DNA from: Eledone cirrhosa
Lineage: Eukaryota
Assembly: GCA_964016885.1 (NCBI GenBank)
Contig: OZ024746.1
Coordinates: 57,908,001-57,972,000, forward strand
Length of the DNA: 64,000 nucleotides
Reading direction: 5' to 3'
Shown: positions 1 to 64,000 of the stretch, in pieces
How positions within the stretch are numbered: the first letter of the stretch is position 1
Layout of the letters: the number at the start of each line of letters is the position of its first letter
The notes under the pieces: generated by a model
The model's database searches: none
Seen by the model: the letters and a program-made list of their open reading frames with translations, nothing else
What the model was told of the DNA's origin: nothing
Translations under genes and position numbers: made by a program

Positions 1-414
1 ATTATTGCTGCTTTCGAAAATAACCAAGTGTATTTTTATCATTATTGTTTTGAAATTACTTTCATCTTATCATCTTCCTTTGACAAGGCACCGCTTTTAA
101 ATTGTACATTATAATATAGTTTTCCTGCACTCATTTCTATTTAAAATTATATGCCCAAATGATATATATATATATTTCGTTTACTTAGAAAATTTAAGCA
201 TGTGCGATAAGAAGTTAATGACAAAAATATTATATATACAGAAATATTGAATAGTGCAAACAATTTGATGGGTTTATACTTTAGAATAGAATGCCGCTCA
301 TAAAAGTATGATGGAAGGTATTAATTTAAATATAGGCACTTGACATTTTTTTAACCAAAGAATCAGGTGCAGTTTGATGTTAAAAGGATTATTAGAATAG
401 CCACGTCAAGAACA

Positions 415-535
415 GTGGGTTGGCAGTATCGGTAGAGAGGCGGACACCATTCTTTACAGCATAGAGTTATGGCGCTTTACGGTCTGAGTTCAAATCCCGC
501 CGAGGTTAACTTTGCCTTTCATTATGGGGTTTGAG
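415..535 (+). mobile_element. tRNA-derived SINE, family S1, 3'-truncated
   Basis: TGGCAGTATCGG A-box-like, GAGTTCAAATCC B-box, then GAGGTTAACTTTGCCTTTCAT; matches the copies at 19.5-21.3 kb and 50.6 kb. Confidence 0.75.
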
Positions 536-594
536 GGCGAGGTAAGTCCTACGCAATCTGTGTTTACATGCTGTAACCAGGTCATCTTTCTTGT

Positions 595-900
595 TTAGGA
601 GTTGGTCCGTCGAAAACCGCATTTGTAAAGTTTCCTCCGAGCATAAATTGCACGGACGGCGTCCTCCCGTCTAAGAGTTGGCTCTGGACAGTAAGCTCCA
701 AGTGAGATCATAGGTAATGTTGTTATCCTTGAGGTCCCATATGTGGCCCGAAAGTGTAGTGGCGTGACGCCGGGCCGGGTTTCGGAAGGTATGTCTGTGT
801 TAGTATAGCCGGGTCTTGAAGTCACAGGCGGTCAATCCTATATAAGCTTTGTTGGAGGTGTCCGTCCTCACGTTGCACTGGTATATCACATCACGATCTC
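595..900 (-). pseudogene. possible degraded Tx1-like ORF1 remnant
   Basis: Minus-strand frames give GRRPCNLCSEET and GYTNTDIPSET, resembling GRRPRCVVCGEGT and YGTVDVFFET of the Tx1 ORF1 in this window; frame-disrupted. Confidence 0.3.
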
Positions 901-1615
901 TGCATCTGTTGTCGAGGGGGAAATGGATCCATCAGGACAGTTGCACCTCCTGGTCGGCTCTCCACTGCTTATAATTCCGTCCCACCTAGTAAACCTTTCT
1001 TTAGCCTAGCAGTACCAGTGAGAGACTTAGGTCGTAGTAACCAGAAATTGTTTTTTTTTTTTACATTTAATTACTTTTTAACACTCTCGGTATTTTTCTA
1101 TATTTTACGCCATATTGTTTTACTTATTGTTTCGACTTCCTCCCCCTCCCCCTCCATTGTATCTTCTTTGACCTCATGCCCAGCTGTAGTCGGCACTATT
1201 AACGCATGACTGGGTCTCCTCCACCCCTCTCCCTCTTTCTCCTACTGGCAGGTTCAGCTACCTCTTCCCTCCACAAATTGCCATCATAGAATTATTATGT
1301 CTCAACAACAAACTTTTGACCAATCCTTGTGACAATCACTTTTACCATATATGGAATTACCCCTTGAGAAGCTCGGCTATTCAAATACCAGGATAAAAAT
1401 GTTCATTTACTCCAGAATTAGCCGTCGAAACGGCTTGAGCTCAGCCGTCGGGGTCATACTCGTTTCTCTCTCTCTATATATATAGGAACCGTAACTATTT
1501 CATCACCACCGGAAGGTTAAAATACAGCGTAAATCATATGCAACCTAGTTTTAAAAATGAGTAGTTCGCTATGAGGCTGCTTAATCTTTTAGGGTTATAT
1601 ATATATATATATATG

Positions 1616-1714
<99 letters not shown>

Positions 1715-1780
1715 ATAGAGATATGTATATGTACATCTCTCTCTCTCTCTCTCTCTGTATATATATATATATATATATAT

Positions 1781-1970
1781 AGGAACAAGTAGGACCACGA
1801 CGGCTGAGCTCAAGCCGTTTCGACCGCTAATTCTGGACTGAATTAGCCGTCGAAACGGCTTGAGCTCAGACGTCGGGGTCCTACTTGTTCCTATTACGCA
1901 CTCTACTACCATAAGTATTGAGTACTTTGGTGCGTTATGGTCCATCTGGTTCCTTACCACATTTCCTTCG

Positions 1971-1972
<2 letters not shown>
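1781..1972. mobile_element. fold-back non-autonomous element, family P1, between (TA)n tracts
   Basis: ~53 bp imperfect inverted arms 1781-1892 plus an 80 bp unique tail; homologues at 1415-1466, 53684-53875 and 54629-54810. Confidence 0.8.
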
Positions 1973-2030
<58 letters not shown>

Positions 2031-4935
2031 GTTTCTTTTCATATTTCTCACGGTCATATTCCAGTTAAGTAGCCTTCTCGTTTAGTTCGACGATGATACA
2101 CTTCCTCAAATTGATAGTCACCGACCCAATGTTAGGAATAATCATTATTATGACTATTATTAATTTTATAATTATCAATATCCACTCATTAACACAAAGG
2201 GAAATAATATTTATTACGGCGTTTATTGATTGATATCACAAAATTCATAATTTATTTATTTATGGTTTAAAATATTGTAATGAAAAAAATTGATTCTCAT
2301 ATTTAAAGATTTAATTTGATTCATTCGATATGATAATTGAATTTTTGAAAAACTAATACAGTACAATTATGTGATTAAAATCAGTACTGTTTTCCTTGGT
2401 GTCTGGTGGAAACGCCAAATTGCTGGAGATAGATTTGTTGTGTTGAGTTACGTCTCTTTAGATTCAACTAGAGCTTGTGTTGACATCACATTGTTGCTAT
2501 TTTGGATGTTAGTCATTGCTTGGATTGGACGTCCGTCAATTACGACGAAGAAAAACCTGTCCACATAACGTGACTTTTCAAGGAGATTCATTGTGATGAT
2601 ATGCGTCAAGTTTGGCATTTAAATTACAGGTATCGGACGTCATTCCAAACAGTTTCCCTCTATTCAATTATTTTCACAAGAATGAGTGTGATCATAGGCT
2701 AGGAAAAACGTTCTACAAAGTTTTTTAACTTGGAAGGGAACTAATGATTTCGAAGCAAAGAATTCTTAAATATTTGACCACGTTGTCTCAACCAAACCTG
2801 GGAGAAAAAGGAATTCGAGTGTTGACCATCGGGTTTCTTTTGTAAATGGAAAATATTGCAATAATAATTTGTGATTATTAGTTAGACTTACATATAAAGG
2901 AAAGTTAACTTATTTTATATCAGCAAATCAGTTTTCTTGGAGATGGTTGATTGACCTGTCACATACTTTGCATACACCACTTATATACCTCATGCATCGA
3001 AGAGATCTAAACTAATAATGATTAAGTTGAAGTGGGGGTACTGTGATATATTTGAACAAATAAACCAGATATAGACGATCAATTTCTTGGTCTGAATACA
3101 ACCAAATTCACACAGAGAGAAGGAAATAGAAAGTCTATGCGAGAGCAAGTCCAAAAGAGAAACAGTGACGGTGGAGTAACAAGATTTATAAAGCGTTATC
3201 TCATCCACCTCTGTGCATTTTGCTTTCAAATTCAGTTGCATGACCGCGAAAAGCGTTAATACTTCAGCTAAGTGTTGAAAATAGAAAATAGTCTTAGTAA
3301 CAGGATGATAAATATAAAAGAAATATGCCTTGGTCTGAGTTGCCGATCAATTTCTGACATTTTCTGTAAATATAAAGATGTGTATTTAGTATATTGGATT
3401 CACAATCGTAACAACGAGCATGGCACGTTATTTTATTCATGAGTAAGACGCTTCATCTTCACGTTAATTTTACTTAAAGAAGTGGGGACCCTAGAAACTT
3501 CCAATGCGATGCAACTTCATTCAAGGTTAGTGAGGAGTGCGAAGATGTGAACTATATATGTTCTTTTCTGCGCCCATCCTCGGAAGCAACATTTTCTAAG
3601 TATCACCAGTGATGTATCCTTACACCCTTATTAAGGTAACCCAAGAATTGTTGGTCAAAACCAATTGATGTACTGATACTATCAGCTCGCCTCAGCCATA
3701 ACAAACTAAATTTCATCTCTGCATCTGCAAATGTTTCATGAAACTTCTCCTGCTCGCTCCTACAGGGATTTCTAGGCCTTAATAAAGGGACTAAATCGGC
3801 TACCAAGGTTGTTTTTCTTCCCACTCCCATAACACTCAAGGTTCCTTCAGCCTTACTAAGTGAACCTCCTACAATCAGTTGACATCATACTTACACTGGT
3901 ATGTATCTCATTCTCTACCAATTTCTCTAGTAGTCTTACATCACTTTCTCGTAATTTCCTCTGCGTCTGTCGGTCAGTTCTCCCAGGCAAGGGAAAACCT
4001 CCAGTAGAATGATCTGTCTTGTCACAAAACAAAAACAAAATAGCCAATGACTGTAAACATCATATATCAAATTTTGTGGCGTTGATATGAACAAATAAAC
4101 CGATTTATATATATCAAGTTACTTCACTGTCCGAGATAACGATGATTGGAAATAAGTGGATATGACATGAGAATAGAGGATGTTAACTAGAATTACACAC
4201 ACCCGACAAGGTCTATCTAATTCCAACGTCTCTTGTGTTTTAATTTAATATTTAATCATTTATCAACGTAATTTACATACCTCCGCATAGATGCAAAATA
4301 TCATTATTCCTACATTTTTAAACGTAAACACAAACACACACTTATATATACAGACTCATACACACACACATATGCGCAATGAGGTGGAGTTAAAAACATT
4401 AATATTGATCACAGCTTCCACGACGGCTTAGAATTAGGAGGAAGAAAGTTGTATCTCAGACAACAAAACATCATCACATCCTACTCAAAAAAGTCCGAAA
4501 AGGTACTGTAGCTTGACTGCAATATTTTTTATCAAACTCGAAAAGATGAAAGCTATAGCTTAACTCCCCGGAATAAAAACTCCTAGTGCAGACTATAGGC
4601 CAAGTACTTAATTTAGCTCAGGCAATTCAACAACAACAGCAACAACAACAAAATCAATATTTCTACTAATCATTTCTGCAATAATTAACACAACATAAAT
4701 AATATAAGTAATTTCTAATTAGTCCTGAAATTTGCGTGGGGACAAAAAAAAATAGTTAACGATCCTGTGCAGATGAATAAACAATCAGAGATTTCGACTT
4801 AAGGAATAAAAGGAGAGAAGCAACAACTAATAGTCATCAATAATAGAAGCAGTAAAAACAATAGTAAGAAGAACTAATACTACAATAACAACAGCAATTA
4901 TTAATAAGACAATCGAAATATCAATAACAATATAA

Positions 4936-5125
4936 TTGTTTCTAATTTTTTTATAATGCCAGCAATTTGAGAGGAAGGAGGGGCAAGTTGCTTAAATTGA
5001 CGCTACTGCGTTGCTGCTGCCTTATTTTATCGGTCTAGTAAGGATAAAAAGCAACACTCATATCGGCGGGATTTGAACTCGGAATGTAAATAATCGTAAC
5101 TCTATGCCGCAAAGCATCTACCGAT
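4936..5125 (-). mobile_element. SINE S1, degraded
   Basis: GGCGGGATTTGAACTC (reverse-complement B-box) and the S1 tail reversed. Confidence 0.6.
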
Positions 5126-5927
5126 AATGTCAACCCAGTGACCTAAAAATGTCAACGTAATTGCAAAGGACAAAAAACTGGTAGAACAACAGAACAATAA
5201 CTACAACAACATTTCAAAGAAAAACTAGAAGAAAAAGTAACGACAGCAATAACGACAGCAACAAGAATAATTACAATTACAAAAAGCAGATTAACGATAG
5301 ATACAACAACAAATATGACAAGAAAACAACATGGTTACAAGAGATTACCGAAATACTTTATATCAGTGGACGATAAAAGTTCCAGCAGCAGCAGAGATCG
5401 ATCAATAATAAATTAATCATAAATAAATGATTTGATAGTTGCCATAAGAGATAGATTAATTTAATTACTGAAACGTATTTGCAAAAGTAAAAAAAAATAT
5501 GACCAGAAATATATCCATAATACAACCATAAAATATATCTTAAAAGAAAAATATATCTAAAAAGAAAAAGAAATCTATGGAAACAACAACACTAAAGGGA
5601 AAAATCAACCAACAAGAAATACTACAGCTATTACTACTATTATTATAACAACTACTGCAAGAGAATCGGTGTGGAAAAAACTAATATTAATATCAAGTGT
5701 CACTTAAAGTTAGAAATTGTTAAAATCATAAAATCAATAAGCAGTCACCAGTGTCAATATTAAAGTCTGACATTATTGTGAAATATTGAAATATATCTTC
5801 GTACTATATATGTATATATATATGTGTGTGTGTATATATATATATATTTATGTATATATAAATCTATATATGTATATATATATATGTGTGTGTATATATG
5901 TGTGTGTGTGTGTGTGTGCGTGTGTGT

Positions 5928-6182
5928 GGAGGCACGTGGCCTAGTGGTAAGAGTGTTGGACTTACGATCATAATGTTGTGGGTTCGATTCCTGGGCTGCG
6001 TGTTATGTTCTTGAGCAAACACTGCATTTCACGTTGGTCCAGTATATTTAGCTCAAAATTAGTACCAGCAATGGACTGGTGTGCTATCTAGGGGGACGTC
6101 TTGTACTCACGGTCGCTTTCCGCCATGAAATCGGGATAAGAACTGGCCAAATGAGCCTTGTAGTTTAATGCAGACTTTAGAC

Positions 6183-6185
<3 letters not shown>
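5928..6185 (+). mobile_element. tRNA-derived SINE, family S2
   Basis: A box TGGCCTAGTGG, B box GGTTCGATTCC, followed by TTCTTGAGCAAACAC; related copy at 16245-16400. Confidence 0.7.
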
Positions 6186-6231
<46 letters not shown>

Positions 6232-6549
6232 CTCTGTGTGTGTATGTGTTGACGTGTGTGTGCGTGAGTGTTAATGAGTTCGACTCGCGAGCAGGTGGAT
6301 TATTTGGTATGTCTCTACCATAAATATGGGTTGACCAATACGCTTTAATTGAAATTCACATCATGGAATCTAATGGAGTTGGTCATTTGTTTGTATGTAA
6401 GCATCCACAAGTATAACGATTCGCAGAAGTCAGCCGATGTTCGTAAATTCTCCATGTGCTTGTCACTTCCGAGTTCTCTGTTTCCTGTATGTGTCCCAGG
6501 TGTTCTTTAATGATATATTGGTTGTAACTCACGGCCTAATTTTTAAATG

Positions 6550-6633
<84 letters not shown>

Positions 6634-9600
6634 ATACACACACTTTCTCCGCTTCTCTATTACTTCCTCTATATCCATATATCTATCTTTATTTGTCCCT
6701 CTCTCTCACTTCTCATTACTGCCCTACCCAATACCTTCTTTTCAAGCCTCTGTCCTATTCTTCAATGATACGTTTGCTGACCTGGTGAGTCCATTTGACT
6801 TGTCACTGCCTAATAATATTCGTTCCAGGGCGATCGCCCGAACTAACATGTATTAATTAAATTAATTTCTTCACGAGACCTGTTATTTTCGCACTTAGTA
6901 GAAGGTTATATTTACTGATGTACGAATGTACGGAGGTATGTATGTTTATATGAATATATTTTTGTATATATTCATTGTCACTAATTTTAATTTCAATTTA
7001 CCAATCGTTCGTATGTGTGCTTATCTCTATAATTGTCATTAGTGTTAATACAAGAATAATCGAAGGACTAACTTGATTTGACATATCGATATTTTTAATG
7101 CGTTATCGAAAACGTTATTCACGATCTACACATTCTATTATCAATATATGTAAAAATAATGAGAGCACATTCTATAAGCAATTACGGAGGAAAATGTTGA
7201 AGTCATATATTTAGAGACACTTTAATTTACTAGATATATTCCTTAATTTACAATTGGAAAAACGAAAGTACATTAATGATCTGATCTATTGATTTACATT
7301 TAATATAATCTTCAGGTATAGATGAAAATTGTCATTTTGCTTTTTATGCCGGTTAATCGGATTCTAGAGCTATAGAGAAACATATACACGTTTTTATCGA
7401 CGGAGGCTTGGAATACGCAGCGGAAGCAATACATAGATCGGTTCTGAAGCGTCAGCTATTGGCCTCATTATCAACATAAGCAAATTGGAAATCTTGTAGC
7501 AACAAATGAAAGTTTAGGACATATTAAATAATTATTTCTACATTTGGGACAAGGCCATCAATTACCCTAGTTTATTACTGGTATTTATTCTATTGATATA
7601 TTAAATAATGTGGTCTAAGATCAATTAATTCAGAAATCAAAAGGGTATACACACTTCTGGAAAATGTTGATAATTATATCACTGTTATATCACGCCCAGG
7701 CAAAACTTTTGAGTATATGTATTTACTGCCTATGGGTTTCTGTGGTAATATGTCAGTATAGGAAATCTATATAATATTGGTTTTCATATAAACTTACCAT
7801 CGGGATTCTTCAACTGGATTAAGAGAGTTTGTCACACGTCCACGAGTGTTTTTTACAGATAGCTCCACACGACATCCTAAGTATAAAGCTTATGAATTAA
7901 AATAATTGTGATTTAACCTACCACGGTGAGTCTCTACACTAATATGAAAATCATGAACATCTTTAGGATGATAGGAGTTGAACATCTTTAGGATGATAGG
8001 ATGATGGCTTTTGATGATGAGTATTCATTTATTCAATTAACTGAACCTCCAGCTGGTGAATTAGCCTCTAAATGGCTGAGCATGCTACAAACACGGATAT
8101 ATTTAACCTATTTCATAAGCCGAATCACTGTAACAGTGTATATAATGAAACTGGACCTTTGGGTTACAGGCGCTATATATCCACATACATTCTGTGCAAA
8201 GAATTTCTCATACGTCTTGGGGCGAACCAAGGCTAGGGTAAATGAAGCTTACTTGAGATGCCATGCAGTGAGATAGAAACGGGGAATTATTAATTGCCAA
8301 TTTAGTTTTTAATCATTCGCCTATACCCGCATCCTATATGAAAATATTATAATAGAAATATAAATTAAAGCATTTTTTTTATATTGAATATTCTATTTAA
8401 TATCTTATCTCACTATTATTATATTATTGGTACCGCACCGTGAAAACCTGTAGATATGGCCGATATGGAAATTTACATATTTGTTGGTGAACATAAAACT
8501 ACCGGTTCATTAAAAGTAGCTCAGAGTCAAGATCTAGGCTTTAGAAATATATTTCAATTCAAAATGTGAACAAAGAAGAAATTGACGACGCATTAAATGT
8601 CGTCTATGCTATTCTCTATTATCTAGTATCATCTATATAAACCTATATCGATAGTTAAACATATAATAATATGCTCTATTTAACTTTTCCTAGTTTTATA
8701 TAGATATGTGCTATCTGAATGATTAACGACGAAATAATATATAAAACGATAAGTTCCATTTCATTGAGAATAGAGGGAAGGCCAGTAAAGAAATTTCGGA
8801 ATTTATGATTAAAATCAAGTTTTGCAGACATAAGCGTAAATAATTGGCTTTTTTATTATATATTTTATGTAGTTATACATTTTATGTAGTTAGTTGTTCT
8901 TTTGTGTGTGTTGTTTTTGTTCATGCTGGCTACATAATATTGAATTGTGAGCTTCTATAGTTAACAGAGTTCTCATTACAATGCAGAACTCTTAACTACC
9001 TACAGTTTTGAATTCGAGCTGCGAAATATAATAAAGATATTATTTATTTATTCTTTTACACGTAAAAGTCTTAAGAAATTTTTGTCCTTATATTTCGTTT
9101 TTTTTTTTGTTGTTTTTTTGCGAAAGGAAAAATAATAAGACCTATATTTTTAGCTTTTCATAATAGAATACAATACAGACTATCACTATTAGTTGAGAAA
9201 ATAAAAGAAAACGCCATTGGGTAGAAGACAAAAAGATAAAAATGGAAAGAAAAAATAACAAAATTATTACAAAACAAAACACCAACTCCAACAATAACGA
9301 CAAGAACAACACTATCAACAATATATTCTTTGTATTCGGTTGGCCGTTGTGGACATATTCAAATGATGATTCTACTTACAATCATATTCTAAACCACAGA
9401 TTCCACTACGAAAGACAAATAATCGATATTTAATCAGAATTTCATTTCAATAACAAAATCATATAAATTCGAAATTAAACTAGTGAGATCAAAACTCGTT
9501 TTGTGACTCATGATTCCGAGAACATTTTTCGGTGAAAAAATATTTGGGGCAATTGACTTTAACATCGATTTTCTATTCAATACACAACACTTCAGTATTA

Positions 9601-10637
9601 ATAACTATCTCACTTCTTTTGTATGTTCAGTTTTCATGTCCCTCCATCTTGAATGAGTGATGAAAGAGGTGGAGTGTGGGGTTAAAGGAAGGAGAAATAT
9701 TACATATTTGTGGAGGGGAGGAGGTTTATTAAATGAGACGATGGTTTACACAAAGATATTTCAACCCACAGCCCAAACTTGCTAATATAATAAGTCAGTA
9801 TTTAGACATTTTTCTCTTTATGTTTATATACATACATGTATATATATACACAGATGTACACATATATATATATATATATATATATACTTTATGTGTGTGT
9901 GTGTCTGTCTATCTGTCTGTATGAGAGAGGGAGAGAGCGCGAGAAAATGCGTATAATTTGAACTGAATACACACACACAAACACACACACACATATATGT
10001 ATAGGTAATATAATATAATAAATACATATATTTGATATATAAAAGAACTACTTCGGCCGCTGACCACTACCTGACCGACCCCTTTTCACGCGCACGCGTG
10101 CTCTGCTAAATACCTCAGATATTCAAAACAACGAACAGCGGAGGACACGTTTCGCACCTTTCCGACAGACCCCCCCCCCCCCCCACCGGAAAAAAAACCC
10201 AGTTGATGGATGTGAATCCGAAATATATAGGGACAATTAAATCTCTCCCAAAGTAACTCTTTCTCGTGTTGTTATTTTTATTTTTAACTTTTACGCTCTT
10301 TCCTTCATTCCTCTACATGCTACAGTCCTATACACGCCACGCATATCAACGTACACCCACTTACATCTCTCTCTCCACCACCGGATCTTGTTACTCGGAG
10401 ATTTACCCATCTGCATTGTCGAGGCTTCCAAACGACTTAAAGAAATGTACCTTATTATTCCACAATGCTTCAAGCAAACTTCAATACTCTCTTATATATA
10501 TATATATTGTGTATAATACATAATATATTATACATAAATATAATTGTTTCTACTTTTTGGCACAAGGCCAGCAATTATCCCAGTACATTACTGGTACTTT
10601 ATTATATATATTATACATAAATATAATATATATATAC

Positions 10638-10686
<49 letters not shown>

Positions 10687-10689
<3 letters not shown>

Positions 10690-11289
10690 AGGTCACCAGT
10701 TGGTGCTACTGGTAACATGTATCCCAGTACAACCTGTCTCATGATCGGGTCGTTGGCGACTAAACTGGCAACCCCACCAAGGTTTCTTGGTGAGGAGGGT
10801 GACGTGGACATCCTGCAAAACTAAAAAAAAACTGTCAAAGGGCAAAGGAGCTCTTAAGAGTCAATTGCCATCCAAAATCACCGGGAGAGATGACCCCTTA
10901 GCCTTTGTCAAGGCAGAATTCTAGGAAAATGAGAACTCTGATATAACACCTGCAACCCTGATGGTATCCAATGATGTTTACTTGTTCTTCTTTTTGGTAA
11001 ATATCATCTTGGTTAAGAGAGTGGGACTGACTTTGTGCAGTGCCTTTGCTCACTATAAAAGCTTCACGGCACAGGCATTGCTTTATATCTGGAGATATCT
11101 CTGCACTTGTCGTCACAGGATACCATGGGCCCAGCACTATGTGTCAATAATTGTCACAAGTGTAGTAATTGTACCAGAGTTTTCAAGTCGCTAGCTGGAC
11201 TAAAAAGTCCCAGTCGTTCAGCGCATCGGTAGGGGTTCTCGTACATGGATATAAAGTAGTGGCCGTACTCGAAAACGAGTTGGCAGCCA

Positions 11290-11290
<1 letters not shown>
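10687..11290 (+). mobile_element. degraded LINE 5' region (RTE-like?) with a candidate HDV-like ribozyme remnant
   Basis: CCAGT...GG-GTCGTTGGCGA-CTAA-ACTGG arrangement followed by GCAACCC; bounded by (TA)n; no intact ORF. Confidence 0.35.
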
Positions 11291-11330
<40 letters not shown>

Positions 11331-11333
<3 letters not shown>

Positions 11334-11918
11334 TACCAGTGGTACCCAGCGTTGCACGGGATAAGGTATTGTGAAATATATAACCGCCTTATCTAAGCTT
11401 AGTAATGCCACAACCGCGGCTGGCAAAGAAGTAGGGGTCTGGTGGTACGTAAGTAAGCAACACTGTGACTTAAAACGTGGTGATGAAGTTGTGTGCACTT
11501 ACCAACTGTTTGGGGAATGAATGTGAGATTTGGCTTGAGCAAGGGTGGCTGAATAAACGGAGGCAGCAGACAGCCAGACATACAGACAGATATTATAAGG
11601 GCGCGTCATGGACGCAGAACGAATTGTAGGAAGTGACGTAATGCAGACATACTGACAGATGTTATAAAGGTACGACGTTATATGTATGTATCTATCTAAA
11701 AAGAGAAAGACTAAGAATGATAGAGAGAGATCGCTAAATCACCTAATGCGGTCCCTAGGGCATGGAAAATTCGAATTGTTTTTGCTCAGAACACTCCATG
11801 AAATGTAAGTATTGCATGTGTATAGTTTGAAAACAGTCGGCTGGCTGCTTCTCTAGTTTTAGGGATTCAAATTCACACACACAAAGATAGACATCCTCAG
11901 TTTTATACATATATAGAT
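11331..11918 (-). mobile_element. non-autonomous Helitron-like element
   Basis: Minus strand starts ATCTATATA, has internal ACAG repeats and ends with a GC-rich hairpin (CCCGTGCAACGCTGGG) shortly before a CTRR-like end. Confidence 0.45.
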
Positions 11919-11952
11919 TATACATAAATATAATATATATATATACTACATG

Positions 11953-11987
<35 letters not shown>

Positions 11988-12561
11988 TGTATATAATATA
12001 TATAATATGTAGTATACATAGGTATATGACCTAATCTAAATGTGAAATATCTAATATACATGATAGATAATATATGCGAGAACATGTGATGGGGCGTGGG
12101 ATATTGTTTAGATTATTGGACTTATCATCATAACGCCGCCGTCTCGTTAACTCGCGATTCTAAATAAACAATTTCATTTCGCTCTCCTCAATTGTACTCA
12201 ACTGAATCAGTATTCAAGTTAGTAGTATGTTGATAATGTACCGGCCTTCTCTCTGAGGGAATCATTCCAGGTTGCTTACCTCCAAGAATCTGGGATAAGT
12301 CCGGGCCTAATTGTTCTCTTGTCTTGAGAGATTTTGTCAAATTACAATCACACACCCTAACATGCACACACATACACACACGCACGCGCACATGTATATA
12401 TACACACACACACACACATATCATGTATAAATTATAAGTTTATACATATGTATATATATATAATTTTGAGTATGTGTTAGTTGTTTACTATCAATGAAAT
12501 ATATATAGCAGCGAATATGAATAAACGCAGCTATTATACCACTAATTTACACTTCTATGTT

Positions 12562-12603
<42 letters not shown>

Positions 12604-13112
12604 GGGGGGGGGGGTGCGCGAGTGTACAAACAGAGAGAGAGAGTATTTGAGACGTAGGTTATTCGAAACATTATAGCACCACCTGGCTAATTCTTTCGGT
12701 CTTTCGGGTTATTATTCGTCTTTCAGGAGCTGATATTTATAAAATACACTGCTTTTTCAGCTTTACTCTGTGTTTGGGATTTCCTTGATTTCTTAAGAAT
12801 TTCAAACTACTCTGCCCTTCACCTTTTCCAAGAAATATATATATAATCTAGAAAACAATTTGAGTATCCGATTGAAGTGTTTAAAAGTTTAAAAGATTCG
12901 TCTCAAATATATATATATGGCTGGTTTCTCTTCAGATTTGAGGTGAATTTTGTTTTGTGTTAACACTGGTTAGAGGATCAAGCAGAATTGGAGTCTGCTC
13001 TGGGATGGCACCACATCACGAGCCCGCTGCCTGCGCGACATTTGTAACTGTGTTAAACAATAAATCTCATATGTAACACATCTAGTTAAATATAAATATA
13101 TATATATATATA

Positions 13113-13922
13113 TAATAGGATATGTGTTCCTACACGCACAAGGCGTAAGGGATGCATGTATTGTCCAACCAAATGCCAATGTAGTGCTGCTAGTGATAGT
13201 GGCGGCCGATTTGACCTACCGCCCTCTGCCTCTATCTTTACTTCGGCCCTTGAAAAAATTGATTCCACTTCATTCACTCTCATCTCGGGAACAGTTTTGG
13301 ATAGCGCTAGTTCGTAATTTAAATTCAAGAATTTTATATTCTTCGAATGAAAAGAACCTTCTGACGAGAATCTTTCTTTGCAACGAAGGCCGTATGGTCT
13401 CCGTTTATTTTTGAGATTCGAAACCGATCGGTAAAGGTAACTATAGTAGGTAAAGTCAATTTTTTTTAATTTATTTTGAAACTTTTTCATTATTTGCTAA
13501 ACCTTGATTATATATGTTCTGGCTCGTTAATTTATTAACCTGCCATTGAACCACATTGGCATTTGGTTGGACAATACATGCGTCCCTTAGCGCCTTGTGC
13601 GTGTAGGAACACATATCCTATTATTACTTTTCTCCTCTATGTTGAGAAAATAATTTGGTCGTTCCGACTGCTGCTAGTGATAGTGGCGGCCGATTTGACC
13701 TACCTCCCTCTGCCTCTATCTTTACTTCGGCCCTCGAAAAAATTGATTCCACTTCATTCACTCTCATCTCGGGAACAGTTTTGGATAGCGCTAGTTCGTA
13801 ATTTAAATTCAAGAATTTTATATTCTTCGAATGAAAAGAACCTTCTGACGCTAAAGGTAACTATAGTAGGTAAAGTCATTTTTTTAAATTTATTTTGAAA
13901 CTTTTTCATTATTTGCTAAACC

Positions 13923-13927
<5 letters not shown>
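13113..13927 (+). mobile_element. Penelope-pLTR-like non-coding element (partial tandem plus inverted segment)
   Basis: 13194-13508 is repeated at 13669-13927; 13113-13190 is the reverse complement of 13553-13625; contains a hammerhead; flanked by (TA)n. Confidence 0.7.
13356..13438 (+). ncRNA. type I hammerhead ribozyme
   Basis: ACCTT CTGACGA GAATCT(40 nt)AGATTC GAAA CCGATCGG TA AAGGT: intact core, palindromic stem III ACCGATCGGT, predicted cleavage after A13433. Confidence 0.9.
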
Positions 13928-13975
<48 letters not shown>

Positions 13976-14195
13976 GGATAACAAATTATCGTTATAGGTA
14001 ATCCAGTTAAAGGTTGTGAGTACTCCGTATTTTGGATAGTTTTAGCGTACGGCGTTGTTTGACTCAACAAGAGGTTTCCTTGGGTAGCGAGTTTGGGAGT
14101 TCTTGGGAATTCCTATGCAGGTTAATCTGTCTTTATTACTGATGTTGTTATTTGAATGTTCCTAGTATATTACAAACACCGTGTATAATTTTAAC

Positions 14196-14308
14196 CAGTT
14201 ATTCCGATGATTTGATTAGGCATACATTGTATTTAAAATTGAGTGACACACCTTCAAGTGATTAGCAATTTTTAGACACAATAATCAATGAAACAATTGT
14301 TAATACTG
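14196..14308 (+). ncRNA. degenerate type I hammerhead
   Basis: CAGTTATT CCGATGA T TTGATTA...TAATCAA T GAAACAATTGTT AATACTG; core U4>C; AATAAA follows. Confidence 0.6.
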
Positions 14309-14377
14309 TAAATAAAACCCCTTTTTGCACTGTTGACCATGTTATTCTTCACTGTTTCACTATATATATATATATAT

Positions 14378-14753
14378 TGTAAAAATAATAAATCTGAAGA
14401 CTAAAATCCAAAGAGGGCTCGATAAGGATAAATATATTTCAAATATATAAGAACCCTAGAGCAAATATTTATTAAAATAAAAGATTATCTTTTAAGCAAA
14501 AATCGCTGCTTTCGCCCTTAATGGGATCTTCTGAAACTAAAAAAATCAATCTGTGAGCGCAGAAGTAAATATTTCGAAAAACGTTGCAACCGAAGGAAAA
14601 CAAGAGACAATACTGTTTTCCCTCGGTTGCAACATTTTTCGAAGTATATACTTCTGCGTTCACAGATTGATTTTTTTTAGTTTCAGAAGATCCCGTTAAG
14701 GGTGAAAGCAGCGATTCTTTGCTTATACTTTAATCTTTTATTTTAATAAATAT
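14378..14753. mobile_element. fold-back element, family P2
   Basis: ~138 bp inverted arms 14465-14753 plus a unique tail; the same family lies at 53885-54097. Confidence 0.8.
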
Positions 14754-15677
14754 ATATATATATATTTTATTTTTTGCGTAGCCGGGTTCCTGGATTATTG
14801 CGGGATATAGGAGCCGTCTTGTATGACTAATGTACACCTGTATGAGTACGACCTCAATTGATAGAAATGGTGTTGTGCCTGGTGGAATTAGGGATCTTAT
14901 CTGAGCACTTTTATGTTATTTTCTGTGTTGCTTGTTGATCCACATGCTGCGTGCGAGAGGTCAATTGGAATGTACTGCTGCATATAATCAAACACAAATT
15001 TGGACGCGGTTAAGATTGGAATGCGGAGTGAGATACATATAATCATAGGAGGATTTGGAGTTATAACTTGGACATGTAACATATCTCAATCTGGAGTTTC
15101 GAGCGGGGGTGGGAGATAAAATCCCCTTCAGACCTTCTGAAGATACGTTATGGATCTCATAGTATTTCTATGACTCTAAGGCATGGGAAACTAAATCACC
15201 TGTCTTCTATAGTAACCAATGTATCTCCTCTTTTGTTGCTTTTGTGTGCCTTCACATGCCTCAATTTCCTTTTTTTCTTTCCCCCTTAGTTTAATTATTA
15301 TTATATATTTTTTTCATAATTTTTTTTCTCATTTTTTTTATTATTTTTTTATTTTATATATATATATTTTTTATTTATATATATATATATTTCTTATTAA
15401 TTTTAATTATTTTTAATTATTATATTATTATTATTTTTAAATTATCTTTAAGTGCTTTTGATTGCTTTTGTGTGCCTTCGCATGCCTCAGTCTCTCGTGG
15501 GAAATACTGCCCCTGTATTCTTGTATTCTCATGTGTTGATATAATGTTGACTAATAAACCCATTACGCATTCTCTCCATCCTTCTCATATCCAATCTCCC
15601 TCTTACTATCCTGTACTGTTTCTCTACTGTTTTGGTGACTAAGCCTGGTAGAGCTTATATTCAGCACTATATTTTTG

Positions 15678-15737
15678 TTTATTACGCTCTGATGATTCCT
15701 GCCCCACGGTATGGATGAAACATTGTTGGCGAATAAA
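15678..15737 (+). ncRNA. minimal type I hammerhead ribozyme
   Basis: TTTATTACGCT CTGATGA T TCC(13 nt)GGA T GAAACATTGTT GGCGAATAAA; stem I ~10 bp with one bulge and including AATAAA. Confidence 0.7.
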
Positions 15738-15783
15738 AATTGTATAAGTATGTAGGCGTTCTTTGATTTATTTTATCTATCTA

Positions 15784-15821
<38 letters not shown>

Positions 15822-16244
15822 TATAATTGTATACCTCTATTTTATTGATTATTTGTTTAATTCATTCATCGAGCAAAACTGGTAAAGGATGGACATCACA
15901 TATATGTGTATTTATACTTATTTGTTCTATATCTATATGTATATTCTATAATGTGTCGTATGGTTCAGTAAGAATTAGGCTGAAATAGATTGCTCCTTCC
16001 ATCCTTCTCTCCCACTCTGTTGACCTTAAAACCTTTCGAAAATTGTAACAGGGTCTCTTCAGGAAATCTGTCGTACACTGAGCGAGTCGCTTGTCAAACC
16101 AGCTATATCACAGTTTAGGTGCACTTTAACTGCACTCTGGTTGCACAGCAGTTGGCGAAACTGAAAATTCGGGACTACGAACAAAAAGTAGGTAATTATT
16201 GTCTGTTCGTTCTTCACAAGCACAATCATAATTCTATCTAAGAC

Positions 16245-16400
16245 GAGTAGGTGAATGATTAGAGTATTAAACTCACAACCGTGAGGTTATGAGTTCGATT
16301 TCTGGACCGGATAATGCGTTACGTCCTTGAGCAAGACACTTTATTTCACGTTGTTCCTTCTACCTCGAGTTGCGACCTATAGAGAATATTAGTAATTGGA
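16245..16400 (+). mobile_element. SINE S2 copy
   Basis: GAGTTCGATTTC B-box then GTCCTTGAGCAAGACACTTTATTTCACGTTG, homologous to 5928-6185. Confidence 0.6.
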
Positions 16401-16448
16401 ATTGCATTTTTTTCCTCGGTCCGATGTGATGAAAGTCGATCGACTGTC

Positions 16449-16588
<140 letters not shown>

Positions 16589-17139
16589 GGTGGTTCAATA
16601 GACTTGTGGTTTATTTGTATGTGCGTGTACGTGTGTGTAGTGTTGATTCCGCCTGATATTTAGGTGAATGTTACACTTGTGGAATATATTCAATATAATA
16701 AACTAAAATAAACGAAAAACATCTAGATGAACTTATCTGAAAAAGAAAAAATAGCTCAATCAATAGTAGACGGTTTCGGATTTTGGTGATGCGTGCGCTG
16801 TATTTATAACTAGAATTAGCCTCCGGGGACGATTTAAGCACACAATTTCTAGTATTGTGAGCAAATCTTTATTTTGGGAAACAATAATATTAGTATGTTG
16901 GGTTAGGAGACTCGATTCGTTGCCAAATTTATTATATCTAGTCAGTACTTCTAGAACAACATATTAAACAATGTTTTGGACAAGGTTTCTATCAGTTTTA
17001 CTGATGTTTCCGACTTTCCTTACTTCCTTTCCGCCCGAATCCCTGCTCCATTGACATAGCTTTTCCCGACACTAATTCGTTTATGTCATTGATCTATATG
17101 TTCTATTCTATCTTTTGATTTATATATCGTTATTCGTTA

Positions 17140-17605
17140 TTTCACGCATACACAGACATACATACATACATACATACAAACAGGCATAAATACACACATA
17201 CACACATACGTACATACATACATACATATATACACACATATATGCATACATACATACATACACGTATACATACATAAATACATGCATACACACATATATA
17301 CAAACATATATGGATATATATACGACGACCCCTCTAGTATATATTTGTATAAACACATACATGCATACATACACACACACATACATACATGCATATATAC
17401 ATGCATATGTACATACATATATACAAACGTAGACGGATGTATACGATGGTCCTTCTAGTATATATTTGTAAACACATATACATATGTACTTGTATGTATA
17501 TGTGTAAGAGTATTAGTTCTTCTATATTTGTATAATCATATTTACATACACACTCACACAGACGTGTGCATCTGTATGAATAACCACACACATATACACT
17601 CATAC

Positions 17606-17696
<91 letters not shown>

Positions 17697-17850
17697 CATA
17701 TACATATATATATATATATACATATATACATATACATATATATATACATATATACATATACATATATATATACATATATATATATGTATATATATATGTG
17801 TGTGTGTGTCTTTGTGTGTATAGATATATATATATATAGATATTCATATA

Positions 17851-17901
<51 letters not shown>

Positions 17902-17990
17902 GTATATATTTATATGTATATATATATATGTATATATGTATATACAAAACTCATATAGAAAACATCCACTTTCATATATACATATGTATA

Positions 17991-18067
<77 letters not shown>

Positions 18068-18111
18068 TGTATATATATATATATTTATACACACATATTT
18101 TTATACACATA

Positions 18112-18169
<58 letters not shown>

Positions 18170-18199
18170 CACACCCATATTTTTATACACATATATATG

Positions 18200-18230
<31 letters not shown>

Positions 18231-18290
18231 GTATATATGAAAGTGGATGTGTTCTATATGAGTTTTGAACGTTAGTGTATATACACACTG
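17140..18290. repeat. compound (TA)n/(TACA)n microsatellite region
   Basis: Long TA and CATA tracts; includes a short duplicated segment (17943-17985 inverted at ~18225-18267). Confidence 0.9.
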
Positions 18291-18329
18291 CACCACCTAC
18301 AACTACCTTATTCTCTCTTAATATAATTT

Positions 18330-18620
18330 ATCCAACCCAATTAATTGGAAGTCTTCATGTCCTGAAACTCATACATTATTTCCAATTTCCTAGACTGCTG
18401 AAACTCATTGCAACTATATAACAACATTCTTCTCCTTCTTTCACTTTCAATTCTGCCTCTCAATTTAATTATATATTTTCTGACAGCCAACCATTTCTCT
18501 TTGCATAGGATCTCTATAATTAAAGAGAGACACTGCTGCTGTGGAGCTCTGCAATGTAGTCACGGTATTGTACAGAAAATAGAGAACATACAGCCAAGAA
18601 TTACGCCGAATTCTACACGT
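18330..18620 (+). pseudogene. old CR1-group LINE remnant
   Basis: HCCCGALQCSHGIVQKIENIQPRIT resembles the CR1 post-RT motif YC..W.P...I..LE.VQR..T. Confidence 0.35.
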
Positions 18621-19502
18621 TAAAATGGAAAAGAAAATAATATAGTTATTCTATATTATAAAATCTATACAAAGACCTGTTTTCTGTTTTTTTATAATTT
18701 GTTATATTTTTTTGTATGGTTTTCTTTCTATTTAAATTTTGTTCATGCACGTATACCATATACGAATGCACGTATGTGTGCATCTACCTATATGTATAGA
18801 GAGAGAGGGGAGAGATAGAGAGAGACAGAGAGAGAGGGGGACAGAGAGAGAAAGGGAAAGAGAGGGAGAGGAAGATAGAGAGAGAGAGGAAGATAGAGAG
18901 AGAGCAAGAGAGAGAGAGAAAGAGGTGTAAATGCCGACCGAGGCTCCAAGTGGTTTCGGTTTAATGTTCTCCCCAGTCTGAGGACGCTCTCTCTCTTTTT
19001 CTTTCTCCCTCTCACTTTCTCTCTCTCTCTCTCTCTCGCTCTGTACACATATATATATATGCCTGTGTTCGTGTATTCTAGCGTGTGTGTGTGAATGTGT
19101 CTATATTCCTGTTTGATAGGTGTGTGTGATAAGGTAATCAATAATTAATATAGTATATCGAATCAATATAATAGTTGTTATTAATGGCGACTGTTTAATT
19201 CGAAGTTTCGTAGCCGTTATTTGTCTATTAGAAAGTTATATGTAGAATTAGGTAAGAGGCAAAGCCACTTTAAGTTAGATGAACAGGAATTCGGTTTTGA
19301 AAACATTTGTCATTTGTTAGCATGGTAGTATTTTAATATGAGTCTCGACTTGTTGAAACCTAATAAAAATATTTATTAAAAAATAAGTACTTATCTTTTT
19401 TCGAAGTAACGTCTTTTCTATATTTCAAATATTGTTGTACATAGCTGGTTGACATAAGTACTGGGAATATTACAAATTAGTACGTCCAAAGGCAAGTGAC
19501 CA

Positions 19503-20432
19503 TAATAATTGTTTCTACTTTTGGCACAAAGCCAGCATTATGCCAGTATATTACTGGTACTTTATTTTATCGACCCCGTAAGGATGAAAGGTAAAGTTAA
19601 CCTCGGCGGGATTTGAACTCAGAATAGCAAGGGCCGTACATAATAATTGTTTCTATTTTAGGCAAAAGGCCAGGAATTAACCAGTACATTACTGGTACTT
19701 TATTTTATTGTCCCCGTAAGGATGAAAGGCAAAGTTAACCTCGGCGGGATTTGAACTCAGACTGTAAAGGGACGTAACTATGCTAGAAATCATGGCGTCC
19801 AACCCTCTACCGATACTGCCAATTCACCGCCCTCATAAGGGCCGTACATAATAATTGTTTCTACTTTAGGCACAAGGCCAGCAATTACCCAGTGTATTAC
19901 TGGTACTTTATTTTATCGACCCCGTAAGGATGAAAGGCAAAGTAAACCTCGGCGGGATTTGAACTTAGACCGTGAAGTGACGTAACTATGCTGGAAAGCA
20001 TGGTGTCCGACTCTCTACCGATACATCCAATCCACCGCCCTCAAGGGCCGTACATAATAATGATTTCTAGTATAAGCAAAAGACCAGTAATTTGGGGGGA
20101 GGGGAAAGCAAGGTTATAATTTTGTCATATATTTCATGATACTATGAGGATTGAACCCGTTATACATTATATTCTGGTGGGAGACTAAAATTGACGTGGT
20201 TATTATAATGATTTCTTGTATAGGCACAAGGCCAATAAATTGAGGAGGGGGGAAGAAAGTCGATTAAATCGAACCCAGTACGTTGCTGGTGCTTTATTTT
20301 ATTGACCCCGTAAGGATTAAAGGTAAAGTTAACCTCGACGGGATGTGAACTAAAAGCGTAAAGGGTCACAACTCTATGCTGCAAAGCATGGCATCCGATC
20401 CTCTACTTATAGTGCCAATCCACCACCCTTCA
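19503..20432 (-). mobile_element. cluster of ~5 S1 SINE copies or fragments
   Basis: Repeated TAATAATTGTTTCTA...GGCGGGATTTGAACT...CCACCGCCCTC units. Confidence 0.85.
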
Positions 20433-20714
20433 AATGACCATAATAATAAAAAGGTCACTATGAATAATAGTGGAATGTGTGTGAATGCCACTGGTGTCAG
20501 AAAAGGTGGACGTGAATGAGCGTTATGGAACGGTACACAGGTGGAAGTTTGAGTTACAGGATACAATTCATCAGATAGACGTCCATACAATTTCCGTTTA
20601 CCCAATTTCAATTCACATGTCTGTATGCACCCAAGCCAAGTTAATGACACTCGAACCCGAAACAGCATGGTTTCGAAGCGAAGTTTCTAGCCACTCAAAT
20701 ATCTGGTTGTTCAA

Positions 20715-21340
20715 TACCATTGGCAGTATCGCTAGAGGGTCGTACACCGTGCTTTGCAGCAAAGAGTTACGGTCCTTTATGGTCCGAGTTCTAACCCCCC
20801 CCCCCCGAAGTTAACTATGTCTTTCATCCTTAAGGGGTCGATAAAATAAAGTACCAGTGATACACTGCGATAATTGCTGGTCTTGTGCCAAAAGTAGAAA
20901 CAATTATATTAATACAATATATATATTAATATAAATTTTGGGGGATTGACAGTATCGGTAGAAGGTCGAACGCCATGCTTTGCAGCACGTAGTTACTGCC
21001 CTATATTATCTAAGATAAAATCGCGCCGAGCTTAACTTTGCCTTTCATCCTTACGGGGTCGATAAAATAAAGTACCAGTCACGTACTGGAGTCGATTTAC
21101 TCTACCTTCCCCTCCCCTCAAATTGCTGGCCTTGTGCCTATATGAGAAAACATTTGGATTGGCAGTATCGGTAGAGAGTCGGACGCCATGCTTTCCAGCA
21201 TAGTTACGTCCCTTTACGATCTGAGTTCAAATCCCGCCGAGGTTGACTTTGCCTTTCATCCTTACGGGGTCGATAAAATAAAGTACCAGTAATGCACTGG
21301 GTAATTGCTGGCCTTGTGCCTAAAGTAGAAACAATTATAT
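20715..21340 (+). mobile_element. three S1 SINE copies
   Basis: TTGGCAGTATCG...TTGCCTTTCATCCTTACGGGGTCGATAAAATAAAGTACCAGT...CCTTGTGCC...AGAAACAATTAT, three times. Confidence 0.85.
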
Positions 21341-22202
21341 TAATACACATTTCTATATAGATTAAATAGATTTTTAAATGAATTTCTTAATCATACTTCA
21401 GACATACCTGCGTCTACTGTCTCGAATATATAGTTCTGTACATCAGTGGTAATATATTAATGCGAATGCCTAGCTACGTTGATTGAGAGTCTATGTGAAG
21501 TGTAGATTTCTGGGTGGTGATATATTTAATAGGAAACACCCATGCAATGAAGTATCTCCTTCAACATTAATAACAGAATAGTCAAACAGGGGAACTATTT
21601 GTTCAAGTACGTTTTAACTCATGGATTCTCCCTAACTAAATACGTCTAGTTTTACTTATAGCAGTAGTAATAAATGCGAGATGATTAAATGTTCGATTAA
21701 GTATGAAGGCCTGAAATGTCAAATCATAGATTGAAGTATGTAGAACAGTCATGAGAACGTTAAATATGCAGTATTATGCCCCTCTAATTAATTTTATATC
21801 AGGTAGTAGAGCATTGTAATATCGAGATTCACCACTTTTGGTTTCAGGCAATGAATATTGCAGAAACTATCGATGCCAAGGAATCTATAAAGTCAACGAA
21901 GAATGAGTAGAAAATAATGACGTCCATGTTATTCCCTCAGGGTGGGGTATTAGAAGAATATAATAGAGATTACCAAACAGCTATGTGAAATTCTACCTAA
22001 GAGAAAGTAAGAAAAGGTTTGGAGAATGATATGCATAGTGAATTATTGTGGTAACAGCCACAGGGTTGAATATGGAGAGTAGAATTTATTATTTGGAATT
22101 TGCAATGCGTAGAATTCAAATCGTTCTGTAGAAAATTCTGGATATACAATCAAATGGAAAAAAAATTGGCAGACTAATACAGTACCGTTTGACAGTGTAT
22201 AT

Positions 22203-22317
<115 letters not shown>

Positions 22318-22463
22318 CGTGTGTGTATGTGTATGAGTATGTGCAGATGTGTGTGCGTGTGTGTGTGTGTCGAAACCTCCTCCGCTTCCACTAACACTGA
22401 ACTTAATATAACTGTGTCATTATTGCTTCCTCTGTTTGGTACATTTATTCAATCTCTCTCTCT

Positions 22464-22539
<76 letters not shown>

Positions 22540-22672
22540 ATATATATATATTTATATATAAACATAAATACATATGAATGTGTTTGTGTATGTATGGGTG
22601 TGTGTATATGTGTATATGTATGAATGAATATATATATATATATATTATATATATATAGATATCGATATAATA

Positions 22673-22714
<42 letters not shown>

Positions 22715-22795
22715 TACATATATTTATATATATAAAGAGAGAGATATGTTCATACATACATATACACATATATATATACACACACACACAAACAC

Positions 22796-22896
<101 letters not shown>

Positions 22897-23299
22897 GTGT
22901 GTGTACGCATGTATGTATATTAGTGTCAATTTCGACATACTATATTGAGATGCTTTATTCCTCGAGTATCATTGACTTTCTCTATTTGACATACCCACTG
23001 TTATCTTATGTCATTTTCCATTACATGTTTCTACTTCCATCCATGCCCCATAGGACAGTTCTCAATATATTTTTGGGAACTCCTTTCTACCCATGGTTTG
23101 AACCCAACAATATTATTTCAGACACTATTTCATCAAATACAGACAACAAAAATCTGAACAAACAGAAGCCGTTGACACGGAATGGAGACTGCTCAGTTCG
23201 GCAGTTTTTTCCAGTTGCTAAATACTGCAGGCGAAAGCGGTTCTATGTTATGTCGGGTGGCATGAGGGCCCTTTCATTTAATCAAGAGGTTAAATATGC

Positions 23300-23760
23300 C
23301 GTCTGAGTCCGAGCAAATAAGAGATCTTACAAATCCTGCCTTGGCTGGAATTTACAGAAGACATGGTACTATTTAACTTGTCAGAAGGTGATCTCCAACA
23401 TATTCGTTATAGGCATGCTGCTGAGTGCTTTCAGGCAAGCCTGGGTTATAACTGTATGGAAGATACTAAAAGGGATAACACCAAACTGTGGCATTGCGAA
23501 CTCGACTAACCTACAAAATGGACGCCACTCGGTTGTGCCAAAGTTCCAATCCTTCACGAATGAAGACCAAATACTGCATTAGCCAGGGTTTCAAAGGACC
23601 TTATCTCTTTAATGAACTACCACAAAATATGAGGTATCTACAGGGTTTCCATGGAGATGTAGAAAAGATGCGACATTCTGGGAGACCATATGCTGGATAA
23701 ACCTACAGCACGAGGTGAAGCACAAATAAGGGCGGTGCAACAAATTCAGTTTTAAATCAA
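23300..23760 (+). pseudogene. CR1-group LINE 3' remnant
   Basis: WKILKGITPNCG and GFKGPYLFNELPQNMR match the C-terminal WKILEG.VPN / GP.LFN.LP motifs of invertebrate CR1-type ORF2. Confidence 0.55.
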
Positions 23761-24007
23761 TAATAAATCAAGTAAAGTTGGGTATAGAGTGAGTAGCCTC
23801 ATTGACGATGTCCCACTGTAGCCCCAGGCAGTTGGTTGGAACGCAAAAACGAGTATACATAAATACATATGGAATACTGTTAGCTTCTCGCTACAACGAT
23901 TTCTATACTTTTCATTTATATATATGCACATATATATATGTACATATATATATATGTACATATATATATATATATACATATATACATATATATACATATG
24001 TACATAG

Positions 24008-24067
<60 letters not shown>

Positions 24068-24307
24068 GTATACAGATCAGAGCAAACAGCACGGACACTC
24101 TATCTCAAAATTATTTTTGAAAAGCATTTAGAAATGCGCAACCGGTAAAAACTTAAAAACTTAAAACCACAACTGAATACTAACCCATACAATCACTAAT
24201 ACTCTTTTATTCCTAATTAAACCATTTTTCAACTGTGAACAATTTGTCAGCATTTTCTATTCCGTTTACCAATATATAATAACTTGTGTGTTACACCTCT
24301 ATTCTTT

Positions 24308-24356
<49 letters not shown>

Positions 24357-24359
<3 letters not shown>

Positions 24360-26216
24360 TATAGACATAGAATATTCGAAAATATTCTGTATGTTTATAA
24401 TAAACATTTTGAAGACCTAATCGCTATAGAATAGAATACGTCACGTATTACAATTAGATTCTCGATAAAAGCAAGGGAAGTAATCTACGCGTTTCATTCT
24501 TGTTAGAAATCATCAGGACTACATATCCAGTGCTTTTATCGAGAATGACACAGCTAGAGACTTATAGAATACTTAGCTGTGTACAGGAACTGGTTTGAAA
24601 GAGCGGTTGCCGGTCCGGCAGAAATTAGAAATTGGAATAAATGCTCTGAAATAGCGATATATATGTGAATATAGACATAGAATATTCGAAAATATTCTGT
24701 ATGTTTATAATAAACATTTTGAAGACCTAATCGCTATAGAATAGAATACGTCACGTATTACAATTAGATTCTCGATAAAAGCAAGGGAAGTAATCTACGC
24801 GTTTCATTCTTGTTAGAAATCATCAGGACTACATATCCAGTGCTTTTATCGAGAATGACACAGCTAGAGACTTATAGAATACTTAGCTGTGTACAGGAAC
24901 TGGTTTGAAAGAGCGGTTGTCGGTCCGGCAGAAATTAGAAATTGGAATAAATGCTCTGAAATAGCGATATATATGTGAATATAGACATAGAATATTCGAA
25001 AATATTCTGTATGTTTATAATAAACATTTTGAAGACCTAATCGCTATAGAATAGAATACGTCACGTATTACAATTAGATTCTCGATAAAAGCAAGGGAAG
25101 TAATCTACGCGTTTCATTCTTGTTAGAAATCATCAGGACTACATATCCAGTGCTTTTATCGAGAATGACACAGCTAGAGACTTATAGAATACTTAGCTGT
25201 GTACAGGAACTGGTTTGAAAGAGCGGTTGCCGGTCCGGCAGAAATTAGAAATTGGAATAAATGCTCTGAAATAGCGATATATATGTGAATATAGACATAG
25301 AATATTCGAAAATATTCTGTATGTTTATAATAAACATTTTGAAGACCTAATCGCTATAGAATAGAATACGTCACGTATTACAATTAGATTCTCGATAAAA
25401 GCAAGGGAAGTAATCTACGCGTTTCATTCTTGTTAGAAATCATCAGGACTACATATCCAGTGCTTTTATCGAGAATGACACAGCTAGAGACTTATAGAAT
25501 ACTTAGCTGTGTACAGGAACTGGTTTGAAAGAGCGGTTGCCGGTTCGGCAGAAATTAGAAATTGGAATAAATGCTCTGAAATAGCGATATATATGTGAAT
25601 ATAGACATAGAATATTCGAAAATATTCTGTATGTTTATAATAAACATTTTGAAGACCTAATCGCTATAGAATAGAATACGTCACGTATTACAATTAGATT
25701 CTCGATAAAAGCAAGGGAAGTAATCTACGCGTTTCATTCTTGTTAGAAATCATCAGGACTACATATCCAGTGCTTTTATCGAGAATGACACAGCTAGAGA
25801 CTTATAGAATACTTAGCTGTGTACAGGAACTGGTTTGAAAGAGCGGTTGCCGGTCCGGCAGAAATTAGAAATTGGAATAAATGCTCTGAAATAGCGATAT
25901 ATATGTGAATATAGACATAGAATATTCGAAAATATTCTGTATGTTTATAATAAACATTTTGAAGACCTAATCGCTATAGAATAGAATACGTCACGTATTA
26001 CAATTAGATTCTCGATAAAAGCAAGGGAAGTAATCTACGCGTTTCATTCTTGTTAGAAATCATCAGGACTACATATCCAGTGCTTTTATCGAGAATGACA
26101 CAGCTAGAGACTTATAGAATACTTAGCTGTGTACAGGAACTGGTTTGAAAGAGCGGTTGCCGGTCCGGCAGAAATTAGAAATTGGAATAAATGGTCTGAA
26201 ATAGCGATATATATAT
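24357..26216 (-). repeat. 6 x 310 bp tandem array, one hammerhead per unit (non-LTR retrozyme-like)
   Basis: Units start at 24357, 24667, 24977, 25287, 25597 and 25907; only about three single-base differences were seen; (TA)n flanks. Confidence 0.95.
24480..24522 (-). ncRNA. minimal type I hammerhead ribozyme, unit 1 (repeats every 310 bp at 24790, 25100, 25410, 25720, 26030)
   Basis: Minus strand GTAGTC CTGATGA T TTCT AACA AGAA T GAAA CGCG TA GATTAC; stem III palindrome ACGCGT; stem I extended by a perfect 16 bp helix (24458-24473/24531-24546). Confidence 0.9.
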
Positions 26217-27017
<801 letters not shown>

Positions 27018-28169
27018 TTGGTATATATATATATATATATATATATATTCAGATATGAATATATACACACACTGACACACAGATATATAAGTTCGTCACA
27101 TATTTAGTTATCACATTATACATTTACTTTATGTATATATATATATACATACATAGATACACACATTTACTTACATACACCCTCGTGTAGTATATACATA
27201 CGCACATGCATACATATACACACAAACATATTATCTTGCTTTCTTTATATATATCCATTTGCTGTTTGCATCGATTCGTACACTAATACTTTTAAATATA
27301 CAACATTGACAAGCACGTTGATTAATAGCATGGTGGTGGTATGTTTACGTTGGTTGGATGATTTAGATTGTTATTGTATGGATTGCGTGAAAGATGTGTA
27401 ACCAATGATATCTTGTGAAATTTAGACGAACAAATTGTATTCCCATATATGGATATGTCTTTACTTCTTCCATAATTATCTATTACAGATATTTTAATTT
27501 ACGATCTTGCTTGAAGGATATGAGCTATGCTATTCTAAGTTAAAATATTTCCCCTCAAATCCCGTGTTTTCCCTTTGTATACAGTGTATCAATTTTAATG
27601 TCCGACAGCGAAGCAGTCACGAAATATTAGTATGCTATGGTATGATATTTGAGAATTTTACATCGATAAAAATATTTTTGTTAAAGTAAGAAAATAGCTA
27701 AAATAAATTACACGCAAAAGTACAATTAAAATATATATTAAACCGTTGCATACAGATAAATATTTCGTGTCGCAAATTTAAAAGAAATGTTTGCTGTTGA
27801 TGATGTTGATAACAACGACAACAACATCGATGATGATAATAAATTCTAACTTTGGTACAAGGCCAGCAATTTCAGAAAATTGGAAAGACGATTATTTCGA
27901 ACTCAGTAATAACCTGTGTTGTTTTTTGACCTCGGAACTATGAAGAGAAGTGTTAAATTCAGCGATAGTTTAAATCAGCATGTAAACCGTATTATTCCCA
28001 CGCTCTAAATTGGCAATTACTGGTATGTGTTCCCGTTGGTCATATATTCTATTAATTCTCTATGAAACCTGAGTGAGGTTTTCTTGCCGCTTATCGTGGC
28101 TACCAGGTAACGTGCAGTATGTACCTTGCAACACTGTAGATGACAGTTGCGATTTTAGTCTGCGAAGGA

Positions 28170-28420
28170 CCTAATATATCTTTTCAACCAGCATTTTTCT
28201 ACATTCACTATTGTGCTCAGTCTCATTTTCTGTTTATATCATATACATATGTATTTCTTTCATTCTCATTTCTTCATTATCACATTTTACTGAATTTCTG
28301 CTCTTGGTATTTTACTCATTTACATTTACTATCTTATTCAGTTCTTACAGTCTTTTTTCTATATCTATATTACTATATTATCTATTTCACTTATAATACA
28401 TATATGCGTGTGTCTATGTG

Positions 28421-28430
<10 letters not shown>
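28170..28430. repeat. dispersed ~250 bp repeat, copy 1
   Basis: Near-identical to 51088-51335 in the same orientation; both run into (TA)n. Confidence 0.85.
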
Positions 28431-28478
<48 letters not shown>

Positions 28479-28481
28479 TAT

Positions 28482-28526
<45 letters not shown>

Positions 28527-28599
28527 TATATTTACATACATAAATTAATCAAGGAAACAAGGTTCCTTTCGTTGTCATCATAAGTCCACGGGTGCGTTA

Positions 28600-29440
28600 G
28601 CTGTAGCTCGTATTCACACATCAAAACCGATGACTTCCGAGGACACCATGGTGTGGATGTTATCAGACAATGGAGACTGATTCCTTCCACAAAAATAGAA
28701 CAGCATGCATTTAAATTTGAGCACGTGGTTGGGGGAGTATGGTACGAGGATGAGGTGGTAGTAATCCTCGGAATTAATGTAGGCGCTCACCATCTCTGCT
28801 CGATGTTTTAGGGACGGCTTTCTTTCTATAGATTGCTGGATGAGTTTGCTTGCTCTGGTCGTAAACTTCTTCCAGCTCTTGACTACCAGGTCGTTGAGTT
28901 CAAACAAGCATTTTGACCAGACCATCGATGCAGTCACAGACATTTCCAGTGGTCCGCATTGTCCTGCCTCTCTATATCCCAGTTTAAAAACCGCTGATGT
29001 ATCCCACTTAATGACCTGTAGCAACCTGCTGGTTTTCATTCAGGTGGTAGCCGAATGCTTCTATATCTGAAATGCCAGACTCTATGAGAGTGATGTCATC
29101 TACGTAAACAGACATGGCTCTGCTATGACCAGATTCTAACGGAATTTCTCTCAAGTTTTCGTTTCTCCGTAGCAGGAGCTCCAAAGCCAGCTCTAAGGAG
29201 AGGCAAGACGGTCGATCCTTGACTGGCCGAGCGCACGATATCGAAAGTTTCTGATAGGTGGCAGTTCACTTTTAACCCTGAACAAATGCCGCTGTAAAAC
29301 CTGGCGATGAAGCTTCTGAAAGCAGGAGCGACGATCAGAGGTATTACGACATTATCTAGGTAGCGAATGATTTTAACTGGTTTACACTGACCAGTGACAC
29401 GGCAAATTCAGGTCTCCTTCCCACGCTCTCAAATGATTCG
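28600..29440 (-). pseudogene. old degenerate Tx1-like ORF2 (RT) fragment
   Basis: KVNCHLSETFDIVRSASQG, SVYVDDI and ERKPSLKHRAEMVSAYINSEDYYHLILVP align with the ORF2 at 33268-36687. Confidence 0.8.
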
Positions 29441-30026
29441 CCTGTCGTCGCTAGTACGTCAAATGCGATACATCCCTGTATGCGCAGCTTCTAAACGACT
29501 AACTATTACATTCTCTAGTCTGCCGTTTTCTGTTGCTAACGCTTTCCTGAATCTCAGGGATACTATTCCAATTATCTTTTTACCGAAACCTGTTGTTTAT
29601 AATAAACATCAGCAGATCTTGTTTGACTAGTTCACTAATGTGTTTCCTGAATGTTGTTACCGCAGAAAAGGACACTTTTAGTTTCCTGTAACCATGTGCT
29701 TGTTTATTCGTATGATCTAGGTTAACTGTACATAGACTTCACAAATTGAGCTTTATATACTCCACTATCTGTAACTGGGGACATCTCATACAGACTCTTT
29801 ATGCTCCCATTATAAATTTGATGTGTGATATGATTTAACAAAACTAGTGTACAAACAAAAATATATGAATCATTCAAACAAAATAAATATACAATGAAGA
29901 AAGCCTAAACAAACAGTCACCTCGAACGCTAGAACAAGTACCCTCTCGCAGTTATCCTACTCCAATGTACAGCCGCACACTCAAGATAGGCGCATTCATT
30001 CTAAGCCAACGATTGAGGGTTAACAA

Positions 30027-30877
30027 CAGTTCCAAATCCTTTTTACTTCCCACTTTAAGTCCTGGTATCGGTTAATATTCTCCCTCTCCTTCTCTTGCAC
30101 TCTCGTGTCGAATGGGCAGGCCACATCCACAATCAGGCACGATCTTATTTCTTTGTCCAAAACCACCAGGTCAGGTCTATTGTGATCCAGTTTCTTGTCC
30201 GTCTGTATCCTAAAATCCCACAGCACCTTCACATGATCGTTTTCTATCACCGACTCTGGCTTATGCTCATACCACTTCTCAGAATGTGGTAAATTGTTTA
30301 CTTTGCATAGGAGCCAGTGGATTACCCTGCCCGTCACATCATGTCTCCAGCCTTATAGAGAGTCTGGGCTAGTTGTTTACACTAGGATACAATGTGAGCC
30401 ACAGTCTCCTCTCTCTCTCCACAGATCCTGCACAGTGGGCTAGCCTCCTCCTTGTAAATATGGTGTTTCAACCACTTCGTTTTGAGGGCCTGTCTTGCGC
30501 AGCCATTAACATTCCTTCTGTAGCCTTTTTAAGGTATCCTATTTTCAACCAGTTCCATGTCTGTGGATCTCTGAATTCAGTTTTCTCAAAGAAGGTACTA
30601 TGAAGGGATTTTACCTGAAGGCTGCTCTTTCTCCTCGTTGTTATTTCCTCCCTGGACATCCCTGGTCTATTGTCCTCTCCTTCAGTACAGTTCTGAGCAT
30701 TGACTCCTTACTATCAGTCACGTATTTGTGTAGGTTGTTTTTCTCCATCTGAACACAGTCCTCTATGCTGATAAGACCTCTTCCACCTTCAGATCTTCTT
30801 AAGTAGAGTCTATCGACATCACTCCTCTTGTGGAACATGTAGATAGTCAATAATTTCCTAGTCTTCCTATCCATTTC
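30027..30877 (-). mobile_element. R4/Dong-like RLE retrotransposon, family A, internal fragment
   Basis: WDFRIQTDKKLDHNRPDLVVLDKE...DVACP...YQDL restriction-like endonuclease; highly similar to 42358-43645; frameshifted; truncated at both ends. Confidence 0.85.

Positions 30878-30919
<42 letters not shown>
30878..30919. repeat. T-run plus (TTA)n junction tract
   Basis: Separates the family A fragment from the Tx1 element. Confidence 0.95.
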
Positions 30920-31135
30920 GAATGCCATGGTTGACGGAGGCTCGGCTCTGTAAGGTATAGTAATTTTTAACCGTTAAAACAATTGTAAATTGTTTAAAAC
31001 TTGAACCAAATTGTTGATAAAGACACCCTCCTCCTCGTGAGAGGGGTCTTTCTGTCCGTTATTTGGCCCTTCGGGGTTAAATAACCAGTTATTGGGGTTT
31101 TGTACCCAAAATTTCATTTTAAACAAAAAAACAAC

Positions 31136-33232
31136 ATGGCTACGAAAAAGAAATTTCATACGTCACTCCCACTCATTCCGTCTTCTTCTTCCTCAATCAT
31201 CACTACAGCAGAGAGAAGATTGTCTCTCTCCCTCCCTTCTTTAAATGTGTCTCTCTCCCTCCCTTCTCTTTCGCAAGCGACGAAAGAAAAGAAAAGTCTC
31301 GTGCAAAGCGTGCAAGGTTTCTCCACGACGACGACGACAGCGACGAAACAGGTGTGCGGGAAATACGAAAACCCAGTTCATTCGTCTGACGTCAGGAATA
31401 ATAGCAGTAGCAGCCGTAATAACAACAGCAACAGTGACAATGAAAACAACAGTAGCAGCCGCAACAGCATCACCAGCAGCATAAACAACAACAGCATTAG
31501 CAGCAGCAACACCAACAACAACCACAGCAACAGCGGCGGAGGCAGTAGTCGTAGTACCTGCAGCAACAACAAAAGTACCAGCAGCTCTGACGACAACAAC
31601 AACAGCAGAGAAAAACCAATCTCATTTGCAGGTATTGCGAAAAACCTGGAAACAATCCTCATAACAAATGAGGAATTAGAGGAAGCGAAGAAGATGGTGA
31701 CAAAGAACGGACACCGAGCAATCTGCAAGGCAGCGAAAAATTTTTTCGAAACCCAAGAGCACTGTACGGTCACGTACCGTACAGTAAGTACAAAATCCCG
31801 TAGGGTGGAAAGAGCCACAGAGGCCCAAATACAAAAAGCCTTGGGGTCTGTGTGGCAGAGGAAAACGCACATCACCCGAGGCAAAAAATACGCCACCGTA
31901 GACGTACTTTTTGCCACACCCCAGGAGGCAAAGGCCCAATCAGTAGTGACCCTAAGGAGCGAGGAAATGGTGTTGGTGCCCTCCTACTGTGGGCAAAAAA
32001 TTGTGAGGGTCAAACTAACCCACGTCCCCCCCGGAATGACCCCTTCTTGGCTGGCCGCGTCTGTCCTCGTCGGAATCGAGGACAAAACAACTGTACTGCA
32101 AGTACAGAAAAAAGTAAGAGAAGATTGGGTCGGCTCCTCCATTGAGATGCTAATCCAAACCAACCAGGAGTGCATCGAAGCTATCCCGGATGTGATAGAC
32201 TTCGATAACGGCACTCAACTGCCCATAAGTGTTGAGGGCAAACGCCCGAAATGCTTTCGCTGTGGATCGAAGACTCACCTCAGGGCCTTCTGCAACGAGA
32301 AGACCATGAGAAAGGAGAAAACCCCCCTCCTCCCGAATCCGGTTCCACGGCTACCAGCAACAGGACAAGCGGCAACCAGGAACGATAGGTCCGTGGCACC
32401 CATACCCACTCCACGGAAATCAAAGACAGCAGCAGCAGTGGAAATATTAACAACAACAACAGCAATACCAAATGCAGCTGCAACAGAGACTCCAGTGCAA
32501 ACATCACCAACAACAACAAGTGAAAGAGTGGAGCTGGTACCCCTCCCCGACCTTACAGAATCAGACATGGAGTGTGAGGTGGGAGAGGGATGGCAAAAGG
32601 TCGTAAGAAGGCACAAACGCAGAAGCAGCGCATCGTCGCCTTTGAAAAGGGAGGAAAGAAATGAGAAAAGGGTAAAGTCTACTGCAAAGAGACCCACAGC
32701 AGCAACACCACCAACACCATCACCACCCACACCAGCACCACCATCACCACCGGCGACAACCCCACCGCCAACAACACCTTCAACACCACCACCACAAGCA
32801 CCAACATCGCAAACACAACAACAAAACACACACACCCAGCAACAACGACAAGAAAATAGCAGAACCACACCCCACCCCCAGAAAAACAAATGCACGGCAA
32901 TAAACACACACAACAAGAAACTAATGACTTACATAATTGAACACACAGACATTTCACAACAGGACTACATAATACCAGCACCAATCAAAACGCCAACTAA
33001 CATAAGACTGCTAAAAATAGCACAGAAACAATACACAAACATTAAAACGAAATTCCCCAACGCAGTTGGTGATTTCAGGGACCTAGGAGGAACCATTAAT
33101 CGAAGAGTATATTCAGACATTCTCTTAGAAGAGCCGACGACCAGCCGAAGGGACGATTCAACGGTCCCTTCACCAGACGATCAAGTGAAAAGGGATGTAA
33201 AAACCATCCCTCCTCTACCAAAAGTACGGTAA
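31136..33232 (+). CDS. Tx1-like ORF1 (gag-like nucleic-acid-binding protein), ~698 aa from the first ATG
   Basis: Open frame; CX2CX4HX4C knuckle CFRCGSKTHLRAFC; N/S-rich and P/T-rich low-complexity flanks. Confidence 0.88.
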   Translation: MATKKKFHTSLPLIPSSSSSIITTAERRLSLSLPSLNVSLSLPSLSQATKEKKSLVQSVQGFSTTTTTATKQVCGKYENPVHSSDVRNNSSSSRNNNSNSDNENNSSSRNSITSSINNNSISSSNTNNNHSNSGGGSSRSTCSNNKSTSSSDDNNNSREKPISFAGIAKNLETILITNEELEEAKKMVTKNGHRAICKAAKNFFETQEHCTVTYRTVSTKSRRVERATEAQIQKALGSVWQRKTHITRGKKYATVDVLFATPQEAKAQSVVTLRSEEMVLVPSYCGQKIVRVKLTHVPPGMTPSWLAASVLVGIEDKTTVLQVQKKVREDWVGSSIEMLIQTNQECIEAIPDVIDFDNGTQLPISVEGKRPKCFRCGSKTHLRAFCNEKTMRKEKTPLLPNPVPRLPATGQAATRNDRSVAPIPTPRKSKTAAAVEILTTTTAIPNAAATETPVQTSPTTTSERVELVPLPDLTESDMECEVGEGWQKVVRRHKRRSSASSPLKREERNEKRVKSTAKRPTAATPPTPSPPTPAPPSPPATTPPPTTPSTPPPQAPTSQTQQQNTHTQQQRQENSRTTPHPQKNKCTAINTHNKKLMTYIIEHTDISQQDYIIPAPIKTPTNIRLLKIAQKQYTNIKTKFPNAVGDFRDLGGTINRRVYSDILLEEPTTSRRDDSTVPSPDDQVKRDVKTIPPLPKVR

Positions 33233-33267
33233 GTGGTCTTTCCCATCTTTTCCACTCTATTTTAAAC

Positions 33268-36200
33268 ATGACCTCACTCAGAATAGGCAGCATAAATGCG
33301 CGTGGCTTGGGGTCGTCATGGAAGCAGGGTCACCTGCTCAACGACCTCAGGTCACTAAACATAGATGTAGTGGCCATCAGCGAGACCAGAATCTCCGAAG
33401 CACGGGCCTTCGCACCGATCTTCGGCGGCTACGATGTGTACGCATCTCCCAGCCGTCCTGGATCCGGTGGAGGAGTTGCTGTGCTTTTTCGGAGAGGTTT
33501 GGATCTCGCCATACGGGCCATCTTCCTGGACCCAGAGGGTAAGCTGGTGGTGCTGGACGTGACCAGCGGAGACGGGCAAGCTTTCAGGCTAGTGGCCGTC
33601 TATGCCCCGACAGGAGCAGGGCGGCCTGATTTCTTCCGGCGTCTGGAGACCTTTCTTGGAACGTCCCGCTCTTTAGTGTTAGTGGGCGACTGGAACGGGA
33701 TCTTAGATGCACGCTGGGACTGTGTGGGATTAGCGGATAGGGGTGGAGGGTGCAAGAGCCTCACCAACCTGCTCAGGCGTTTTGAACTGTCTGACAGGTA
33801 CCGATTGGATTTCCCGAATGTGCCAATGTGGACTTGGACAAACCGCATAGGGTCATCCAGATCATATCTAGATAGAGTATTTTGTAGGGAAATAGATAGG
33901 TCTAGCATAGGCTGTCCACAATTCAAGATAGTCAGCTACACGGACCACAAATTCGTGACCTGTGTGCTTGACTTAGATAGGCTTCATAGACGAGGACCCG
34001 GCTACTGGAAGCTAAACGCGTCCTTACCAGCGCGCAAGGCCTACAGAGACCGGATTAGCGAACTAGTTAAGCGGGCGTTGACGGGGGCCATCGTCAACAA
34101 CAAGTGGTGGTTTGCTCTGAAAAGAGCGATTAGAATAGAATCGATTAGGTTTAGTAAGGCTTTAGCAATAGAGAAAAATAGAGCAGAGGGAGAACTAGTT
34201 AGAAAATTAGACGAGGCGCTTAGCAAAGGCATTGCGACCGACGTGCTTGCGGCGAAATTGGCCCTTGACCAATTCTTCAATGCAAAGCACGAAGGCTGCG
34301 TTGTCAGAGCTAGGGTGCGTGCTCTCAGACACGAGGGGACGAAAGCCGTTCAATGGGCCCGAGTGGCGGAGGCGCGTCGTGGCAACAAAGCCACGATCCG
34401 GTCTTTGGTGGACCACGACGGGCGCATGCTACTCGATCCCGGGCAAATGTGTGAAGCTTTTCAGCGACACTTCGCTCAGCTGTTCGGGGGCAGCGGGGGG
34501 CCGGGTAGAGGGATGGACTTTAGTGTCTACCTCGACGGACTGCCGCGGCTCTCGGCCACTGAGGCTAAGTGTTGCGAAAAGCCGATAACAGCCGCTGAAG
34601 TACGGGAGGCAATGACTGGCTGCACAAGGGGTAAATCGCCTGGTTTGGATGGTCTGCCCTATGAACTTTACGTACAGATGCCAGACTTGTTCGGAGGCCT
34701 CTTGGCGGACGTCTACTGCAACTGGCAACAGAACGGGAGAATTCCCAGTTCTGTGAGCCGAGGAGCGGTGGCACTGCTGAGAAAGGATCCGAACAAGGGG
34801 GATAACATAGACAATTTCCGGCCCATAACTCTGCTAAACACAGAGTTTAAGATTTTGGCCAAGGTGCTAGCAAAGAGGTTGGCGCTTGTCGTTGGTGGTC
34901 TGGTGGGAGAGGCGCAGACAAGCGCCATTCCCGACAGATCCATCCACGACAACCTCCACCTCATGCGATACATCGTAGAGAGGGTAGCTAGGGAACCTGT
35001 CACGGGTGGGTCCTTGATCAATTTAGATCAGTCGAAAGCTTTCGATAGGGTCGACCATCGTTACCTAGCGGCAGTCCTGAGGGCGGCTGGCTTTGGGCCC
35101 GTCTTCAGAGGCTGGATCGCTGCCATGCACAGCGACATCTGCTCTGTGGTGAGAGTGAACGGTCACCTGTCGGAACCGTTCAACATCATGCGCTCGGTCC
35201 GCCAAGGATGTCCCCTCTCGTCCCTCTTGTACGTATTGACTCTCGAGCCATTACTGCACAAACTGGAGACGTTGAGGGGAGTCCCGCGCGAACTAGGATG
35301 CGGAAGATCCGTGTCAGCATATGCGGACGATGTCACCGTAGTGGTGTCGAACGCCAAACACATCGAGGCGATCGGCACTACACTAAGAGAATACGAAGCG
35401 GTGACAGGAGCAATGATCAACCAGGAAAAGTCAGTGGGCCTGCAGCTCGGCACCTGGAGAGGCAGGTCCATGCCGTCCAACAGCGTCGTCGGGCGCTGGA
35501 CGGACGGACCGGTTAAATTGCTAGGGGTCTGGTTCGGTCCGGACCTCCAGACGGACAAAAACTGGGACGAGGTGACGAGCAGGGTGGCTTCTCTCACCCA
35601 GAAATGGGCGGAGAGGAAGCTATCCCTGAAAGGTCGAGCGGAGGTGGCTAACGCGTACATCGCGTCTGTCATCTGCTACCGCCTGACCGTCGTACCTTGT
35701 CCTAAGCCTCGCCTGACTGCACTGGAGCGTTTGCTCTTTCGCTTTTTGTGGAAGGGACGTGCTCCGATGGTCAGGCGGTCCATCTGTTGTCAACACCCGC
35801 TACGTGGAGGGCTGGGCATGCCGTGGCTGATGATGCGCAGGCACGCGCTCAGGCTACGACATCTCCACCTCTTCCTCGACGGTGATCAGGTGTGGTCGCC
35901 GTTTGCTAGACGCGTTTTTCCCCAGCTCGTTTCCTTGACGGAGCTGCAGTCCTGGGTCAAGCGAAGACCGAGAGGGAGCGCCTGGAGACTGGAATGTCTT
36001 CAGGCGCTCACAGCCCTCGACCAATCGGGCAATGTGATCGGTGGAAACTCCACCTCGGCGTTCTATAGAGGATTAGTGGAGGGGAAGAGCGACGACGTAC
36101 TTGGGGAAACTCTAGGCGTCGACGAAAATCAACTAGCCAATCTCTTCGGAAGAACTTTCGGGCCGGGGCCTATGGACAACTTCCAGAAATCTCTGGCCTG

Positions 36201-36687
36201 GCAGTGCTACCGAGGAGCCTTGCCAGTTCGGGATAAACTCTACAGGCATGGAGGTGCCGTCAGCCGGGCATGTCCGAGATGCGCGCAGGGCGACGAAACC
36301 GTCCTGCACGCACTCGTCCAGTGTCCGAAAATTGCTGACTTGTGGGTTTATGTTGAACACCTGCTGTCGCGTTTAGGACGGATCCAGCTATCATCTGAGT
36401 CTATCGTGAGGATTGCCCCGCCCTCCTCCTTTAGCCGGGAAGGGCAGGCAGTTTTTATCTGTCTGGTGGCCATGGCGAAAGAGATAGTATGGTGGACACG
36501 TTTGAAAGGGCTGAAGACAAGCACTTACCTCTTCGGTGATGCTCTGATTGACTTTTTCAAATTTCATTTGAAAAGGAAAATCAGAGTAGAGAGGGAAGTG
36601 CTCTCTTCCCAGCATTTTGTTGAAAGATGGGTGAGAGAAGCAAGAATGGCCCGAGTGAATGGGCCGACTCTGAGTATATATCTGTAA
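33268..36687 (+). CDS. Tx1-like ORF2: APE endonuclease, reverse transcriptase and C-terminal CCHC; intact, 1139 aa
   Basis: SINARG, ISET, GDWN, YLDR and TDH (APE); KSPGLDG, RPITLLN, DQSKAFD, QGCPLS and YADD (RT); CPRC..ETVLHALVQC. Confidence 0.96.
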   Translation: MTSLRIGSINARGLGSSWKQGHLLNDLRSLNIDVVAISETRISEARAFAPIFGGYDVYASPSRPGSGGGVAVLFRRGLDLAIRAIFLDPEGKLVVLDVTSGDGQAFRLVAVYAPTGAGRPDFFRRLETFLGTSRSLVLVGDWNGILDARWDCVGLADRGGGCKSLTNLLRRFELSDRYRLDFPNVPMWTWTNRIGSSRSYLDRVFCREIDRSSIGCPQFKIVSYTDHKFVTCVLDLDRLHRRGPGYWKLNASLPARKAYRDRISELVKRALTGAIVNNKWWFALKRAIRIESIRFSKALAIEKNRAEGELVRKLDEALSKGIATDVLAAKLALDQFFNAKHEGCVVRARVRALRHEGTKAVQWARVAEARRGNKATIRSLVDHDGRMLLDPGQMCEAFQRHFAQLFGGSGGPGRGMDFSVYLDGLPRLSATEAKCCEKPITAAEVREAMTGCTRGKSPGLDGLPYELYVQMPDLFGGLLADVYCNWQQNGRIPSSVSRGAVALLRKDPNKGDNIDNFRPITLLNTEFKILAKVLAKRLALVVGGLVGEAQTSAIPDRSIHDNLHLMRYIVERVAREPVTGGSLINLDQSKAFDRVDHRYLAAVLRAAGFGPVFRGWIAAMHSDICSVVRVNGHLSEPFNIMRSVRQGCPLSSLLYVLTLEPLLHKLETLRGVPRELGCGRSVSAYADDVTVVVSNAKHIEAIGTTLREYEAVTGAMINQEKSVGLQLGTWRGRSMPSNSVVGRWTDGPVKLLGVWFGPDLQTDKNWDEVTSRVASLTQKWAERKLSLKGRAEVANAYIASVICYRLTVVPCPKPRLTALERLLFRFLWKGRAPMVRRSICCQHPLRGGLGMPWLMMRRHALRLRHLHLFLDGDQVWSPFARRVFPQLVSLTELQSWVKRRPRGSAWRLECLQALTALDQSGNVIGGNSTSAFYRGLVEGKSDDVLGETLGVDENQLANLFGRTFGPGPMDNFQKSLAWQCYRGALPVRDKLYRHGGAVSRACPRCAQGDETVLHALVQCPKIADLWVYVEHLLSRLGRIQLSSESIVRIAPPSSFSREGQAVFICLVAMAKEIVWWTRLKGLKTSTYLFGDALIDFFKFHLKRKIRVEREVLSSQHFVERWVREARMARVNGPTLSIYL

Positions 36688-36935
36688 ACTAAAGGTGGAA
36701 AACTGGGAGAGGGCACTTGCCTTGGTGGTCAGGGTCATTGTGGCTTTTTACTGGGCTTTCTCCACAAATGTCCCTCCGAAGTCTCCCCCCTATTGGGGAA
36801 TTTTTCATTGTTATTTTTGTTACATCCTCTGTTTTTGTTTTTTTACACGCAGAAATGCCCATTTGTACCGTCCTGCATTGTCCTGCACTGTCCTTAATGT
36901 CTACTTTATGTAAACCCTTGTGGTTAATAAAGAAA

Positions 36936-36937
<2 letters not shown>

Positions 36938-36986
<49 letters not shown>
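36938..36986. repeat. (ATT)n junction between the Tx1 3' end and the R4/Dong 3' end
   Basis: Pure ATT tract with tail-to-tail elements on either side. Confidence 0.95.
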
Positions 36987-36987
<1 letters not shown>

Positions 36988-39900
36988 AGCTGCATTTATC
37001 TTGCTTTATGTTCATACGAGTTATCACCAAGTCACAACCAGTGACCTCAAGAGACAACAAGGTCCGCCATGTTCAAGAAAGAACATACATATTCACACAT
37101 GCATCTTTAGTGTTTAGACCTGTGATGTACTTATATTGACAGAATCTTCCTTAGTATATGGGCAGTTCCCATTAATACTATCTTTTGTATTTCTCCTATA
37201 CGCGGGTTTCCTGGGATTTGCGATATGTAATCATTAGACCCCTTAGGTATCATTCCCAGAGCGCCTACAACCACTGGTATTGTTTTAGTTCTCAATTTCC
37301 ACATTTTACCAATTTCTATCTCCAGGTCCTTATACTTGCTCAATTTTTCAAATGTTTTTATAGATACATTCTTGTCTATTGGAACAGACATATTGGAACA
37401 GACATATTTCAATATTATATCAGGTCTGTTTGCATTTATTTTTCGGTCTGTTTGGATGCTAAATTTCCACAAGATTGAGATGTGATCTTTTTCAAGTATG
37501 GGAGGTGGTTGATGCTCCCACCAATTCTTTTGATGGGGCAGGTCAAAATGCTTACACATTATCCAATGTATGAATCGTGCAGCTCTGTCATGCCTGTTTA
37601 GGTATTCGGTTGGAGCTATAGGACTGCACATTGAAATTATATGGTCAATGGTCTCTGGTTGTTTTTTGCATACACGGCATAATGGGCTGCACCCATTTTT
37701 TATTATGTTGGCTTGGTAATTTTTTGTTGGCAGACACTGATCTTTTGCCGATATAATCAGTCCTCCAGTCTCCGATTTCAGTCCAGAGGATGCCAACCAC
37801 TGATGGGTTAAAGTTTTGTCAACATCAGGATTGTTAGCTCGCTCTGGGTATTTTCCATACAGAGGCTGTTCTTGCCATTTCTTAGCCAGTTTCTGTAGCA
37901 GTTCTTTCTTTGCAGTTACTTTTACCTGCTTTGCTTTTTCTGTGTTTTCCATTTCAGCAGTAAATGGGACTTCTGAAATTTGTAGTCCATTACTGTATCA
38001 TTGTGCATCTTTTGTAATGGAATATGATCTTTTGATGCTTTCGTGTTTCAAAACGAGTTTGATCATCCAATCAAGTGATTCCCTTAGATATGTAGATAAT
38101 CCAATTGTTGCAGTTTTCAACGCAATGTCTAACTGGATTAATCCACGTCCTCCTTCTTTCCTAGGTAGATATATTCTATCTATATCTGCCTTAGGGTGAT
38201 GCATTCTGTGCATGGTTAAGAATTTTCGAATTTTTGTATCGAGCCTACGGATCTCTGTGCTTGACCAGTTGATGAAATTGTGACTGTAGGTTACTACTGG
38301 TATGGCAAGCGTGTTTATGGCATCGATCCTATTCCTTGCATTCAATTCCGTTCTTAAGATTGCTCTTACTCTGCGGTAACATTCCTTCCTTATCCTTTCC
38401 CTCATTGTCGAGTGCTTGATTCCGTCTCCTTCACAAACACCTAGATATTTGTAAGTTTTTTCTTGATCAAGTTCCCTTATCACGTTCCCCCGATCAAGAT
38501 TAATGTCTGAACTCTTCAGCAGCTTTCCTCTGGTGAACGTTGCTTTGGCGCATTTATCTAGTCCAAACTCCATTTTAATATCATCACTGAACTGCTTCAC
38601 AGTGGATAATAGCCCTTGCAATTGTTCATCATTTTTTGCAAATAGTTTCAGGTCATCCATATAGAACAAGTGATTAATAGTTTTGTCATAGACTTTATAT
38701 CCATGTTTTGTTTCATTGAGCATTTTACTTAATGGTATAAGTGCGATGCAGAATAAAAGCGGTGATAAAGAGTCACACTGAAAAATTCCACAATTAATAT
38801 TAACTTCTCCAGCTTCCAGTGATTTTGTTTCACTATTCAAAAGGAGTGTCGTTTTCCATGTTTTCATACTGAATGACAAAAACCTCCTGACAACGGGGGA
38901 TACTTTGAAAATCTCTAAACATTTTTCAATCCAACTGTGTGGCAAACTATCAAATGCTTTTTTATAATCTATCCAAGCAATCGATAGATTTTTGTGTCTA
39001 TTATGACAATCTTCCAGAATCATTTTGTTAACCAGAAGCTGATCCTTACAGCCATATGAGCCTCGTTTACACCCTTTCTGCTCAATGGGAAATAGGTCAT
39101 TTGTTATCAGGTGGTCATATGTGTATTCAGTTAGGACTGATGTTAAAATTTTATACATTGTGGTCAAGCAAGTTATCGGTCTGTAATTTTTGGGATTGTT
39201 TGTCTCATCATTCTTCGGAAGCAGGAATGTAATGCCGTTAACTAGCCATGAAGGTATCTTTTCTGGCTCCTTAACTATTTCATTGTAAAGTTGGGCTAAC
39301 AGCTCATGAGACTCTGTGAAGGCATTTATCCAAAAGTTTTGTATTTTGTCTTTTCCTGGGGATTTCCATTTGCTGGTTTTTCTTAGAGCCAAGCGCAACT
39401 GTTCAACTGTTATATTTTCCCATGTTTGTTCCTCAAGGTGAGCTGTATCTTTCATTTGTCTGTCTATCCATGGGGCATGTGTGTTATGAACTTTTTCTTC
39501 GGCTCAGATCTTTTCCCAGAATTCTTGCACTTCCTCCTTGGGTGGTATTGATTTAGCAGTTATTGTTGACTTACCAATTTTTCTGTAGAAGTTTCTTTGG
39601 TTGTTTTTGAACATATTATTGTCCTTATAGAATCTAGATCGTTTTTCAAAGCGCCTTATACGAGCAGCTTTGGTCGACACTTTTTGCTTGATTATTTCTA
39701 TCAGCATGTCTATGTCACATGTTGATTTTATACTGTCCTTTTTTTTCGATTTTCTAAGTTTAGTTTGTTTAACACGTTCACCTACTTTATAGTTTGTTAA
39801 AATTTCTGTCAGATCGGAGAAGGTTTATTTGGCGATTGATGTTCTCTTGCCAAGTAGATTTCTTGTGGGAATTCCTTTGTTTTTTCATCTTCAGTCCACA

Positions 39901-40921
39901 TAAGTAAGTGGTGACTTTAGCCGATGCATAATAGAGATGATTTAAATCAGTAATGTTTAGTTTGTTTGTGATGATAATGTTTTTGAGAATTATGTTAGTC
40001 TTGTGTATTATCTTTTGGTTCTGTTTGGAGTTCTGGATCTTAGGGAGGGTGTCTCGTTGCCCCATGTCAGATTCTTTCATTTTCATCCATTCGATCATAA
40101 TTTCATCCTTCAAGTTGGCAAGTTCATTCTCATTAATTTCCTTATCATTTACGATCTCATTATTTTCATTTGGAGTTTCATCCTGAGCATGCACTCCCTC
40201 CATTTTTTCGATCCTTTCTTTAATTTGTTCTGTTGCCAGTGATTCCGCCCCAACCCTGGGATTCGAAGTGTTACAGTTTACCTCGTTTTCACTGACACAT
40301 GTTTCATTTTCCCTTCGTTGACTTTGTGCTAATAGCTTGATCTGATCAATTTCTATATCAGTTAGTAACTTTTTTCTTACAATATTTCTTCGTATATTGG
40401 CTAGTTTGTTACTGTCAATATAGCCTCTGTTTTCGGGATGTTTCTTTTTCCAGTTGATATCTGTCTGTTCTGTATTCGATGTATTTGATGGGTAGTACAT
40501 GGCAGTGTAGAAAGCCTCAAGGACTTCTTTATTATCTTCCCTTGACCATTTTTCTCTCTTTTTCTTTGAATTTCTTGGTGGTGAGCATGGAGGGCCAACA
40601 GTAGGAGTATTCCGGTTATGGGAGGTCTCCAGCTCCGAAGTGATGGGAAGGATTGAACCATTAGCTGATTTTTCGACCCCAGTCTGGTTCCTCCCTGAGG
40701 GATGCGGCCCTTTTTTACCCGGGTGACGGCCGATCCGGTATGAGATTTTATCATTAGACATTTACTTTATTTTGTCGCGTTTTATCCTTATCCGCCAAGG
40801 GGTAATCATTTCGTGTTACCACTTCTAGAACGAGTGTCAACCAAGACTAGAGGGGTCGTTCTCCCCTAGAGACACGGCTATTCCCCGCCGGCCGCCATCC
40901 CGGTATTTCTTGGTCACGGGG
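36987..40921 (-). mobile_element. near full-length R4/Dong-like RLE retrotransposon, family B
   Basis: Single-ORF architecture, GC-rich ~160 nt 5'UTR and ~145 nt 3'UTR ending in (TAA)n; the 5' boundary is approximate. Confidence 0.88.
37131..40761 (-). pseudogene. disrupted RT-RLE polyprotein of family B
   Basis: Pieces 40761-39787, 39707-39504, 39455-37998 and 37952-37131; KSPGKD, YRPITCL, DYKKAFDS, YMDD, CRVC..ETIDHIISMC, RPDI; stops, frameshifts and a lesion in the RLE. Confidence 0.9.
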
Positions 40922-41920
40922 TTTTCTTTTTGTTGTTTTTTTTAAAATTGTTATTATCATGAGTGGTTCCTTAATGTGAGCATTGCGTGGCTTAAGAATG
41001 AAATTATTAATAATTGTCTCCACTCCAGGTACAAGGCCAGCAATCACCCAGTGCATTACAATAATATAATATACTTTTTGTTGTAGTTGGCTGTTATTGT
41101 TGTTGGCTATGTCGGTGGTGGTGCCGGGGCTTTTTATATTGTTGGTGAGGAAGGGGTGAGCCAGCAGTCCCATATTTGTTGATATTGTCGTTTGGCCTTG
41201 GCCAGGTAACTAAGTCAATCTATTTATATATTTTGCTAGCCACTCCCTTGTCTAGTGATACCCCCACCTTCCCCGTTCTCTCTCAAGTTAACAGGGGAAT
41301 AGTGGTGGTAGCATTGAAGGAGTGGTGGCGGCGGGGAGATGTGGGAGACAGTAGCGGCGGTATCGATACTGAGACAGTGGTGGTGGTGATGTCGATACCG
41401 AGGCAGTGGTGGTGGTGACGTGATCGTATTACTGTAGTGATGGTGTTGTAGCGGTGGTAGCAATGAAGGAGTGGTGGCGGCGGTGATGGGATAGTGGTGG
41501 TAATGATGGCAGTAGTGAGTGGTGGTGGTGAAATTCCCGCTATCTGGCTGTTGTGTTTAGTGTACACAGAGAGGTGATGGGGTAGGTGTTGTATCTAGTT
41601 TCTGGTGTTGTTTGGCTGTTCTATATAGCGTAGACAGAGGATGGGGAGGGGTTCTTCTTCCAATTATAGCCATTTTCCTTTTTGAATATACAATGTACAA
41701 TACAAAGTTGAATATTTGAATATTTGACCCTTATAACAATATATTTTGGGTCCGAATTTTTTGGGGCTCAAGCCGGATGCTTTACGTAGCATTTGTACTA
41801 AGAGTTGTTATTTCACAAATGATTTAAATATGTTAAAAATTCAAAACTTACGGGAGCGATGTCATGACCTTCCGTCACCTCGTGTGTCTTCTTCCCTTAT
41901 TACTATTATTATTATTGTTA

Positions 41921-42284
41921 TTGTTATTCCTTGAATCTCAGTCATTGATGTTGGTTAACTGGAAAGTCCGTTGGATTGAATATCAAGCCACTACCTGCAG
42001 CCTCAGATATTCAGGACGTATCGGAGGGTTCTTGCTGTTCCAAGCAAGCATGCCTTTTGAAGCGTTCCAAAAAGCGTGAAGGGGCCGATTTTCTTTAACC
42101 ATCCCTGGAAACCTTTGGAGATAGTCCCCAGTGCGCCTATGACAATCGGGATCACTTTGACTTCATGGCAGTTCCAAATCCTTTTCACCTCCCACTTTAG
42201 GTCCTGGTATCGGTTAATTTTCTCCCTCTCCTTCTCTTGCACTCTCGTGTCGGACGGGCAGGCCACATCCACAATCAGGCACGA

Positions 42285-42285
<1 letters not shown>
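41921..42285 (-). mobile_element. R4/Dong family A, 5'-truncated (~365 bp)
   Basis: C-terminus ..LQKACLLGTARTLRYVLNI plus 3'UTR; (TTA)n on both sides. Confidence 0.9.
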
Positions 42286-42357
<72 letters not shown>

Positions 42358-43645
42358 GTTGTTATTCCTTGAATCTCAGTCATTGATGTTGGTTAACTGG
42401 AAAGTCCGTTGGATTGAATATCAAGCCACTACCTGCAGCCTCAGATATTCAGGACGTATCGGAGGGTTCTTGCTGTTCCAAGCAAGCATGCCTTTTGAAG
42501 CGTTCCAAAAAGCGTGAAGGGGCCGATTTTCTTTAACCATCCCTGGAAACTTTTGGAGATAGTCCCCAGTGCGCCTATGACAATCGGGATCACTTTGACT
42601 TCATGGCAGTTCCAAATCCTTTTCACCTCCCACTTTAGGTCCTGGTATCGGTTAATTTTCTCCCTCTCCTTCTCTTGCACTCTCGTGTCGAACGGGCAGG
42701 CCACATCCACAATCAGACACGATCTTTTTTCTTTGTCCACAACCACCAGGTCAGATCTATTGTGTTCCAGTTTTTTGTCCGTCTGTATCCTAAAATCCCA
42801 CAGCACCTTCACCTGATTGTTCTCCATCACCGCCTATGGCCTATGCTCATACCATTTCTCAGAATGTGGTAAATTGTTTACTTTGCACAGGTGCCAGTGG
42901 ATCACCCTGCCCATCACATCTTGTCTCCAGCCCTTATAGTGGGTCTGGGCTAGGTGTTTACACTCGGACACAATGTGAGCCACAGTCTCCTCTCTCTCTC
43001 CACAGATCCTGCACAGTGGGCTAGCCTCCTCCTTGTAAATATGGTGCTTCAACCACTTTGTTTTGAGGGCCTGCTCCTGCGCAGCCATTAGCATTCCTTC
43101 TGTAGCCTTTTTGAGGTCTCCTCTTCTGAACCAGTTCCACGTCTGTGGATCTCTAAATTCAGTTTTCTCAAAGAAGTTACTATGAAGGGATTTTCCCTTA
43201 AGGCTGCTCTTCCTCCTTGATGTTATTTCCTCCTTGGACATCCCCTGGCCTACTGTCCCCTCCTTCAGTACAGTTCTGAGCATTGGCTCCTTACTATAGG
43301 TCACGTATTTGTATAGGTTGTTTTTCTCCATCTGAACACAGTCCTCTATGCTGATAAGACCTCTTCCACCCTCAGATCTCCTTAGGTAGAGTCTATCGAC
43401 ATCACTCCTCTTGTGGAACATGTTGTAGATAGTCAATAGCTTCCTAGTCTTCCTATCCATTTCTTTTTGTTCAGCAACATTCCATCTCAGAATTCCCGCA
43501 CTGTACCTAATAATAGACACAGCTCGGGAATTTACTGCGCTTATGGCATTTCTGCTGTTCAGATGTGCCTTCAATACGCTCCTTACTCTCCGAATGTATT
43601 CAGTTCTTAACAATTCCTTCATTTTTTTGTTCTTTATGCCATCAA
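42358..43645 (-). mobile_element. R4/Dong family A, 5'-truncated (~1.3 kb)
   Basis: EGGRGL, CRICGEREETVAHIVSEC and the RLE domain; one in-frame stop; same 3'UTR as the 41921 copy; (TTA)n on both sides. Confidence 0.92.
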
Positions 43646-43668
43646 TTATTATTATTATTATTATTATT

Positions 43669-44498
43669 TGCATTTATCTTGCTTTATGTTTATACGAGTT
43701 ATCACCAAGTCACAACCAGTGACCTCAAGAGACAACAAGGTCCGCCATGTTCAAGAAAGAACACACATATTCACACATGCATCCTTAGTGTTTAGACTTG
43801 TGATGTACTTATATTGACAGGATCTTCCTTAGTATATGGGCAGTTCCCATTAGTACTATCTTTTGTATTTCTCCTATACGCGGGTTTCCTGGGATTTGCG
43901 ATAAGTAGTCGTTAGACCCCTTAGGTATCATTCCCAGAGCGCCTACAGCCACTGGTATTGTTTTAGTTCTCAATTTCCACATTTTTCCAATTTCTATCTC
44001 CAGGTCCTTATACTTGCTCAATTTTTCAAATGTTTTTATAGATACATTCTTGTCTATTGGAACAGACATATCAATTAGCAGGCATACCCTCCTTTGAAAG
44101 TCCTTCAATATTATATCAGGTCTATTTGCATCTATTTTTCGGTCTGTTTGGATGCTAAAGTTCCACAAGATTGAGATGTGATCTTTTTCAAGTATGGGAG
44201 GTGGTTGATGCTCCCACCAATTCTTTTGATGGGGCAGGTCAAAATGCTTACACATTATCCAATGTATGTATTGTGCAGCTCTGTCATGCCTGTTTAGGTA
44301 TTCGGTTGGAGCTATAGGACTGCACAATGAAATTATATGGTCAATGGTCTCTGGTTGTTTTTTGCATACACGGCATAGTGGGCTGCACCCATTTTTTATT
44401 ATGTTGGCTTGGTAATTTTTTGTTGGCAGACACTGATCTTGTGCGGATATAATCAGTCCTTCAGTCTCCGATTTCAGTCCAGAGGATGCCAACCACTG

Positions 44499-44500
<2 letters not shown>
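43669..44500 (-). mobile_element. R4/Dong family B, 5'-truncated (~830 bp)
   Basis: Near-identical to 36990-37805 but with an intact RLE (RPDIILKDFQRRVCLLIDMSVP); (TTA)n on both sides. Confidence 0.92.
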
Positions 44501-44546
<46 letters not shown>

Positions 44547-44834
44547 GGCGACCTACGTAGTAAATCGTATCATCGTGAGCTCCGCAAAGGTTTGTTATTT
44601 CCGTTTGTTAAAAATTGCCATTTATGGAAAATTTTGATTGTTAACTATATATAAGCGCACATACATTGTTTTCCGAAAAGGACACCCAAAAAGATTGGGG
44701 CCTTGTGCCCAAAATTTAAACTTTTATGATTATCAAAAAAATTCTTTGAAAAAAAATGGCTAATTCACCACTGCACCAAGCAGCTGAAAGCCTTTCTCAC
44801 AAATTAACACCTCACACCGACACCACCATTGTAA

Positions 44835-46712
44835 ATGATATTACGTCTGCCAACACACAATTTAAGCACTAGCAATATTTTTAATTTGTCTCAGGCAGAC
44901 ATTCATTTCCCGCCATTATCAATGACTGCAGGTGTTAAAGCCACCACCACCACCGCGACAACAGAAACAAAAGGAAAAAATAAATCAACTCGTGATGTCG
45001 AAATATTTTCAACCAAAATGGACTCTCCCAAACCGACTTTCAATGACGTCACCACAACCACAACTGAAACTAAAATTAATAATAACAAAAATAACGATAG
45101 CAACAACAACAACAACAATGACATTAAAAAAACAACCCTGAGTTTTGCCAGAGTAGCAAAACAGTTCGAAGCATTTACGGTAACTCCGGAGGATTTAGAA
45201 AATGCCAAACAAATGGTAAAGAAAGATGGGTACAGGGTCAGCCTCACCCCGACCCCACCCCCACCTAATAAAATGGAGAATTGGCGCCTATGCACCGTGT
45301 CGTATCGAACAATAAATGTAACATCGCGCCGAGTGGAACGGGCATCCGAATCCCAAATCCCAAAAGCTTTGGGACGTGTGTGGCAAGAAAAACCCACATC
45401 AGACGTGGGCAGAAGTATGGAACCGTGGACGTGTTCTTTGAGACACCAGAGGAGGCTAGAGAACACTCCATGGCCCCATTAAGAAGTGACGACTTCACAC
45501 TCGTCCCAAGCTATTGTGGCCAGAGACTCGTAAAGATCAGGGTGACCCACGTTCCACCGGCCATCGAAATTCCCTGGCTAATAGCGGCCGTCCTCGGCGG
45601 CATCGAAGCCAACACAAAGATAATAGCAATAGCAAAAGAAAAGCAGGAGAACTGGTCCGGATCTGGGATGGAGCTCCTGATCCAAGCGGACCAAAAAAGC
45701 ATTGAGGAGATCCCAGAGGTAATAGACCTCACTGACGGCAGCCACCTCATCGTAATTGTCGAGGGCAGAAGGCCTAGGTGTGTCGTTTGTGGTGAAGGAA
45801 CACACCTAAGGGCTTTCTGCCCTCAGGCTAAAAGGTTGATGCCACCTCTCCTACCCACCCCAGTGACACAACCATCAACACCACCAGTAGCAGAGATGGC
45901 AGCAACAACTGTAGCAGCAACAACAGAAGCAACTATAACAGCAACAACCGAGAGCAACAGTAGCAAAACCAACACCACCTCCACCAGCAAAACCAACACC
46001 ACCACCACCCAACGCTTCAGAACTAGCACCAGCGCCTACACCATCCACCACGCCACAACCCAAACTAACGCCTGTGGAGAATTTTCCACTCCCAGGCCTA
46101 TCACAACTGGAGACAGATTGTGACGACGAGGAGTGGGAAACGGTATCAGGAAAAAAAAAGAAACCAAAAAAGAAAAAATCCTCTTCCTTCCCCCTCCAAA
46201 AACAAAATACAGAGGGAAACAAATAAATTAACAAACAAAATAGTTAGGACAGATATGCCACCATCCACACCAGCATCACCAACCCCATCAACCCAAACAC
46301 CAATACCATCACCATCATTAACCCCAACACCACCATCACCTACACCACAAAAGTCACCAAAATGCGAAACAGAAACAAACCCACAACAAACGCAAACAAA
46401 TCAAAACAACCAAAACGATACGCACTACACAGCATTAAATTTGAACAACAAGCAATTATTACACTACATCCAACACAACACCAGCATCACAGAAAAAAGA
46501 CTACACAACGACCCCAAAATTCACACCACCTCACACATACAAATCACTCGCATCACACCGATAACGTACATGACACTAAAACAAAAATTCCCCAAAGACA
46601 TCGGAGACTTCCGACAAGCACTCTCCAGGAGGATTTATAAGGACATCCTTCCTGAGGGGGCCATAAGCAGTGAAAAGGATGGAAAAACCGTCCTTCCTCT
46701 ACGAGAAGTAAG
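44835..46712 (+). pseudogene. frameshifted Tx1 ORF1 of a divergent type
   Basis: Three overlapping frames; CTVSYRT, LVPSYCGQ and the knuckle CVVCGEGTHLRAFC. Confidence 0.85.
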
Positions 46713-46750
46713 GTATGTGGTCTTTCCCATCTTTTCAACTCCTTTTCAAC

Positions 46751-49700
46751 ATGACCTCACTCAGAATAGGCAGCATAAATGCGCGTGGCTTGGGGTCGTC
46801 ATGGAAGCAGGGCCACCTGCTCAACGACCTCAGGTCACTAAACATAGATGTAGTGGCCATCAGCGAGACCAAAATCTCCGAAGCACGGGCCTTCGCACCG
46901 AACTTCGGCGGCTACGATGTGTACGCATCTCCCAGCCGTCTGGGATCGGGGGTAGGAGTTGCTGTAATTTTTCGGAGAGGTTTGGATCTTGCCATACGGG
47001 CCATCTTCCTGGACCCAGAAGGTAAGTTGGTGGTGCTGGACGTGACCAGCGGAGAAGGACAAGCTTTCAGGTTAGTGGCCGTCTATGCCCCGACAGGAGC
47101 AGGGCGGCCTGATTTCTTCCGGCGTCTGGAGACCTTTCTTGGAACGTCCCGCTCTTTAGTGTTAGTGGGCGACTGGAACGGGATCTTAGATGCACGCTGG
47201 GATTGTGTAGGATTAGTGGATAGGGAAGGAGGGTGCAAGAATCTCACCAATCTGCTCAGGCGTTTTGAACTGTCTGACAGGTACCGAATGGATTTCCCGA
47301 ATGTACCAATGTGGACTTGGACAAATCGCATAGGGTCATCCAGATCATATCTAGATAGAGTATTTTGTAGGGAAATAGATAGGTCTAGCATAGGCTTTCA
47401 ACAATTCAAGATAGTCAGCTACACGGACCACAAATTCGTGATCTGTGTGCTTGACTTAGATAGGCTTCATAGACGAGGACCCGGCTACTGGAAGCTAAAC
47501 GCGTCCTGACCAGCGCAAGGCCTACAGAGACCGGATTAGCGAACTAGTTAAGCGGGCGTTGACGGGGGCCATCGTCAACAACAAGTGGTGGTTTGCTCTG
47601 AAAGGAGCAATTAGAATAGAGTCCATCAGGTTTAGTAAGGCTTTAGCAATAGAGAAAAATAGAGCAGAGGGAGAATTAGTTAGAAAATTAGACGAGGCGC
47701 TTAGCAAAGGCATCGCGACCGACGTACTTGCGGCGAAATTGGCCCTTGACCAATTTTTCAATGCAAAGCACGAAGGCTGCGTTGTCCGAGCTAGGGTGCG
47801 TGCTCTCAGACACGAGGGGACGAAAGCCGTTCAATGGGCCCGAGTGGCGGAGGCGCGTCGTGGCAATAAAGCCACGATCCGGTCTTTGGTGGATCACGAC
47901 GGGTGCATGCTACTCGATCCCGAGCAAATGTGTGAAGCTTTTCAGCGACACTTCGCTCAGCTGTTCGGGGGCAGTGGCGGGCCAGATCGAGGGGTGGACT
48001 TTGGTGTCTACCTCGACAGACTGCCGCGGCTTTCGACCACTGAGGCGGAGTGTTGCGAAAAGCCGATAACAACCGCTGAAGTATGGGAGGCAATGACTGG
48101 CTGCACAAGGGGTAAATCGCCTGGTTTAGATGGTCTGCCCTATCAACTTTACGTACAAATGCCAGACTTGTTCGGAGGCCTCTTGGCGGACGTCTACTGC
48201 AACTGGCAACAGAACGGGAGAATTCCCAGCTCTGTGAGCCGAGGAGCAGTGGCGCTGCTGAGAAAGGATCTGGACAAGGGGGATAAAATAGATAATTTTA
48301 GGCCCATAACTCTGCTAAACACAGAGTTCAAGATGTTGGCCAAGGTGCTAGCAAAGAGGTTGGCGCTTGTTGTTAGTGGTCTGGTGGGAGAGGCACAGAC
48401 ATGTGCTATTCCCGACAGATATATCCACGACAACCTCTACCTCATGCGATACATCGTAGAGAGGGTAGCTAGGGAACCTGGCACGAGTGGGTCCTTGATC
48501 AATTTAGATCACTCTAAACTTTCGATAGGGTCGACCATCGTTACCTAGCGGCAGTCCTGAGGGCGGCTGGCTTTGAGCCCGTCTTCAGAGGCTGGATTGC
48601 TGCCATGCACAGCTACATCTGCTCTGTAGTGAGAGTGAACGGTCACCTTTCGGAACCGTTCAACATCATGCGCTCAGTCCGCCAAGGATGTCCCCTCTCG
48701 TCCCTATTGTATATATTGACTCTCGAGCCATTACTGCACAAACTGCAGACGTTGAGGGGGCACCCGCGCGAACTAGGATGTGGAAGATCCGTGTCAGCAT
48801 ATGCGGACGATGTCACCGTAGTGGTGTCGAACGCCAAACACATCGAGGCGATCGGCATTACACTAAGAGAATACGAAGCGGTGACAGGAGCAATGATCAA
48901 ACAGGAAAAGTCAGTGGGCCTGCAGCTCGGCACCTGAAGAGGTAGGTCCATGCCGTCCAACAGCGTCGTCGGGCGCGGGACGGACGGACCGGTTAAATTG
49001 CTAGGGGTCTGGTTCGGTCCAGATCTCCAGACGGACAAAAATTGGGACGAGGTGACGAGCAGAGTGGCTTCTCTCACCCAGAAATGGGCCGAGAGGAAGC
49101 TATCCCTGAAAGGTCGAGCGGAGGTGGCTAAAGCATACATCGCGTCCGTCATCTACTACCGCCTGACCGTTGAACCTTGTCCTATGCTCCGCCTGACTGC
49201 GCTGGAGCGTTTGTCCTTTCGCTTCTTGTGGAAGGGACGGGCTCCGATGGTCAGGCGGTCCATCTGCTGTCAACACCCGCTACGTGGAGGCCTGGGCATG
49301 CCGTGGCTGATGATGCGCAGACACGCGCTCAGGCTACGACATCTCCATCTCTTCCTCAACGGTGATCAGGTGTGGTCGCCGTTTGCTAGACACGTTTTTC
49401 CCCAGCTCGTCTCCTTGACGGAGCTGCAGTCCTGAGTCAAGCGAAGACCGAGAGGGAGCGCTTGGAGACTGGAATGTCTTCAGGCGCTCACAGCGCTCGA
49501 CCAATCGGGCAATGTGATCGGTGGAAACTCCACCTTGGCGTTCTATAGGGGATTAGTGGAGGGGAAGAGCGACGACGTACTTGGAGAAACTCTAGGCGTC
49601 GACGAAAATCAACTAGCCAATCTCTTCGGAAGGACTTTCGAGCCGGGGCCTATGGACAATTTCCAGAAATCCCTGGCCTGGCAGTGCTACCGGGGTGCTT

Positions 49701-50164
49701 TGCCAGTTCGGGATAAACTTTACAGGCATGGAGGTGCCGTCAGCCGGGCATGTCCGAGATGCGCACAGGGCGACGAAACCGTCCTGCACGCACTCGTCCA
49801 GTGTCCGAGCATTGCTGACTTGTGGGTTTATGTCGAACACCTGCTGTCACGTGTAGGACGGATCCAGCTATCAGCTGAGTCCATCGTGAGGATTGCCCCG
49901 CCCTCTTCCTGCCGGGAAGGGCAGGCAGTTTTTATCTGTCTGGTGGCCATGGCGAAAGAGATAGTATGGTGGACACGTTTGAAAGGGCTGAAGACGAGCA
50001 CTTACCTCTTCGGTGATGCCCTGATTAACTTTTTCAAATTTCATCTGAAAAGGAAAATCAGGGTAGAGAGGGAAGTGCTCTCTTCCCAGCATTTTGTTGA
50101 AAGATGGGTGAGAGAAGCAAGTATGGCCCGAATGAATGGGCCTTCTCTGAGTATGTGTCTGTAA
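46751..50164 (+). pseudogene. Tx1 ORF2 with stops and frameshifts
   Basis: Colinear with 33268-36687; TGA stops at 47507, 48935 and 49433; frameshifts near 47513 and 48518. Confidence 0.92.
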
Positions 50165-50407
50165 ATTAAAGGTGGAAAACTGGGAGAGGGCACTTGCCCT
50201 GGTGGTCAGGACCACTGTGGTCTTTTAATGGGCTTTCTCCACAAATGTCCCTCGGAAGTCTCCGCCCTATTGGGGAATTTTTCTTTGTTATTTTATTTCA
50301 TCCTCTGTTTTTTTTACACGCAGAAATGCCCATTTACACCGTCCTGTATTGTCCTGTACTGTCCTTAATGTCTACTTTATGTAAACCCTTGTGGTTAATA
50401 AAGAAAA

Positions 50408-50461
<54 letters not shown>

Positions 50462-50599
50462 CATTATTGCTTGGCAACGGGGATTGTCTGTCGTGCTGTT
50501 AGTGGGATTCGTAGTAATGGCGGTAGCAGTGGTGGTAGTGGCCTTTCAGTTATGTTTAGCTGTTCTGTGGAGGTGGCTTTTTCCGTCATTATATAAAAC

Positions 50600-50792
50600 T
50601 TTGGGCGATGAATTAGCACTATCGGTAGCGGGTCGGACGCCATGCTTCGCAACACTGTTACGTCCCACTACGGACTGAGTTCAAATCCCGCCGAGGTTAA
50701 CTTTGCCTTTCATCCTTACGGCGTCGATAAAATAAAGTACCAGTTATGTACTGGGTATTTGATGGCTTTTTGCCAAAAGTAGAAACAATTAT
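50600..50792 (+). mobile_element. complete S1 SINE
   Basis: GGGCGATGAATTAGCACTATCGG...GAGTTCAAATCC...AAAAGTAGAAACAATTAT. Confidence 0.85.
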
Positions 50793-51087
50793 ACAAAACT
50801 TTGGGTGGCGTAAACTAAGAATATTGAAATTAAAGTGATATTAAATATTTGGGCCCAAGACCGAAATATTATGTAGTAGCACGTCTCGAGGACAAAGGTT
50901 GATACCTTATGTCGCATTCTCATCAAGATGTATATCAAAAGAAGCGCTTTAAACAACAGTTCACCAGGATGCAACGCAATGGAGTCAAACCTGTGATCTC
51001 AACTTCGTCAGAAACAGCAGCATTTGTATTTTTAAATTCCTATATTGTATACTTTATACAATACATTCATTTGGTCTATACTTCTTC

Positions 51088-51325
51088 CTAATATATCTTT
51101 TCAACCAGCATTTTTCTACATTCACTATTGTGTTCAGTCTCATTTTCTGTTTGTATCATATGCATATGTATTTCTTTCATTCTCATTTCTTCATTATCAC
51201 ATTTTACTGAATTTCTGCTCTTGGTGTTTTACTCATTTACATTTACTATCTTATTCACTTCATACAGTCTTTTTTTTCTATTTCTATATTACTATATTAT
51301 CTATTTCATTTATAATACATATATG

Positions 51326-51335
<10 letters not shown>
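51088..51335. repeat. dispersed ~250 bp repeat, copy 2
   Basis: Matches 28170-28430. Confidence 0.85.
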
Positions 51336-51390
<55 letters not shown>

Positions 51391-51403
51391 GTTAAAATAC
51401 ATA

Positions 51404-51485
<82 letters not shown>

Positions 51486-51513
51486 CATATATATATTTAC
51501 ATACATATATATG

Positions 51514-51545
<32 letters not shown>

Positions 51546-51591
51546 CATATATATATAAATGTATATAAATATATATAAATAGATATATATT

Positions 51592-51700
<109 letters not shown>

Positions 51701-52218
51701 ACATATGTCAGATTTTTTCTTTCATTATATCTTTTACCTTTTCACCAGTCTCCTCTGTATTGCAGACAACAAGAGTCAGAACAATTTCTCGAATATTATA
51801 AATAGCGGAAGAAAGGAAATAGATAGGAATGGAGGTCGTAAGTGAATCATTGGATAATAAATAGTCTCTTCGTTTTACAACTTTGATCGTCATTGATTTC
51901 TTTCTTATTTCTTGCCCTTACCCACTTTTCCCATACATTTATTCATTTACTTATTCATATATTTGTATATTTATTTATGTCTATTCCTACTATTCACTCA
52001 CTAATATACATATCTATCTCTCTTTCTTTTATTCTACCTCCCACACCTCTCTATGTCTCTGTTTCTATTCCCTGGACTTTTTCTCACTATGAGCAGCATC
52101 TACCTTTCCCTAATTGTCTTTCCATCTATATTCCTGTTCTATTATCTGTATTCCCTCGCACTCTCGTCTCTTCCTTGTTTCTTAATTCTCTTATTCTATT
52201 CATTACCCTTCTCACTAT

Positions 52219-52253
<35 letters not shown>

Positions 52254-52385
52254 ATATATCGTTCCCCAATTTTCTATCATTCTCTTTCATACAATTCTTT
52301 ATACACCTCTCACAATTATTTATATATTTCTATGTCTGTCTAAATCTCTCACTCCCCGCCTCTGTATTTATATGTATATATATAA

Positions 52386-52479
<94 letters not shown>

Positions 52480-53683
52480 TCATACATAAATCTACATATA
52501 CCTCTCTCTCTCTCTCATTCTCTCTCTCTCACTCTCTCTCTTTCTCACTCCCTCTCTCTCAAGTTGAATATCTATTATTCATTCTCATTCTCACCGTTAT
52601 CACTATCGTTATCTATTTCTTACATTATTCCTCTTATTCTGTCTCTCAATATCTCTTATTCTCCCTCATAGTCATTATTTCTATCTCTGCCTTTTACATT
52701 CTCTCTCTTATTGTGTTTCTATCTTCCCCTGTTTCTCTCTCTCTCATACACACACCTACATATTATTTCTCTCTTTATCAATTTCTTGCTATTTTACTTT
52801 CAATATTGGCAATCCTGCTCCTTTTTTGAAATCGATGGATAAACACCATCATCATTCTTTTCCAATCGTATCTGACCTGATTTCTTTTGGGGAAGAAAAT
52901 GTATGCTCGTACTACTTGCAAGCTGCACAACTGGTCGGCTGGATAATGTCTGCTTGTCTTTTGCTATCTGTCTGTCTGCCTGTCTGTCTGTCTGTATGTC
53001 TGACTGTCTGACTGATTCACTAACTGCCTGGTTTGATGTCGTGTAGATACAAGACCGGCATTTATGTCGATAATATATTGTCTGCTAAACATTGCAGGAT
53101 GAATGGCCGGCATATCAATCAAATCGTTTCTGTTGAATTTCTTCTGTATTATCGAAATAAAAAAGAAAGAAAAGGCAATGGCATCCGATATATTTCAAAT
53201 AATTTAGTGTAGAATTTACTATATGTACACAAATGTGAAAAACACACGTACGAACACATACGCATAATCACAACGACATACGAACTCAGGAATGCAGAGA
53301 AACAGCCACACATACTCAAATACATATAATTGCACGGCATAAACACGCGAGAACACACGCGAGAACCCACGCAAATACACAACCACGCAATGGTTTAGAT
53401 TGATTGGAAATAGGACACATATATTATCATTCATTCGTATATGATATTAATAGTTTTAGGAAAAGATATGATATATCTAGCATTAAACACATACACATAT
53501 ATGTGATATATATATATGTATACCCTTAAATGTGATATACATATGTATATATATATTATAATTGTATTTGATTAATGCTTATGAATGATATATATGTAAA
53601 TAAAATGATACAAATAGAAATATCCATATAATCATATATATAAATCTATATGCAATTATATATGTATATATATATGTATATAT

Positions 53684-53875
53684 AACAAAGGAATTGTGGT
53701 AAGGAATCAGATGGACCATAACGCACCAGAGTACTCAATACTTAGGATAGTAGAATGGGAAATAGGAAAAAGTATGACCCCGACGGCAGAGCTCAAGCCG
53801 TTTCGACACAGCTATTTCAGAAATAGCCGTGTCGAAACGGCTTGTGCTCTGCCGTCGGGGTCATACTTTTTCCTA
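53684..53875. mobile_element. fold-back element, family P1 (diverged, inverted relative to 1781)
   Basis: AAGGAATTGTGGTAAGGAATCAGATGGACC tail plus inverted arms around TTTCAGAAA. Confidence 0.8.
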
Positions 53876-53884
53876 TATATATAG

Positions 53885-54097
53885 ATATTTATTAAAATAA
53901 CAGATTAAAGTTTAAGCAAAGAATCGCTGCTTTCACCCTTAACGGGATCTTCCGTTAAGGGTGAAAGCAGCGATTCTTTGCTTAAACTTTAATCTGTTAT
54001 TTTAATAAATATTTGCTGTACGGATCTTATATATTTGATATATATTTTCTTTATCGAGCCCTCTTTGTATTTTAGTCTTCAATTTTATTAGTATTAC
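53885..54097. mobile_element. fold-back element, family P2
   Basis: Perfect ~61 bp arms 53885-54012 with a 6 nt spacer; tail homologous to 14385-14464 (inverted). Confidence 0.8.
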
Positions 54098-54124
54098 TAT
54101 ATATATAGATATATATATATATTT

Positions 54125-54884
<760 letters not shown>

Positions 54885-55381
54885 CAATATACATATATAT
54901 ATATATATATATATAACATATATGCATGCATGTGTATATATATATGTGGTTATATGTGCATGCCTGTGTATCTAAATGATTGTATATAAGAATGTGTGTG
55001 TGACTTAGATGAAGAGGAAATTATTTACATCAGACTATACGAGTGGGGTTTATGAAGATATGCGATATAGATCGTCAGAAAAGCACAGTAAGAGACAGTT
55101 AACAGTCTACAAGAGAGCGACCTATAAATATAGGCAGATAGATAAGTTGCGTGTAAAAAGATATCAAAGGTTAGAATGCATTTCTGTTTATAAATGTAAA
55201 CAATGAGGGAGGAGTGTGTCCGGAGGAAATGATGAGGTGAAAAACCATCACTTCCCTCATTGATCACTGCAACCAATTCTTGGAAGTAATCTAAAGGCTT
55301 TTCTGAGGTCAAATTGATTATAACATGTCTGATCTGTGAGCGTATAGGTTTTCAGTAAATTTCTATTGATCTGTAAATATA

Positions 55382-55519
<138 letters not shown>

Positions 55520-55939
55520 GAGAGATAAAGACACTCATACACATATGTGTATACATATATACAAGCAAACACGCATACATGTATACATATATGATGATGG
55601 CTGCAACTCGATTTTGAGTGAGGCCATCGCTTGATACTTAAACATAATTGTGGACGTGACTCTTTACTCAGGCTTGGGACTTGTCTATGGCCAGCAATGC
55701 CATGTATCACAAAAAATGTCACATATCAAGCGATGCCCGTGGTTGAATCTTTCTCAGGTGAGGAGATGCTTTGCAAGAGGCTAATCCCACTCTCCGAATA
55801 TCGAATGCATTTATCCAAACCGGTCTACATCATTGGATGCAAAAATAAATTGCAGGTTCTATATTACAGGGACCTGCTCCAGGAGAGATGTTTTAATGAA
55901 GTCTAGAGGTCTCTTGCACCACAAAATATATATACACAC

Positions 55940-56005
<66 letters not shown>

Positions 56006-56010
<5 letters not shown>

Positions 56011-56525
56011 AGTGTGCATGTATACGTACATACATATATGTATACAGACGTACAGTAGCATGCACATATATATATATATATACATATATACATACATATG
56101 CATACAGGTACACATACATATAAGCACGTATCAGTTTAGCGGCGCTAACGTCGCTTTGTTCGTTCAACTATCTGGCAGATGGGTAAACGGTGCTGATGAT
56201 AGCTAACAAGCTTGAAACTAGTACATCGTTCCTGTGTCAGTGTTGAACAAAAAGATGACGTGGTTGCCTTAACACCGTATGGCATAAATTCAGGCTGTTC
56301 AGTTTGTTTACAAACGAACAAAGCGACGTTAGCGCCGCTAAACTGATACGTGCATATATGTATGTGTACCTGTATGCATATGTATGTATATATGTATATA
56401 TATATATATATGTGCATGCTACTGTACGTCTGTATACATATATGTATGTACGTATACATGCATACTTACATTTAAGTAAGTGCCATACTAAGAGTGAGAA
56501 ATGAAATTTCGTTTTCATTTTGTTT
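56006..56525 (+). mobile_element. H2 element with ~159 bp inverted arms enclosing a hammerhead
   Basis: 56006-56164 is the reverse complement of 56313-56471; homologous to 26585-26905. Confidence 0.8.
56186..56230 (+). ncRNA. minimal type I hammerhead ribozyme
   Basis: AACGGTG CTGATGA T AGCT AACA AGCT T GAAA CTAG TA CATCGTT; predicted cleavage after A56223. Confidence 0.88.
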
Positions 56526-56530
56526 CAATT

Positions 56531-56617
<87 letters not shown>

Positions 56618-56621
56618 GTGT

Positions 56622-56689
<68 letters not shown>

Positions 56690-57264
56690 GCGTGTGTGCG
56701 TGTGCGTGTGTGTGTGAGTATATACATAATAAGTAGTAACCTTGTGTATTCTGGTGTAACGCGCGTAAATAATTTATGTGTATACACTAACTCCAACAAT
56801 AACAACACTTAGAATGAGGAATGTTCTAACAACTGACCAATGAGAGGAGAAGAGGCCCTTTGACACTAAAATTCGTTGGTTTGAATTCATATGATTCCAG
56901 TTCCTCGGAGAAATAACAACCTAGCCAGGAACTGGACATATCAGATAATTGACAAAATTATACACCTCAACAACATATGTACTTGTCTATACCACACTAA
57001 TTCGGACTGCCTGAAGAAGTCACAGCCAAAGATGGATGTCACTGAAATATATATAGCAGTAATTTACGAAGCAAAATTTTAAACATTTGACTTTTTATTT
57101 AACTTTATTTTATGTATATATAGGAAACCCATCAAATTGAAACAGAAGCTCGCTACTGTGATAACATAAAACATTCGGTCCAGTGCCATTACAAAGAATC
57201 GAAATCTGTATATCTTTAATTCCGGTCAAGCGCTTAACCACTACCCGTGCATGCGTTTCTGTGA

Positions 57265-59670
<2,406 letters not shown>

Positions 59671-61130
59671 TTGTTAATAGAATATTAGGACGGTATATTG
59701 TTACTTTTTCTTCTTGTATTTCTTTCCTTCCTCTTTGTTGTAGTTCATTATATTAGTTGTTTTCGGGCTTTGGCACTTCTTTAGTCGTATTGGTGTTTTT
59801 AGTCGTGTGCGTTCCTTCGTTGTCGATAGCCAATGATTTAAGTAATTTTCTAATGATTTGATTAGATAGGTATTAGAGAAAAAAATGAAATAACATTTAA
59901 TGTTCACTTCTCTGTAAATCTACCTGTCCTTGGATGGGTGCTGCAGCTCACACATACATATATACTTGATCCTCCATGATATTGAAATCCAGAGGAAGTT
60001 TTGGGTGTGCTTTTAACTCTATCATAAAAGACGAAGGGAAATGAAACATCTAGCTTAAGACCACAATGTGTTTTCCAGTCCACGTATCGAATTCATGGGC
60101 CTTTGCTCGAAAGTCCAACATCCCTCACCATTAAGCTATAGGCCTTTACTCATAAAAAGAGACAATGGCACAATTTTAGGTATTCAATGGAATTGTAATC
60201 TCAGATCTGGGTCAAATATTTTCCACATAGTGAATTTAAATAAACGTAATCAATATCCAACCGTTCGTGTTCCACTACACGACTAACTAAGTACAACTCT
60301 AAAAACAGGCAATAACCCTCTGATGGAATTCTACACGGTTTTCGTCGCGGAAATTTTAACCACGTTCTTCTGATTCACACATTGATATGGTAGAAGATAT
60401 AGTGTCATATATTAGCATTTAACTGCGCCACAGAATGAACTCCCTGACGGTTAGAGATATAATTATATAAAAGTAGTGGTTGCACTGGACTTTATCTCTT
60501 CAACTTAAACAGTAAGGCTGTCTTCCTCGCGATACATTACGTCACACCAGAAAACGTTCTAAACCTGAACGCTTGAATGGTACGTCGTTGATACGTTTTG
60601 CTTTTGGCAGTAAAGGATCGTAGGAATATTATTTTAACTGTCAATATCGTCATCGCCAGATATTTAATATTTCCCAGGTTAACTCCTGATGTATTGTATA
60701 GTTTACTAGGTCATTACACCTTGTTACGCTGCCGTTAAACATATTTGTTAATCATGTACAAACCTTCATAAATTGTTCAAATTATGTTTAGATAAACTTT
60801 CTCGGTTAGCTTTAATAAAAGTGTGTATGCTGTTGGACAATAACATTTATTTAAAATAGTTTGTTTCATAATCTGCAGAATAAGTAGATTCGCTATTTCC
60901 CCTTCTGCGAGTCCGTCACACATATATGTAAAAGGAAGGAAATTGGAGGAGAGAAAAGTTCTTGTTGAGAGAGAAATACAATAAGAGAGAGTGTGTGAAA
61001 GAAAGATAGATAGGTACAATATTGTCACCATAATGGCTAGAGTGTTGACAGACTTGCACTAATAATTCCTGCGTTTTTAATCAAAGCTCATTAGTTACTA
61101 TGGTAAAAACACCCTAATCTATTTAGCTAC

Positions 61131-61229
<99 letters not shown>

Positions 61230-63454
61230 CCTCTCGCTCTCTCTCGTTCTCATTCCCTTCAATGTATTTCTCTGTCAAAAACAACCACATATGTGTGTGA
61301 CTGATAGAGAAGCAGAGAACAAGTTTCTGTTATAAATATATTGTAAATGTCTTCTAAAATGTTCATGACATCTGTTGGAAGGTGATGTGACATTATATCA
61401 ACAACAAGTAGTCTGATATATGTGTTTTAAAGAAGTCAATATAACCTCTCTATCTTGGCTCTAATTGCAACAGTCAGCTCAGTATAGGGATTGCCATCTC
61501 TTTTTTTCTATTTCACCCATTCTCTATTTCCATTTAACCTTCTCATTCCTTCTATATCTTTATTTCACTCTTTCTTTTTCATTCTGTCTCTCTCTCTCTC
61601 TCTCTCTCTCTGCATGCACGCGTATGTGCGTAAGCTAAGTGCTAAGTGAACTTATCAAGATAAGTTCACTTAGCACTTAGCAATCAAAAGACATGGGGAT
61701 CGATCCCACTTCGTGGTCTCTTAGTCAAGTAACATTTATCATAGCTTCTGGGTAACTAAATCATGGAGTGAATTGGAATGACGGAAACTGTTTGAAAGAC
61801 CGCCGGATGGACAGCAAGAGTTATTCAAGATGGAACAACTGGAACAGCTATCGTCGAAATCAATAGAGTCGATTTCGTTCGATATATATATAATATATGT
61901 GTCCAGTTGCTGTTATATCGCACCAACTACACCCTAACGACACCAGCTGACTATATAATTACAACCTGACTGTTTAGGACACTCTATTATGCGCATTAGT
62001 TTGTTTATGGCTAATGAAATTTATGTGACTCCGCCTATTTCCGACTTTGATGAATGGTTAGATGAGTGAAGACTCTGTCGATTTTCTGGCGTGTTTGTGC
62101 CAACAGTAGACACCAAAATACACTTAACAAATTAATTTGTTCTCAGAGAAAGTATGGCGTCGATTGGGATGGGAAATAGTATTTCGAGGGGGAAAAACGT
62201 TCGATATTCCATCGGGCACCTTCTTTCCCCTTCCTGGACATATTATAGCTCTTGTTTTTCTATCAGTTCTACCTTATTTATGTCTATTTTTGTCTGGCTC
62301 CCTCTTTCTTCCTCTCGTTTTGTCGCGCTGCCGTTCTTTTTCCCAATATATCTCTCTCATTCAGTCTCTTCTTTATATATTCTCATTTTCGCGTCACTTT
62401 CCCATCAAAGTGTTTCGTTTCTTATCTGCTGTGTGCATCAGTAACTGTTTACTGTTTCTTTTATCGTTGTACGTCTGTGAGATATCAATGCCTCCCTTGC
62501 ACTGTGTCTGTCCTAGTAAATGGTGCTATACAGCTCTTCATTCTTAATGTTTTTCCTTACTTTCTCCATCTTATTTGCTTTTTTTTCTTTCTGCATCTGT
62601 TTTTATGTTTCCTTCTTATCTACTGCACCACCATCTCACATGTTGATCGTTCATTTACCATTACTAAAACATTTACCATTTACCATTACCAAAAAATTAC
62701 ACTTTTTCCAACACATCTCTGATAGTCCCTCTGTTATTTTCCCACTTTCTACCGCTCATTTATGCACAGTTTCAGTTACACACTGCCATACTTTTTCTTC
62801 GTTCCAATAGCATAGTCTATATTATATGTTCTCGCTTTATGGCACACAGACCCACTCACATAAGAAGCACAATTAGATCAAAAACAACACCACAAACCAC
62901 ACTAACAACAACAACAACAACAACAATAGATCACAATGTTGCAGTTCACAGAAAAGTTGAGTGTAAATATTTGAAAAGTCCTGTCCGCCAAAGCCGAAGA
63001 TTGCTTAATAAGAATCTCTAAAATAATGGAGTTTTAAATCTAGCCGTCATGTTCGGAGCTATACTTAGACAGAAAGGAGATTCTGGTCTGAGATAGTCGG
63101 GAAGAAGAACAACAACTTTTGCTGGCTTTGATAAAAGAGCAAAATAAAGCGAGAATAAATAAATCAACGATGCCATCGATTCCTCGAAGAACAGCTGGAA
63201 TTTTGCCAAATTTTACAGCCCTTTTGACATTCGAAAAACACTGTAATAAAATACGATTTAATTGTATTAGATTTTAAGCTAAAGGAAAATAAATAAAAAT
63301 TAAACTGTATCGTTTTGTTTATTTATTGTTTTTATTAATCATTATTTTTATTTATTTATTATGATTTTTATTTTCGGTTTGTCTCAGACATTACTAAAAT
63401 ATAATTCTTCTCTTAATACTCCTATTAATTATTATTATTATTGGTAATATTAGA

Positions 63455-63670
63455 GCTGTGAATTGGTAGAGTCATTAGAGCTCTGGGCAAAATGATTGGC
63501 CTTTCCTTTCGACTCTTTACATTCTGTGTTCAAACCTCGCTGAATTAATATTTGCCTTTTTTTTCTCTCCAGTTGGCGATAAGATAAAAATCACCTAAAA
63601 TACTAGTGCCTAGTTAATTGATTTGGGCTTTCCCTCAATTTGTGGCCTTATGCTTAAATTAAAAGGTATG
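63455..63670 (+). mobile_element. degraded S1-like SINE
   Basis: GAATTGGTAGAG...GTGTTCAAACCTCGC...TTTGCCTTT...TGTGGCCTTATGC. Confidence 0.55.
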
Positions 63671-64000
63671 ATTATCTTTGATTCTGCTACTTGAACACAC
63701 ATTTCACTAGCACTGCATGTGCCTTTCTGAGGAAATACATGCATTGAATGACGAGTACATTTAGTTAACTTATAAGTTAAAAGTTTCAAGTTTAGCTAAG
63801 CAGAATTTTAAACTAGAATATCAATTTAGGTCACTCAATTTTTAAAAAATCATTTATTTCTGTTACAGCTCTAGCTTAGATAACAAAGTCAATATTGTGT
63901 TCTAATTTAATCATAAGGTCAGCGATTCTGGAGGAAACGATGAGTTAATTACATTAACCCAACTGGTTGACTGGTACTTTATTATATCGAGCACAGAAAA

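Follow-up and report, generated by a model that had tools for sequence, protein, structure and literature searches.

A young retrozyme family in Eledone cirrhosa with the insertion anatomy of Penelope-like elements

Two questions run through the retrozyme literature: which machinery mobilises these elements, and whether their tandem units arise by rolling reverse transcription or by later amplification of DNA. Both are raised by a locus of Eledone cirrhosa, where a 64,000-nucleotide stretch of contig OZ024746.1 (hereafter the window) contains an array of 310-bp repeats, each with a hammerhead ribozyme. The family to which this array belongs is very young; the anatomy of its insertions, in our view, answers the first question and makes the second testable. 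It also offers a well-defined RNA of 310 nt, two nucleotides at which starts are predicted, a (TA)n target and, in the same genome, candidate full-length proteins of Penelope-like elements (PLEs). Nucleotides of the unit are numbered in the RNA sense, the first base past the cut being nt 1. The array and its parts are these:

24356..26214, minus strand: retrozyme array with one arm of 6.0 units (310 bp each); its 3' end in the RNA sense lies on the left at site A (nt 130), its 5' end on the right at nt 132
24480..24522, minus strand: type I hammerhead of unit 1, repeated at +310, +620, +930, +1240 and +1550
24458..24546, minus strand: 16-bp distal stem closing the hammerhead, from sequence and fold
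24486..24795, minus strand: cut-to-cut monomer of 310 nt, the predicted linear or circular RNA

TRF reports a tandem repeat at 24347-26219 with a period of 310, 6.0 copies and 99% likeness. The six units differ at only four positions in all (24920, 25545, 26194 and 26215), a divergence of 0.2%, which bears out the six nearly identical units described in the first-pass annotation. The unit has a GC content of 34% and holds no RT plus GIY-YIG reading frame; the longest ATG ORF lying wholly within the array encodes 30 aa, in keeping with the earlier remark that no meaningful ORF is present. That annotation had also placed a type I hammerhead on the minus strand of every unit, and the core motif CUGAUGA...GAAA...UA was indeed found on that strand in all six (at 24516, 24826, 25136, 25446, 25756 and 26066); its proposed cut at GUA, between 24486 and 24485, agrees with the sequence. 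In unit 1, a 6-bp stem I pairs 24522-24517 with 24485-24480, the core occupies 24516-24510, and GAAA and a stem III of ACGCGU complete the motif. The predicted cuts, after 24486 in this unit and at 24486 + 310n in the others, delimit five complete monomers. The computed fold of the 310-nt monomer (-72.5 kcal/mol, z -4.4, with none of 100 shuffles as stable) contains the 16-bp distal extension of stem I and the further hairpins listed before.

At gathering level, Rfam returned no hammerhead match for the window array, and below threshold it matched only HH9 (19.2 bits, E 0.058). Among five natural copies from three related families of this genome, 95% of the cells in the hammerhead alignment are paired and 8 of the 12 pairs carry two-sided changes, a value as high as which none of 500 shuffles gave, the rows being few and related and the figure not a probability. 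Stem II starts with a U-U mismatch, and stem III is a single pair capping a palindromic CGCG loop. Across the ensemble of monomer structures, stem II forms poorly (pair probability about 0.15) and stem III does not form, so that the word intact in the first-pass annotation applies to the core of the hammerhead; as a monomer it is predicted to be a weak ribozyme. The depletion of fixed variants in the catalytic core was not significant (0/32 against 6/125, p 0.35).

These properties invite comparison with the animal non-LTR retrozymes of coral, mussel and axolotl, which, in the available text of PMC7229834, are tandem units of 150-450 bp with low GC, a type I hammerhead in each unit and no ORF. 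The present family has a unit of 310 bp with less than 50% GC, hammerheads in six of six units, no coding capacity, many loci and target duplications longer than 4 bp; on every feature that sequence can test, it is a member of the class, and we regard it as a new retrozyme family. The stem III of the window resembles that of axolotl HHR_Amex1 (one pair, a palindromic tetraloop, activity as a dimer), and the U-U base of its stem II that of HHR_Amex2 (the same text). Axolotl hammerheads with such features are described there as cleaving poorly alone and well as dimers, and rolling reverse transcription is proposed, with PLEs named as candidates. Dimers of Xenopus retrozymes, in eight of nine cases, did not cleave in vitro. 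Cleavage and circles have been demonstrated for the PMC7229834 elements in the text available; for the E. cirrhosa family both are predicted from genome sequence. A further difference concerns layout: PMC7229834 reports no inverted arms (the word "inverted" does not occur in it), whereas the E. cirrhosa family is mostly two-armed with fixed ends. A recent study of vertebrate retrozymes (10.64898/2026.07.22.740005) reaches, in its available text, the same conclusion that we do, namely that these are non-autonomous PLE derivatives; it draws the link from co-occurrence and pseudo-LTR homology and favours local amplification as the source of the tandems. The words "tail" and "head" are absent from that text, and here the link comes from insertion anatomy, which points to arrays made at insertion. 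In the literature covered, which left most subscription papers, supplements and Repbase outside, we found neither two-armed, tail-marked retrozyme arrays nor a cephalopod retrozyme, so an earlier repeat-library entry is possible.

Copies elsewhere in the genome were located by sequence patterns. The 17-mer at the cut site has 17,196 exact matches in the 3.0-Gb genome (its reversed control has 0), which amounts to about 5.3 Mb of retrozyme (17,196 x 310 bp) and, at about 8.8 units per two-arm locus, to an estimated 2,000 or so insertions. Sampled from contig 1 were 11 loci picked by a hammerhead pattern and 80 of 115 regions picked by end patterns. Mapping yielded 95 segments: 74 complete two-arm loci, 10 complete single-arm loci (the window copy among them), 10 truncated by N or by the limits of the extracted sequence, and one stray piece of a related family, in L119. 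Thus 74 of the 84 fully visible insertions consist of two tandem arms joined head-to-head (5' to 5') within (TA)n. The arrays abut the (TA)n directly and have no LTRs; 70 of 85 passed a strict TA test on both flanks, the other 15 having mostly an interrupted TA run or an end called early. Target duplications, which can be seen only where the (TA)n carries an interruption, measure 12-15 bp in 8 clear cases among 35 informative loci; the script had flagged 17 of the 35, from which we dropped six matches of 6 nt and three possible overlaps with the element's own ends.

The outer ends are the most telling part of this anatomy. In every two-arm locus one outer end belongs to site A (nt 118-139, most often 130) and the other to site B (nt 157-172, most often 165): all 74 are A+B, with no A+A and no B+B. 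In the 41 two-arm loci that had a single pattern-matched end, the unselected end was always of the opposite class, and 9 of the 11 hammerhead-picked loci are A+B; the pairing is therefore not purely a product of selection. Genome-wide, the end patterns match 1,253 times for site A and 1,314 times for site B. The 35-nt interval between the two sites forms a "tail" that two-arm loci carry on one end only. The first-pass annotation had proposed a search for arrays with permuted ends; what the other arrays show are 3' ends fixed at two sites. It had also held that loci consisting of monomers with the same ends would point to duplication of DNA, and the other loci are multimeric: 114 of 148 arms have two units or more, both arms of a locus usually being multimeric, and arm lengths, which reach at least 20 units, are distributed smoothly and with a skew, as truncation would give. 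Its reading of a young non-LTR retrozyme family is thus supported. Inner ends fall throughout the unit (KS p 0.055); only 3 of 158 come within 5 nt of the cut, where about 5 would be expected, and the joins between inner ends mostly show a few bases of overlap or filler. At L032 and L101 and, by eye, at L038, the arms are joined through microhomology provided by the 16-bp distal stem. In L041, a GC-rich foreign piece of 272 bp (2899-3170), which matched nothing in the window or in the other fetched loci, lies between the arms and is possibly a captured RNA.

Two fixed starts, a one-sided tail and head-to-head arms are properties described for PLEs. In the available text of PMC11167929 (Frangieh et al.), a PLE protein is shown to cut AT-rich DNA on both strands and to extend both; it begins reverse transcription at two neighbouring internal positions of the RNA, and the 30-40 nt tail that they delimit is called unique to PLEs. 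The available text of 10.1101/2021.04.23.441226 (Craig et al.) describes PLEs with an inverted truncated arm, a one-sided tail and a preference for (TA)n. The EN+ elements of these two sources (Anolis Poseidon PAc in the former, Naiad/Chlamys and non-autonomous derivatives in the latter) share with our family, as far as those texts describe them, two starts that bound a one-ended tail of 30-40 nt, an inverted 5'-truncated arm, an AT-rich or (TA)n target and a hammerhead upstream of the start sites. The retrozyme differs from them in having no ORF, a unit of only 310 bp and arms of up to at least 20 units.

Many elements with RT and GIY-YIG are present in the E. cirrhosa genome, and coding PLEs read at L157, L180, L189 and L199 are likewise two-armed, with A and B ends, in (TA)n; their tail measures about 65 nt in the first and about 43 nt in the other three. 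Their clade names were assigned from motifs and are to be taken as presumptive. One very young family, whose many identical or near-identical copies contain open frames of 900-905 aa and often lie head-to-head (for example L202-L213, the frame in L213 lacking an early ATG), is judged from its sequence a promising candidate for activity. For one of the PLE proteins, the closest relative with a name comes from Octopus bimaculoides (62% over half of the query). A comparison of the retrozyme with the 3' ends of six PLE families, drawn from 50 GIY-YIG loci read among 10,595 candidates, revealed no homology above chance (local alignment, z at most 2.0; tblastn of ORFs). The retrozyme acts like a non-autonomous PLE, although no homology was found to the pseudo-LTRs of the six autonomous families compared, and we are highly confident that a PLE mobilises it. 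The PLE 3' ends in L152, L159 and L146, and the window at about 24115-24150, contain a hammerhead-like fold whose core reads UUGA rather than CUGA and lacks G8; judged by sequence, these folds are probably inactive. The retrozymes, unlike them, have kept the full core.

The window copy belongs to the minority single-arm type, and its surroundings tell something of how such loci accumulate:

24312..24356, no strand assigned: (TA)n target and 3' end, the site A junction
26206..26240, no strand assigned: 5' junction, the end of the unit's AT-rich stretch followed by short repeated TATATATGAA pieces
24631..24665, minus strand: 35-nt "tail" from site A (nt 130) to site B (nt 165), one internal unit as an example
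24073..24315, plus strand: left neighbour, the 5'-truncated 3' end of a coding PLE family, by comparison with the PLE end in L159
26235..26920, plus strand: right neighbour, an older repeat of about 490 bp that bears a hammerhead (at 26618), present in about 1.4 diverged copies

The left neighbour differs from the end of the L159 PLE by 1 mismatch in 243 bases, and one of its 31-mers has 8,223 exact copies in the genome. Since the array stands between a coding-PLE 3' end and an older hammerhead repeat, TA runs here collect successive PLE-type insertions. A chimeric insertion of two families, with the 310-bp arm and the right-flank element entering together, was rejected, since the two right-hand copies differ at about 10% of positions and the units of the array at only 0.2%. 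The 5' junction with its TATATATGAA pieces may be a microhomology or templated join, and the whole number of units is likely a coincidence, the AT-rich stretch at nt 132-139 matching the target.

We consider it probable that a Penelope-like reverse transcriptase-endonuclease wrote these arrays into (TA)n in a single step, in which it most likely travelled round a self-cleaved, ligated 310-nt RNA circle. One could envision the following course. Minus-strand transcripts would self-cleave, probably as dimers held through the ACGCGU palindrome, and a host ligase would close the 310-nt monomer; we infer that 310-nt linear or circular RNAs are produced. The PLE protein would nick both strands of the (TA)n with a stagger of 12-15 nt, and the two free 3' ends would prime cDNA on the same RNA at A and at B. 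Each cDNA would run several laps, and joining of the two cDNA ends by microhomology would create the head-to-head centre. Should only one primer be extended, its end would be joined to the target to leave a single arm, as in the window.

The variants carried by the arms bear on the nature of the template. Of 67 loci open to this comparison, 65 have arms of identical haplotype (chance match 0.13; L063 is discordant), and of 16 fixed variants confined to one locus, 13 are present throughout both arms, which comprise up to 22 units. This pattern is explained by a one-unit bottleneck followed by multimerisation at insertion. Together with the strict pairing of one A with one B end, the shared haplotype suggests that both primers act on one RNA, a point that bears on the PLE mechanism itself. 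Altogether, 32 distinct variants are fixed across whole arrays. A monomer template would lead one to expect about 11 newly fixed variants in 74 loci (an upper bound), and 13 were observed. Private variants number 125 in 254 kb (0.15 per unit, a private divergence of 0.05%). The cut site shows no unit-private indel in 815 passes, which argues against repeated jumping on a linear monomer, since this should scar the cut. Inner ends, too, avoid this position. Single-base insertions at monomer nt 2-3 make up two of the three locus-fixed indels (L031, L035, L080, L095 and L101; L092 and L111); lying two bases past the cut, they could be ligation scars. Judged from these patterns, rolling-circle copying of one RNA circle fits better than either local amplification or linear multimers, and we hold with fair assurance that the template was mainly circular.

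The same two-start PLE insertion could instead have used, as its main template, an uncleaved linear multimer transcribed from an existing array, circles being rare or a by-product. Such a template is favoured by variants in register at the outer units of both arms in L077, L089 and L107, the last of which switches haplotype after two units in both arms and fits a long linear multimer; by the predicted weakness of the hammerhead; and by the finding, in the available text of PMC11167929, that PLE protein in vitro works mainly on uncleaved RNA and can do without the hammerhead. It also predicts, as a circle does, no pile-up of inner ends at the cut. Yet it offers no route by which the 32 variants could have become fixed across arrays, 13 of them locus-unique in both arms. 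The three in-register loci, over 203 overlapping units, fall about tenfold below the roughly 30 that we estimate for an all-linear-multimer template at 0.15 per unit, an upper bound because that rate includes later mutations and assembly errors. No locus has an inversion junction copied from another, apart from the junction at the 16-bp stem, which microhomology explains. We therefore rate this template unlikely, though it is the rival to be taken most seriously.

Improbable by comparison is the satellite route of 10.64898/2026.07.22.740005, in which PLE-type insertions of one or two units would have been expanded locally by slippage or unequal exchange. Local duplication or conversion of DNA does occur at several loci: a few variants are ladder-like or duplicated (L040, L041, L048, L083 and L100) and the junction of L031 is duplicated, local duplication being directly visible at that junction and in L040, L041 and L083. 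A satellite should, however, display ladder-like shared variants and arbitrary ends, and what is found are only 19 intermediate variant patterns against the 125 private ones, and fixed 3' ends. Two inverted arms, mostly multimeric at 0.05% private divergence and with truncation-like lengths, would have had to outpace mutation at about 2,000 loci. Still less credible, to the point of being very improbable, is an origin through a LINE other than a PLE, by twin priming, or through an assembly artefact. LINEs of two types lie in the window, and for both the clade label is our presumption:

31085-36687, plus strand: Tx1/L1-like LINE with two open frames, ORF1 of 715 aa and ORF2 of 1195 aa (the latter with AP endonuclease, RT and zf-RVT)
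44835-50164, plus strand: second Tx1/L1-like LINE, broken
37131-44552, minus strand: RTE-like LINE fragments, each ending in short-triplet microsatellites, with an RVT_1 match at 37998-39500

The intact ORF pair of the first could provide the machinery, and L1 twin priming likewise yields head-to-head inversions. Against this, the retrozyme has no poly(A) or simple-repeat 3' tail of its own. Its outer ends are both fixed internal sites 35 nt apart, a property specific to PLEs according to the available texts of PMC11167929 and 10.1101/2021.04.23.441226. Locus-specific haplotypes and target duplications speak against collapse or misassembly.

To return to copying of a circle by a PLE protein, the fixed variants contain a further lead. 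With polarity set relative to the window's unit, A-to-G changes in the RNA sense account for 9 of 29 fixed and 9 of 97 private substitutions (Fisher p 0.006). Three of them have recurred: A276G is seen on 6 haplotype backgrounds, A20G on 4 and A260G on 2, and in each case an A-U pair becomes G-U. Recurrent A-to-G changes would result from A-to-I editing of the RNA, but also from selection for structure combined with recombination, and we treat this as a lead only. It is tempting to speculate that the roughly 2,000 insertions record twin priming on a single ribozyme-made RNA circle, which a Penelope protein reverse-transcribed in rolling-circle fashion from both nicked strands at once, and that the recurrent stem changes are A-to-I edits of the circle fixed in the germ line; as a whole this proposal is tentative, its chances being somewhat below even.

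The unit also turns up in other sequencing runs. Twenty runs under 17 organism codes, none of them listed as RNA, contain 71-94% of its words, and in three of them (X1, X3 and X8, from different organism codes and studies), compared with window 24075-24700, it forms one perfect looped contig of 340 nt at a depth of 10-15. The flanking PLE end, for all its copies in the genome, is missing from this contig; such holes prove nothing. The contig was rejected as evidence for circular RNA, a DNA tandem collapsing to the same loop. Trace carry-over is the likely source of the unit in foreign runs; spread of an abundant RNA is a less likely source, as is transfer between species, and these data do not support horizontal transfer.

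A sister retrozyme family (L123:2440-2870; L214-L243) is 78% alike over nt 59-154, the start-site region, and different elsewhere; it is likewise head-to-head, with two end classes and shorter arms. In sequence, this suggests that nt 59-165 form a putative protein-binding module. Among 30 loci of this closest sister family, no PLE ORF was found besides a neighbour at L123/L214. The window also contains tandem copies of a short SINE-like repeat:

19501-20092, no strand assigned: SINE-like tandem copies with periods of 138 and 208 bp

At least four further hammerhead-bearing repeat families were noted, at 15689, 26618 and 56193 of the window (plus strand) and in L105, L102, L157:683-810, L159:4130-4330 and L164:8067-8600; in several of these, stem II likewise starts with U-U and stem III is palindromic.

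Follow-up and report, generated by a model that had tools for sequence, protein, structure and literature searches.

What brought LINEs of two endonuclease classes to one three-base repeat in opposite orientations? The question is raised by positions 30027-50468 of a 64-kb window (the whole stretch of DNA that was analysed), where seven LINE copies are nested in two stacks at ATT tracts. We consider it fairly probable that the nest consists of seven separately placed LINEs, and that its young Tx1 family prefers the (ATT)n repeat of R4/Dong-type elements from the other strand.

Layout of the nest

All seven tracts described in an earlier note on this DNA were present, and each read ATT on the forward strand (7/7; Table 1). 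Perfect AAT-class tracts of at least four units occupied 295 bp inside the nest; the remaining 43,558 bp of the window held 28 bp of them, the longest having five units; ATT-class tracts made up 0.5% of the window. The five elements with a restriction-like endonuclease (RLE), which were confirmed as such and fell into families A and B, lay on the reverse strand, and the two young APE/Tx1 copies on the forward strand. The coin-toss chance of this perfect sorting of class by strand is 1/64, and the orientations within one stack are not independent. A tract was touched by 12 of the 14 element ends, so that the described association of copies and tracts held except at two of the ten RLE ends: the 3' end of RLE-A#1 has been lost, and the 5' flank of RLE-B#1 is degenerate and may be what erosion has left of the original tract of stack 1. 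The ATT|ATT (TpA) register was found at 9 of 12 edges, or at 7 of 10 once identical family ends were merged (P ~0.02 against 1/3).

Table 1. Positions of the tracts, elements and element fragments in the window
Feature	Position	Strand	Description
T1	30885..30919	+	(ATT)11; head-to-head between RLE-A#1 5' end and Tx1#1 5' end
T2	36938..36986	+	(ATT)16; tail-to-tail between Tx1#1 and RLE-B#1
T3	41897..41928	+	interrupted; at RLE-A#2 3' end, where it bounds stack 2 on the left
T4	42285..42366	+	(ATT)24 and interrupted units; between RLE-A#2 5' end and RLE-A#3 3' end
T5	43645..43668	+	(ATT)8; between RLE-A#3 5' end and RLE-B#2 3' end
T6	44499..44546	+	(ATT)16; head-to-head between RLE-B#2 5' end and Tx1#2 5' end
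T7	50409..50468	+	(ATT)17, outer edge interrupted; at Tx1#2 3' end
RLE-B#1 5' flank	40922..40960		degenerate A-rich, TAA-like sequence
Tx1#1	30920..36937	+	full length, intact; ORFs, Pfam Exo_endo_phos, RVT_1, zf-RVT
Tx1#1 ORF1	31136-33232	+	RRM-like region and CCHC knuckle
Tx1#1 ORF2	33268-36687	+	APE, RT, zinc finger
Tx1#2	44547..50408	+	full length, decayed; 5'UTR and ORF1 differ from Tx1#1
RLE-A#1	30027..30884	-	5'-truncated, 3' end lost at 30027; 3 frameshifts, 1 stop
RLE-A#2	41929..42284	-	5'-truncated; 3 differences from RLE-A#3 in ~357 bp
RLE-A#3	42367..43644	-	5'-truncated; CCHC and RLE motifs, 1 stop
RLE-B#1	36987..40921	-	near full length, 5' end approximate; single ORF 40761-37131
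RLE-B#2	43669..44498	-	5'-truncated; frame open, RLE motif intact
Old Tx1-lineage ORF2 fragment	28597..29795	-	decayed; endonuclease end and linker, internal deletion, RT
Old Tx1-lineage 3' end	29811..30002	-	C-terminal end of ORF2 with 3'UTR; joined to RLE-A#1 where that copy is broken

The Tx1 copies

The forward-strand elements had the architecture of the Tx1 clade (L1 group), with two ORFs, the second of which encodes an N-terminal APE, an RT and a C-terminal zinc finger. An ORF1 with an RRM-type region and a CCHC knuckle is a feature of this clade. The CCHC of ORF1 was conserved in relatives, and its atlas look-alikes were zf-CCHC and ZCCHC3 RNA-binding domains; in Pfam, ORF1 gave no RRM-type or CCHC match. 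In an RT tree of 57 rows, none of them a named Tx1 family, the element fell among Argonauta and unnamed proteins, in a supported group that also held fish and turtle proteins, and lay apart from the plant and algal rows.

Every catalytic motif of the Tx1 endonuclease (EN) was present. The single-sequence model of the domain was poor (pLDDT 38), and the alignment-based model (pLDDT 93) was used for the fold search; its predicted fold was L1-like with L1 EN as the best matches, and sequence matches in the PDB were likewise to L1 EN. This predicted fold confirms the APE class and is uninformative on target specificity. The EN hairpin had the length of that in L1 EN, a weakly specific enzyme, and was exceeded by the hairpins of most relatives; its length is no positive sign of strict specificity.

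Both copies began directly after a complete ATT unit. The 3'UTR of Tx1#1 terminated in a polyadenylation-like hexamer without poly(A), and no poly(A) was seen at the 3' junction of either copy (0/2). A search for HDV-like ribozymes at the Tx1 5' ends was negative. The copies were 94.6% identical at the DNA level in ORF2 and the 3'UTR; their ORF1 products shared ~51% of amino acids and their 5'UTRs were different. The ORF2 pair had a dS of 0.127 and a dN/dS of 0.21 that was alike across all four blocks, which points to separately selected donors. Together with the different 5'UTR and ORF1, this indicates that Tx1#1 and Tx1#2 are separate insertions.

The RLE families

The reverse-strand copies had the R4/Dong architecture, a single ORF in which the RT is followed by a CCHC motif and a PD..D/E..K restriction-like endonuclease. 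R4/Dong elements, unlike R2, are not known to have N-terminal C2H2 zinc fingers. By pattern, no such fingers were found in any of the nine relatives checked, and none was visible in the N-terminus of RLE-B#1. The ORF of this copy contained two stops and one frameshift, and its RLE motif was partly lost by a small deletion. It shared 57-64% of amino acids with unnamed RLE proteins that lack N-terminal zinc fingers, and the closest PDB proteins to its RT were those of R2; searched against the PDB, the RLE C-terminal part yielded nothing meaningful, and no named Dong sequence was among the 120 matches listed.

Families A and B were 38-41% identical in amino acids. RLE-A#1 and RLE-A#3 shared 92.4% identity (dN/dS ~0.25), RLE-B#2 and RLE-B#1 94.2% (dN/dS ~0.3), and RLE-A#2 and RLE-A#3 had an interrupted tail in common. 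The truncation point was different for each RLE copy. Sense-strand (TAA)n was found at 8 of the 10 RLE ends, one of the others being deleted and one degenerate. An HDV-like ribozyme was sought at the 5' end of RLE-B#1, the only copy (and a decayed one) that keeps this end: there was no Rfam match and no match to strict or relaxed home-made descriptors, which were run without a positive control, and the fold z-score was 0.85.

Older Tx1-lineage DNA and surroundings

The earlier note placed all APE/Tx1 elements on the forward strand. This holds for the young family only, since two older Tx1-lineage fragments on the reverse strand had been overlooked. The longer one (28597..29795) was 30-48% identical in amino acids to Tx1 ORF2 by tblastn and gave nhmmer E-values of 5e-51 and 5e-18 at 62-65% DNA identity. 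The shorter one (29811..30002), with 68% identity, had alignment scores of 100-109, while the highest background score among 884 windows was 81.5. Neither fragment had an ATT or AAT tract at its joins. The fusion of RLE-A#1 to the old Tx1 end indicates that a deletion occurred at this locus.

An LTR element at 28545-30026 was ruled out, as the sequence is decayed Tx1-lineage DNA. The segment 41000-41896 on the reverse strand was considered as the 5' end of a third Tx1 next to T3, an arrangement at odds with the polarity rule, and was rejected: it had a z of 4.3 against shuffles when compared with the Tx1 5'UTR, but among 1274 windows it came no higher than 11th and 35th, and it did not match an ORF1 profile built from 31 relatives. 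It holds a SINE piece (41005-41059). The region is flanked by a 92% direct repeat (28170-28545 and 51087-51462). None of the 11 ORFs outside the nest had a Pfam match above the curated cut-off.

Probable order of insertion

Since T1 and T6 each lie between two 5' ends, they are the tail of neither element. Tx1#1 carried no disabling lesion in 5517 bp, whereas its two RLE neighbours together had seven in 4491 bp (P=0.004, in a test that presupposes intact donors and equal decay). An intact copy between two decayed ones likely landed last, in a pre-existing tract; RLE-B#1 and RLE-A#1 would thus have inserted first in stack 1. The same test was not significant in stack 2 (P=0.35, with seven lesions assumed), where Tx1#2 was the most decayed copy. 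It was probably the first to insert there, and RLE-B#2, RLE-A#3 and RLE-A#2 would have followed, entering the 5' tract of Tx1#2 and one another's tails.

The two Tx1 copies, RLE-A#1 and RLE-A#3, and the two RLE-B copies are of independent origin, and descent of the two stacks from one segmental duplication was rejected. Within the window, insertion of Tx1 into (ATT)n is supported by two young copies, both full length and at one locus. The (ATT)n-targeting Tx1 proposed by the earlier note thus gains from the head-to-head 5' tracts, the different 5' halves and the late arrival of Tx1#1, and loses in that the older Tx1-lineage fragments have no tract.

Proposed mechanism and alternatives

In the mechanism that we propose, the Tx1 APE domain would nick the AAT strand at the TpA step, and a Tx1 RNA ending in AUU repeats would anneal to the freed end and prime reverse transcription, so that the copy finishes with ATT on both sides. 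An AUU-ended RNA is proposed because neither 3' junction has poly(A). The RLE families would act in mirror image, on the ATT strand and again at TpA, which is the one self-complementary dinucleotide of the repeat. Each insertion would divide one tract into two usable tracts, and net repeat growth by insertion is likely. Self-growing arrays are plausible, two RLE tails having been re-invaded, with subdivision of one long old tract as the alternative. A stronger version is possible, though we lean against it: an octopod Tx1 EN would have evolved true (AAT)-strand specificity and would cut at the TpA step that two Dong-type RLE families use from the opposite strand, and all three families would add repeat and build mutual landing sites, with mixed arrays growing genome-wide as a main source of the genome's (ATT)n microsatellites.

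The Tx1 EN could instead be a lax cutter of TpA or AT-rich DNA on either strand, with preference and polarity coming solely from the AUU end of the RNA priming on the nicked AAT strand and without endonuclease convergence. An L1-like cutter prefers the T-rich strand; this preference would yield the polarity of Dong, opposite to that observed, which suits an origin of the polarity in the RNA, as do the lack of poly(A) at both Tx1 3' junctions and the L1-like hairpin length. According to the accessible text of PMC7265360, annealing of RNA to target aids the insertion of SART1 and R1Bm, but an EN swap between TRAS1 and SART1 shifts the target; the Tx1L EN, as described in the corresponding part of PMC1919474, reads ~10 bp, and the hairpin segment is identical in Tx1#1 and Tx1#2. 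On balance a lax cutter appears unlikely.

Less likely still, the Tx1 transcript might have carried ATT at either end (a tail and a co-transcribed upstream repeat), the Tx1 copies having inserted unselectively and their tracts then attracting Dong-type elements. As both copies are full length, a carried 5' tract would be indistinguishable from a target, and the decay of Tx1#2 fits such a course in stack 2; in stack 1, however, the lesion test makes both RLE neighbours older than Tx1#1, which would have needed a chance hit of tract size, and the fresh ATT remainder predicted at the RLE-B#1 5' end is represented only by a degenerate one. That local duplication, ectopic recombination between tracts or mis-assembly made the stacks, rather than repeated insertion, is very improbable (and already unlikely for six of the seven copies, RLE-A#2 being the exception), since the near identity and common tail of RLE-A#2 and RLE-A#3, the flanking direct repeat and the deletion at RLE-A#1 are set against Tx1 copies that differ across their whole 5' half, dN/dS values of 0.21-0.3 in three of four pairs and a truncation point of its own in each RLE copy.

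Comparison with known systems

Published microsatellite names of Tx1 targets give the sense strand. Known Tx1 families have TC, TTC, TTCC and TTTC targets, namely Kibi (TC)n, Koshi (TTC)n and crocodilian elements in (TTCC)n/(TTTC)n (PMC4494074, in the part available). The Tx1 of the window is likewise a two-ORF APE element in a microsatellite, with TTA differing from TTC by one base, in a comparison made by description, as no Kibi or Koshi sequence was among the named matches. Its host is a probable octopod, its flanks are ATT and not a TC-containing pyrimidine repeat, and it falls with an Argonauta protein and an unnamed group, separately from the turtle and fish relatives that have names; it works like Kibi and Koshi and is not filed as a member. 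The available text of PMC4494074 regards a Tx1 family as target-specific when the same repeat flanks >20% of copies genome-wide; in the window, ATT flanks 2/2 young copies. No ATT-targeting Tx1 was found in the literature text covered (Repbase and the supplement and Fig. 3 labels of PMC4494074, which possibly list an AT-rich target, lie outside this scope), and the accessible parts of PMC3124438, PMC3747384, PMC5035012, PMC9115989, PMC8967140 and PMC10294476 hold no statement on one. The element is of a familiar kind, for which ATT/TTA is likely a new target.

Dong (R4 clade) is TAA-specific in Bombyx, Anopheles and the snail Biomphalaria (PMC3812793, PMC3774820); its sense strand reads TAA at the 5' junction, as given by a primer, and an HDV-like ribozyme lies at its 5' end (both PMC3774820). 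Dong-R4 families are active in Octopus vulgaris (PMC13282606). The RLE copies share with Dong the single ORF, the order of RT, CCHC and RLE motif, the lack of an N-terminal zinc finger and the sense-strand TAA. They differ in that their tracts are common to two families only 38-41% alike in amino acids, and in that the search at the RLE-B#1 5' end detected no HDV-like ribozyme, in a comparison that contained no Dong reference sequence.

To describe the Tx1 as converged on Dong has precedent, by analogy, in two systems, each seen in the accessible part of its source. Keno (APE, Tx1 clade) and Utopia (RLE) independently reach the same U2 snRNA site (PMC4640811), as the two classes do here, but with identical 3' flanks and the same orientation, and in a gene that is destroyed by insertion, whereas the target in the window is entered in opposite orientations and survives on both sides. 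TRAS1 and SART1 enter (TTAGG)n in opposite directions, TRAS1 cutting at T^A (PMC7265360); here too, two families share one simple repeat, but the pair are R1-clade APE elements and the repeat is telomeric, while the window combines two endonuclease classes in an interstitial microsatellite.

Precedent thus exists for every ingredient, and a specialist would find the nest neat rather than very surprising. If the preferred reading is true, ATT/TTA would join the known Tx1 targets, and the nest would offer two unrelated nucleases, naturally paired, that attack a single three-base repeat from opposite strands. Whether the EN or RNA-DNA annealing sets site and strand would become testable on the simplest possible substrate, with the intact donor Tx1#1 suited to such an assay. 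It would also explain why Dong-R4 and L1-Tx1 elements, both recently active in Octopus according to the accessible part of PMC13282606, pile up in harmless sites.

Organization of the LINE nest

The nest is a real feature and was correctly seen in the earlier note, all seven of whose (ATT)n tracts (T1 to T7) were located at the positions it reported. It consists of two stacks of LINE copies, with young APE/Tx1-type copies (Tx1) and copies carrying a restriction-like endonuclease (RLE, families A and B). Perfect AAT-class tracts (at least four units) amounted to 295 bp within 30027-50468 versus 28 bp in the outside 43,558 bp, and to 0.5% of the DNA of the window. Tracts contacted 12 of the 14 element ends; the two exceptions are the 3' end that RLE-A#1 has lost to deletion and the 5' end of RLE-B#1, whose flank is degenerate. 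The stacks are separated by a gap of ~940 bp with a SINE piece inside; a weak resemblance of the minus strand of this spacer to the Tx1 5'UTR did not hold up. The direct repeat that brackets the whole region is either a dispersed repeat or a local duplication. We take the clustered SINE-like repeat to resemble octopus SINEs, and the near-perfect inverted repeats adjoining dinucleotide tracts are possibly MITE-like.

Positions of LINE copies, (ATT)n tracts and other repeats in the window
Feature	Position	Strand	Remarks
Old Tx1-lineage ORF2	28597-29795	-	pieces; 5'-truncated, internal deletion
Old Tx1-lineage 3' end	29811-30002	-	
RLE-A#1	30027-30884	-	stack 1
T1	30885-30919		stack 1
Tx1#1	30920-36937	+	stack 1; intact; ORF1 31136-33232, ORF2 33268-36687 (APE, RT, zinc finger)
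T2	36938-36986		stack 1
RLE-B#1	36987-~40921	-	stack 1
Spacer	40961-41896		SINE piece 41005-41059; GGT-rich low-complexity stretch
T3	41897-41928		stack 2
RLE-A#2	41929-42284	-	stack 2
T4	42285-42366		stack 2
RLE-A#3	42367-43644	-	stack 2
T5	43645-43668		stack 2
RLE-B#2	43669-44498	-	stack 2
T6	44499-44546		stack 2
Tx1#2	44547-50408	+	stack 2
T7	50409-50468		stack 2
Direct repeat	28170-28545, 51087-51462		~380 bp, 92% identical, T-rich, (TA)n end
Tandem repeat	24347-26219		310-bp unit x6, 99% identical, (TA)n at borders
SINE-like cluster	19501-21374	both	about ten copies
Other SINE-like copies	415-522, 10512-10607, 50591-50793		
Inverted repeats	14465-14753, 1779-1894, 53762-54012, 56003-56474		beside dinucleotide tracts

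Characteristics of the Tx1 and RLE elements

In ORF1 of Tx1 a CCHC knuckle is conserved, and the protein is similar to ZCCHC3-type RNA-binding proteins; the catalytic motifs of the endonuclease (EN) were found in both copies alike. The alignment-based model of the Tx1#1 EN had a pLDDT of 93, with the L1 EN as best fold match (TM 0.83). The EN hairpin, which contributes to specificity in TRAS1 and R1Bm (excerpts of PMC1919474), is as long as that of L1 and shorter than in most relatives; its length lends no support to strict targeting. The nearest named relative was an Argonauta hians protein (73% across the RT region), which makes an octopod host probable. In a reverse transcriptase (RT) tree of 57 rows, none of them a named Tx1 family, Tx1 stood beside this protein and an unnamed group, and named fish and turtle proteins fell apart from it. 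Poly(A) was absent from both Tx1 3' junctions, with a polyadenylation-like hexamer just upstream.

The RT of the RLE copies was closest to R2 proteins (PDB), CCHC and RLE motifs were present, and N-terminal zinc fingers were absent from all nine relatives checked; by these sequence features the copies fit the R4/Dong clade. Between families A and B, protein identity is only 38-41%. A ribozyme was searched for at the sole RLE 5' end examined and none was found. At 37390-37410, a 14-bp tandem repeat in RLE-B#1 takes the place of a segment that is 18 bp longer in RLE-B#2 and there carries part of the RLE catalytic motif.

Probable insertion of Tx1 into (ATT)n tracts

The earlier note had read (ATT)n as the Tx1 target. 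T2 and T7 could be tails; T1 and T6 are not, because each sits between two 5' ends. Presuming intact donors and equal decay, disabling lesions (0 in 5517 bp of Tx1#1 versus 7 in 4491 bp of its two RLE neighbours, P=0.004) indicate that Tx1#1 was therefore most likely the last arrival, into a tract already linking two RLE copies; in stack 2 the test was not significant. Targeting of (ATT)n is likely from the two copies, but as these are the only young ones in the window and both full length, there is still room for a co-transcribed 5' tract.

Tract edges lay exactly at ATT/ATT in 9 of 12 cases (7 of 10 with identical family ends merged, P about 0.02), including all four Tx1 edges. We consider it fairly probable that the Tx1 APE would nick the AAT strand at TpA, that an AUU-ended RNA would anneal and prime synthesis, and that the copy would end up flanked on both sides by ATT, with the RLE families performing the mirror-image reaction. 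The ATT/ATT step reads TpA on either strand. A lax nuclease with the strand picked by RNA annealing alone is an unlikely but tenable account. Random insertion of a Tx1 carrying ATT at its two ends, against which late entry of Tx1#1 into an existing tract would speak, is more doubtful.

Duplication or mis-assembly is very improbable: although RLE-A#2 and RLE-A#3 (3 differences in about 357 bp) could have arisen by a further insertion, by template jumping or by local duplication, the pairs Tx1#1/#2, RLE-A#1/#3 and RLE-B#1/#2 stem, judging by their substitutions, from separately selected donors. The Tx1 copies share 94.6% DNA identity from 33184 onward (ORF2 and 3'UTR), with dS 0.127 and dN/dS 0.21 in ORF2, similar across four blocks; dN/dS was about 0.25 for the RLE-A and about 0.3 for the RLE-B pair. 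The two Tx1 5'UTRs differ and the ORF1 proteins are about 51% identical (core). This divergent part spans 30920-33184 in one copy and 44547-46669 in the other, with similarity beginning about 80 bp upstream of the ORF2 start, as if subfamilies had exchanged their 5' halves.

In excerpts of the literature, microsatellite-specific Tx1 families are on record for TC, TTC, TTCC and TTTC (PMC4494074). TAA is the Dong target in silkworm, mosquito and a snail (PMC3812793, where Dong stands among APE-type elements), and Dong belongs to the R4 lineage with TAA on the sense strand (PMC3774820). Keno and Utopia represent APE/RLE convergence onto a single site (PMC4640811), TRAS1 and SART1 insert in opposite directions in one repeat (PMC7265360), and Octopus vulgaris has recently active Dong-R4 and L1-Tx1 families (PMC13282606). 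No ATT/TTA-specific Tx1 and no mixed nest of this kind came up in the literature listings and excerpts covered; such a family may already be listed in Repbase, in the figure and supplement of PMC4494074, or in Kojima and Fujiwara (2004).

Possible array growth and element orientation

T4 and T5 are RLE 3' tracts, each invaded by the next RLE. Interrupted units (AAC among AAT, sense strand) follow both RLE-A 3' ends (41897-41928 and 42357-42366), and this shared kind of unit suggests that the repeat tail travels with RLE-A, copied from the donor. The five tracts of stack 2 sum to 246 bp. Subdivision of one long old tract, with later slippage, would look similar to the self-growth proposed in the earlier note, and dinucleotide tracts reach 92 bp in the window.

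The proposed rule of APE elements on the plus and RLE elements on the minus strand held for the young Tx1 family and the RLE copies, but it overlooked a pair of old Tx1-lineage fragments that lie on the minus strand; orientation is therefore not fixed by class at this locus. These fragments (62-68% identity to the young family) lie head to tail, 3' end and then ORF2, fused to the broken RLE-A#1. Tracts were looked for at their joins and none were found, and they lie outside the tract nest proper. The Tx1 lineage may formerly have had another target.
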